Shown: piece after piece, positions 1-64,000 of the stretch
How positions within the stretch are numbered: position 1 is the first letter of the stretch
How the letters are laid out: every line of letters begins with the position of its first letter
DNA from: Haliotis rubra
Taxonomy: Eukaryota
Assembly (NCBI RefSeq): GCF_003918875.1
Contig: NW_025765603.1
Coordinates: 992,001 to 1,056,000, forward strand
Length of the DNA stretch: 64,000 nucleotides
Direction of reading: 5' to 3'
The notes under the pieces: generated by a model
The model's database searches: none
The model's input: only the letters and a program-made list of their open reading frames with translations
Told to the model about the DNA's origin: nothing
Program-made: the position numbers and the translations under genes

Positions 1-850
1 GACGTTGAAGGTAGATTTGAGTGTTCTTGCCATGATGTTGAAGGTAGATTTCAGTGTGCCTGCCATGATGTTGAAGGTAGGTTTCAGTATGCCTGCTATG
101 GTGTTGAAGGTAGATTTGAGTGTGCCTGCCATGATGTTGAAGGTAGATTTCAGTATGCCTGCTATGGTGTTGAAGGTAGATTTAAGTGTGCCTGCTATGG
201 TGTTGAAGGTAGTTTTCAGTATGCCTGCTGTGGTGTTGAAGGTAGATTTGAGTGTACCTGCCATGATGTTGAAGGTCGATTTGAGTATGCCTGCTATGGT
301 GTTAAAGGTAGATTTGAGTGTGCATGCTATGGTGTTGAAGGTAGATTTGAGTCTGCCTGCCATGATGTTGAAGGTAGATTTGAGCGTGCTTGCCATGATG
401 TTGGAGGTAGATTTCACTGTGCCTGTCATGATGTTGAAGGTAGATTTGAGTATGCCTGCCATGATGTTGAATGTAGATTTGAGTATGCCTGCTATGGTGT
501 TGAAGGTAGATTTGAGTGTGCCTGCCATGATGTTGAAGGTAGATTTGAGTATGCCTGCCATGATGTTGAATGTAGATTTGAGTATGCCTGCCATGATGTT
601 GAATGTAGATTTGAGTGTGCCTGCCATGACGTTGAAGGTAGATTTGAGTGTTCTTGCCATGATGTTGAAGGTAGATTTCAGTGTGCCTGCCATGATGTTG
701 AAGGTAGATTTAAGTATGCCTGCCATGATGTTGAAGGTAGATTTCAGTGTGCCTGCCATGATGTTGAATGTAGATTTGAGTATGCCTGCTGTGGTGTTTT
801 TGAGTGTACCTGCCATACTGTTGAAGGTAGATTTGAGTGTTCCTGTCATG
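1..850. repeat. 33-bp minisatellite, about 26 units, runs off the window start
   Basis: Unit GTTGAAGGTAGATTTGAGTGTGCCTGCCATGAT repeated with point variants. The 5..868 ORF is this unit read as an 11-aa repeat. Confidence 0.95.
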
Positions 851-1792
851 GTTTTAGGGGAGATTTGAGAGCCATACATTTGGCTCAGAGAGATTTTGTG
901 ATAATGGTACCTGCAAGCTTAAATAACCGGGATCGTCCTGGACCTGAGTGTCCAGGGTGTGTCCCTATGCGAGTAGATGGGCGAACTCATACCCAAACGA
1001 GGATTCGGGAGGACGTTTTGGACCTTTGCTTCCTGGGGTGCCTCACCCACTCACTCACTCTAGACACAGCACCCATTCACTCACTCACTCACTCACTCAC
1101 TGTACATGCAATTGTTCTGGCAAGAGTATCTAAACTCTTGTCGGAAAAGTCGACTGAAATAGGTGTGGCTCGGTGGTTGATCATCTCAGACAGACGATAG
1201 ATTACCTGCAACACGTTCCGTTGTTTACTGACCGCCGTGGTATGGCTGAAATAGTGCTGACTGTGTCGTAAAACAACATTCATTCATTTTCCATTCAGGA
1301 TAATCACAGTTGTCGCTATCCGCAGCTTCTGAATTAGTGACTCAGTGTAACGCATTCGCTAAAGGACAATGTCAAATATAGACAGGGTGCTGGACCAAGA
1401 ATCTGGCGGTGTTCATGGCCATAGACAGTGTCGCATCACTCTGCAAAGACTGAGAGGATTTGCGGTGGATTACAGCCCAGCCATTGGGATTTGATGCCTA
1501 GTGCCACCTCACCTTGCAACATGCCAGCGTCTCCTTGCAGAAAAGTATTTTGGCCAAGTTTGTTCCTTGTTGTGTTTGCGAATGCAACGTATGCGCAGTC
1601 GTTACCTTCATTTCATGGTTTCTAACGCGCAAACGAAAATCAGCGACATTAGCGAGTAGGGCTTCAGGAACAGAATGTATACATAGATACATCACACGAA
1701 CCTATATGCTGGAGTCAGATGCGACAATTGGGTTGTGTGGTCAGACTCGGTATCCCCGTTCTATATACAGACTCTTTGTTATGTGGCTTGAG

Positions 1793-1962
1793 GGGGCGGT
1801 GGGGTAGTCTAGTGGTTTAAGCGTTGGCTCGTCACGCCGAAGACCCGGGTTCGAATCCCCACATGGGTACAATGTGTGAAACCCATTTCTGGTGTCCCCC
1901 GCCGTGATATTGCTGGAATATTGCTAAAAGCGGCGTAAAACCAAACTCAGTCAGTCAGTCAG
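1793..1962 (+). mobile_element. tRNA-derived SINE (family A, tRNA-Asp-like head, (ACTC/AGTC)n tail)
   Basis: A-box TAGTCTAGTGG, GTC anticodon-like loop CTCGTCAC, B-box GGTTCGAATCC, tail GCTGGAATATTGCTAAAAGCGGCGTAAAAC. 13-bp TSD TATGTGGCTTGAG at 1780-1792 and 1963-1975. Confidence 0.9.
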
Positions 1963-3305
1963 TATGTGGCTTGAGCTCTGCTGACTGCGGCGTCAAATAC
2001 TCTCACTCACTCACTCAGTTAATTTCTTGTTCTCGATCGAGTTTCGTTGCTTATATTCAAGCATGATCATTTCTTACAGATAATGCTGCTTCTGAACACC
2101 AATACACGAGGCACAAACAGTTAGGTTAAGTCAGGAGATATTAGGAGCACCCCTTAAAATGTGATACACTTTGGACCAACATGAAAGTAATATGGCAGAT
2201 AATTCTTGTAAAATGGTTAGTACACTGGACACACAAGAAGAAAACGATTATCGCCTATAATATTTTACGGCGTGAAGCAATATTTATTCATTCAAATAAT
2301 GAAGGCTGCAGGTCGGTGTTACCTATCGTCGAGTTTCAATACATCATTGCGTCCATCAACTATATCCGGGTCGTCCGCTGTTTCTGGGTTCGAATCCAAG
2401 ATTTTTCATGAGGGTTCACGACGTAGGTAAACGCCAATGGCCTGTTTTGGTTGCAGCAAATAAAATAGCATTCAACAGGTACCACATCATGTTGGCGCCA
2501 GTATTAGAAAATAAGGAAAGGACGACTCTTGCCAAGTCTAATCGCGGAGGCCTCTCTCAATTTTGAAGGGCCTTTGGGGCAGCCAAGAGATTAAAACGTT
2601 CGCTCGTCACGCTGAAAGCTCCCCATACATGCGTACAATGTGTGAAGCCCTTTCCAGATGTCCCATAGTGATATTGCTGGAATATTGCTTATAAGTGGCC
2701 TAAAACCAAACTCACATACTCTTAATTTGAGCCCGAAAAGAAAACTTGACCCACTGTGGCCAGAACCTTGCTGGTGAGGAATATTTCTTCACGTCTCAGT
2801 CAAACTGAAAACTTGCTCATCTGTGCAAAGATGGGGTTCGAATGTTGACAAAGAGTCGTGAACATTGTCTAAGCATCCATGTGAACTCATCGCGAGACTG
2901 TCACTTTGCTGTTCACATTGCATCACGTACGGCAGATTTGCTGGAAAAAGCTGGTATCTTTAGAAAACAAATGTTTGCCGTCTGACTTGAGTTTGGGTCA
3001 GCAGGGGCTCTAAACTTAGCCTCACTCAAACCCACCCTCGATTATCCAGTGAAATACGTCGCCATTTATTAATATACAATCAACATTATACCTTGAAAAT
3101 CGAGAATGATCACATGACCTTGACCTTTTTTCTTTAACACTTTTCATGACCTTGACCTTGATTATTTTTCGTAGTTTTTCATTTCAGTTCAATTTCTGAA
3201 GCCCAATACTAGAGTAGCATGTCCCGATGCTGATGGAATAATACAAACATTGGCATACACTTTCTCATCCCACTTACTCATTTATCGATTTCTGTTCCCT
3301 TCCAG

Positions 3306-5573
3306 ATTGTGACCCAACAAAACAAGATCGAGCAGGTGCTTGAAGCCAAGAGAGTGAACTTCATTAAGATCGACATTGCTTCCAACGCTGAGTCCAAGGA
3401 AGAGATGCGGACCATCATGGGGGACGACCATGGACTTGCCCCTCAAATCTGTAACGGAAACGTTTATTGTGGAGTAAGTATTGATGTCAGTACAAGTACG
3501 GGGCGGTGGGGGTAGCCTTAACGGTTAAAGCGTCCGCTCGTCACGCCGGGTTCGAATCCCCACTTGCCTACAATGTGTGATGCCCATTTCTGGTGTCCCC
3601 CGCCGTGATATTGCTGAAATATTGCTAAAAGCGGCGTAAACTGAAACTCACTCACTCACTGTTATTCAGTAGGGACAGGCATGGTGCCATGTAGTTGCAG
3701 GGAAAGTTGCACGGGTGGCCCAGTCATCTGAACCAACGCTGTGTAAAGTTACGTCTTTTTGGGGATGAAAGAAATCCACGATCGTTGGTTCGAATCTAAG
3801 ATTTGCGATGATTGTGTTTCAAGGTTTGTCAGTATCATACCTGTCTTGTAGAGTATTTTTTTATGTTTTTGTTTTTTTATATTTTTATTTTTTTTAATGT
3901 CGGCCTCAGCAATATTCCAGCTTTATGGCAGCAGTCTGTAAATAATCACATCTGGACCAGACAATCAGTGATCAACAGCATGACAATCGAGCTACGCAAC
4001 TGGGATACGATGACATGTATTAACCCGATCCCCTTACTCTTACGACAAGCATGGGTTGCTAAAGACCAATTCTAACCGGGATCTCCACAGGTGGTTTAAG
4101 CTCGATGGTTTACAGTCGTATCGCTGCAATATTGCCCAGTGTGGCGTTTGATAATTAGGCGGGAAGACTTGGTTTCTTTTACCTCTAAATACATGTATAC
4201 CGTTCTTTCAAAAAGGCAATAGGATATGGATTGTACATACTCCCAACATGGCCCAGGAGAACAGGGAATAGTTGACAACTGTTGCCATTGATGCCAACGC
4301 ATAAAGACGTTGCTACATATACTAAGAATTATCTCTTATAATGTCACTTAATCCCATACGGTTCAGGCCTAGGATATCATGTTTCAAATTCGTGTGATGT
4401 GGCTTTAGAGCAATCGCCAGGAGAAATTGCATCGACATGCAAGCGGTGTAGGGGAAACAACTCTCTCAGACTAACCTGTCACCTATGCATTTGTTGCATT
4501 TTAACACCAGGATATAGCGGCAAAAGAGATTACCATGAGGAAATATTTTGAGTGAATTATGCCATGTCTAATAAACTATTCCTGTGAAGTATTTCTTTGT
4601 CCGTTGTGGGTGTGTATCTGGATGTAACACACTTAGGGGCGCTAGTGGTGAATTTGTATGAGCTACGTAACGCTGCAAGTGTTATTAACTCGTGTTATTC
4701 CGGGACAAGCCGAATAGCGAGGTCACGGAGAGTGGTGACGAATGTGCAAGTCCTTAACGAGTTGCGTCCCTTAGTTTCGATTCCCGGCTGGCTATTATTG
4801 TATTCCGTGTTTGTCGCCACCACATACAGGTGTTTATTTGGTTTCACAAAGTTGTAAACGTCGTATGCCTGTAGGAACGATGGGATAGCCTAATGGTTGA
4901 AGACCCCTGAAGGTCCGGGTTAGAATATTGATCTTCAGTAACCCATGCTTATCGTAAGGGGCGACTAACGGGATCGGGTGGTCAGGCTCGCTGACTTGGT
5001 TGACACATGTCATCGGTTCCCCATTGCGCAGATCGATGCTCATGCTGTTGATCACTGGATTGTGTGGTCCAGACTCGATTATTTGCAGACCGCCGCCATA
5101 TAGCTGGAATACTGCTGAGTGCAGCGTAAAACTAAACTCACTCACTCACTAATGGTTAAAGCGTCCGCTCGTTACGCTAAAGACACAGGTTCGATTTCCC
5201 ATATGGTACAATGTGTGAAGCCCATATCTGGTGTCCCCCGCCGTGATATTGCTGGAATATTGCTAAATGCGGCGTAAAACATTCTCACTCACTCACTCGT
5301 ATGCCTGTATTATTATAACATTCTTAGATTTTACAGCCAACGGGTGGATCGTCTGGTCAGGACTTGATTATTTCACAGACTGCAGTCATACAGCTTGAAT
5401 ATCGTTGAATATGGCGTTATGCAACAGACAGGATGTAACAGGAATGTTATTCAGTCTTCACCCAATCTCACTTACTTTTATCACAGAATTACGAAACGTT
5501 TGCTGAAGCAAACGAAGTAGGCGAGCTGTTTGACTTCTTGAAACTCCCGAACCCCGTCAAAGAACAAAGCTAA
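3306..5573 (+). CDS. SH3BGRL: SH3 domain-binding glutamic acid-rich-like protein (glutaredoxin fold), last two coding exons; first coding exon not found in window
   Basis: Exon 3306-3473 (ttccag acceptor, gtaagt donor): IVTQQNKIEQVLEAKRVNFIKIDIASNAESKEEMRTIMGDDHGLAPQICNGNVYCG. Exon 5487-5573 (tcacag acceptor): NYETFAEANEVGELFDFLKLPNPVKEQS*. Matches the SH3BGR family pattern PQIxNGxxYCGxYxxFxxAxExxxLxxFLKL. Confidence 0.88.
3500..3660 (+). mobile_element. family A SINE in SH3BGRL intron
   Basis: Same head, body and (ACTC)n tail as 1793-1962, with a small internal deletion. Confidence 0.85.
4902..5149 (+). mobile_element. family B SINE-like element nested inside a family A SINE (approx. 4880-5297)
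   Basis: GACCC(C/G)TGAAGGTCCGGGTTAGAAT...GTCAGGCTCGCTGACTTGGTTGACACATG...GCTGGAATA(C/T)TGCTGAGTGC...(ACTC)n, flanked by duplicated CTAATGGTT(G/A)AA at 4890-4901 and 5149-5160. Confidence 0.85.
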
Positions 5574-7250
5574 GACACTGAGGTAACGTTGTATTTTACA
5601 TACCCTGTTTACAGTTAGCTCAGCAGGCACTGCTTCCACTTGCTACAATAACACCTGGGTTTTAATCCATGGTTTTAGTGGGTTCCTATTCTCGTGGTTA
5701 CGAAATGGCATTATAGGTTATGTAGTAGTCAAGTCACGCTTGGGGGGGCACTTGAACTTTTGTTCAGTACCTGAGGTATGTATACTGAATTCCAAAAGAA
5801 ACGTAAATATTACAAATGTTTGAAATTAGATGAAATTGGACATAAGTCAAGGCGGGTGGTACGTGTTTAGACAATCATTCCAGTCAGTTGTGTGTTCTGA
5901 TGATACCGAAGTGGCTGATGGAGGTTATACTCCGTACTGAAACGCCATTTCCCAGGACTCTACAGCGACCTTACCAAATGGCGCAATCTAACGACCTCTG
6001 TTTGACACTATCGCAAAATACACAGGTGTACTGTGTACACATTAAGTGGATTAAAATTAAACAAAACATTATGTTTCTTTTTCAGATTTTTATTATCCGG
6101 ATTTGATGCAATACTGAATTCAAAACAGATCCAGTTGAAACTAGGCGAGAACGGCACCCTGAATGTAGGAACTGCTCGGACATGCCTTCGTCGCCACTTA
6201 GATGTCACGTGACAGCGTTTGTACTTGTATATATATACCTTCCTCTTTACTATTAAAGGGTATTTTCTGTTGTATCTTGTATTGTCAGATGTAAAGCCTA
6301 TTTTGTTACAACTTTCAAACATCATTTATTGTCCATAAGAATATATTTATATTTGTACATGTTCTGAGTTCACGCAAAAATATATGGCGATGTAAATGGT
6401 AGACTAGTTTGAATTTAGATAATCAAAATAGAAGAGTGCCAGTATAAGCTAGTATTCAAAATGTCATTATAAATCCAGTTCATAATTATACAATGAGGTG
6501 ACATGCTGTTTTTGGTGTGGTTATCTCCCTTTCTTCTTTCAATGTTCACGGCTAACTCCGGTAGATGATGCAAAACTAGCCCAGTTTCCTGTGTATGCTG
6601 CGCTAGCGCTTCACTGCGCAGCATATACATGTAACCAAACAGATTTGACTTCCATTCGTAGCATTGGTTCGGTACCTAGATCACCTACATCGTGCATGAA
6701 CATGCAGTGAACGTTCACCGGCTCTCCACCCTTAACAATTCGATGGTCTTAAAGAGTACCAAAGGGAGATAACCAAACCAAACCAAAACATTATTATTAA
6801 TATACTTCACACGAAGCATGATGTAAAAATTTCAGTTAACTTTATCGTACTAAGACAAACAGGTTAGCTTTAAAAAAAAGTCTATTAGTTAGATAAATTT
6901 TAAAAGAGTACAGCAATATATTCCTGGTCTCGGGGTGTTCAAGTATCGTAGGCATTCCGGACCAGATCGTATCGTTTCGGGATAAGTCGAATGGTGACCG
7001 AGAGATGCGAGTGAAAACGAATCATTTGTCATCTCATTTCTGGGTTCCATGGTGACGGACCCATGGTGGTATTTCAAAATGTAATATGTACGAAAAAGGT
7101 GTCGACAACATTTGCCACAGACTAACTTTCCAATGCAGAAGAATAGACTTCATTCCAGAGCTTTAACCCATCTCTCCCGGTTTCATAAGTGCGAATATTT
7201 GTATATTCATATTGCCAAAAAAGGTAGTGTCTATGCTTTGCTTAATTTGA

Positions 7251-7421
7251 GGGGGGCGGTGGGGTAGCCTGATGGTTAAAGCGTTCGCTCGTCACGCCGA
7301 AGACCCGGGTTCGATTCCCCACATGGGTACAATGTGTGAAGCTCATTTCTGGTGTCCCCCGCCGTGATATTGCTGGAATATTGCTAAAAGCGGCGTAAAA
7401 CCAAACTCACTCACTCACTCA
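7251..7421 (+). mobile_element. family A SINE, near-consensus
   Basis: Full head and tail; TSD CTTAAT(T/C)TGAGG. Confidence 0.9.
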
Positions 7422-8799
7422 CTTAATCTGAGGTGTAATTTGTAACGCTATTCTGGCCAATACCAGTTTTCTGTTCCTTAGAAATACGCTTAAACATATT
7501 CAGTCTTCAATCTAATTTCTGCCTGCTAGTCTAATGTTTGATGGGACGGATAACCGAGTGGTAAAGCCTTGTCCCGGGTTCGGTTCCACGCTTGGGTACA
7601 ATGTGTGAGTTCCAGTCTTGGTGTCCCCCGTCGTGATATTACTGTCTTGTTGCTGGAAGCGGCTTACAAATGTACTCACGCGTATGCTTTGATTGTAAAT
7701 GTGTATCTCCTTTGACAGTAGTCACGCTCAGTCATCCAGGTCTCGGGATCTGTCAAGTCAGTATTTTGTTTTTGTTTGTTATCAGATATTTCAGATCAGT
7801 TAAGTATTGCATTCATAAATAGGTTTGTACATTCATAAAATCATGACAAGCTTATATTTGTAGTACCTGCAGAAAGAATGATTTTTTGACAAATTTACAT
7901 CTCGAAACGCCCTTGTTTGTCTTCATCTTAACGTCTTGTAAAGAATCGTTTTCACTGAGAAATATTTCAGAATGAAACACATCAGTACGTTTTGGAATGG
8001 CGATCGTATGATAGAGGTGGTCAACATGGCCGTCACAATTTCGATCAGTTGGACAGTACAGACATCATCAATTGCTGTCTAGTATTCGACCATGTGAAAA
8101 TTCCAACGGTTACTGCCAGCCCTATGCCCTATGGCTTCTACTTCTAGTGGCGTGTCGCTCCATCCCTTTAAAGAATAGAAGGCTAACTAACATGTAAAAC
8201 ATATATACTGTGTCAATGTATACCCAGTAAAGTGACTGGGCAGTTTTTTCGAATGTTTGTTTCTAGGAACATATTGAATACTTGTATTATAATAGTACAT
8301 ATACATCTATGTACATTTGAATTGTTACGTTTCAGTATACCAGTTATTGTCTGAAGGTTGCCCTTACCCCCATTTACAGCTAAACGTATTAGCCTGGATC
8401 AGAAGGAACCCAGTTGACCCTCAGTAACCAGTCCTTTGTTCCCTGTAGGCGAGTGTGTGTATTATGTTGAAGACTTGCATTTACAAGATTTTTAACGACT
8501 TTTCAATAAAACAATACATGTTTATCACAATATGAGTGTCTCTTGTATGTTCTGGGTGCGTCTTTCCGATAGCTTGTGTCTCGTGTAAAGGCCGCAGCTC
8601 AGTTTCCCTTAAAATACCCTATGTGTTTAACAGGACGCAACTTACTGTGCCAAAGCTCGATGACACTGGTCGGAAGAGAAAGAAGCCGATTACACATGTT
8701 CTTTGAAAAATGAAAGGGAAAATGACTTGGTCAAAGGAGTTAAAGGGCGACATGCGGCCAAGTGTCATGAAATACCAGGGTTTTCTGTTGCAAGGGTAC

Positions 8800-9480
8800 C
8801 TTGAACACCTGCATCACCCATAAAGACAGACAAACTCGCATCACCTGTAAAGTAAAATCATGACGTATGAACACTTGCATCACCCGTGAAGAGAGACATA
8901 CCAGCATCACCTGTAAAGTAAAATCATGACGTATGAACACTTGCATCACCCGTGAAGAGAGACATACCAGCATCACCTGTAAAGTAAAATCATGACGTAT
9001 GAACACTTGCATCACCCGTGAAGAGACATACCAGCATCACCTGTAAAGTAAAATCATGACGTATGAACACTTGCATCACCTGTAAAGAGAGACATACCAG
9101 CATCACCTGTAAAGTAAAATCATGACGTATGAGCACTTGCATCACCTGTAAAGAGCGACATACCAGCATCACCATACCAGCATCATGTGAAGTAAAATCA
9201 TGACGTATGAACACTTGCATCACCTGTAACACCTGTAAATAAAATTCATGACGTATGAACACTTGCCTCACCCGTGAAGAGAGACATACCAGCATCACTG
9301 GTGTAGTAAGACCATATGAACACTTGCATCAGTCATTAAGAGAGACACATTTGCATCACTTGTAAAGTAAGATCATAACATATGGGGACTTGCATCATTT
9401 GCATAGACAGACTTTGGCACATCACTTGTAAGGTAAGGTCACGATGTTGGGTACTTTCCTCACTTGTAAAGAAAGACTTT
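8800..9480. repeat. 66-bp dimeric minisatellite (27+39 bp subunits), degenerating at 3' end
   Basis: CATCACCCGTGAAGAGAGACATACCAG alternating with CATCACCTGTAAAGTAAAATCATGACGTATGAACACTTG. Confidence 0.9.
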
Positions 9481-9689
9481 AAGGTGTGACTATTTGCGTT
9501 ACCCGTGAAGAAATATGTTTAATATTATGTTGAAGAAAAACCTTCATACATGGTCACTCGCATCAAGAAATGTTTTGACGTATGCATACATGAATCACGT
9601 GCCAAGAAAGACCTGACTTATCATTACGTTGTACATGAATCGCTCACCATAGAAAGATCTTCAAATATGACGCCTCGCATCACGTGTCA

Positions 9690-9908
9690 AACAAGACCTG
9701 ACGTATCAATACTGTATCACCTGAAACAAGACCTGACGTATCAATACGTGTATCACCTGAAACAAGACCTGACGTATCAATACGTGTATCACCTGAAACA
9801 AGATCTGACGTATCAATACGTGTATCACCTGAAACAAGACCTGACGTATCAATACGTGTATCACCTGAAACAAGACCTGACGTATCAATACGTGTATCAC
9901 CTGAAACA
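9690..9908. repeat. 36-bp minisatellite, about 6 units
   Basis: Unit AAACAAGACCTGACGTATCAATACGTGTATCACCTG. Confidence 0.92.
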
Positions 9909-10276
9909 GAGAAATCACGTTGTATGAACCCATGAATAATTTGCGAAGAAATACGAGTACTTGCATCATATGTGAAGATGTTGACATAAATATTCTATTC
10001 TAATATTTGTGTAGACATCTAACAGCTGAGAATTATGAATGACACATGTGACGTACCCTTTCGGGAATAATATATATACCAATTATTGGAAATCCATTGT
10101 CAGATTGTATGTGCACCATTTGGTATATTGCGGCAAGCTCAGATATAGGGGCAGTGGGGTTAAAGGGCCGGGTTCGATTCCCCACATGGGTACAATGTGC
10201 GAAGCTAATTTCTAGTGTCCCAGAAATGGGCTTCACATATTGCACCCATGTGGGGAATCGAACCCGGTTATATTTT

Positions 10277-10470
10277 TGGCTACCCAACCACCCTAATCAT
10301 CAAAACGGTGGTGGTATTTAATAGAGCAATGAAGAAATATAATGAAGTAATATCGTATACAGTATTAATCTTCGTGAATACATATAACATTCTTTGGTAT
10401 TAGCCATCATATTAGGTTTACATCTTGAGTGCTCTGCCGTGATATTGCTGGAATATCGCTAAAAGCGGCG
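10277..10470 (+). mobile_element. SINE-like element with AT-rich body sharing the family A tail (related copies on - strand at approx. 27510-27735 and 31357-31610)
   Basis: CATCAAAACGGTGGTGGTATTT...GTGAATACATATAACATTCTTTGGTATTAGCCAT...GTGATATTGCTGGAATATCGCTAAAAGCGGCG occurs three times in the window. Confidence 0.7.
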
Positions 10471-11063
10471 TGACGAGCGAACGCTTTAACCACTAAGCTA
10501 CCCGACCACCCCCGATGCACATAGAGAGCCGGACACCGGGTAAACTCACACCAAGGAAACTATTCACAGGTGCCTCGGGCATGTGTGATGCCCATGGCAG
10601 GTGTCCCCCGCCGTGATATCGCTGGAACAATTCATGTCCCGAAATGACACGAGTGTCCACGAAGAGCAACTACTTGTCTTTAAGGAAGTCCATGTCCGGT
10701 TGTCAGTAAGCGGACATGTCACAAACTGTTCACTTTGAAATTACACATCACGCCCCACAGACCGCTGGTATGTATTTTATTTGTCTCATATAGTTGCTTC
10801 ATATTTACAGTTAATATACATATTGATATCATACTGATCGAAATTGCAAAATTTCATCGATAATAATCAGTCCGTTTAAATAAACAACACTTCATCCAGA
10901 CAGTGCGACATCTTTTTCGCTGTACCCATTGTAATTTCCCCTGAAAGCGTCTAGGGAAAGTTTCCGCTTTTTGTTTCAGGTTTGTATGAATATTGGTGTC
11001 TGTAGATGATACTTGTGAGTAAGGCTGCAACAATTACCACTATCAACCTGGTCTGATGACAAC

Positions 11064-11217
11064 ATGTTTGGGAGACGTACCCCTCTCGCCATGACACAAC
11101 CGAGTGTCAGCAATGGCGTGTCCTGCTGTGAGAAGCCAACACTTGTTAATGAGATCGAAGCCACGACTGTCACCGTTGAAAGCGACACAACTTACATTAA
11201 CAGACTTACTCACAAAG
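11064..11217 (+). CDS. STAND-ankyrin paralog P1, first coding exon (start codon plus conserved N-terminal motif)
   Basis: ATG at 11064 with in-frame stops upstream. Encodes MFGRRTPLAMTQPSVSNGVSCCEKPTLVNEIEATTVTVESDTTYINRLTHK. Ends at a phase-1 AAG/GCAAGT donor. Homologous to exons at 41992-42114 and 63587-63727. Confidence 0.8.
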
Positions 11218-11482
11218 GCAAGTAGTGTCCTTGTAGTGCATGAAGAAAAGAATTCATAGAATTGTAGTGATGCAGCTGTGTATTCACTTTCCCACATCAT
11301 GAAGATCTCAAGGAGGGACTTCCTACTTCGGCCAGGGGAGCTGTTGTTGTTTGTTGGCAGTATTACAGCTAAATGACGGCGGTAGTTTCAAAATAATCAA
11401 CAGCAAAACCTCTATCCTTAACAGCAAACAATGATTTGTGTTGTGAAGGATTACTGTAATGGACAAGAATATTTTTCTGGTA

Positions 11483-11715
11483 GACCCGTGAAGAACCAGG
11501 TTAGAATTTGTCTTCAGTAACCCATGCTTGTCGTAAGTGGCGACTAACGGCATCGAGTGGTCAGGCTCGCTGACTTGGTTGACACATGCCATCGTATCCC
11601 AATTGCGGAGATCGATGTTCATGATCACTGGATTGTCTGGTCCAGATTCGATTATTTACAGATCGCCGCCATATAGCTGGAATATTGCTGAGTGCTTTGT
11701 TAAACAACAAACGAA
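11483..11715 (+). mobile_element. family B SINE-like element
   Basis: Same body as 4902-5149. Confidence 0.85.
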
Positions 11716-12835
11716 CCATCTATTACATCAGTCACGAAAAGCAGCGATGCTCTGAGGCTTCATGACTCCATTAAAACATATTATCTGCATACATTCAATT
11801 TGAAATTATAAAGTCTAATGAGAAAAAGAAATAGACTTCACTCATAGTATCCATGTGGAGAATCGAACTTGGACCTACAGCGCGACGAGCAGACGCTTTA
11901 ACCATTCGGCTACCACCTTCACGTTAAAAGATTCTTGAGTTAAGGCTAACCGCACAGTCAGCATCAGAAGGCCTATGTAAAGATCGGTCGGGGAGTAGCC
12001 CAGTGGTTAAAGAGTTGCTTCGTCTCGCCGAAGACCCAGGTTCGATTCTCCACATGGGTACAATGTCCCCTGCCGTGATATTGCTGGAATATTGCTAACT
12101 ACGGGGTAAACCCCAACTCACTCACTCACTCACTCACTCACTCACTCACTCACTCATTCGTTCTGAATCGCCCGCCTCAGTCAAGGTGTAAACGTTGAGC
12201 TAGTCCGTCCTGAAAGAGACTCTCTGGGTTAATTTAAATGACAAAACAAAATATCTTTCTGTGTGCTCGCAGTGTTCAGGTATTTTGATGTGCGTTCTTG
12301 CTGAGTTGAAGACATACAATAATCCTGGTGGGCCAGTGACACCTGACGTGGTATTGACATGACGCACATATATAAATCATATTTCAATTATTAAAGGAGG
12401 CATTTTAAAATGCAGCAGGTGTTCAGCAGGTGAGTTGAGTTTCAGTCAGATCGTGTCCCACGCCCGGGGAGGACACCGGCATTATTTGTGTTGACAAAGG
12501 AGAGGCCACGAAGTTCTTGTGAATTTTCCTTCAGTGAAACGTAGCAAGTTTGCGATTTCACACATGTAAGGGCAGCATTTGTGTTTTCTGTTTCTCATCG
12601 CCCGACCGACCCTTCTAATTGTATTGCCGACAAAAAACAACAACAACAACAACAAAAACAAAAAACTTGAAACATTGACAATTATATTTCCGTGCTGGTT
12701 TTTTTATTCAGACTCACTGTCTACATGATGTAGAGTGCGATAGTAGTGTTCTGCATACACACTTGGCGTCATCACTTTATAATAGTGATTCATAGTCACA
12801 TGTTCAGACTCTAGTAAATGGTGGGGTGTGTGGGG

Positions 12836-13002
12836 GGGGAGGTTGGTTTAAGCCTAATGGTTAAAGCGTTGGCTCGTCACGCCGAAGACCCGGGTTCGAA
12901 TCCCCACATGGGTACAATGTGTGAAGCCCATTTCTGGTGTCCCCCGCCGTGATGTTGCTGGAATATTGCTGAAAGCGGCGTAAAACCAACCTCAGTCAGT
13001 CA
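12836..13002 (+). mobile_element. family A SINE
   Basis: Full head and tail; TSD TCTAGTAAATGGT. Confidence 0.85.
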
Positions 13003-13752
13003 GTCTAGTAAATGGTACAGTCGACTCTGCTTTTGGAAACGGACAGGGCTTTCTCGTTTCTTATACAGTGGTTGATTTGTATCTCGATGTTAGTGGGTTG
13101 CACTATTTTCACTGTCGTTGAGGGAATATAAATTGCATTTAACCCGGTTCGAGTTTCTCAAAAGTATGGGGAAAAGATTCAGCTGAATTTGGAAATGATT
13201 AATATGTTAGATTAATTACAACACAGAAAGAGGGAACTGATGCAAATTATATGCATCTATGTATGTAGGTATCAAACGTATGTCAAATACTGGTTGACAC
13301 ATGTCACCGTATCCCAATTGCGTAGATCGATGCTCATGTTGTTGATCACTGGATTGTCGGGTCCAATATGGCGGCGGTCTGTAAATAATCGAGTCTGAAA
13401 CAGACAATCCAGTGATCAACATTATGAGCAACGTTCTACGCTTCTGGGATACGATGACATGTGTCAACCAAATCAACGAACCTGACCCCCCGATCCCGTT
13501 AGGCACCAATTCTAACCCCGATCTTCACGGGTTCTGGAGAGGAGGACCTTACTGTGTATTGCAAGAACATTACGTGAAGGTACGCGCTTGTGAACATTTC
13601 CTTGACTTTTCAGTCCGCGCTTGTGAACATTTCCTTGAACTCGCCAGCCATACCAGACGAATGATTCTCGTAAAGTATTATGCGTATGTTAGAACGAAAA
13701 TAATGAAAATTATGAAAATATTTATGTTCATGGTTGGACTTTTTGTGCGCAG

Positions 13753-13797
13753 GTCGTAGCCAACCAGACAGCCCGTCTCAATTTGAAAACATCGTCC
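13753..13797 (+). CDS. STAND-ankyrin P1, 45-nt phase 1-1 micro-exon
   Basis: gtgcgcag acceptor, gtaagt donor; (G)RSQPDSPSQFENIV(L). Homologous micro-exons in P2 and P3. Confidence 0.82.
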
Positions 13798-14285
13798 GTA
13801 AGTATGCAGTGGATGAGTGAGTGAGTTTGAGCCTCTTTCAACAGTATTATTGTTCAATCGCGGCCTGTCCTCTTGGTGTTGGAGGAAGGAGAATCAAGTC
13901 TTACACGTTTACCATTATGGTGAAATCCATGGTCCCGACAAACCAAGAAACATCATGGACAACACCAGGGTTGGAATACCAAGGGGCGCAACTCTGCATA
14001 GCGAATTGCGGTGTTCCAAACGACAAGGCCACCTCTGGCCTCACCCACAAAATATGATAAGTACTAGATTGATTTCGATTTTAGTATTTTACCTTGATAT
14101 GTATATCTGCAAACAAAAACGAATGCATTTCAACAGAAACAATGACGATCTTAAAATTCCAGCAATATGACAGCGGGGGACACCAGAAATGGGCTTCATA
14201 CGTTCTACGCATGTGGAGAATTGAACCCAGATCTTTAGCGGACGCTTTAACCTTTAGGCTACCCCCACCATCCCTTAATGCCGTG

Positions 14286-14455
14286 AGGGCGGTGGGGTAG
14301 CCTAATGGTTAAAGCGTTGGCTCGTCACGCCGAAGACCCGGGTTTGATTCCCCACATGGGCACAATGTTTGAAGCCCATTTCTGGTGTCCCCCGCCGTGA
14401 TATTGCTGGAATATTGCTAAAAGCTGCGTAAAACTAAACTCGGTCAGTCAGTCAG
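14286..14455 (+). mobile_element. family A SINE
   Basis: Full head and tail; TSD CCTTAATGC(C/G)GTGA. Confidence 0.85.
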
Positions 14456-14752
14456 CCTTAATGCGGTGAATCACGAACATCTGGCAAAGCCTCGTGCCTC
14501 CTCTGATCACCCTCTTTACTGTACTTCACTGTCACCCTTGTTATACAAAAGATATTTTAGTGAGAGTTATACCCCTTGTCTACCTACCCTGGGACTCTTA
14601 ACGTTATTCACGTGAGTCAAGTCAGTTGTCACGTGACAAGGACTGCACCAGTCAGAACTTTTTAAAAAGTAAAAACTGACCAATTAAATTTTATGACAAG
14701 AAGTGTTAAATCATCATATTTCTTTTCCAAGTGAGCTTTTTCAACATTTCAG

Positions 14753-17661
14753 TTTCAACGTGGAAGCGTATCAAGCTCCTAGAGTCTAAACCGCATGTTT
14801 CAACTCGAGCTGAGCGATCAGCCCAGCACCTACTGAACCAAACTGGATTAGTTTTCATAGAAGGAAAGTCTGGCTCTGGTAAAACAACATTAGGGCTTCG
14901 GATCCTGTCACATACTGCAAAAGAATATGACAGGGTACCAGTGGTGTTATCAGCGTGGCAGCAATGGGATTGTATCCCCAAGGAACTCCCGAAGAAGGAA
15001 GAAGAACGTGAAAGCCCGAGTCGTCATAAATATGTAGTTTTGATTGACGACATTTACGGCGCTAGCAACAAAGATCCTAAACAAATAGAGAACTGTGAGA
15101 GATATTTTCATATGATGTGGCCCCAAGCCAAGTCTGGACATGTTTTGTTCGTCATGACTTCCAGAACAGAGATAGCTGCGTTGTGCCAGAGACAACTGGT
15201 GGAGTATGAAGTCACGAAGAATGCAAAGTTCATCAATCTCGACGATCGCAGGTATTCCCTTACCGAAAATGAGAAAAAGAAAATGCTTACACGAATATGC
15301 AACTTGAATGTTGGCGACTTTAAGCTGACTGAAATAGTCCGCGCGGATGCTTCCCTTGGGTTTCCCCAGTGTTGTGATTTTTATGCCAACAGCAGGGCGG
15401 CAAGGCAGAAAGGGGTCGACTTTTTCCACCATCCCCATGAGTTCATCATTGAGGAGATAGACAAAATGCAGGAATATGATGGTACAGGATACCTGGTCCT
15501 ATTAACGGTCTTGATGAGCTCGGGCTGCTTGGAGGACAAACAAGCACAGGCAATCGATGGTCCTCTAAAATCTCTCATCAATTCGTTGAAAGAATGTTGT
15601 GTCAATGTACCACAAGAATTAACCCTTTATGACTTCCATGAAAAGGCTCAGTCTTTGTGTGGTGTGTATTTAAGCCACACCGGATGTGGGTATGGCTTTC
15701 AACATCAGTCTATCTTTGATTCTGTCTTTATCAGTATTTCAAGGAAGTATCTAGACATATGCATTGAGTCATGTCCTGCAAACATGCTAGTGGGGCTAGT
15801 TCGGACCCAGTCCGTAAAAGATTCATCCTCTGCAGACGAAGATACTTTACATGTAAGTCTGCCAAGAGAATACTTTGACCTACTTGCTGATCCCATTACT
15901 GACCTACTTCTGATAAGAGACTGTCCTGATGCTTGTATATTGAGTCACCCGTCACTACAAGATGAGGAATTTGTACAGCACTTAGTACAATCCTGGTCAG
16001 CAGAAACAATGATGACACTTTTATTTCAAGAACATACACCAACATCCATCTTTGTCCCACATCCACTGGAAGAAAAAGAAAATATACATCTTTTTACTTA
16101 TAACACTATGCTGGCTGCTGTCCTTTTGAGAAAGCTGAACCGTGTATTAAAGCATGTCCTAGCAAGGGTAAACAGTTCTTCAAAATATGCATCAGTTTTC
16201 CTGGCATGTGCTATCTATATGAATGATAACAACTGCGTGAAGACGTTGCTTGAGTTGGGAGTAGTTCCTGATGACGATTGCTTCAGGTCTCTCTGCCATT
16301 CCCCGTCCATAGAAGACCGCTTAACTAGAGCAATCTTTGCCCGAGTTGGAACGGACATTGAAACTATGAATGATTATGATGGCTTGTTTGGCCTTGCCGT
16401 GATACGTGGAAATACCACATTGATTAAACTTATGATGTCAAAGCTTGATGGAAATGATGACAACCTGGACATGTTCGCTAAGTATCAGGAAATGTTGTTG
16501 TCTAAACTTGGAAGGAATGAATTTCGTTCAATACATGGAAACAAGGCCTGGAAGCTTGACAGTCACGTATCACGATATTGTGATATCATTTGTGTCTTGT
16601 ATGAAACAGGCTGTACCACTGACATCAACTATCTAGTATGGTTGTCAGCTGCCCTTGAAGACCCAACCCTGCTCAGATATTTCCTACAACAACCGAATGT
16701 TAATCCGTTAAACAGGTACTTTATATCTGAGAAAAAGGTATGGAAGAAAACCACGTCTCTGCAACAAGCAGCGGCCTACGGTGGAGCAGAGTGTGTTCAG
16801 GAAATCATTGACTTCTTCATCAACAGAGGCATTACACCATCCCAGTTCCTTGGTGAAACAACGCTAACTGATTCATATTTTGACAGAGACAGCGTCCTGG
16901 GTTTAACAGTTTGGCACGACAGGTATGAGAACATGAAGCGAGTCTTAGAGGCAGGGATTGATGGAAGGAGAAGAGACGCTGAAGGGGAGACACTTTTACA
17001 CAAAGTTGCCCAGCGGATGCATCCTGAATTTGCCAAGTATCTTTTGGAATTAGGGATACCCGTGTCCGAGAGGGACAACGATGGTTGCACTGCCTTTGCG
17101 TCACTGTACTCACGGGGCATGGACCGACAATCTCTCTTTGGTACACAAAACACGCACGTTGGCTTAGTTAAGTTGCTAGTTGAATCGGGAAGTGATGTTA
17201 ATGAATTGGACAGGTATGGACGGTCGTGTCTTCAAAAGGCTGCTGAACGCGGAGACGTTGAAGCTATTGACTATTTGTGTGAAAAGGGTGCGGATCTGAA
17301 CCAGAAAGATACAGAAGGAAAATCAGTTTTACATTATGCAATAGACGAGTGTGATGTAGAGGTGTTGCGGTATCTTATCCAAAAGGGGGCCGATGTTCAT
17401 GCAGTTGATGACGAGGGAAGGAATGCCATTCACTATGCTGCAGGATCCGCTGTTCAAACTGTGGAAAAAATCAAGTATTTTAAAGACATCCATGGGATAC
17501 CTGTATCTTCTCTAGACAACGATGGTAGAACAGTTTTGTTCTATGCAACCGAGTCCCGTGATGAGGAGGTAGTTGAATTGTGTTTTGACATGGGTCTTGA
17601 TCTAAACCACGCTGGCCGAGAAGGGGCCACTCCATTACATATTGCGGTAAAAAAGTTCTAA
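14753..17661 (+). CDS. STAND-ankyrin P1, large exon: nSTAND3-type P-loop NTPase, helical region and about 9 ankyrin repeats, ending at a premature TAA (about 1035 aa with upstream exons)
   Basis: Phase-1 acceptor atttcag/TTTCAACGTGG. Walker A EGKSGSGKT, Walker B VVLIDDIYG, sensor MTSR, GxP motif LGFP, MHD-like FQHQSIFD, then ankyrin motifs TLLHKVA, SVLHYAI, TPLHIAV. Confidence 0.88.
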
Positions 17662-18510
17662 CGATCTTGATACATCTCTTGTTGATTTCTTCATACAAAA
17701 CGGTGCAGATCTGTGTGCAAAGGATACATGTGGGCGCACGCCGTTGCACTATGCAGCGAATGAAAGGGCTTGCGAAGAACTCGTGAAGATGCTTCTCGAC
17801 AGTGGCGCGCCGACCCAAGAATGGAAGATGAAGATGGTCGCACTGCATTACATTATGCAGCGAGAGTGCTAGGTGGAGGAAAGAATCTGGAGATGATCCT
17901 TCAGAAAGATGTTGATTTCGATTTGCAGGATATATACGGTAAAACCCCATTACACTACGCGGTAGTAGCATATGGTGGGGACAATAACGTGAAGCTTCTC
18001 CTTGACAGAGGTGCAGATCCTTGTGTTCGGAACAGAGATGGATGTACCCCATTTCACCTTTCAGCAAGTGTTGTAAGGTCCGAGCTCACCTTGACCCGGC
18101 TTTTGGAGAAAGGTGCACACATGAATGCAACTGACAGAGAAGGCAGAACCCCGTTGCACCGTGCTGCCAAAGGTGGCTGCAAGGACAATGTGAGGTTACT
18201 CATACAGAGAGGTGCCTGTGTCGCTGCAGAAGATGAAGAAGGTCGTTGCCCATTACATTATGCAGTAATGGAAGGTGGCGAGGAAAAGGTGAGGGTTCTC
18301 TTGAAGGAAGGGGCTGATGCTTGTGCGAGAGATAAATATGGCCGTACCCCATTACACATTGCCGCCAACCTAAGGCACTGTGACCCGAGGGTAAAGATAC
18401 TCGTTACAAAGATACTCCTTGAGAAAGGCGCTGATCCTTCTCTACCAGACAGTGATGGTCTGACTCCAAAGGATTACGCCCGAGAATCAGGTATTCAGTG
18501 TTTCCTATGA
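17647..18510 (+). pseudogene. frameshifted distal ankyrin array of P1 (about 8 repeats)
   Basis: Removing one A from the A6 run (17649-17654) gives KSSNDLDTSLVDFFIQNGADLCAKDTCGRTPLHYAANERACEELVKMLLDSG. Removing an extra GC at approx. 17804-17809 then gives ADPRMEDEDGRTALHYAA... to the stop at 18510. Confidence 0.75.
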
Positions 18511-19164
18511 GGTCATTTCTGCCCGCCACTGCATCAAAACACATATTTGTTCTGTGAAAAGAAAGGACATAACGAAAAGAAGAAACCAAAATGACATTTT
18601 CTTATTTACCATCCAGCATGTCCTGCGAACAAATATTTTTGGATGTAAAAATTGAGGTCAGATCATATTTTTCACAGTTTCTTCCTGGAATGAATTATTA
18701 TTTTGTATAACTCCTCAGCTTCACATAGATTACAGAACGATTTGTCAATCTCATTACAAACCAACTTGTGAAATGTAGTACAGTGTATACCTATGGTGGA
18801 GAAATTGTGTCAAGTGACAGTGACTCTGTGATGTTCTATTCAATGAAACATTTTTAATGGAAAATATTACCTTGTTTCAAGAATTAATATATCTGATGCA
18901 GTTCCGTGGAATCATCCGATTGACATGACAGCGTAATGGAATCCAACAATGCAGTACTGTGGGGAATCCAGGATATGACATAAAACCTATATATGATGCA
19001 TTGTTATCACATTAAACCTTTGAGTGAGTGAGTTTAGCTTTACGCTGCTTTCAGCAATATCACAGCAATATTTCGGCAGGGGACACCAGAAATGGGCTTC
19101 ACACAGTGTACCACTTGGGAGGAACCAGTCTTCAGCATGATAAGCAAAAATTTCAACCACTAAG

Positions 19165-19333
19165 CGAGCGAGCGAGCGAGTTTGGTTTTACGCCGCTTTT
19201 AGCAATATTCCAGCAACATCAAGGCGGGGGACACCAGAAATGGGCTTCACACATTGTACCCATGTGGGGAATCGAACCTGGGTCTTCGGCGTGACGAGCC
19301 AACGCTTCAACCACTAAGCAACCCCACTGCCCT
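19165..19333 (-). mobile_element. family A SINE
   Basis: Reverse complement of the family A consensus. Confidence 0.85.
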
Positions 19334-19670
19334 GTTATATAGTATGACCAGAAATTATTGAGAATTTTAGGAATATGTTTAATTGAATTTTTTCTAGTAT
19401 AAACAACCTTGACCAGCTATCAAGTGCTTGGGTTCATTCAAGAGAGACTCCGTGAATCTTTTTTCATTAGTTTGTGAAGAGTTATCCCCCTTTGTTTACT
19501 TGCTAGCAGACGACATTTTCAGTGATCCTCAGTATGGATGATTTAGAGTAGAGGAAGTTGATTTTAGAGTATTATAACAATGACATCAGATCAGCTAAAG
19601 TGATTTAAAGTAGAACAGGCATCCCTGTCCACTGTTATTGTGTTTTGAAAATTATTGCAAATGGATATGG

Positions 19671-20090
19671 CACTGAGCACCAGAAATTATTAAGAATTTA
19701 AGATTGTAATTTTTTTTTAAATTTCACTCATTACTCACGTATTAAATGTGAATATTAGCAGAACATAACTCCAGATTCAAAGACAGGTGAACAGTTAGTA
19801 TTTTGGGCAGCAATGCAGGCTTCAATGCGGCGGGGCATACTACTGAGCAAAGAAGTTAGAAAGTCGTGGTCCATGCTGTCCCAATATCGGACCACCTCTT
19901 CTTTCATTTCAGCAATATATGTCAGATTTTTCTTATTGACACTTTCCTTCATAAGTCCCCAAACATTTTCTATTGGATTTAGGTCAGAGCTATAGCTTGG
20001 CCAATCTAATAATTTTGGGTCCGAAACCAGGCCTGTGAATGCTTAGAACAATGTTTTGGGTCGTTGTCCTGCTGGAAAATCCAAAAATTT
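19671..20090 (-). mobile_element. degenerate Tc1/mariner transposase fragment with terminal sequence
   Basis: Minus-strand peptides WIFQQDNDPKHCSKHSQAWF and WPSYSSDLNPIENVWGLMK...SMPRRIEACIAAQ, typical of the Tc1 DDE C-terminus. Confidence 0.85.
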
Positions 20091-20097
20091 CCATAGA

Positions 20098-20290
20098 ATA
20101 CCCCACTCAGACACATGATACTGCCTCTGAGCCAACCAGTCCTTGTTATACCCGTTAATGCCGAGAGCCAGGCAGGGAACAACAAGTACCATATTTTAAA
20201 CATCTTTTGGTATGACGTGGTAGGGGATCGAATGAGTGACCTTCCGCTCTCCGGGCAGACGCTCTAACCACTCCACCACGGAGGCGGTCC
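20098..20290 (-). mobile_element. tRNA-derived SINE with Meta-like central domain, 3' truncated
   Basis: Minus strand: GTGGTGGAGTGGTTAGAGCG...TTCGATCCCC followed by CGTCATACCAAAAGATG...ATGGTACTTGTTGTTCCCTGCCTGGC...AGGACTGGTTGGCTC, resembling the MetaSINE/MESC domain as recalled. Confidence 0.6.
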
Positions 20291-20899
20291 TCATCAACAT
20301 GAAGTGTCATTGCGCATACATAATATATGGGATGGTGTTGGTGATGTTAGTGATCACAGAGGAAGAAAACTGAAAATGTTAAATTCCTTTTATTCCAAAA
20401 ACATTCACCATTCTCTCACAAAATAAACAACACGCTGAATTCTGTAAAGAAGACCTCATTATCCACTATGTTGTCATCCTATATCAATTTCTCTGCTTTT
20501 CCTAACCTTGACCATGCTGACTTAAGCTGACAAATCTGTGACCTTTGAAAACAATACAAAGTGCAAAACACAAATACGAAAGAAAACAAATATACATTGT
20601 ACATGTTTCTGCTTTAACAAAGAGAAAGGTCATAAAATTGCCTGGACATAACTGATGCCCTCAAACAATGTGTTGTAAAAAGAAGAATAAAACCGTTTGA
20701 CACCTTTCAAAGGAAAACAAATCTATCTATTGAAGAAGAGAAAAAAACAACCAACCAAACATTTTATCTCTTAAAGTATCGCAGGTGCCCAAACTCCCCC
20801 GCCCCTCTTTTCTCTTTCTCTTTCCTCTTCTCCTCCTGTTATCTTTCAAATTATCTTAATGAATCGACAGTTTACATACCTACTTTCTGCTATCATATT

Positions 20900-21302
20900 C
20901 AGGGGTTCAATTTTTTTTTAAAAAGCCACTTGCCACAGGGCAAGTGACTTTAAGAAAGTAACTTGTCCTGACCAATTTTCAGCTTGTCCTGATTTCATGA
21001 AATAATCATGATGATGTAATTATGAAAGAATAAATCAACATGGTATTTGATGTTAATGCTTACTGGACTATTTATTGAAAAGATATAAATAGCAAAGAAA
21101 GATAACTCTACTTTATAATGATTGCGAAATTTAATAGCTACATTTTGAGCAGATATGAAATTAAATCCAAGTTTATTTGCAGGTTGAAACCATAAGTGGA
21201 AATTATCTAGTAGACCACGGACAAGTAAGATACCATTATTTCATTGCCCGAAATGAAACTTACTTGCCCCGGGCGTCGGGCGATGGGATTTTTGAACGCC
21301 TG
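20900..21302. mobile_element. MITE with CAGG..CCTG termini and 6-bp TSD
   Basis: CAGGGGTTCAA / TTGAACGCCTG termini; CATATT on both flanks. Confidence 0.7.
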
Positions 21303-21739
21303 CATATTATACGCTCATGCATTAATCCCAAACCTATGCATTCTTAACATACTTGCTACAACAATTAAAATACAGGTGCTCTATGAAAATACTGGCTGAC
21401 ATGTATGTCAAATGCATTAAATGTCTGTGCAGTATAATTATGTTAAATATTTCCACTTATGTATTGACTAATTCTAGCTTTAAGACATTTGTTAAAGCTG
21501 ATTATAAAGTATTTCATTACCTCATTAGCATGTTTATAACTTTTACCAACTTTCTAGTTAGCTGTGTGTTATCTTATGACTAGTTAACATAAATATAAAT
21601 ATCACCTCAGTTTCAATGATACCATTTTTACATTCCATCACAAGAGTTCCAAAATTTATGGACATATAAATCTGTAGAGAGCGAATGATGTGATGAGATT
21701 TTATACACATTGCTACAAACATATGACACACACATTTGC

Positions 21740-24700
21740 TTAAGCCACTTTGCTCAGCCATGATTCAACATCAGACAGGTCAGCTTTAGAGTTATCTCCC
21801 TTGCCTTTGCAACTGCATTCTGCAAATGTGATCTTGAAAGGCTTTACATCCGAAAACTCAAAATCCTTATTTCTTTTGCCGAGATATGTGTTATTATTGG
21901 ATGTGTTGTCGGTTCCTTGAAGAGCGGCAGACCTGGTCACTCTCAGAGTATTCCTGGAAGTAAAGTGTGAGTGAGTGAAATGGATGTAAGCCTCCTTGAC
22001 AAGTGTTTCAGTTAAATCATGGTGTTTCAGCACAATTTAGGAAGACTGTGATATGGTAAATGTGCATAGTTCCAAATTACAATTAGAAGTATCCAATGAA
22101 AAGTTCCATGACCTCAACACAAAGCATGTTTATCTCCCGTAACCTTTAACTAAACACGAACCAAGCCAATGACCCTTAATCAATTAAAATAAAAATGGCT
22201 TCAAAATTGATATCATAATTACAGAAACCACCAGGACTCAAAACACATTAACCTCAAACCCCACCCAAAACACTGCACCCCCATCCACACCCGGAAAGCC
22301 ACCCAAACACATCCAACCCAACCACCCCCATCCAAACACATGCTCCTCCACCAGGACCCCCACCCAAACCCCAGATGCTGCCCAACTTTCTCCAAATCTT
22401 TCATTCAACAAAGCCTAAGATAGAAGGATAAACTTCAAACTTACATCTCTTTTTCCAGTTGACCCTGGATGACCTTTGCCCCCTTTGCCAGGGTCATATC
22501 CTGTTTGTTACATAGAATCAAGATGGGTGGAGCCAGACTGGAGATGGTGTTGTCGCTGAGTGCCGTGTAAAGCTGTCTGTCAACAAAGGAACAACAAACA
22601 TGAACGCTAATTTTCGACAACAATGGTTGACTGGAAATTATAAAGTTCTATGGAGGATGGAAAAAAAATTAATTCCTTAAATTTTGAGACATATTCCCCT
22701 CCCCAAAAACCTAAGTGTCAGACTGTCCTTAGAGATGGTGACAAATAAATTTGGTGGATGCTATCAAGTGAGGTTGCCATGGTTACCTGTAATTGCTACG
22801 TCAGTTAATTAATTTTTTACACAATGACAATTACAGACTTAAAATATAATCTCCTTTGTATTGACATTGACACTGAGTAGTACATGTTGTGAGACATAAA
22901 ACTTGTAAACCTGTCTTTTAAAAAATGACTCCAACTCAAGTCTAAGTTGCTTCACTGTGAATTTAAGTATTGTTCTTGGTTGTAACTGGATTTTATTCTT
23001 TAATTTGTAGACTTACTTTTAAATAAAAAACTATATTCTGGGACTACATGTAATCTCCAGAAATCACCTCACAAAATCATATTGCATAAAGACAGGTTAT
23101 TCCAGGGTTCGAAATACCCCATATATTAGTGTGCCATGGCACAGTAAATATTGAAATGGCATGGCTGAAAAATGTTCTCTGTGGCCTTTTGACACGCCTA
23201 TTTGACACAATTTTCTAGACACATAACTCACATTCAGTCATTTAATCCCCAAAACAATTATTTTTTTCCAAACTAAATAATACCATACATATTTGAATGC
23301 TCATAAACCCATTTCTTTATTTAACAATAAATTTCAAATGATCATCATCATTGTCATTTATTCCAAAAACATGTGGGCACACTTCATTTCTGAAAGGCAC
23401 ACCTAAAATATTTGTCTGGTGCCCTTAGGCACACCTAGATAAAAAAATATTTCTATCCCTGTTATTCACTTACTCAGCCACCTCTTTTATCTCCTTCTGG
23501 AAAGTCAAGCTGTCGATGACGAAAATGATGGCCCTGGATAAACACAACACAGACATGTATGGGGGTGCAGACCAATCTCTTGTAACTGTACAGATTTAAT
23601 ACATAAATAACAGTATTAATCTACTGAATCTATTTCGACACAGACTGCTACCTACTGTCTACAGACTGTCAAACATGTATTAAAGGTCACATAAACCCTA
23701 GGGGGTACAAATACATAAATCACTAACTGGCATCGTTATAAATGAAACCCCGTCATTAAAACTACTCATTTCGACCTTTAATTGACTTAAATCGACCTTT
23801 TTGACAACAGTGCACAATTCTCACCCGCGAACGAAATTTCAACCAATCAGAGCGGCGCGCCTCTGTGACGTCATATGAGGAATAGCTTTGAGAGACGATG
23901 CAGAATTCATCTACATTTTAGGGGGTAAATTATCGTGTTTACAGGCTTGTATAAACCTGAAATCGTGACAATTGTTGTGGAAAATGAAAGCTATATGTAC
24001 TCACAATCTACTGTCATTTAATTTTGTCTCCTGCTTTGCCTAGTTTCCGAGTTACAACTTGTTTTCATAGACGATTCTGTCAAAATCGATTGGTGTCGTT
24101 AGGCCCTATTTGTATAATGACTGATCCAAATTGATCCCATTTCTGTGTTGTTTTACCTCGATATTTAATCATGTCATGTAAAAATCTGTTTGTATTCTCA
24201 AAACAGTGTCGGCCCATAAGTTTTCACATGCAATACAGCAATTAATACTCCCTCGTTGTAACCCGTGTTAGGTGGTATAAACCTACACATGTTATTTGTC
24301 ATCATTCACTTGATGGTCAGTTAATGAATTTATAACAGGTATAATTAGTGGTAACACACTTAGATTACCCGACAAAGGTTCCCATTTGGCATTTCTTGTG
24401 TCTGGAGTAAATATTCAACATTATAAACATCGATCAAAGGATTAACCGATAACACGCTGATTGATTAATTACTTTTATCTTACACAGCGGATTTGTCAAA
24501 AGGTAGTGTTTATGTATGTAGATTTACTAATCTATACTGAATACACTCTGTCGTGTCGGTGTCTGCGTAAAAACAACGTCCTTCTTTCAAAGGATTAACC
24601 GGCAATACATTGATTGATTGCCCATTATTGGCTAACTAAATTACTGTTTTTAAAGAAAGGCGGACATTATGCAATTAGTTGCCAGGTGTGCTATCTTGGG

Positions 24701-27700
24701 TGACCAATGAGACTATACACCAATACCTGAAAAGATTTATCACTTTTTCGTATATTAAACTGTTAAAAGACATCATTTGGAACAGTTTTGTGGATATTGA
24801 TGGATACATTCCTCGAACAAGGTAATGGCCTGATATTGTTCCCATCGCCCGACCCCTAGGAGCAATTGACGACAAAGCAACGATTCGGCATGTCGTCGTT
24901 GATGTCGAGAAATCATCAAAATGATGAGCGTGCTACACATTTTCTATACAACTAACTGAAAATCGTTCCTCATATGACGTCACTGCAGTGCTCTGGCGAC
25001 AGAGTTACGTAACCTGTCTGTGGTTTCGATGGCGGGCGAGAGGGAAGCAGGCGACTTTTTGGCCACTTTTAATCGCTCGGTATTAATTAACCACAAGTTT
25101 TTAAAGAATAAATTTGGTGTTCCGCATAAGACTAACCACAAATCTTTCATATGTAATGGTTAAAAGAGTAACAAAAAACAAAGTTTAGTGGTTCTTTAAC
25201 ATAATTATGTAAATGAATATGGTTTTAACGCCAATTTTGGCAATATTAAAGAAATGTCATGCAACATGTGATAAATCAACTTATATACTATAATAAATAT
25301 GTTGGGTGTTTACTTCTTTGATTACTTGAAGAAGAACCAGAAAACAGTATACCATATACAGTATACCATGTACAGTATACCATGTACAGTATACCATATA
25401 CAGTATACCATGTACAGTATACCATATACAGTATACCATATACAGTATACCATATACAGTATACCATATACAGTATACCATGTACAGTATACCATATACA
25501 GCATACCATATACAGCTAACTATATGTTTAACAAACATGCTCAATAAGAACTGGTTGCTTTGAATACACTGATTTTACACAATGCTGAGGTAGTGTAATC
25601 CTAAATATAACATATGTTAAACTGGTTGCTTGCTGCATATGTAGTCGAAATACATACACCAAACTACGGTTACCATGGTTATAAGGAACTGACTTTAGTT
25701 TTGTCTTTGAGTTTGTTATGCCTGTAGTTTACTATACATCATGTACATGTACCAAACAGGAATCATGTAAATCTATGTATCCAGTCATGAGAACACTTCA
25801 AAACAAACTAAATTGTTGTCTTAAGTAGTTTGACGTTGTGTCAACCGAGATACAGTCAAATCCCGATGAGTCGAATCTCTGGGGACCAAGTAATAAATTC
25901 GACTTATCGATGTATTCGAGACATAGGTATGTCTATGAGGGTAGAAAAATAGATGATCAAGTCCTAATTCTTCCGCCTAAGCATTTGTTTATCTAATGAT
26001 TACCCTATCACTAATAGGGCACCTTATCAGTTCCAGTCTGATTAGCACAGACAGTGATTTCCGTAAAATCACTAATCTGCCTTTTGAACTCACCCCGTCA
26101 AAGGCGGAAAGGTGTGAGCCGCGCTGGTTTGTTAATTGGATCAGTTTGCTACACCAATCAACTTCTCATCAACTGACTTCGGCTTATGTATACAAGATTG
26201 CTGTTGTTTGAATCTCATGGGACCAAATTTTCTTCTCGAGTCATCGTGTGTATTTATGAGTCGAATTCGTGTAACCGGTATTCACATAATGACAACTATA
26301 ACAGGGAATGGTCGGGACCGACAGGGACTTCGAGTTATGCATAATATTCGAGACACCCGGCATTCGACTCATCGGGATTTGACTGTATGTAGAAATACCT
26401 TGCAAGGCCCTTGTGTTCCTCCATTGTCTGGAACCGTAATCTCTCATGGCCAGGCAGATCAATCACTCTCAGACTTTTCTGAAAGCAAAGTTTTTGTAAA
26501 ATATTTTCAGGTCACACAGGCAGACGGGTCTCTTAAGCTTGGTCTCTCCTTGCACACAATATTGTCTTTAAATGGAGAGTATTTGTGTTAAGTAATCAAA
26601 GAAGTGGTGGTGCGTGGTCCTGTGCACAGAGCTCAGGTCACGAATCAGTTGAAGTTAAGCAACGTCGAGCTCGGACAATCCTTGGATGGGTGACTGTGTT
26701 TGGCAGCTTGACCTGACAGTTTCTAGGACTTCAGTCCTGCCCCACAACGAAGCACATGTGATGCATGTGGTCTCACCTTAGGCAAGTGAGTTTGTTCCAA
26801 TTGTCTCTGTTCACCCAGCAGAAAATGGGTACCCGGTTGGAAAAAGTCATGTGACTATAACCTTCTCACGCCTAACAGGCAGCTTGGGTTATCCGGGGTA
26901 ATAAGAATCAGATTCTGATTAAGCGGCGCGAGCAATCACTTGGTGTTTGGCGCTACAGAAGATGACTTATTATATTCCAGCTATATTGCAGTGGTCTGTA
27001 AATAATAGAATCTGGACCAGACAATCCAGTGATCAACAGCATGAGCATCTAATGAGTGAGAGAATGAGTATTTCAGCTATGTAATAGTACATGAGTTCAT
27101 ACTTTGTGCAGATCACTGGAATATGTCAATAAGAAACTAGTATTTAACATGATTTAACATGGTCAGCCAGCTTTTAATCATGTCAACTGGACGTAAATAC
27201 TACATCCTATATGCAAGATAGACCTTTTCATACAGCCTTGTTCCATCCTGCACAGCTTGCAAGCCATATCATTTACATCCATTCTCTCTTAAATATTCTG
27301 GGGTGGTGGGGTAGCCTAGTGGTAAAAGCATTCACTCGTCACGCTGAAGACCCGGGTTTGATTCCCCACATGGGTACAATGGGTGAAGCCCATTTCTGGT
27401 GTCCCCCGCCGCGATGTTGCTGGAATATTGCCAAAAGCAGCATAAAACCCAACTCACGCACTCACTCACTCTTAAATAATCTGCATCTAACAAAAACATG
27501 ACCAAAGCGAGAGTGAGTGAATGAGTTTAGTTTTACGCCGCTTTTAACATTCCAGAAATATCACGACAGGGCACTCATAATGAAAAATCTAGTATTATGG
27601 CTAATACCAAAGAATGTTATATGTATTCACAATAACTAATACTGCATACAATATTATTTCATCACATGTTGTTTATAGCTCTAATAAATACCATCACCGT

Positions 27701-30523
27701 CTTGATGGGAACACTTCAACCACTTGGCTACCCCACTATATTGCATGACTAGAAGCATATACTTGAAGTATGTGTACTTACATTTGAGTCTGGTACAGTG
27801 TAGCTTCCAGAATTGGACTTGGTGGATGTGTACGTCTCCTTATATGTCTTGTACACAAGCTGTAAGAGTTAAAATAATATTTCATGTATTCATGTGTAAG
27901 TGCTGATCTGTTTAGCTTTTTGAGACATGAAAGGCTAAAGATGACAAAGTGATTCAGGCCTTCAAAATGTTTTACTCTGATGAAATCTACAAGTATTGGG
28001 AATGTTTGTTGTATTATCATCATACTCTGCAATATCCTAGCTATACCAGCTATACATGACAGTCTGCAAACAATCAAGACTGTAAATGACAAACAAGTGG
28101 CTGACATTATGAGCATCAAAATACTCAACTGCAATATGAAGACACCCATTAATCACCAGCAAACCTGACCACTGTTTGATGACCATTACGACATAAATGG
28201 CTAAACAACAATTCTAACCCAGATCTTCACTGGTAATGTACAAATGAACATAATGAGTGTCATAATCTTCGAGAAATCTGGAATTTGAATCCAAAAACAT
28301 CAGATCCATGCACAACTAAGGGATGCAACTCTGTAGTTAATTCCATCGCTACTGACATCTCTATCGCCCCTCTTCATCTAGGGCCTTGTCAAAACAATCT
28401 AATATGGTGTCTTGACCAAAAACATTCTTTGAATACTTTACTCTAGTTGTATCATATATATTTTCACCGTCCCGATATTGATGACTGTTTTTGCCATCTG
28501 TACTGTTTCTCACTTCTTACAGAATGACTAGGCTTCATGTTTTCCTCAGTATTGCCAGTGTGCAAGTTACAGTGGTTATCATAAATGTTTTCTTTACACC
28601 CCCTTGTTCCCCACTTGTACAAAGCCTGAGTCGAATATAATTCTGTTCTGTAAACTCAGCTGATAGACAATATGATCTTGATGATAACAGTAAATGTACA
28701 AAACATTATGCTGAAGGCCAAATTCAGGCTAGTGGACTCAAGCATTTATGGCAAAGATAGTAATGGTGATTTATTTTGCATATCCTATGCAAGTCGACAG
28801 CTTATTTTGGAGACCTGCCTCTTAACCGTGTTAATTATTGTCTGTCACATAAGGAATCACTGTCATCATCTTACCCTTGAGAAAAGTAGGGTTTTTCCAG
28901 CATCACAAATACCAAGGAGTAGGACGCCACTTCTTTTGTTTTGTTTCCCACTAAGGAAGGCAAATATAACTGAAAAGGTGAACAATCAATCATCAATGCA
29001 ACAATATGCAACATTCAAGCTAGAAACATCTACCAATCAGCTGAGATGACCATGATGATCATGTTTACACCAGCTGTTTGCAGAATGTACAGAGTACAGT
29101 CAAGTTGTAAAATTAAGATGTTATTCTTGTTATTATCTTGTTACTAGCTTACAGAAGCTACAGTGTCAAAATTGTTAATATTCTGACTTCAGAAAAACAG
29201 TTCAATGGAAATTCATAAAGTAGATAAATACTATTGGCATTAGTGGATACGCTTTAACATATCGTTGACTGGACTTTGGTTCTAGTCTTTATTAATTTAT
29301 GTAGTATCAGGAAAATCGTTTAGAAATAAAAGAACAAATACATATATAGCGTTCCGTGTAACCAAACAAGGATACATAATGACACGAAACCAATACGCAC
29401 AGACGAAATTAACATTTCAAACAGCTGATGGTAAGACTTCCGCCCGTATCCCCCCTAAATTTTAACATGGGGAAAATTTTCTTTGAGTCGCATGTTTAGA
29501 AGTTGGATATGTCTTTCGGTATGTTTAGATACAATTAAACTAACATTTTAAAACTCCTTATCAGATGAGGAATATATCATATTCAGGTGAGATGATTTGA
29601 CTAGAATAAGGGGATACGGGCGGAAGTCTTTCCAATAAATTAATAGAAATTTGTCTTAACACATTTTTTGAGAACATGTCGATCTATCGGAAAACATATT
29701 GACAGGTTGGGGAAACCTACCGATCGGCCTGTAATAGGCCTAACGGAGTATTATAGGCCGTTCTGCCTATTTTGCTATAGGCTGATTGGCCTATAATTAT
29801 GATATTTATCAAATTAATTTGAAGTGGTGCATTTCCGCATGAGGATACTAACATCATTCAAGCTTAAATGTCCTAAGGTTCTCATTCAAACCCTTTTTGA
29901 GAATTTTCATCACATAATAAAGGAGTTTGAAAATTGCTAATTAAATATAAGTCTATAATATTTTTGACAATTTTCACTGACAATTAATGACATAGAATAT
30001 TCAGTTTTAGATTTCAAAAGGAAAATCTATGAAAAATTGTTGTCTTAATGGAACATCTTTTCCTGAACATGCTATAAATTTCCATTTTGTCCAAAATCTT
30101 ATTTTTTTCAAGCTGAGGAGGTCGATTAACTATTCATCTCAATGATAAAATATGACCACTTCGTTCGGAAATTGATCATTTGTGAAATAATTAGAAAAAT
30201 GTTCAAATATAGCCCGATCGGCCTATAGTAAAATAGGCAGAACGGCCTATAACATCCCGTTAGGCCTATTATAGGCCGATCGGTAGGTTTCCCCAACCTG
30301 ATTGACTAAGTAAAATCCGAAACCAAAATATCGCCATATGGTTTGCCATATGGATGTATATTTCAGCATGGGTGACAGTTACGACAAAATGAATAAGAAA
30401 GAACATACCAAGGGTGAACAATCCTACTATGACTGCTACTAAGATACCGATGACTGTTGGATCACCGGCTTGAACACCATTTTTCACATAGGAGACAAAC
30501 TCGTTCATGCCGTCGTTCGCCAT
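21740..30523 (-). CDS. SRPRB: Signal recognition particle receptor subunit beta (257 aa, 7 coding exons)
   Basis: Exons 30523-30409, 28969-28875, 27859-27782, 26478-26399, 23533-23474, 22576-22445, 21953-21740. All introns are GT-AG and phase-compatible (774 nt). N-terminal TM helix, G1 GICDAGKT, G3 DLPGH, FVIDS, G4 CNKQD, NTLRVTRSA. Confidence 0.95.
23103..23461. mobile_element. MITE with CAGGG..CCCTG termini and 6-bp TSD, in SRPRB intron 5
   Basis: CAGGGTTCGAAATA / TATTTCTATCCCTG; TTATTC duplicated at 23097-23102 and 23462-23467. Confidence 0.7.
23684..25195. mobile_element. Kolobok-like non-autonomous DNA transposon
   Basis: TTAA on both sides; imperfect TIR AGGTCACATAAAC / GTTTAGTGGTTCT; internal inverted 16-mer GTGACGTCATATGAGG (approx. 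23865) / CCTCATATGACGTCAC (approx. 24968). Confidence 0.55.
25342..25515. repeat. 14-bp minisatellite
   Basis: Unit ACAGTATACCAT(A/G)T, about 12 copies. Confidence 0.92.
25853..26385. mobile_element. Tc1/mariner-pogo-type MITE
   Basis: Perfect 24-bp TIR CAGTCAAATCCCGATGAGTCGAAT with TA target duplication on both sides. Confidence 0.9.
26606..26975 (+). mobile_element. composite SINE: 5S rRNA-derived segment, CORE-like domain and L2-like tail
   Basis: GAAGTTAAGCAACGTCGAGCTCGG...CTTGGATGGGTGAC (5S A and C boxes, 26651-26694); CCTTAGGCAAGTGAG...TCACCCAGCAGAAAATGGGTACC (CORE-like, 26776-26834); AAGCGGCGCGAGC...GGCGCTACAGAAGAT...TTATTAT tail. Confidence 0.7.
27300..27470 (+). mobile_element. family A SINE
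   Basis: Full element; TSD CTCTTAAATA(T/A)TCTG. Confidence 0.85.
29433..29630. mobile_element. approx. 200-bp MITE
   Basis: 21-bp TIR AAGACTTCCGCCCGTATCCCC / GGGGATACGGGCGGAAGTCTT. Confidence 0.8.
29703..30300. mobile_element. MITE with approx. 90-bp TIRs and 5-bp TSD (hAT5-like)
   Basis: CAGGTTGGGGAAACCTACCGATCGGCCT... / ...AGGCCGATCGGTAGGTTTCCCCAACCTG; ATTGA duplicated at 29698-29702 and 30301-30305. Confidence 0.85.
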
Positions 30524-30544
30524 GATGTGTCAACTCACTTCTAA

Positions 30545-30592
30545 TTCTACTTCCGCTCTGATAAATAAACCGGATCAATCTAACCGGAAGAA
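30545..30592 (-). promoter_or_regulatory. putative SRPRB proximal promoter with ETS-type motifs
   Basis: ACTTCCG (30549) and CCGGAAG (30584) just upstream of the SRPRB ATG; motif match only. Confidence 0.35.
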
Positions 30593-32888
30593 ACCATTTT
30601 CAACAAGTCAACACGCAATAAACTTGCCTCCGGCTGACGTGACTCGTTGTTCTGAAACTAATATTTGCCCAAAGGCTAACTAATCCAAGCTAAGACCTAA
30701 AGATGAGAGTAATAAAATGTGACATCAGACGTGACACCCTTTATAGTCTAGACTGGAATTTTATTTTGTGGGATAAAAAGGGACTAAGGGAATTTTGTCA
30801 AAACGGCCCAGTTAACTGGTCATCGACCTTTTCTGGTCAAAATGATTAATTTCTCCGGTAAAATGGCACACGTGTTTTGGCACAATTAAGCTGACAAATA
30901 AAGACACACTTCGTTTTGTAGGGTGGTTTTGGGGATGGGGTGATTCTAGTGCATTTTTCAATATTACGATCTATTCACACTATGAATGAGATACGCTTCA
31001 CAATTCCAGATTGTAACTGAAGCCCCAAATCATTCTCTTCCAAGGGTTGAGTTTGAATATAACTATCAACATCCAGTTTGTCAACGAGGATGGGAAAAAC
31101 TGCTTTGTTAATTTTCTCTCTGTGTAAGAGTACATATCTGTCACAATCAACGGCATAGGCCTATCTACCACATGTAGAACTTTCTCGAGATGTAGTGAGC
31201 CTGGAAGCTATCTAAGAGAGTACAAGATGCAATATCTTAGATCAGGTTAAGTTAGAGCTAATGACCACAATATATGTACTTTATGTTTCGAATGGGTTGG
31301 CCTGTATCTGATTATATGGAAGAATACGCAGTGCACCATTCCTTTTACACTCCTGGTGAGTGAGTGAGTGAGCGAGTACGTTTTTACGCCGCTTTTAACA
31401 ATATTCAAGCAATATCACGGCAGAGCACTCAAGATGCAAAACCTAATATGATGGCTAATGCCAAAGAATGTCATATGTATTCACGAAGATTAATACTGCA
31501 CACGATAATAATTAATACTTTCATCATATTTGTGAATTTTGTTCATTGCGCCACAAAATACCACCACCGTTTTGATGATTAGGGTGGTTGGGTAGCCTAG
31601 TGGTTAAAAGCACACCCCCCCCTAAATAAAAACAAACCCAACCCCAACAAAACCCCGGGTTCGATCTACCACATGGGCACAATGTGTGAAGCCCATTTCT
31701 GGTGTCCCCCGTCGGGATAAATTTGCTGGAATATCGCTAAAAGCGGCGTAAACGTAAGCTCACTGCTTAATAGTGTTATGTTGTAGTGTTGAGATGTCTT
31801 CATCGGAAACCTCTGTTCAGGGCTGTATAATCCGGTTATCTCCCAACTTTACCTCGAGAACGTGGTATTGTTTCTGTACTCACTTCATAAAACTTGGTAT
31901 ACAACTAAAGACATGGTGCTTTCATTTTATGTTTAGTGGTGAAGCATTGTCTGGAGAAAATGATGCTACACTCGAGTGGAACAGTAATTAGACTGGTTAG
32001 CTTGCGCTGCTCGCATACGACAGTTGCTGAGACGGACATTGTACGAGTAAAAGGTGAAATTCTTGAAAATGTCTTTTTCGTGAAGTCATTCAATGAAATA
32101 AGAAAGTATTTTGGCAGGAAAAGCCAAGTGACCTCAAGTTATTCTGGACGATAGCCTAGTGGTTAAATCATTTACACATCACGCCGAGGATGTTATCACT
32201 CATGGATCACAGGCAAATTGTAGCGCAAATAGGGTTGCGCAACAACGAGAACTTGACCAGTCTTCCTATATGCGAGCGAGGTCATTTTTCTCTTTGATGC
32301 GCATCCCTATTTGCGCTACAATTTGCCTGTGCATGGATACAATCATTCGTGACCAACTCGTGTTATTTCGGGACAAGCCGAATACTTGGAGATTACGGAA
32401 AGGATCGAGTGGTGACGAATGGGATACAATCTGCGAAGCCAGTTTCTGGTGTCCCATGCATTGAGATTACTAGAACCACGGAGACTATATCATGTTGTAG
32501 AGTATCCCTGCTAGAACATTGCAGAAGACGGCGACAAACCACACTCCCTCACGCACCCTGTACTTTCCATCTAATTTCATTACAAAATAGGCTTGCGCGT
32601 TCCATCTGGTATAATCTTCAGATTGCAGTCTTTTTGGGGGGGAGAATGTACGCATATTTATCTCTGAAAAGTGATGCGTATGGTGTAGGTGATCTTTAAG
32701 TGGTCAGCCATACATCATGTTTTCCCCTTGATGCATGTGCTGTTAGACATATAAGTTTAATCTACACCTGTCAAAGTCTATTAATATTTTTGTCATGAAA
32801 TCTTACGTTACGACTAAGAGGTATTCAGTTTTCCTGCCAACACCAGAACCAACAGACCCAGTGAAACAGCACTGCGTATAGGTGTCTT

Positions 32889-33279
32889 CACAGGGATTCG
32901 AATCACTGTTTGGACAATAATTTTTTAAAAATAAAAAACTAGATTTTTGCAACCGTATATTGTTTTTATATGTTATGAGTAACTTATATGTCAAATTTGA
33001 ACGAAATCGGTGAAGAAATGGATTTTTTAGAAAATTCTCCCGCTACACTCATTACATAAAATACACGTAAATTCTCCGCTACACTCATTACATAAAATAC
33101 ACGTGTATTTTTATGTAATGAGTGTAGCGGAGAATTTTCTAAAAAATCCATTTCTTCACCGATTTCGTTCAAATTTGACATATAAGTTACTCATAACATA
33201 TAAAAACAATATACGGTTGCAAAAATCTAGATTTTTATTTTTAAAAATTATTGTGCAAACAGTGATTCGAACCCCTGTG
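32889..33279. mobile_element. approx. 390-bp near-perfect foldback (palindromic) element
   Basis: CACAGGGATTCGAATCACTG... mirrored by ...CAGTGATTCGAACCCCTGTG, centred on CACGTG (33100-33105). The left arm carries an extra tandem copy of approx. 36 bp. Confidence 0.85.
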
Positions 33280-35077
33280 GTTGTCCTGCTACAAATGGAA
33301 CGTCTTTTTATCTTTTTCGTGAAACCCTAGTAGTCTCTTTCCCGTCAGTGCACATTTCGCTGCTGATATTATAGCCGGTTGTTAGCTATTCGATCTCCGG
33401 TGTTTCAATGTACAATGTTAAGTGTTTTCAGTGTTTATGAATTTATCTGTTTATTCATGCAAACTTGTCTGCTTGTCTGATGTTTCAATGTACACATTTT
33501 CTTGTCCAGAGTGATATTTTCTCAAGTTTTCTGTAATTTTTATTGAATCAAATTGATCAACGTTTGAAAATTCTTAATAAATAGGAGAAACTTTTACGAA
33601 GAAATTCAGAAAACAGTGCAAAACACGATAAATTGAAAAAACAACAACATTCACCATCTTTCAACACAACACGTGAAAATAACGCACACCCACTCCAATG
33701 GCATTGGATTCACAACAGACGCCTGAAATCGCTGCTTATTCCTAAAACGGGTGTAAAACTTGCTGGCGTCATGCTGAAGACCCGGGTCCCACTTCTTGTA
33801 ATGTGTTCATTCTTGGTGGCCCCTTTCGTGAATGTAGGCTTTAAAGTAGCTTGTCTCAAGCAAGAGATCCCTCACAGAAATGTCGACCCGAGCCTTCTCC
33901 CCATGGTCAACGCAATTACTGTCAGGCCTCCTACCAACCCAAAGGCACTGTATGAAATAAGGCCCGTCCGACCGACCGAGACGGGTTTGATTTCAGAGGG
34001 ACGGTCTAGATTTACAGCTCGCCAGCCCGATGATGGTCTGGTAAAAAAATATATGTTATATACATCTGAGACATATCTTGGTGTCTGTTCTGGTTAAATC
34101 CATTTTGGACTGGTAACATTTTGAAGTTACCAGCCCTGATGTCTGACTGGGGTTTTGGCTTATTTCATACAATGCCAAAGGTAACTGATGATCAAATGAA
34201 TATGAAAAATGAAAACTTTGCGAAAACCTCGATCCATTGTGCCACCACTCATTATGTGTGCAGATACTTTCATTAAACATGGTAGCAGACTAGTGTCCGG
34301 CTAGGTTTAAGACACAGCTTTCCGGTTTATCAGTCTGCTTCAATATTTACAGCACATGGCAACATCTTACCTCTGAGATGGCAACTGTTGCGGCCTCGTT
34401 ACAACCTTGTATAAAGGCCAACATTCATCTTTCTAAAATTGGACCATCCAAGCTACTCCCACTACCACTGAAGGGGTCGTTGTACTACAGATATGTACCC
34501 CAGGTACGTTTCTGTGTACAGAAATGTACACTAAACAAAGTCAAACTACAGAAACGCACCCGGTACCCTACACGACGGACGGGTATATATTTCGCAACCT
34601 CAAACTGATCCCGTATTCAGCTGATTACGAGTAATACTGTGCATCGTGAAATATTCCTTACGTATATATTTTGTATGCTCGTTTCCATCAAAAATTATCT
34701 ATTACAACAGTACGACAGTTCCGATCAAGAAAACGATACAGTGCAGAATGGAATCGTCCTGGGGGACGTTGCTGTATTCTGATGTGGCTGGGGATCATTT
34801 CTGTATACCAAATACACAAAACGCCGCGAGGAGCCTGACATGGCATTACATATCAAGCTGAGGCTGTTAAGACCTTGACGTGTGATAACATATCCAATAT
34901 TTCAAAAGCCAAGGCATGTTTGTGATAAACTTTATTAATTTATTAAACACGTTTTAAAACTTCTTTTAAACATCTTTTAAAACATATAAATATAAGTTTT
35001 CAACATAAGGGAACACAGGAATGGTTACTGGGGTAACTGGGTTCCTTCTTAGGTGCAATGATTGAACGAGATTCCAT

Positions 35078-36230
35078 GCTGAAGAACATTAATGATTGAA
35101 CGAGATTCCATGCTGAAGAACAGTAATGATTGAACGAGATTCCATGCTGAAGAACATTAATGATTGAACGAGATTCCATGCTGAAGAACATTACTGACTG
35201 AACAAGATTCCATGCTGAAGAACATTACTGAATGAACAAGATTCCATGCTGAAGAACATTACTGATGAGATTCCACACTCAAGGAAAAACATTACTGACT
35301 GAACAAGATTCCATGCTGAAGAACATTACTGAATGAATGAGATTCCACACTGAAGAACATTACTGAATGAATGAGATTCCACACTGAAGAACATTACTGA
35401 TGAGATTCCACACTCAAGGAAAAATATTACTGACTGAACAAGATTCCATGCTGAAGATCATTACTGACTGAATGAGATTCCATGCTGAAGAACATTAATG
35501 ACTGAATGAGATTCCATGCTGAAAAACATTACTGACTGAATGAGATTCCATGCTGAAGAACATTACTGACTGAACAAGATTCCATGCTGAAGAACAGTAC
35601 TGAATGAATGAGATTCCACACTGAAGAACATTACTGATTGAGCGAGATTCCACACTGAAGAACATTACTGATTGAGCAAGATTCCACTATGATGTATACC
35701 AATGACTGAGCAAGATTCCATGCTGAAGAACATTAGTGATTGTGTGAGAATTAAATTACATCACTACAAAAGCAGTGAAATAAACAATAAAATAATGATG
35801 AGATTCCACACTCAAGGAAGAACATTACTGACTGAACAAGATTCCATGCTGAAGAACATTACTGATTGAGCAAGATTCCACACTGAAGAACATTACTGAT
35901 TGAGCGAGATTCCACACTGAAGAACATTACTGACTGAGCGAGTTTCCACACTGAAGAACATTACTGAATAAATGAGATTCCACACTGAAGAACATTACTG
36001 ACTGAACAAGATTCCATGCTGAAGAACATTACTGATTGAGCGAGATTCCATGCTGAAGAACATTACTGATTGAGCAAGATTCCACACTGAAGAACATTAC
36101 TGAATGAATGAGATTCCACACTGAAGAACATTACTGAATGAACAAGATTCCATGCTGAAGAACATTACTGATTGTGCGAGAATTACATTACATCACTACA
36201 AAAACAGTGAAATAAACAATAAAATAATGA
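35078..36230. repeat. 34-bp minisatellite just 3' of P2
   Basis: Unit GAAGAACATTACTGA(C/A/T)TGA(A/G)(C/T)(A/G)AGATTCCA(TG/CA)CT; higher-order duplication including the AT-rich terminal block at approx. 35745 and 36180. Confidence 0.92.
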
Positions 36231-36559
36231 TTGGTAATAATAACCAAACTACAATATGGAGTATGAGTGAGTGAGTGTATGTGAGTTAGTGAGTTTTGTT
36301 GGTTAAAACAACCATGTGTGACTCCTCTTTTCAGACAAAGAAATTATTCATTTCAAAGTACTCACTGTAGAACATATTTTCTTTCAAACAAACAACCCCA
36401 GACAGAACAGTAGTTCCCACCCATCCTACGACCACCACACCCCAAAACCGATTACAACAACCATTCCCATCCCAACACCCCCCGCTGTTTCCACTGCAGC
36501 CACCCTGATCCACACCTTATTCCCACACAAACCCCAGAAGCTCATTTAGTCTTAGGACT

Positions 36560-39500
36560 TCACAAGTTTCCCTTTTCTACAAGTAACTTGACAATATCCT
36601 CTTGATGAGATAGTACGGCATAATTTAATGCTGTGCGCCCTTCATTGTCAGAAATACATGGATCAGCCCCACCATCCAGAAGTAACTTCACACTCTCTTC
36701 ACCCTGCGACATCACTGCAAGGTGTAGTGGAGTACAACCTGATTCATCCTGCACACCTGGATCAGCCCCTTTTTCCAGCAGCAGCTGTAGGGTCAGGCCA
36801 ACACTCCCTGCCCTTGCCACATAATGTAAAGGGGTGCTACCATCATTGTCCACGGCATTGTGATCCGCCCCTGAGTTCAGAAGATGCTGCACAAGCTTCT
36901 CACAATGTCTCTGATTAGCAGCATAGTGTAATGGGGTTCTTCCATGTTTATCCTTCAGATGCGGATCAACACCTTTCTCAAGCAGGAACATCACAATGGA
37001 TTCACAGCTGGGTCTCTTCTGTTGCCTGCACGCTGCATGGAGCAAGGTTGCATCCTCCATGTCTGTAGCATGAATATCCAAGCCTGCCTCAACAAGCATT
37101 TCCACTGCTTCCTCATCAGACTCTACAGCATAGAACAGGGCCGTTCTACCAGACCTGTCTGTCCCACTAGTCGCCCCGTTGTGGGCAGCTCTGAAGTATT
37201 GGAGTTTCTCTACTGTGTCTTTCCCTGACCATGCACTATAATGCATAACATTTCTGCCCCAGTCGTCCACTGCATCTACTTCAGCACCTTTGGCAATGAG
37301 GTATTTTGTTGTTTCTAAATCACAGTTTTCTGTTACCTGATGCAACACTGTTTTTCGCTCTTTGTATTTGAGATTCAGTTCTGCACCCTTATCACACAGG
37401 TATCTGACAGTCTGGATGTCACCAATCCTAGCTGCTTTCAGGATACAAGTGTTTCCATCAATATCAGACTCATTGACATCACTTCCTGCTTCCAGAAGAG
37501 CTCTGACAGTTCCAGTAGCCGATGAACAAAACTCGTTCCTGTAATACTGATCATCAGGGTATAGATACGTAAATGGTGTGGATCCTTTACCATCCGCTTC
37601 ATTTACAGAAGCTCCGTGGTCCAAGAGGATGTTGACAGCATCCAAATTCATATCCCTAGCAGCTGCATGTAACAGCGTTTCTCCAAATGTATTCCGTCTG
37701 CTCACATCAGCTCCTTGAGTGATGAGGTACGTCATACAGTCATAATTACCATATGCCAATGCTAATTCAAGTGGACTGTCATCTTCGTCTACCAATCCAT
37801 TCAAGCATTCATATATCGATATCCCTTTCTGTGTGGAATATTCAATGAGTTCATGCATGCACTCTGTACCACCAAATGCTGCTGCTTGTTGGACGGATGT
37901 GGTGTGTCTGTATAGAAGATCGGGACTTCTGAACCTCTTCAGAGGGTTGATATTCGGGTTCTGGAGGAAATATCTCAGGGCTGTCGCGTCTGGATGACAG
38001 GCTGACAGCCACACAAGGTAGCTGATGTCAGTATCACACCCTGTTGTAAACAAGGCAACAATGATATCAAAGTAGCACTTTTCCCCACTACCTGCATTCA
38101 AAGTGTGCTTTCCTTTCAAGCTTGTGCGTCCACTCGCATCCAGTAACATCACCAACTGGTTCTGGAACATGTCCATATGTTGTCCGCTTTGTTTCAGCTT
38201 TCGGACCAACAGTTGTACCAGATAGGTATTTCCATTCATAACAGCAAGACTGAACAAGTCCTCCAGATCAATCACACTTTCGATCTGGCTCTCAAGGTGC
38301 TGGTAAATATCATACGCTATGTTATTGTCACATTTTGAATGACACAGAGCCCTGAAACAGTCCACATCAGGTGTCACCCCCATCTGAATCAACTCACTGA
38401 TGATGTCGTCATCCTGAACATAAATCGCACAGGCCAAATCAGTGGATGTAAACTTAGACCTGTCTCCCATTCTTGACAGCAGCTGTTTGACTGCATGTTT
38501 GTGTTTATTTAGGATGAAGGCGGTTGACAATTTACTGTATGTAAACATATGAATTTTGTTCCATAGCAACATCGGATGTGGAATGGAAACAGTTGTTGGT
38601 TTCAAATCCTGGAGTAACAGTTTTATTAGGAGCTCATCTGTCCATGTTTCCAAAAGAAGTTGCACAAAGTCCTCATGGTGAAACGAGGGATGGTTGAGAA
38701 CCTGACTATCACCAGACACCAACAGGTTGGTTATACGACCTGCCAGCGAGGGGAAGCAGTGTTCAGGAAGACAAACAGTGTTAACAGTGTTGCCATCAGT
38801 GTCAGTTCTAACCAGCTCTATCAACATGTCAGAAGAACACACGTCTATACAAAAGCCTGGATACCTTTTGGCGAAGGTCATAAAGACAGCATCATGTACA
38901 GACTGATGCTGGAACGCGTAGCCAAGTCCAGTGCGGCGGAGGTACGTGCTGCACAACGAGTCTGCTTTGTCTTTAATATAGGAAAGAGACACATCGCCTG
39001 CCATGTGACAACACTCCTTCAAATTTGCTATAAGCGTTCCAATCTGGCATTTGATTGGATGGATCTGTCGCACATCTAACTCCCCTTTACACATCAAAGC
39101 TATCAGTAGGACCAGGTAACCAATACTGTCATTGACCTGTAGATTGTTTACCTCAGCAAGAATAAACTCGGTTGGTTGAAAGAAAAATGCAATCCCTTTC
39201 ATTTGAGCTTCCTTGCAGCCTGTAAAAAACACACAACACTGAACAAATCCAAGTGATATCTCTACCTCATCTATCCTAACAAAATCATCTTCGCTGATAT
39301 CAAGACCACATATTTTTTTCAACATGTTTCTTTTTTCATTGCTCGTTAAGGGGTACTTGTTGCCATCCATGTCCACACAGAGAGCTTTCTTCACGATGTC
39401 ATATTTCTTCATCCTGTATTTACACAAGATGGCTATCTCGGACCTGGATGTAAGGATGCAGAAGATATCTCCCGATTCAACCTGAGGCCACATGATATCA

Positions 39501-39825
39501 AAATATCTTTCACACTCTCTGATTCGATCATTATTCAAGTTGTTTGAACCATATATGTCATCAATCAACACCACAAACTTTGTTTTGTTAAATGTCTTTG
39601 GGATGAAATCCCACTGTTGCCATTCAGATATATTAACTGGTTTTCTGCCTGTTTTCCTTGAAATGTGCGACAGCAGACGTAAGGCAAGCCTGGTTTTCCC
39701 GGAGCCAGATTTCCCTTTGATGAATATTGAACCGTACTGATGAAGAAGACGGAACGCTGTTCGAGCAGAACGAGTTGAAACATACGGCTTCGCTTCAGCT
39801 TCATGAATGAGTCCCAACGTTGAAC
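36560..39825 (-). CDS. STAND-ankyrin P2, large terminal exon: nSTAND3-type NTPase plus about 13 ankyrin repeats (full protein about 1203 aa)
   Basis: Phase-1 acceptor ttttag/GTTCAACG. Walker A KGKSGSGKT, Walker B VVLIDDIYG, LTSR, LGFV, FQHQSVHD, ankyrin TPLH repeats; intact to TGA at 36560. Confidence 0.92.
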
Positions 39826-40058
39826 CTAAAATTCAGTAAATTAAATTTTGTTAATATAGGTACTCCAATACAGCATATCATCCCAAACAACATTAATCTT
39901 GAACATAACCTCCTTGTTGCTAATCACCGCCCCTCATTTCCAACTAACATGCAGTTCAAAGTGGCATCAACCCTACCTCAGAGTAACAATAAGGCTGACA
40001 TAAGGGACCATTCTTAATTTATGTCTAGAAGTGTGATGATGATTTAAGAGGGTCATCT

Positions 40059-40170
40059 AGTGTGTTCTGGGGGTCCATCCACTGTGTTCTGGGGAGGTAT
40101 GGGGGTAATCCACTGTGTTCTGGGGAGGTATGGGGGTCATCCACTGTGTTCTGGGGTCCAGGTATGGGGG
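40059..40170. repeat. short approx. 30-bp tandem repeat
   Basis: Unit CCACTGTGTTCTGGGGAGGTATGGGGGT(A/C)AT. Confidence 0.75.
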
Positions 40171-41008
40171 GCATCACTTTGTACACATGTACTAGGTGGG
40201 GTCAGCAATATTGTATATAAAATATTCAAAATGTATTATCGACGTATGTACACATAAAAAATATGCACGATACGGTAGGAAATGATTTGGAAAACGTAGC
40301 AGATACCCACCACAGTAATGGTGTACGGTCTTAGAATCATTTACAGGATGTATTTATCGGAATATGTATTGGTTTATTGTTTATTGACCTGCTTACACAA
40401 GAGTAGCAATGTTGTGGTGCATAAAAGAAACGAAACACAAGATTACTGATATGCCATTTAATTCCATTCAGTACTCTAAATGTACACTTTAGGTTTTCCA
40501 GTACTCCTATATTGAACAAATAAGGAGTACATACTCCTGATGTTGAAAAATTATCTGGAGCCCTGTACCCCACTAAAAGTCATGTACAAAATCAATGACC
40601 CCCTCTCCTCACTTTCCCATAATTGTTCAGCTGGCCCTTATCTGGAGCCCTGGGGGTTATTCACATAGTACATGCTTCTCCATAAAACTCATCAGCACCC
40701 CCTAGCCATAAATTATGAATGGTCCCTAAGACTTTCTATCAATGTGAGAGTTAGTTTTCAGTTTATTTGGCTCAAAAAAACATTGAACACTCCCAACAGA
40801 GATTGCAGCAAGCTGCAATGGTTTGACCCTTTCTTCAAGATGTGTAGAAAACAACCCAATCCATTAATTCACCTCAGATGATGAACACATATTGCCTGGA
40901 TCCTATTCTAGACAGAATACCACAGTAGCACCTAAAAACAGATCAAACTGCAAAATATATCAGCAAAACTACTCATGTTAAGCCCATTCATTAATGTCAG
41001 GTAGGGAT

Positions 41009-41520
41009 CATCCTCGATAATGGTATAAGTTACGATCACTCTCCACTATACCCTGGATGCATCTACGGCTTGGGGGGGCGATGATTTTATTACCTCCCTT
41101 GGCTGGATTTTTATCCAGTCAGGTGCCTACGCTGGAAAGTTGAGCGTACCAATCACTACTCACTTTCGCGTCTTAAATTATCTAACCATTTAAACTTGGC
41201 AACACAATTGATGCACTGGTACTCTGAAAAAAGTAGAAGGAGTTTTTTCATATATTCTTTTTAAAGTTTCAGATCCGGGAGTTTGTCTTTATTATTTCCC
41301 AAAAAATCTGAGTGGCACTGCGAACAAACCTTTGCGACTGCGGCCGCAATCTTTGTTGACACTGGCAAGCTCGGTTGTAATGGCGGCTTAGCTGATTGGC
41401 TATTGTGAGAATGCGGAGCCAGCCAAGGGAGGTAATAAAATCATCGCCCCAAGCCGTGGATGCCTCCAGGGTATAGTGGAGAGTGATCGTAACGTATACC
41501 CTGGAGATTATCGAGGGATG
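41009..41520. mobile_element. MITE with approx. 100-bp TIRs in P2 intron
   Basis: GTTACGATCACTCTCCACTATACCCTGG...GATTTTATTACCTCCCTTGGCTGG mirrored at 41419-41520. Confidence 0.85.
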
Positions 41521-41537
41521 GGTCGGGATATACTTAC

Positions 41538-41579
41538 TGACAAGGTTTTCAAATGGAGATGGACTGGACTGCTCAGTTC
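41538..41579 (-). CDS. STAND-ankyrin P2, 42-nt phase 1-1 micro-exon
   Basis: ttccccag acceptor, gtaagt donor; (G)TEQSSPSPFENLV(S). Confidence 0.82.
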
Positions 41580-41991
41580 CTGGGGAAATAAACACAATGT
41601 TACTATTTTACAACAAATTGTTGCTGGGTCAAACATTAAATTGATTTTTTGTTACAGGGGTTGTGTGACTTGTTCCCTTTGTATGATTCAGGTAAACAGT
41701 TTCAATTCAAGCCTTGAAATGTTTTTAAGTACCATTTTTTCCTCAAACACATTTTCTAGATAGAGGATCAAGAACAAAGAAGAAAAGGAGGGTAACCTCA
41801 ACCTCCAATGCTTGTTCACTCACTCACTCACTCACTCACTCACTCACTCATGCTCATCATGTTGAGATTAATATCTCAATACAGCAGCATGTATTTTCGG
41901 CGAATAACAAAGACCAAAAACACTAAATATTGTAGAAGAATTCAAAAACACACAATAGCAATTACATTGAAAGTCACACAGCACCATCTAC

Positions 41992-42114
41992 CTTGATGTT
42001 CGATAGTGTTGATGACGGAAGTCTTGCTTCTGATGGCGACATCCCTCGCCTTGATGCTGTTTATCACCACGATGTCTTCACACCCTCTGATGTTGTTGAC
42101 TGTGTGTGTACCAT
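41992..42114 (-). CDS. STAND-ankyrin P2, 123-nt phase 1-1 exon encoding the conserved N-terminal motif
   Basis: tttccttgcag acceptor, gtagat donor; (D)GTHTVNNIRGCEDIVVINSIKARDVAIRSKTSVINTIEHQ(G). Confidence 0.8.
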
Positions 42115-42665
42115 CTGCAAGGAAACAACCCCGCGGGGTATGGGTTACAAGGGTCTCAGAAGTCTACGCGGGTCGGGCTGGTGGTGTGGCTCGGTACCTA
42201 CAGGCCGCCATCATACAGCTGGAATATTGCTCAGAGTGCCTTTAAACAGCAAACAAATATAAGGACCACAGGACCACAGTTTGTTCAGACATGTCCTATG
42301 AACCAGGTTCTTTCTGTCATTGCAAGGAAAGAGTCAAAGTGAGGTCAAGAGAAAGACTTTGGAACTAATCTTATTCACATGTACTTTTGAATTTAGCTAG
42401 ATTTTCAAAATGTTCCTGACGTCTTCTTACATAAATATATAGACAAGGAACAGTCTCAAACCCGTTGGGTATCTCGTTCAAGAACATTTATTTTGCAAAC
42501 ACCTAGAAAAGTATATTCAACAAAGTGTTCTTTCTCCTGAAAACAGATTTTACCTATTTGTTTACATTCATGACTATATCATTTCATTCCTATATTTTGA
42601 ATGAAACAGCACATACTAGTATGCAGAGTTTACTAGAGACCATCTTGAATTTGTAAACTTCTTAC

Positions 42666-42846
42666 CAAGCGACATAAACGTGTTGACCGAAACATCCATG
42701 TCCTCCGGTTGACTCCGACCGGCATCAGCGCCGACACATGATGCATAGCTGTCTGGACACCAGGTGTTACAGCCAGGGGGGAGTGACTGTCTACCCCTTA
42801 TTCCCTCTACATCGTGATGCGCCATTGGTTCTTCTTTGAGAGACAT
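42666..42846 (-). CDS. STAND-ankyrin P2, first coding exon (low-complexity leader)
   Basis: ATG at 42846 with an in-frame TGA upstream; MSLKEEPMAHHDVEGIRG...VNTFMSL; phase-1 gtaaga donor compatible with the next exon. Confidence 0.68.
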
Positions 42847-44329
42847 ATTCTCTAATATGCAATCTCAGAAATTTTCGTCAGAATGTTTTTGGTCCGTAAT
42901 TGTGCAAATGGCCTCCAGTTGTAATGCCAGATCATGCTATTTGAAACCTGTGATGTGAATTTTGGGTCATTTCTATCACTGTCATGTTTGCGTGTCACAA
43001 CAGCCGTCCATGACCTCTTCTGGTTTGTGACAGGTGCTTGTGTTCAAGCAGGAGTGGGTCCAACGTCATCAGCAGGTTCCATCCTCTGACCGATTGTTTA
43101 TGCAGTGGGGTGGCCCAGTGGTTGAAGCGTTTGGTTCCCGTGATAATACAGTCTGTCAAGCCCATCTTGGTATCCAAACCTTGATATTCCTGGAAAAGCA
43201 TTAAATGTTCATATTCAGTTTAACAATCCATATCCTCAGGGGAGAATATATACTACTCACACTGCTAAGGATCACAAAAATCTTCAACTTTACTTAAACA
43301 TAGATTTATAATTTGAAATTGTATCCATTTAAAACTAGATAAATAATGATATGGTAACCCCTCTTTAGGCAAACAGCCACATTAATCTAACCTTATGCAC
43401 TTGATACATGAGTAACCATAGAAATGGTTTTCATGGCATCAATCAAACATTTTGCAAATCATGGAACGAGTGATTGACAAGTACACAACACCTGTGAATA
43501 GCAGGTATCGGATCCACAAGATGCAATGACATACTGAAACCTAGGATCCATGCTTACAATAAGCTTAGATATTTAAACCAAATTAGACCCCACATCAGAG
43601 TTTTCTGTTGAATCAATGATGTGATCCTTAGCAAAGTGTGAATAGTATTTTTTGTGAAAACATGTTCATTGCCATCTTATAGAATGTCTTAAAGCAGTGG
43701 GAGACCACCACCACACCCATCCACCCCACCCCACCCCTTCCCACCCCACCCCACCCCACCCCACCCTGCCCTGCCCTGCCAATTCCACAAAAACACGCAT
43801 GCACACATGTCCATGCAAGCACACATATAACATGTGAATATACAATGGTTCGGCCCTTAAAATGGACCCTGTTAAGATAGAAACAACAAGTATTATGTAC
43901 TCATGATTAATTTATTTGGATGAAAAGTAAACCAATCAATTTCGCTGCGAATGTTTCTGTCAGGAATGACAATGTTCAATGTGTATCTTTAAAGATATAT
44001 AATCTTGCTTCCAGCAGCAGCCATACAGATACATGTAGTGTTCAGTTTAGTTTTCAGCTTCTGTGGTATTGAAAACAACACCCAAAACTTATTAGCCTCT
44101 GGGGCCATTAGGCCTACATTTCTTGCCACTAGCTAACGGGCACACATACTAGTTTTAAACCCCAGGAATATACACATGGTAAGAAATGAGTCGGTGTGGC
44201 ATGGAAGACAACGTCACATGTCAAGATCCTGACAACACCCTGCAGGACCAAGGCAAGGCCTAACCTCACTGAGAGTTGTGATTGGATCCGACAGCCAAGG
44301 CGAGGTGCTGCCTCACCAAAGAGCCATGA

Positions 44330-47300
44330 CTGTAAGGTGTAATGATGGTGTCCCACAGTCAAGATAAGACCCTGCCTCACTGTTAGGTGTCATGATGGTG
44401 TCCCACAGTCAAGATAAGACCCTGCCTCACTGTAAGGTGTCATGATGGTGTCCCGCAGTCAAGATAAGACCGTGTCTCACCATAAGGTGTCATGATGGTG
44501 TCCCACAGTCAAGATAAGACCCTGTCTCACAGTACGGTGTCATGATGGTGTCCCACAGTCAAGATAAGACCCTGCCTCACTGTAAGGTGTCATGATGGGG
44601 TCCCACAGTCAAGATAAGACCCTGCCTCACCGTAAGGTGTAATGATGGTGTCCCACAGTCAAGATAAGACCCTGCCTCACTGTAAGGTGTAATGATGGTG
44701 TCCCGCAGTCAAGATAAGACCAGGCCTCACTGTGAGGTGTCATGATGGTGTCCCACAGTCAAGATAAGGCCCTGCCTCACTGTAAGGTGTAATGATGGTG
44801 TCCCGTAGTCAAGATAAGGCCAGGCCTCACTGTGAGGTGTCATGATGGTGTCCCGCAGTCAAGATAAGGCCCTGCCTCACTGTAAGGTGTAATGATGGTG
44901 TCCCACAGTCAAGATAAGACCCTGCCTCACCATAAGGTGTAATGATGGTGTCCCGCAGTCAAGATAAGACCCTGCCTCACTGTAAGGTGTAATGATGGTG
45001 TCCCACAGTCAAGATAAGACCCTGCCTCACTGTAAGGTGTAATGATGGTGTCCCGCAGTCAAGATAAGACCCTGTCTCACCATAAGGTGTAATGATGGTG
45101 TCCCACAGTCAAGATAAGACCCTGCCTCACAGTACGGTGTCATGATGGTGTCCCACAGTCAAGATAAGACCCTGCCTCACTGTAAGGTGTCATGATGGTG
45201 TCCTGCAGTCAAGATAAGGCCTTCCCTCACTGTAAGGTGTAATGATGGTGTTCCACAGTCAAGATAAGACCCTGCCTCACCATAAGGTGTCATGATGGTG
45301 TCCCACAGTCAAGATAAGACCCTGCCTCACTGTAAGGTGTCATGATGGTGTCCCGCAGTCAAGATAAGACCCTGCCTCACCATAAGGTGTCATGATGGTG
45401 TGCTGCAGTCAAGATAAGACCCTGCCTCACTGTAAGGTGTCATGATGGTGTCCCACAGTCAAGATAAGACCAGGCCTCACAGTACGGTGTCATGATGGTG
45501 TCCCACAGTCAAGATAAGACCCTGACTCACTGTAAGGTGTCATGATGGTGACCTGCAGTCAAGATAAGACCCTGCCTCACTGTACGGTGTCATGATGGTG
45601 TCCCACATTCAAGATAAGGCCAGGCCTCACAGTACGGTGTCATGATGGTGTCCCACAGTCAAGATAAGACCCTGCCTCACTGTAAGGTGTAATGATGGTG
45701 TCCTGCAGTCAAGATAAGGCCAGGCCTCACCGTACGGTGTCATGATGGTGTCCCACAGTCAAGATAAGACCCTGCCTCACAGTACGGTGTCATGATGGTG
45801 TCCCGCAGTCAAGATAAGACCCTGCCCCACTGTAAGGTGTCATGATGGTGTCCCACAGTCAAGATAAGGCCCTGCCTCACTGTAAGGTGTCATGATGGTG
45901 TCCCACAGTCAAGATAAGACCCTGCCTCACTGTAAGGTGTCATGATGGTGTCCCACAGTCAAGATAAGACCCTGCCTCACTGTAAGGTGTCATGGTGGTG
46001 TCCCGCAGTCGAGATAAGGCCAGGCCTCACCGTACAGTGTCATGATGGTGTCCCACCCACAGTCAAGATAAGACCCTGCCCCACTGTAAGGTGTCATGAT
46101 GGTGTCCCACAGTCAAGATAAGGCCCTGGCTCACAGTACGGTGTCATGATGGTGTCCCACATTCAAGATAAGGCCAGGCCTCACTGTAAGGTGTCATGAT
46201 GGGGTCCCACAGTCAAGACAAGACCCTGCCTCACCATAAGGTGTCATGATGGTGTCCCGCAGTCAAGATAAGACCCTGCCTCACTGTACGGTGTCATGAT
46301 GGTGTCCCGCATTCAAGATAAGGCCAGGCCTTACAGTACGGTGTCATGATGGTGTCCCACAGTCAAGATAAGACCCTGCCTCACGGTAAGGTGTAATGAT
46401 GGTGTCCTGCAGTCAAGATAAGGCCAGGCCTCAGCGTACGGTGTCATGTTGGTGTCCCACAGTCAAGATAGGACCCTGCCTCACTGTAAGGTGTCATGAT
46501 GGTGTCCCGCAGTCAAGATAAGGCCAGGCCTCACTGTAAGGTGTCATGATGGTGTCCCGCAGTCAAGATAAGGCCCTCCCTCACAGTAAGGTGTCATGAT
46601 GGTGTCCCGCAGTCAGGATAAGGACCTGCCTCACTGTTAGATGTCATGATGGTGTCCCGCAGTCAAGATAAGGCCCTGCCTCACCGTAAGGTGTCATGAT
46701 GGTGTCCAGCAGTCAAGATAAGGCCCTGTCTCACTGTAAGGTGTCATGATGGTGTCCCACAGTCAAGATAAGACCAGGCCTCACCGCACGGTGTCATGAT
46801 GGTGTCCCGCAGTCAAGATAAGGCCAGGCCTCACTGTGAGGTGTCATGATGGTGTCCCGCAGTCAAGATAAGGCCCTGCCTCACCGTAAGGTGTAATGAT
46901 GGTGTCCCACAGTCAAGATAAGACCCTGCCTCACCATAAGGTGTAATGATGGTGTCCCGCAGTCAAGATAAGACCCTGCCTCACCATAAGGTGTAATGAT
47001 GGTGTCCCACAGTCAAGATAAGATCCTGCCTCACCCTAAGGTGTCATGATTGTGTCCCGCACTGGGCCGCAGTCAAGATAAGACCCTGCCTCACTGTAAG
47101 GTGTAATGATGGTGTCCCACAGTCAAGATAAGACCCTGCCTCACTGTAAGGTGTAATGATGGTGTCCTGTAGTCAAGATAAGACCCTGCCTCACCATAAG
47201 GTGTAATGATGGTGTGCTGCAGTCAAGATAAGGCCCTGCCTCACTGTAAGGTGTCATGATGGTGTCCCGCAGTCAAGATAAGACCCTGCCTCACTGTAAG

Positions 47301-47945
47301 GTGTCATGATGGTGTCCCGCAGTCAAGATAAGGCCCTGCCTCACAGTACGGTGTCATGATGGTGTCCCACAGTCAAGATAAGACCCTGCCCCACTGTAAG
47401 GTGTCATGATGGTGACCTGCAGTCAAGATAAGACCCTGCCTCACTGTAAGGTGTCATGATGGTGTCCCGCAGTCAAGATAAGACCAGGCCTCACCGCACG
47501 GTGTCATGATGGTGTCCCGTAGTCAAGATAAGGCCAGGCCTCACTGTTAGGTGTCATGATGGTGTCCCGCAGTCAAGATAAGGCCCTGCCTCACCGTAAG
47601 GTGTAATGATGGTGTCCCACAGTCAAGATAAGACCCTGCCTCACCATAAGGTGTAATGATGGTGTCCCGCAGTCAAGATAAGACCCTGCCTCACCATAAG
47701 GTGTAATGATGGTGTCCCACAGTCAAGATAAGACCAGGCCTCACCGCACGGTGTCATGATGGTGTCCCGCAGTCAAGATAAGGCCAGGCCTCACTGTGAG
47801 GTGTCATGATGGTGTCCCGCAGTCAAGATAAGTCCCACAGTCAAGATAAGACCCTGCCTCACCATAAGGTGTAATGATGGTGTCCCGCAGTCAAGATTAG
47901 ACCCTGCCTCACCATAAGGTGTCATGGTGGTGTCCCGCAGTCAAG
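44330..47945. repeat. 50-bp minisatellite, about 72 units (3.6 kb)
   Basis: Unit CATGATGGTGTCCC(A/G)CAGTCAAGATAAG(A/G)CCCTGCCTCACTGTAAGGTGT with point variants and no unique spacers. Confidence 0.97.
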
Positions 47946-47996
47946 AAAAGCCCTTCACCGTGAGGTGTGATGCAGACATTTATCGTCACGACTTAC

Positions 47997-48060
47997 GACT
48001 CTCCCTAAGACAGACATTGACAACACGCACCCGATGATGGTGGCAACCCGGAAGTAAATG
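47997..48060 (-). promoter_or_regulatory. candidate non-coding first exon and promoter of P2
   Basis: Minus-strand ETS motif ACTTCCGG (48048-48055) followed approx. 50 nt later by a GTAAGT donor (47996-47991); candidate acceptor cacag at 42948. Confidence 0.4.
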
Positions 48061-48588
48061 TACTCAGTAGAGATAAAGTTTAGTGAAACTAAAGAAAAGA
48101 CGTTATTTGAAAAGGTGTTGATCGATACTGGGAAATATATAGTTCCTACCTTTTAGTGGTTTTCTGTATTGCAACAAAAGGCCTTTGTTTTACCTACTGT
48201 TTCGTTGTTCTGGTCATGTCTCGGTCAACATTGGAAAACCCCAGGAAACTGGTTGGAGTTGTCTCCCTTGAAAGGCGTAGCGGAATACACGCAATTGCAA
48301 TATTTAAACGCCTAATGTGTTTTAATCGTTGGCGTATGTCTGTTACATATAAATATAAAAAAATGCGAAACTGATATATGCTCTCGTAGCGCTCTTAACT
48401 TATGTAGATATAACATAATACATATGAGACATATGATATACAATGATAACAAATTCATTCATATATGCAGTAGACATGTATTGTATACCATCTGTATTAC
48501 ATGCATGAGACATAAATCATATAAATAATATGTGTATTATATACATATGACGTAAATGCAGGCGTGTGTGTACATGTCAATGGATAGA

Positions 48589-48754
48589 TGGGCGGTGGGG
48601 TAGCCTAGTGGTTAAATCGTTGGCTCGTTACGCCGAAGACCCGGGATCGATTCCCCACATTGGTACAATGTGTGGAACCCATTTCCTGTGTCACCCGTCG
48701 TTATACTGCTGGACTATTGCTAAAAGCGGCGTAAAACCTAACTCACTCACTCAC
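48589..48754 (+). mobile_element. family A SINE (diverged)
   Basis: Head, body and (ACTC)n tail recognisable. Confidence 0.8.
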
Positions 48755-49407
48755 TCTGTCAAAAGAGTGACCAACACACAATCACAACTGTTTCCTAACG
48801 CTGGTATTTCTGCAGACCAACAACGGGAGAGGTAGGAGGGTTTACGATCAGCACTTTCTTGCTTTTGTTGTAGCTTTCGCAACGCTTTATATCTTATCAC
48901 TACTACATTTGCAGTCTCTCACGTCAAGGCACTACTCCCTCCAACAAACTCATGACCGAAACCACATGTTCTGTCGGCGTCGCTGTATTGAAATGTTTAA
49001 ATTAAGAAAGTATTACAGTGACATATATTTCTTGATACATTTTTACATGTTTCATATAATAATAATGGATATCCACCGACTGGTAGATGCTCAAGGCGCT
49101 ACATAAACGCATACAATACATACAAAGTGGTCAGGCTGTTTGACTTGGTTGACACATGTCATCGGTTCCCAATTGCGGAGATCGTTGCTCATGCTGTTGA
49201 TCACTGGATTTTCTGGTCCAGACTCGATTATTTACAGACCGCCGCCATATAGCTGGAATATTGTTGAGTGCGGCGTAAAACTTAACTCACTCACTCACTC
49301 ACTGAACAGTAGTCAGTTGCATCACGGTGTTTAACCTTAATGATGGAGGAAAGCACTAAGCGATGCAGGTCACTCACTCACTCAATATATACAAATGGAT
49401 ATAATAG

Positions 49408-49620
49408 TTAAATAAGAATGCATTGAAATTGATGACTAAAAGACTGATTTTCGAAAAAGGCTTTTGGGAAAAGGATAGTTTTCACCTTAATTTTGAAAGT
49501 TTCCAATGTGGGAGACTGCTTTATATGGAGAGAGGGAGAATTCGACAAAGTAGGACGAGCGTATTGGAAAGACCTCTTGCCAAAGGAAGAAAGGAAAACT
49601 TTGGGATATTTGAGAACATT
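49408..49620 (-). mobile_element. L2/CR1-clade LINE ORF2 C-terminal relic
   Basis: GKRSFQYARPTLSNSPSLHIKQSPTLETFKIKVKTILF matches the GxRxFxxAAPxLWNxLPxxIRxxxSLxxFKxxLKTxLF motif. Confidence 0.7.
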
Positions 49621-50288
49621 CTTAACAAAGGAAAGACCGTATATTTCAAGCTGCTGTGCACAGTGTGTCCCGTTTGTAGCATTGCTTGTCCAGCACACCA
49701 GCAGTCAGTTATATAACGTGTTCACGATAACCTTAACTTAATTAATCAAAGATAAAGTCAGTGAGCTGACGTTACCGGCTTTTCTTCTCTTGTACATCTC
49801 ACAGTCAAGAGCAGATAGATACACCCTCCCTAGCAGGTGTGTGTTTGACAATCGACCAAGCTGTAATTAAAAATCAACTTTTGTTAAACAATATTGAGAT
49901 TGTCATCTTTCTCATCTCTCCACCCCGTCCTCCTGTCGTAAATGCCATGGTCAAGCGCTGATAGATATTTAGTTACCAGCTGGTCCATGGGTGACCGTGG
50001 CTTCACTATAATTAAAATCAACTCTGGTTAGGCAATACCGAGATTATGTTCTTACCATCCGGTCCGCACTTTGACGCCATGGGGCAGATGCGTCATCTTG
50101 AAATTGTAACATCAGAGAAATTGTTAATAAACGTGTAGGTGTCCAAGGATCCTAGCTTGAATAAACTTGAGGACTCACAGCTCTCTCCTCTCTTGTCTCA
50201 AGGTAAGAAAACTTATTCTGTCTTAACTTCTCATTTCTTTTGTAATTATTGTCTATTTGAAGCACTTTATGGAATCCGCACCACATGA

Positions 50289-50459
50289 CTGACTGACTGA
50301 CTGAGTTTGGTTTTACGCCGCTTTTAGCAATATTCCAGCAACATCACGGCGGGGGACACCAGAAATGGGCTTCACACATTGTACCCATGTGGGGATTCGA
50401 ACCCGGGTTTTCGGCGTGACGAGCCAACGCTTTAAACACTAAGCTACCCCACCACCCCC
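50289..50459 (-). mobile_element. family A SINE
   Basis: Full element; TSD CCGCACCACATGA. Confidence 0.88.
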
Positions 50460-51276
50460 GCACCACATGAACTACATGCTAGTTCTGAATGACCGTATAA
50501 TACTTAGACTCCATCCAGTAATGTTCCCTGGGTATTGTGTCGTCTTGTCCCGTAAGGTGGGCTGGCCTAGTGGTTAAAGCGTTCGCTCGTCACGCCGAAA
50601 ACCCGCGTTCGAAACCTCACATGGGTACAACGCGTGAAGCCCTTTCTGCTGTCCCCCGCCGTGATTTTGCTGGAATATTGCAAAAAGCGGCGTACTCAGT
50701 CAGTCACTCACTCACTCACTCTCCTCAAGGGTCTTTAATGTTCAAACCAACAATTCTGTTCTATGTCCCGACATCTGTATGTATATCCCCGGTCCATGGA
50801 TTAGTCCATTTAGTCTTATCCTTCAACGTGTTAGATAAGTAAACAGTTTAGATTCTCTTACAGTGAAGTAGCACACAGTAGATTAGTCACAAGATCAGTT
50901 CACAACTACGTCAAGCAATGTGGAAAGTATATGCAGGTCAGTTATTCCATATTTTCCGACAATCCGCCGATCAAATATTGTATGAGTAGATTAACCTCCC
51001 ATACGCGCTCACAGAATAGGTTACAACAGCCAATCGTTCTGTAGTTTGATGTGTTATCACTATGTATAAGAATTTGATTATGTAAAATGTTCCATTCCTC
51101 ATGTCGTTATATACGACACAGAACAGCTTAAACACGAATTGCTTTAACGTAGTCGTTCAAATATATTGTCCAAAAAAGAAACGCATGGGTGCATTTTAAC
51201 GAATTTAATCTCTTAACTTTAAAGGGAGATAACACATCCAATTCTTGATCAGTTGCAGCCAAATCTCACAGTATAA

Positions 51277-51435
51277 CTGACTGAGTTTGGTTTTACGCCG
51301 CTTTTAGCAATCAGCAATATCACGGCGGGGGACACCAGAAATGGGCTTCACTCATTGTACCCATGTGGGTATTCGAACCCGGGTCATCGGCGTGACGAGC
51401 CAACGCTTTAACCACTAGACTACCCCACCGCCCCC
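51277..51435 (-). mobile_element. family A SINE
   Basis: Full element; TSD CTCACAGTATAA. Confidence 0.88.
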
Positions 51436-51523
51436 TCACAGTATAAAAGATCGAATGCCTGTTAACATGTATAGCTGATATAAGATTCAATACGTGAAGG
51501 CGTCTGTTCCCAGTTTGGCGTTG

Positions 51524-51854
51524 TCCTCAGTGTCTGTTGTGGCCACCATGATCCACCACTACTGCTCTGCACCGTCTCGGCATGGACTGCTGGAATATGG
51601 CTAAAAGCGGCGTAAACTAAACTCACTCACTCACTAAATAAGTCTTTGAATTCGACTATGTAGAAATCTGGCCCATTCCTCTTGCATTCCTCAGTGTCTG
51701 TTGTGAGCACCATGATCCACAACTACTGCTCTGCACCGTCCCGGCGTGGACTGCTGGAATATGGCTAAAAGCGGCGTAAACTATACTCACTCACTCACTC
51801 ACTAAATAAGTCTTTGAATTCGACTATGTAGAAATCTGGCCCATTCCTCTTGCA
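51524..51854. repeat. approx. 165-bp tandem duplication of a SINE 3' part plus flank
   Basis: TCCTCAGTGTCTGTTGTG...GCTGGAATATGGCTAAAAGCGGCG...CCCATTCCTCTTGCA occurs twice in tandem. Confidence 0.85.
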
Positions 51855-51859
51855 ATGCA

Positions 51860-52470
51860 TGCGACAGTTGATCTAACGTCTGGGGCGCCGGTTGACGTTC
51901 ACGTACGCGTCGGTCGAGGTCATCTCACTAATGCTCGATGGGGTTGAGGTCGGGCGATGTGGAAGGCCATGGAATTACTGTGATGTTCTCATTCCGAATA
52001 CTGAATTTAAGATACTTAATAGTTCCATTTGCTGTGTGAGACCCTAACCCTTGATGGAACAACTCCCTGTGGCGGTCAATGATCGGAATCCTTAAGATTT
52101 CGCCTCCGTACCGAATTTATAACAGTTAAATTGCCCTGAATGCGCACAAAGTAAGATTTCTGCGTGTAGGAAATGGCTCCCCTCATCATGACCTTACCAC
52201 CACCATATCGGTCAACCTGGTTGAAGTAATTCTTGGCAAAACGTTCATTTCGACGTTGATAGACACGTACTCTTCCGCCACGGCTCTGTGGCAGAATGCG
52301 TGACTCGTCACTGAACCAGACACGTTGCCAGTTTTGTAGATTTATTGCACCTCTGGACCCGTCGATGTAGTCCTCACAGCACAGGGCATGGTTCGTTGTG
52401 TAAACGACTGACAGTGTTCTGGTGAACATTGAGGTCATCGTACAACGGCAGATTGAGACAGCAGACAAAT
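51860..52470 (-). mobile_element. degenerate Tc1 transposase
   Basis: WQRVWFSDESR...GRVRVYQRRNERF...GGGKVMMRGAISY and, further on, PWPSTSPDLNPIEH. Confidence 0.85.
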
Positions 52471-52496
52471 TCAGCCGTCAAACCCACTCAGATACC

Positions 52497-52660
52497 AGGG
52501 GCGGTGGGGTAGCCTAGAGGTTAAAGTGGTCGCTCGTCACGCCAAAGACCCGGGTTCGATTTCCCACATGGGTACAATGTGTGAAGCCCATTTCTGGTGT
52601 CCTCTGCCGTTATACTGCTGGAATATTGATAAAAGCGGTGTAAAACTAGACTCACTCACT
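52497..52660 (+). mobile_element. family A SINE
   Basis: Full element; TSD CACTCAGATACC. Confidence 0.85.
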
Positions 52661-53538
52661 CAGATACCGAGACGAATAGGTCCCTGACTCTGAGGGTGTG
52701 GGTTCGAATCCCGGATGTGACCCAACCTAACAAAAGTACTAGAATCTGTACTTTAATGAGAAAGTGTAATCCCAAATTATAACATGTCTTACATTTGACC
52801 ACTTTCTAAATGGCATTGCGTATTCATAGCTTTCAGCCGTGCGAGCCATGCCAATTTACACTTCTCAGAGGTACACAAAGCGAATGGTCTAGACTACTAC
52901 CACTCTATTTTGCACTGTCATAGTGATACCTGTGTATACAATTGTATTGCTTTGTGAACTTATTTAATTTTAAAGGACTGTTCATTACATTACATTTGTT
53001 TGTTGTTTGTTGGTTTCAAACCCGGTTCCTTTACGGACTGTATTGTGATTCCTTTGCAGGAAGTTTTATTTATTTTTATACAATTAATTTTATAATACAA
53101 TCGTTAGTTGTAAAACATTTTGTGGTTAGTTGGTTTGACACCGACTTCTTTTAGGGAGATTTCTGGTTAATCTATTGTATTAACTTACACATTAACACGT
53201 TCAACCGTCCTTGTCATCTCTTCTGAACCTCAGATGCTGTCGACACACAGAGCGGCGTGCCTGACGTTGACGTGGAAGCAAACCGCGCTGCACAATTTCG
53301 TTTTGTAACACAGTGGGACGAAGGGCCAGTTTCAATATTGATTCCTGACGGCATTGACAGATTCTGGACAACTGAGGCTATTGAGGGGTATCAGGCAGAG
53401 GGCTGACAGTGTGGAATCTGTGCTGCAGGAGAACTTCAAAAACTGATCATCTGTTGCAGCCATCGTGATTGGTTATCATTGGATGCCTGTCTGCGTTAAC
53501 GGTGTGGTTGGAACTCGTTACACACAGCATCACCAACA

Positions 53539-55086
53539 ATGACAAAATTGTGAGTACCTTCTTATAATGTTGATACCTAACAGACGAATATCATGCCTTC
53601 TCTGTGTGCATGCGCACGTGCGTGCGTGTGCATGTGTGACAAATTTCATATGTCATCCTTTTGTCAACTTGTCTAGCATCAATAGTCATGGACTTTGAAC
53701 TTTTTGAAGTTTCTTGGTTGTCGTGCAAAGAGGTAAAGTACATTTGAATTGAATTAACTTTATACATTTGTCACTTACTTGGGGAAACCCAAAAATACCC
53801 CCCTTCCCGCCAACTCAGTTTTGCGAAAGAGGTTAACTTAAAAAAGAAGAAGCATATCTGACAAGCCTATCACTGCTGCTCATATATCTCCGTGTCTTTT
53901 CAGCACCTTCCGGTTGATAATTACAATATCAGCGGTAGTAGTCGGACTTCCGGTAGTGTTGTATCACTATGGAACGGTTAATGTCATCGGGATGCAAGGG
54001 AGAACCAAATTACGTCACCAATTTCAGAAACAGAACAAGTGGAATCTTACAAACGACGTGATAAAAAACAAAACAGAAGAAACCTTTAATTCTCCCAAGA
54101 CGATTCTCTGGTACTTTCCACCGAGGTATATACCCAAAAATATTACAAGCAAAGTTCCCTTACCTGCATGCCCAGAGTCGAACTGTTTCGTGACGCGAAA
54201 TAGAACATTTCTTCCAGAAAGTGATGCTGTCATATTTAACTCACAGTATATCGAAGGTGCCCTTCCCCCTCGGAAACCAGGTCAGGTGTGGATCTTCCAC
54301 AACAGCGACGTCCCATACGTGAGGGCCTACAGCACACCGTATTATAGAAAACCATGGTCTTCTTCTTTCAACTGGACTATGACTTTTAGACACGACTCGG
54401 ACATATTTCGACCCTATGGAGTACTCAGAAGAAGACAAAACATCCCTGTCAAGAACTATACCAGCATTGTTGAGAAGAAGACTGGTCTTGTAGCATGGAT
54501 GGTGAGTAATTGTGAAGACTGGAGCAAGAGACGTTCATACGTCAAGGAGCTGCAGAAGCACATCCAGGTTGATATTTATGGATTTTGTGGAAAGAGGGTT
54601 TTTAAGAGAGACAGAAATAAAGACTGGATGGCACATCTGAATGAAACGTACAAGTTTTATTTGGCATTTGAAAACAATTTCTGTCTTGATTATATCAGTG
54701 AGAAGTTCTTCAGTTACTTTAACCTTGACCTTGTGACGGTTGTTCGAGGAGGGGGAGACTACTCTCGTGATGCTCCGCCTAAAACTTACCTGAATGTGGA
54801 TAATTTCAAGTCCCCCAAAGAACTGGCTGATTACTTGTGGTTCTTGAACAACAACACTGACAGATATATCGATATCCTTAAGCGCAAGGAACAGTATTAT
54901 TATCAAAATGAGGAGTATCTTTTCTTTTTAGCAGGCTCGTGGTACCTGGAAAGTTATTACGAGCAGGAACCATTGTGTGAGTTGTGCAGGAGACTGAGAG
55001 ATATCACACACCACAGGAAAACCATTCCTGATATTTTGCCATGGTGGAAAAGGGGGCTTTGTCGAAATCCTGCTACATATATGTAA
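53539..55086 (+). CDS. alpha-1,3-fucosyltransferase (GT10), type II membrane protein, 397 aa, 2 coding exons
   Basis: Exon 53539-53549 (ATG ACA AAA TT/gtgagt) plus exon 53904-55086 (ttttcag acceptor) gives MTKFTFRLIITISAVVVGLPVVLY (TM). Motifs SDAVIF, FNWTMTFRHDSD, AWMVSNC, VDIYG and YKFYLAFENNFCLDYISEK. Confidence 0.93.
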
Positions 55087-55499
55087 TATCTGGATAATCA
55101 GAATACGGACTTGTTATTGTTAGTTTAACAGCTTATAGATTCACAATTATAATCATTGGTCTATTATGTATACACATGGAAAGAAATATCGCAACACTTA
55201 CGATGTTAACCCCCATATATCATTTATGTTTCTTTGTATGAGTATGCTGACCCACCATTGATTTTAAATATGCACATGCTACGATCAAAGGCGAGCATGA
55301 ATATGTGCACCTGTCATTAAGCAAATATAAAGTTTCAGTAAACTGTTCTTACAACTCGATAACTTGAATTCGTTGTTAATGGGCAAATGTGGAGTCTTCT
55401 CAACTGCTGATGGCAAGTTATGTGTATGCGTAATGCCAACCACAGATGACAAGTTATTTGTATGCGGAAAGCATTGAAGGTCATTGTTAGAGATGTAGG

Positions 55500-56040
55500 C
55501 TATCATCCATCGACAAAACAGCAAACTAGGACCGTCAGCGTTTAAGTCGACCACATGTGACAGCTGCTAGGGAGGATACAGCCATTTTTAGACTTCATCC
55601 GTTCATATCATGTGGTGTGTTAAAAACAGAGTGGCATCCACATTGTCGATTGTCCAACAGAATGGTTCGAAATCGCCTAAACTCGGTCATGGAGCCAGGC
55701 GAGCTATCAGAGGTCCGTTGTTATCCCCAGAACACAAAGCAGCACCACTAGCATTTTGTCAAGGTTGACGTCACTGGGAGGGTCCACTGGTCGGACGAGA
55801 GTCAATTTCTGTTCACAATAAATGGCCGAGCTCGGGTTTAGTAACAGAAACACTATATATATGGACAACAGAATATCTTGGCCAGGTGTCATTGATGGTG
55901 TGGGTGCCTCTCACATGACTGTAAATTTGATCTTGTGACTACCAGACAAAATCTGAATGGACAACGACACTTCACTGACATCCTAGACACGGTTGTTGTA
56001 CCATATCTGGATGATGCTTGGAGCCACATTCCCAAAACTG
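55500..56040 (+). mobile_element. degenerate Tc1-like transposase fragment
   Basis: Peptide remnants LSNRMVRNRL and LVTTRQNLNGQRHFTDILDTVVVPYL resemble the Tc1 HTH and DDE regions. Confidence 0.6.
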
Positions 56041-56779
56041 TGTCCAGTCGCCGGGTCTCTGTCGCCTCACATGTATCAACGCAATCGGTGGTCACATCCG
56101 AAATTGGTTTGGTTAACCGAGTGTTTTCACCATCCAACGTTTAAGGCTTTTCGTTCTGTATTATGCCACTAAATATGAAATATTGATCCGACAAATGACC
56201 AAATATTATTAACATTTACACTACTATATTTGATGCATTTTACCTCTGCCTTGTTCCATATTTATGTAGGCCGACAAGCCATGTCTTGGGTCACTGAGAG
56301 AAGTCACACACTGTCTCCCTTCGTCCTGTCACGTATTTCCTTTTAGCAACACATTCTCGGGACATCAAGCATGCCCACCGAGCAATTCATCTCACTAACA
56401 TCAAACACGAACTTCTAAATATACATTGAAAGATAAAGTGATACATTTCTTTCCATATTGATACCTCTGTTAAACTGAGTCGATTGAAGGCTCCGATTAC
56501 ACCATGAGCATGTACATGGGAAGCATTGTCAAATAGCGCTGGCATCAGATGTTCGCGAATCCTGCCCAACCAGTGACACACTTGCACAGTTAAGTCAGGT
56601 GTTCTTCCGAAAAGAACATGAGAATATATCATATAATAATATCGTGCATGTAAAAAGGGACCAGCATTGAACATTTTTTAGTTATGGATGCATCAAATGG
56701 AAATGTCCTCAGCCTGGCCGAAATTAATCTCTTTAAAAACTTTACTAATGGCTTTCAAATGTTAACACCCTGATCCGTT

Positions 56780-57011
56780 GGTTGGTTGTTGTTTAACGCC
56801 ACACTCAGCAGTATTCCAGCTATAGGGCCTGTAAATAATCGAGTCTGGACCAGACAATCCAGTGATCAACAGTATGAGCATCGATCTACGCAATTGGGAT
56901 ACGATGACATGTGTCAACCAAGTCAGCGAGCCTGACCATCCGATCCGTTAGTCGCCTCTTACGGCAAGCACGGGTTACTGAAGACCAATTCTAACCTGGA
57001 TCTTCACGGGT
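56780..57011 (-). mobile_element. family B SINE-like element
   Basis: Reverse complement of the family B consensus. Confidence 0.85.
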
Positions 57012-57182
57012 GAGTGAGTGAGTGGGTGGGGTTAACACTCTGAATCTCTATTTCACGTTTATGCTCCCGTCTGAGCATAAAAATGACGATGTCATTTTAC
57101 ATTTGCTTTACATTGTCTTTTTGAAAACTTCACTCGTGCCTTCCATGTTATAACTCTGATAAAAGACACGTCTTGTTCTGGT

Positions 57183-60100
57183 TCAAGTTTGAGAATTAAA
57201 ATCCTGAAGTAACTTTACAGTAGCAGAACAGTCACTTGCTTTGATTGCATATTGCAGGGGAGTAGAACCCTCCTTGTCTTCTACTCTCGGATCAGCGCCG
57301 TTCTGTAGGAGGATTTCCACCGTACGTTTACACCTTTTGTGCCTTGCTGCATAATGTAATGGCGTCAAGCCATCATTGTCTTGTAAATTAACGTCAGCTT
57401 CCCTCTCAATGAGTACCTCAACATACGCTTCATAGCCATACTGCTCAGCTGCATAGTGTAACGGAGTACAACCACCTGCATCACGTACTAGAGGGTCAGC
57501 GCCTCTATCTAAGAGCAGCTCCATTGGCCCTGTACCACAATACTGTTTTGCAGCGTAATGTAAGGGGGTACGCCCATGCATATCTCGTGTAGACAGACCA
57601 GCATCCTTCTGCAGCAGCACCTCCATACTTTCTTCACATCCCTTCTGTGTTGCATAATGCAAAGGAATATGACCTTCTTTGTCTTGAGTACAAGGATCCG
57701 CACCTTGGTCTAGAAACAATTCAACAGTGTCCTCACAGTCGCTTTCGTCAGCTGCACAGTGTAATGGGGTGCATCCTTGGTTGTTCCGTGCATTTAAATC
57801 GGCTCCTTTTTCCAGGAGCAGCCTGGTGGTATCTCCTCCATCACTCTCTCTTGCTGCAACATGTAAGGGTGTACAGCCATCTTTATCTCGGGCATCCAGA
57901 TCAGCACCCTTTTCCAGAAGGATTTCAATGTTTTCTTCAACACCATCGTCCAATACTGCATAGTGTAGGGGAGTGCAGTTGTTGCAGTCTCTTGCATTTG
58001 GATCAGCACCTTTCTCGATCAGTAAATACAAATCTTGCCCCCTACCAGTTTGTTTGGCTAAATAGTGCAATGGAAAACACTCATTTTTATCTTGAAGGAA
58101 TTGATCAGTACCCTTTTCTAACAGAAAATTCACAATGTATGAATCAATTACTTTATATGAAAATACTTCTGAGTGAGTTTGGGTCTTTCCGCATGCAATA
58201 TGCAGGAGTGATGTTCCCTCGTTGTCTTGAGTATTGGTGTCCAATCCCATATCTACAAACAGTTCCACAACCTCCTCATCTCCAGACTCTACAGCATAGA
58301 ACAAGACTGTCCTACCTAGACTATCCTCTACATGCACGGATATGTTATGGGTGTCCTTAAAGTAAATGATTTTCTCCAGAGGGTCCATTCTTGAACTTGC
58401 AGCAAAATGAATCACATTTCTTCCACCGCTGTCTATTGCTTCGACACTGGCACCTTTAGAAACAAGATATCTGATTGTGTCCAGATCACATTTGTCTATG
58501 GCGTTGTGCAACGGTGTTCTTCCTTCTGTGTCAGTCTGGTTTAGATTTGCACTTTTCTCACACAGATATCTCATAGTGTCCACATCTCCATACCTTGCGG
58601 CCTTATGGAGACAGGTCTCGCCATTTCTGTCCTTTTCGTTGACATCACTCCCTGCCTTGGTAAGGATTTGAACTGATTCCAAATAGGATTGTTGCAGGTC
58701 TTCTTTAAAGAAGAGATCCCCAAGTGCTTCATTGTAAAGATGCGTAAAAGCTGTGAAGCCCCATTTGTCCTTATCAGACACACATGCTCCTTTTTCTAGC
58801 AGTGTTTCCAAGGTTTCAAGATGCATTGCCTCAGCAGCTCGGTGAAGCAGTGTGCTCCCCAGATAATCCCTTTGTCTTACATCAGATTCTGACTTTATAA
58901 GGTGTTTTAGGCAATTAAAATTCTCATGCTTGAAAGCTTCGTCAAATGCATTTTCTCCTTCAAAATAGTCTGAATGAGATTGTGATCGATTCAGGAACTC
59001 TGCCGGAGATATGTCCTTCTCCTTGAAATATTTCAGGAGTTTCTGCACGTTGTCTTCGCCACCATACGCTGCTGCTTCCTGTAAGGCTGTAGTTTTCCTC
59101 TCATACTTGTAATCCCTGTAAGTCTTCAAAGGATTAACATCCGGCTGTGCAAGGAAGAATCTAAGAATTGCATCATCTGGGTGGCCTGCTGACAACCACA
59201 CCAGATAACTTGTGTCACTGTGGCATCCTGTTGAAAACAATGATTGCACAACACCGAGATAACGAGAGGCGTCTTTGCCATGTCTCAAAGCAGGACTTCT
59301 TTCGGCAGGAGGTGTTCTGCCTAGATCCATCAGAAGTGTTTCCAAACACTTCTTGAACATCTTGGAGCTTTTATTTTCTTGCAGCTTGGCGACAAGCATA
59401 TCTACTGCAGGAGAATGACCAGACATCACAGCAAGGCCGAACAGATCCCCGAGATCACTTATGCTTTCCAGCTTGTTCCACACATAAGAACGGATTGCGT
59501 CAGTTATGTTTTCTTCCATACATTCAGATTGACAGTACGCCCTTAAACAGCTCTCATCAGCAACTGTTCCCATCCTAAGCAGATCCAAAGCAGCACTTGT
59601 GTCGTCTGTGTATATAGCACATGCCAAGCAGTTAGGAAGGTCGAGTGGAACATTTGTGATTCGTGTTTTGACATAGTTGAAGACATTAGCAATCTTTTTC
59701 AGAACGACAGCAGAGAAGAGTGTACAGTATGAAAACAACTGCACTGTACCTTCTATCATAAATGGGTGTGGAGAGGTTACAGTTGTGGAGTTGTGTTCCT
59801 GTTTCAGAAGACTTGTCATCTTATCACCAGTCCATGTTTCTAACAGCTGGTGCACGAATTCCTCGTGGTGGAAAGAGGGGTGGCACAGAATATCAACATA
59901 GTCTTCAGACATAAGAAGCTCTGTAATTCGACCAGCAAATGCAGGAAAATACTGGTCTGACAGACACAACATACTGTCAGATGTGTCTGTGTCTGTTAAG
60001 CTAGTTCTAACTAACTCTACCAACATGTTCGTTGGACAAATGTCAATGCATATATCAGGATACCTCTTTGAAATGCTGACGAAAACGGCGTCAAACACAG

Positions 60101-61039
60101 ACTGGTGCTGAAACTGATATCCATCGTCCGAGCAATGAAGGTACATGCCACACAGAGAGTCTGACTTCTTAGCTATGTCACAGAGTGTAAGACTGTCTGA
60201 GATATTGTTACAACATTCCCGGAGGTTGGCTATCAGTGGTTTTATTTGACATTTTAGAGGGTCAAGCTGTTCATTGCCTAAGTTCCCGCCAGTCATTAAC
60301 ACAAGCAGGAGGACCAGGTAGCCAGCACCGTCACATTCCTGTAGGATATCTACATCCTCCAGAATAAATTCATGAGGCTTTTCAAAAAAAGCAACCCCTT
60401 TCTTCTGTGCACCCTTACTATTTGCAAAATAGGTACAGCACTGGGGAAATCCAAGAGATATATCTATATCCACAATGTCATCCATATCCTTTTCATCTAT
60501 TTTGCATATTGTTTTCAACATTTTCCTTTTCTCATTTGCTGTTAAGGAATGTTTGATTCCATCCAGGTTTAAAACATGTGCTTTCTTGATGAGTTCACAC
60601 TTTTTCAACTGATGCTTACACAATGCAGATATTTCTGATCTTGATATAAATATGAACATTATGTGCCCGGTTAAAGCATGTGGCCACATCACATCAAAAT
60701 ATCTCTCACATGCTTCTACCTGTTGTGGATCAAGATTATTCGAGCCAAATATATCATCAAACAGCACAATATATCCCCCATTCAAATTGCTGTCATCATT
60801 GGATGAATTCCGGGGAATTAAATCCCACTGTTTCCATGACGACAATTTTACTGGTGTCCTTCCGGTTAACTTAGACATGTTGGACATAAGATGCAGCCCC
60901 AGCGTAGATTTTCCAGATCCAGACATTCCTTCTATGACGAGCACCTTGCATTGCTTGAGACTACGCATGGCGGACCTCCCGGCTCTGGTTGAGATGTACG
61001 GCTTTAAGGTGACGTTTGTGAGCAATAACCACGTTGAAC
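57183..61039 (-). CDS. STAND-ankyrin P3, large terminal exon: nSTAND3-type NTPase plus about 18 ankyrin repeats
   Basis: Phase-1 acceptor ttttag/GTTCAACGTGG. Walker A EGMSGSGKS, Walker B IVLFDDIFG, ISR, LGFP, FQHQSVFD, ankyrin TPLH repeats; intact to TGA at 57183. Confidence 0.92.
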
Positions 61040-61632
61040 CTAAAACATCGAATTGAGTGTTACTTTAAAACAAATATATAATTTGATATACCCTACCATC
61101 ATAATCCAAAATGTATTTAAAGGCTTGTTGTTGTCTGATTTGATTTGGTTTGGTTTGGTTTTGATATAGTTTGTTTATCTGGTTTTTTCGTCTTGTTTTG
61201 TTTGTCTTTTGGTTTGTTTTTGGTTTTTGGAGGGGATCGGAGGGGGTGGGGTATTATTTCTGTATTGGGTCGGGGTGTCTCAGGATCCGCCACTGTGTTA
61301 CCCGATTGTTTGTGTGCTCGGTGGCACATATGGACTTTCTTTTACCTTCCTCAGTTGTCATCGCCGTGTTATGTTTTAAGATATTGAGATTGTCATCGAA
61401 GAGGGACACTATGGCTGAATCCAATTTCCATGTTGTAATTGTCGCCCTATGTGAAACTCAGACATTCATCTGCCACATTAGGAACATTGCTGACACCAAC
61501 ATTCAGATACATACATGGCCTACATCCGTGCTCGTGGATTTCAACAACGTGGGCAACATCGGAGACCTGCATCACTTAGTGCTTTCCTCCATCATTAAGG
61601 TTAAACAGCGTGATGCAACTGACTACTGTTCA

Positions 61633-61885
61633 GTGAGTGAGTGAGTGAGTGAGTTTAGTTTTACGCCACACTCAGAAATATTCCAGCTATATGGCGGTGG
61701 TCTGTAAATATTCGAATCTGGACCAGACAATCCAGTGATCAACAGCATGAGCATCGATCTACACAATTGGGAACCGATGACATGTGTCAACCCAGTCAGC
61801 GTGCCTGACCACCCGATCCCGTTAGTCGCCTCTTACGACAAGCATGGGTTACTGAAGATTGATTCTAATCCGGATCTTGAGGGTC
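61633..61885 (-). mobile_element. family B SINE-like element
   Basis: Reverse complement of the family B consensus; TSD GACTACTGTTCA. Confidence 0.85.
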
Positions 61886-62292
61886 GACTACTGTTCAAAG
61901 CGGCGTTAAACCCAGCTCACTCACTCATACACTCTTGAGGGGCGGTGGGGTAGCCTAGTGGTTAAAGCGTCCGCTCGTCACACTCGTCACACTGTACATA
62001 ATGTGTGAAGCCCATTACTGGTGTCCCCATCGTGATATTGCTGGAACATTGCTAAAAGCAGCGTAAAACCATACTCACTCACTCACTCACTCACTCTTGA
62101 AGACTCAAACCCTTATTCGTTTCTCAAGAACATTTCCCTGTTAAAACAACCATAGCTGTCTTCTTTGAAACAATGAATATTTAAATGAATTCTGTTCTGT
62201 CCTCTCGGATCTGGTGACACTGGTTTCAAAATATGTACATCGCTCAGTATGCGGAGTCACAGGTTTGATCGTAATAGCCCAGAAATACTCAC

Positions 62293-62337
62293 CAACGATG
62301 TTTTCAAAGTGAGATGGGTGGGCCTCTGTAGTTCCAT
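62293..62337 (-). CDS. STAND-ankyrin P3, 45-nt phase 1-1 micro-exon
   Basis: tgtgtctacag acceptor, gtgagt donor; (D)GTTEAHPSHFENIV(G). Confidence 0.82.
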
Positions 62338-62365
62338 CTGTAGACACAAACAGGTTCAACATTTA

Positions 62366-62561
62366 CAGGGCTAACCTCTCATTACGCTCTTACAAGCGAG
62401 ATATGTTATTATAAAAGCACATAGTTATGTCTTCATACATATTTTTATCCGCGTAATCTCAAGAGAGGGAATTTATGGATAGAAATATATTTAAAAAACT
62501 AGCTACGTGCTTAAATAATAACGTCTCTCGTTTATGGGTGCGTAATGAGATGTCAACCCTG
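62366..62561. mobile_element. TA-flanked MITE (partial second copy from approx. 62755)
   Basis: TA-CAGGGCTAACCTCTCATTACGC / GCGTAATGAGATGTCAACCCTG-TA. Confidence 0.75.
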
Positions 62562-62948
62562 TAAATCTTTATCACAAAGGAAAGAAATTAAGAGTGTCAA
62601 CTTTTTTACTTTACGATGAAGACGTAAGTCTATGCTACGAAGCGAAACCAACCATCATCCCACCCAATCATCCAATCATTAAGAGCATATTTTCACTGGA
62701 ACCCAAAGTTTCATGCGTTTTCAAAAACACGTGGAATGAAATAATCTGCCTTTACAGGGCTAACATCTCATTATGCACTCACAAGCGAGAGAATTATTCT
62801 GGAATCGCGTCTTAGCTATGTTATTTCTATCAGTTTAATCACAAGGGAGAGAACTTCTAAACAGTCAAGAGTTACAGGGTGATCCGGTCTCTGTATGAAG
62901 ATGTTGCTACCGCCTACACAACTAACCCCATACATGTCTTTTAAACTC

Positions 62949-63112
62949 GGGGCTGTGGGGTAGCTTAGTGGTTAAAGCGTCACGCTGAAGACCCGGGTTC
63001 GAATCCCAACATGGGTACAATGTGTGAGCCCATTTCAGGTGTCCCCCGCCGTGATGTTCCTGGAATATTGCTAAAAGCAGCCCAAAAATAAACTCACTCA
63101 GTCAGTCAGTCG
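62949..63112 (+). mobile_element. family A SINE
   Basis: Element with TSD GTCTTTTAAACTCG. Confidence 0.85.
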
Positions 63113-63340
63113 GTCTTTTAAACTCGATTCTCAGCAATTTTGGCATGGTCATTGCTACCTGTTAACGGCAAAACATTTTCTCAGTTTATTCAAATGTGAT
63201 GTGTGATAGGAGAACAGGCGTTAATACCCTTACATTCACCAGAACCCTGAAACCTGTGTTATGTTTCAGATTTGGCACAGTGTTTCGACAACCTAAAACC
63301 GTCACAGCTTGATTATTTACATGTCGACGTAATATAGTGT

Positions 63341-63493
63341 GTGAGTGAGTTTAGTTTTACGCCACGTTTAGCAATATTCCAGCAATATCACGGCGGGTGA
63401 CACCAGAAATGGGCTTCACACATTGTACCCATGTCGGGAATCGAACCCGGGTCTTCGGTGTGACGAGCGAAAGCTTTATCCACTAAGCTACCT
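63341..63493 (-). mobile_element. family A SINE
   Basis: Reverse complement of the family A consensus. Confidence 0.82.
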
Positions 63494-63586
63494 GCTGACG
63501 TTATAATATGTAGTATATTTCTGATTACGAAAAAAACAAACAAATAGTAAAACTGACATAATAAAACCACGGAAATAGATACATAC

Positions 63587-63727
63587 CTTTGTATATGACT
63601 TTGTTGATATATGAAGTTTCAGAAGCGATGGTTGCAGTGTCGGATTGAATATCGTTTATTACCGTTGGTCTGTCACAGCTTGTGATATAATTGCTGACTG
63701 CAGATGTCGCCTCTGTTTGTGAAGTAC
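63587..63727 (-). CDS. STAND-ankyrin P3, 141-nt phase 1-1 exon encoding the conserved N-terminal motif
   Basis: actttcag acceptor, gtatgt donor; (G)TSQTEATSAVSNYITSCDRPTVINDIQSDTATIASETSYINKVIYK(D). Confidence 0.8.
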
Positions 63728-64000
63728 CTGAAAGTATGTTTTGAGCGGCTTATTGATTTTAGCAACGATTTGAACAGAAAGTAAGTCATATCAGAAAGCG
63801 TCAGGTGGCAGCAGGAGGCCATGTCTAGCCCGGACCCCGGATCTCTTCATCTGTGAAACCTAAGAACATGGTGCTAAAAACACCATCATCAGAATCCTGA
63901 CCAATCCACTAATGAATGGACCTAACATATCCCAAGGGTCAACACTTGAGAACCTTCTTTAAAAACATACCTAGCGTTCAAGGTGTTATGACAATACATC

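Follow-up and report, generated by a model that had tools for sequence, protein, structure and literature searches.

A genus-restricted 39-residue N-terminal peptide on nSTAND3-ankyrin proteins of Haliotis: a candidate output or assembly tag

The window, meaning the whole 64-kb stretch of DNA that was analysed, is Haliotis rubra DNA and contains three paralogous genes, G1 on the forward strand and G2 and G3 on the reverse strand, each encoding an nSTAND3 NTPase and ankyrin repeats. In all three, the nSTAND3 family (PF20720) scores 62-75 bits in Pfam against a cut-off of 27.2, and this domain has a P-loop and is followed by a repeat array, with Ank families downstream reaching E-values down to 1e-100. 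Foldseek on the NTPase model retrieves the STAND/AAA+ fold, including NRC1/2, Apaf-1/Dark, SAMD9, Avs4, and ORC/Cdc6. A 39-aa peptide (hereafter, the motif) is found in the three genes alike, each time on a small exon. The encoded proteins begin with the motif at or near the N-terminus, which is followed by a Pro/Ser-rich linker of ~10 residues, a helix termed FENIV, the nSTAND3 domain, a helical middle region, and the ankyrin repeats. The FENIV helix opens the NTPase module, and linker and helix are encoded on a separate micro-exon of 42-45 nt, in phase 1 at both ends, that separates the motif exon from the large exon in all three genes. The features are as follows.

About 10723-10767, + strand: G1 5' non-coding exon, seen as ~45 nt of RNA contig near 10729-10773
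10980..11217, + strand: first coding exon of G1 (LOC124271883, protein P0007), spanned by an RNA contig of run X1 (10979-11218)
11064, + strand: G1 start codon, an in-frame ATG within the first coding exon
11100-11216, + strand: G1 39-aa motif (P1)
13753..13797, + strand: G1 micro-exon, 45 nt, phase 1 at both ends (boundaries cag/G and C/gtaagt), P0007 residues 53-66
14753..17661, + strand: G1 large exon with nSTAND3, helical middle, and ankyrin repeats; stop codon 17659-17661; RNA contig begins exactly at 14753
42666..42846, - strand: leader exon of G2 (LOC124271888, protein P0001), ATG at 42846
41992..42114, - strand: G2 motif exon, 123 nt, phase 1 at both ends, AG acceptor and GT donor
41993-42109, - strand: G2 39-aa motif (P2)
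41538..41579, - strand: G2 micro-exon, 42 nt, linker and FENLV, contained in P0001
36560..39825, - strand: G2 large exon with nSTAND3 and ankyrin repeats, from Pfam and splice sites
L005:10001-10280, beyond the window: G3 leader exon
63587..63727, - strand: motif exon of G3 (protein P0013), 141 nt, phase 1 at both ends, AG acceptor and GT donor
63588-63704, - strand: G3 39-aa motif (P3)
62293..62337, - strand: G3 micro-exon, 45 nt, linker and FENIV, contained in P0013
57183..61039, - strand: G3 large exon with nSTAND3 and a long ankyrin array, from Pfam and splice sites

The 39-aa peptide is real and expressed, and forms an N-terminal module of these STAND proteins. An initial annotation of this DNA had proposed that small coding exons are spliced into the STAND message, and the RefSeq models P0007, P0001, and P0013 together with RNA contigs bear this out. 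RefSeq protein P0007 maps to the G1 exons, and a second contig of run X1 (record 7) carries 74 letters before 14753, with position 13793 covered at equal depth. The G1 joint 11217/13753/14753 was deduced from contig coordinates and depths and agrees with P0007; the contig joint table, which is filled by high-copy intronic repeats, does not list it. The donor of the G1 motif exon is of the GC type (G/GCAAGT). For G2, the share of sampled words from 41500-42150 is 0.14 in four RNA runs, approximately the share expected from exons only, as opposed to 0.94 in a DNA run. The exon bounds and the phase originally given for the motif exons hold, but the FENIV micro-exon ahead of the large exon, which in G1 supplies the Pro/Ser linker together with the first part of the FENIV helix, had been overlooked. 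A direct joining of motif exon to large exon is ruled out, since the micro-exon intervenes in G1, G2, and G3.

The three peptides exist letter for letter as first quoted, where no strand was given, and align without gaps. The eight invariant positions originally listed stand for these three copies; in the set of eight family members, invariance is limited to N5, C10, N17, I19, S28, and N34. When a family HMM is run against all six-frame segments of the window, the three exons score 69-78 bits and the next best segment scores 9 bits. Identity between paralogs is 31-41% in the motif, 49-57% in the NTPase, and 22-27% in the leaders. In four comparisons (dS 0.33-0.58), motif dN/dS is 0.32-0.48 vs 0.20-0.25 for the NTPase; the motif is under purifying selection and evolves faster than the enzyme core. 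The gap in HMM scores, the higher identity of the motif relative to the leaders, and the dN/dS values indicate that the motif recurs beyond chance. Its description as conserved is correct in that it is constrained, yet within the coding sequence that the paralogs share, conservation is lowest here. The latter property is what a functionless, drifting leader would show if it remained alignable merely through recent paralogy, but such a neutral leftover deserves very little credence in view of the dN/dS values, the six invariant columns across four paralog groups when true leaders have diverged so far, and the exon phase and splice sites preserved in every copy.

In P0003 to P0007, the first residue of the motif falls within positions 1-13: the motif lies at the extreme N-terminus of P0003-P0006 and 12 residues in for G1. 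In G2 and G3, annotated leaders of 62 and 100 residues precede it, and thus a strictly N-terminal position is not required. The G2 leader varies between species, with the exception of its last ~13 residues. Other Haliotis paralogs (P0008 to P0012) have the same NTPase, middle region, ankyrin repeats, and FENIV-like helix, with 38-41% identity over the query region, but they lack the 39-aa motif and start at the helix or with a long unrelated leader. Because the more distant P0008 to P0011 begin at the FENIV-like helix without the motif, the motif can be regarded as an add-on module.

V, I, and T make up 37% of the motif and N 10%; G and Q are nearly absent, each accounting for 1.3%. Within the motif, the h-h-N-x-h unit occurs three times and a pseudo-repeat of 17 residues is present but weak (self-similarity z=2.9). 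No clear beta or alpha hydrophobic periodicity is seen. In monomer AlphaFold models, pLDDT is below 50 across the motif (range 30-50) and ~80 for the FENIV helix, and a second AlphaFold model places short strands flanking N17 and N34, with no helix. The motif is accordingly modelled as a low-confidence, beta-prone appendage outside the NTPase fold. Folding of the motif within the NTPase, which had been named as an outcome that would undo the first interpretation, is not seen in these models, where confidence is low. The models, which cover the NTPase module without the ankyrin part, have low confidence in the motif and rest on shallow alignments of 8-12 sequences, so that the beta-prone and detached appearance could reflect ignorance and not disorder.

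A search of the motif profile against all PDB sequences (E<=10) returned only two T4 fibritin coiled-coil segments (E 0.028, 17 bits), with no HET-s chain and no RIPK chain. This match and the seven-residue spacing of I19, I26, and I33 would fit a short alpha-helical coiled coil that aids oligomerisation, as in CC-type NLRs. However, the corresponding 'd' position 29 is charged in all family members, the 100-degree periodicity is not above that of shuffles, 37% of residues are beta-branched, and both AlphaFold models show strands and not a helix, making a coiled coil very improbable. The fibritin match is borderline and probably compositional, and the reading drawn from it was rejected as unsupported by periodicity or AlphaFold.

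The distribution of the motif is narrow. Among 1.84 billion protein representatives, the motif profile matched four clusters only, all of them Haliotis nSTAND3-ankyrin proteins, and the interval between E 1e-10 and 1e-3 was empty. Such a profile search has real though limited power, since it recovered three of four held-out paralog groups in a leave-one-group-out test; a copy whose divergence exceeds that seen among the paralogs could escape it. The proteins with the 39-aa motif are a Haliotis-restricted subfamily of nSTAND3-NTPase/ankyrin STAND proteins that comprises four paralog groups, three of which are located in the window. Eight N-terminal segments were scanned against Pfam at E<=10 and gave nothing beyond noise (DUF5462, FIT1_2, Ly-6-related), all far under the cut-offs and none akin to RHIM or HET-s; the G3 leader gave no Pfam match. 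The earlier observation that no domain precedes the NTPase agrees with the absence of any Pfam match upstream of nSTAND3. Look-alikes of P0003 residues 1-62 in the ESM Atlas reached a best score of 0.60, and as this is far under the tool's stated chance level, the result was given no weight. A literature search found no paper on this motif or on any mollusc NLR amyloid motif. An eLife paper names nSTAND1 and nSTAND2 and not nSTAND3 (PMC8195603).

[quoted passage not shown] The known motifs of this kind have characteristic signatures. RHIM/PP motifs feature GxQxG, and RHIM/PP/BASS3 motifs are ~20 aa in length; HET-s/HRAM motifs are built on an elementary repeat of 21 residues that shares homology with the HET-s prion-forming domain. 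Neither the (I/V)Q(I/V)G tetrad nor GxQxG occurs in any of the eight family sequences, and the internal repeat of the motif is 17 residues long and weak. Given these results, the scarcity of G and Q, and the lack of Pfam and PDB matches at E<=10, the suggested likeness to RHIM and HET-s is not supported, and by sequence the motif appears not to be homologous to either.

The architecture speaks for the relay, as a short N-terminal motif, a linker, and a NOD without an effector domain are also how the NLR component is arranged in fungal and bacterial systems (PMC5485727). In those systems, NLR-associated amyloid motifs are further defined by a homologous motif on an effector, typically encoded by an adjacent gene (PMC5485727). 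The abalone motif has the N-terminal placement, with no Pfam domain upstream of nSTAND3, but a homologous effector motif was found neither by the profile search nor in the window nor at L001-L005. No second copy of the motif is present in the 64-kb window, nor within 10 kb of these five loci from four species. The absence of a partner effector from the window, already noted, was confirmed by a six-frame HMM scan. In a 5.8-billion-protein collection, a search for short fragments with the motif produced three word candidates, none of which scored. Occurrence on non-STAND effectors as well had been named as support for the reading, and confinement to a single protein class as counting against it; at the available sensitivity, the profile found it on STAND-ankyrin proteins only. 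Although the invariant Asn residues could build ladders, a weak pseudo-repeat is present, and the beta-rich composition is accompanied by predicted short strands around each conserved Asn, we consider the relay unsupported and improbable. The same low standing is given to the idea of a novel amyloid or prion-like assembly element, distinct from RHIM, whose templating partner would be the paralogs themselves or an effector with a copy too divergent or unannotated for a 39-position profile to find in a library of a billion proteins.

Like the fungal and bacterial NLR amyloid motifs (HRAM/HET-s with NWD2, PP, sigma, and BASS), the abalone motif is short and N-terminal, takes the place of an effector domain, and is followed by a linker and an NTPase; it is similarly beta-prone and has conserved Asn residues and perhaps a pseudo-repeat. 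It differs from them in having no effector match, adjacent or elsewhere, and no sequence match to known families, in its near lack of G and Q, in its length (39 aa, about twice the usual single receptor-side unit), and in its occurrence in an animal host, in one gastropod genus. The metazoan RHIM of RIPK1, RIPK3, ZBP1, and TRIF is also a short beta-forming interaction motif, found in animal innate-immune and cell-death proteins. Unlike the RHIM, the abalone motif has no (I/V)Q(I/V)G or GxQxG core, is not common to different protein classes, and gives no Pfam RHIM or PDB RIPK match.

We favor, at a rough probability of 0.5, the explanation that the motif is a genus-restricted N-terminal output or assembly tag of a short beta-strand type. 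The output of a STAND protein is its N-terminal element, which is clustered upon NTPase oligomerisation. The peptide would take this output role through short beta-strand contacts, as an interaction or assembly tag, and may self-associate, including between co-clustered paralogs; alternatively, it may add a strand to the domain of an unrelated partner. That neither a partner nor a function has come to light weighs against the tag, as do the low confidence of both structure models in the motif, the lack of clear hydrophobic periodicity, the low conservation, and the annotated leaders ahead of the motif in G2 and G3. A different possibility is that the motif has no assembly role and is a regulatory tail or a group of short linear motifs, acting by autoinhibitory docking on its own NTPase or ankyrin repeats or offering modification or targeting sites (Cys10, Ser28). 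Its moderate conservation, below that of the core, invariant residues that are isolated polar or Cys positions with no contiguous core, related paralogs that do without it, and its presence on no other protein among the 1.84 billion representatives would all suit such a tail. However, AlphaFold shows no docking on the NTPase module, in a model with a shallow alignment and without the ankyrin part, and the h-h-N-x-h units and 17-residue repeat resemble a structural element more than scattered sites; we regard a regulatory tail as rather unlikely. The lower conservation of the motif than of the rest of the protein would also fit a loosely constrained tail of this kind.

Many invertebrate STAND/NLR-like proteins have no recognisable effector domain. 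The subfamily described here provides a compact candidate output element: a beta-prone peptide of 39 residues, specific to one genus and encoded by a symmetric exon of its own. If the motif were self-templating, NLR-linked amyloid signalling in animals would reach past the RHIM. At present, it is best described as a lineage-specific and uncharacterised tag at the N-terminus of STAND-ankyrin paralogs that are ordinary in other respects. The bacterial protein Avs5 (Sir2-nSTAND3-repeats) belongs to the same NTPase family, PF20720, as the abalone proteins. It follows the same tripartite logic of an N-terminal output, an NTPase switch, and a C-terminal repeat sensor (bioRxiv 10.1101/2025.07.08.663546). 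Whereas its effector is an enzymatic Sir2, the N-terminal element of the abalone proteins is a 39-aa peptide, and their repeats are ankyrin.

The motif is a real, spliced, selected and genus-restricted N-terminal peptide on STAND-ankyrin paralogs. All three 39-aa peptides quoted in the initial annotation are present in the window with identical letters, each 2-3.5 kb from the long ORF downstream of it in the three paralogous genes G1, G2 and G3:

11100-11216, +, motif peptide P1 (G1)
41993-42109, -, motif peptide P2 (G2)
63588-63704, -, motif peptide P3 (G3)
14731-17661, +, G1 long ORF
36560-39817, -, G2 long ORF
57183-61025, -, G3 long ORF

In each of the three ORFs, Pfam nSTAND3 (62-75 bits; cut-off 27.2) is followed by ankyrin repeats. 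Protein searches matched G2 to RefSeq model P0001 (LOC124271888, 1203 aa, 100% identical) and G1 to P0007 (LOC124271883, 1035 aa); the G3 protein, P0013, has 1439 aa. Motif-bearing proteins have no recognisable effector domain. Proteins of this kind are already known, and what is new here is the N-terminal variant.

As had been proposed, the motif exons are spliced, with proper splice sites in phase 1. However, the direct join from motif exon to large exon was rejected, since a previously missed micro-exon lies between them in all three genes:

13753-13797, +, G1 micro-exon (45 nt; sites cag/G and C/gtaagt, read from sequence)
41538-41579, -, G2 micro-exon, homologous to that of G1
62293-62337, -, G3 micro-exon, homologous to that of G1

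The micro-exon sequence is present in 3/3 RefSeq proteins. The G1 motif exon (10980-11217) has a GC donor and contains the start codon at 11064; contigs of RNA run X1 cover 10979-11218, together with a short exon on its 5' side near 10729-10773. Another X1 contig begins 74 letters ahead of 14753 and shows the same depth at position 13793. Splicing through the G1 micro-exon is based on contig coordinates and independent gene models, the joint table being filled by repeat-derived joints. For G2 (41500-42150), the share of sampled words held by four RNA runs was 0.14, near the exon-only share, and that held by a DNA run was 0.94. Very high-copy repeats pack the introns and upstream region of G1 (10000-10600, 11400-11800, 12000-12200, 12800-13600 and 14000-14600); summed contig depths there reach 1e4 to 1e7 in every run, where unique DNA has about 60. 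Position 14287 is the end point of hundreds of joints between repeats.

All eight proteins that carry the motif come from Haliotis species (H. rubra, H. rufescens, H. cracherodii and H. asinina), and they fall into four paralog groups. In the carriers P0003-P0006 it begins at most 6 residues from the initiator Met, and N5, C10, N17, I19, S28 and N34 are invariant in 8/8 sequences.

Identity and dN/dS of the motif and neighbouring segments (leaders compared between paralogs)
Paralog identity: motif 31-41%; NTPase 49-57%; leaders 22-27%
Ortholog identity: motif 64-87%; NTPase 74-90%
dN/dS: motif 0.32-0.48; NTPase 0.20-0.25

The motif is thus under constraint, yet it is the least conserved portion of the shared coding sequence. 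Both dN/dS and the set of invariant columns contradict neutral drift, under which the peptide would be an unselected extension. The more distant Haliotis paralogs P0008-P0011 lack the motif and start at a helix like FENIV, the opening helix of the NTPase module; thus, the motif is an add-on module of a single subfamily. Conservation of the annotated G2 leader (42666-42846, -) with H. cracherodii is confined to its final ~13 residues, which begin at the Met at P0001 residue 50. This Met may be the true start, in which case the motif would follow 13 residues of leader, matching G1. The fourth paralog group, that of P0003, occupies a separate locus adjoined by a TM2-domain gene in H. rubra, H. 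asinina and H. cracherodii (L001, L003 and L004), and its synteny is therefore conserved.

G1 residues 1-400, modelled with AlphaFold2 from an alignment of 12 sequences (mean pLDDT 71), include a confident STAND-type NTPase, with Foldseek neighbours including NB-ARC (NRC1/2), Apaf-1/Dark, SAMD9, Avs4, MalT and ORC/Cdc6. The first helix (61-77, pLDDT about 80) begins within the micro-exon that encodes FENIV. Residues 13-51, the motif, are not part of the predicted NTPase fold; their pLDDT is <50, with a tentative hairpin (27-33 / 44-50). In a model of P0003 residues 1-130, poor overall, N17 and N34 were each flanked on both sides by short strands, and the motif formed no helix. Column-profile self-comparison gave a 17-residue pseudo-repeat (z=2.9, best of 27 offsets).

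Resemblances to RHIM and HET-s motifs, proposed in the initial annotation, were not borne out by Pfam, PDB or composition. Eight N-terminal segments matched nothing in Pfam above noise at E<=10, and the motif profile, searched at E<=10 against the sequences of all PDB chains, hit neither HET-s nor RIPK. G and Q are signature residues of RHIM/PP motifs, whereas each makes up 1.3% of the Haliotis motif (V+I+T 37%, N 10%). The sole PDB matches were two weak T4 fibritin coiled-coil segments (E 0.028), spanning motif columns 15-35 (e.g. window 11142-11204). A short coiled coil is the alternative these matches would favour; they are probably compositional, because I19, I26 and I33 lie seven residues apart. 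The hydrophobic periodicity of the motif is neither clearly alpha nor clearly beta.

What defines NLR-associated amyloid signalling is that a separate effector, usually the product of the next-door gene, bears a homologous motif (PMC5485727). A HMMER profile search of 1.84 billion cluster representatives returned four clusters (E 1e-13 to 1e-15), all from one Haliotis STAND-ankyrin subfamily, and none beyond these at E 0.001. When paralog groups were left out one at a time, held-out groups scored 27-51 bits, enough for 3/4 of them to clear the cut-off that applies to a library of this size. The search could pick up a partner no more distant from the motif than the paralogs are from one another, but not a much more divergent one. 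Six-frame HMM scans of the 64-kb window, of 10 kb on either side of the P0003, P0004, P0005 and P0006 loci, and of the DNA past the window end next to G3 found no second motif copy; nor were short protein fragments with the motif found. Neighbouring genes across the scanned loci encode a GT10 fucosyltransferase, a C-type lectin, a TM2-domain protein and an Arf-like GTPase. A two-component amyloid relay is unsupported, since the motif-bearing effector that it chiefly predicts was not found at the sensitivity of these searches. The original observation and anatomy stand, with the exon structure corrected; the mechanism does not.

By general STAND logic, oligomerisation would cluster the N-terminal peptide, which would most likely serve as a short beta-strand tag for interaction or assembly. 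Its contact could be homotypic, possibly between co-clustered paralogs, or could dock an unrelated partner. A regulatory or autoinhibitory tail is a rival role for the same peptide.

The G1 ankyrin array is broken by a stop at 17659-17661 and three more up to 17769 (+), after which an ORF (17770-18510, +) is 73% identical to the last 229 residues of P0006, the H. rufescens ortholog. Since the H. rubra model has 1035 aa versus 1309 aa in P0006, G1 reflects a truncated allele, tail decay or an assembly error. Between G2 and G3, an intronless 390-aa ORF (53914-55086, +) carries both fucosyltransferase (GT10) domains; this ORF is also called on L005, the locus running beyond the window end. A C-type lectin gene (L005:1000-5831, 181 aa) lies just past the right end, upstream of G3, and a 287-aa ORF with no Pfam match occupies the left edge (5-868, +).
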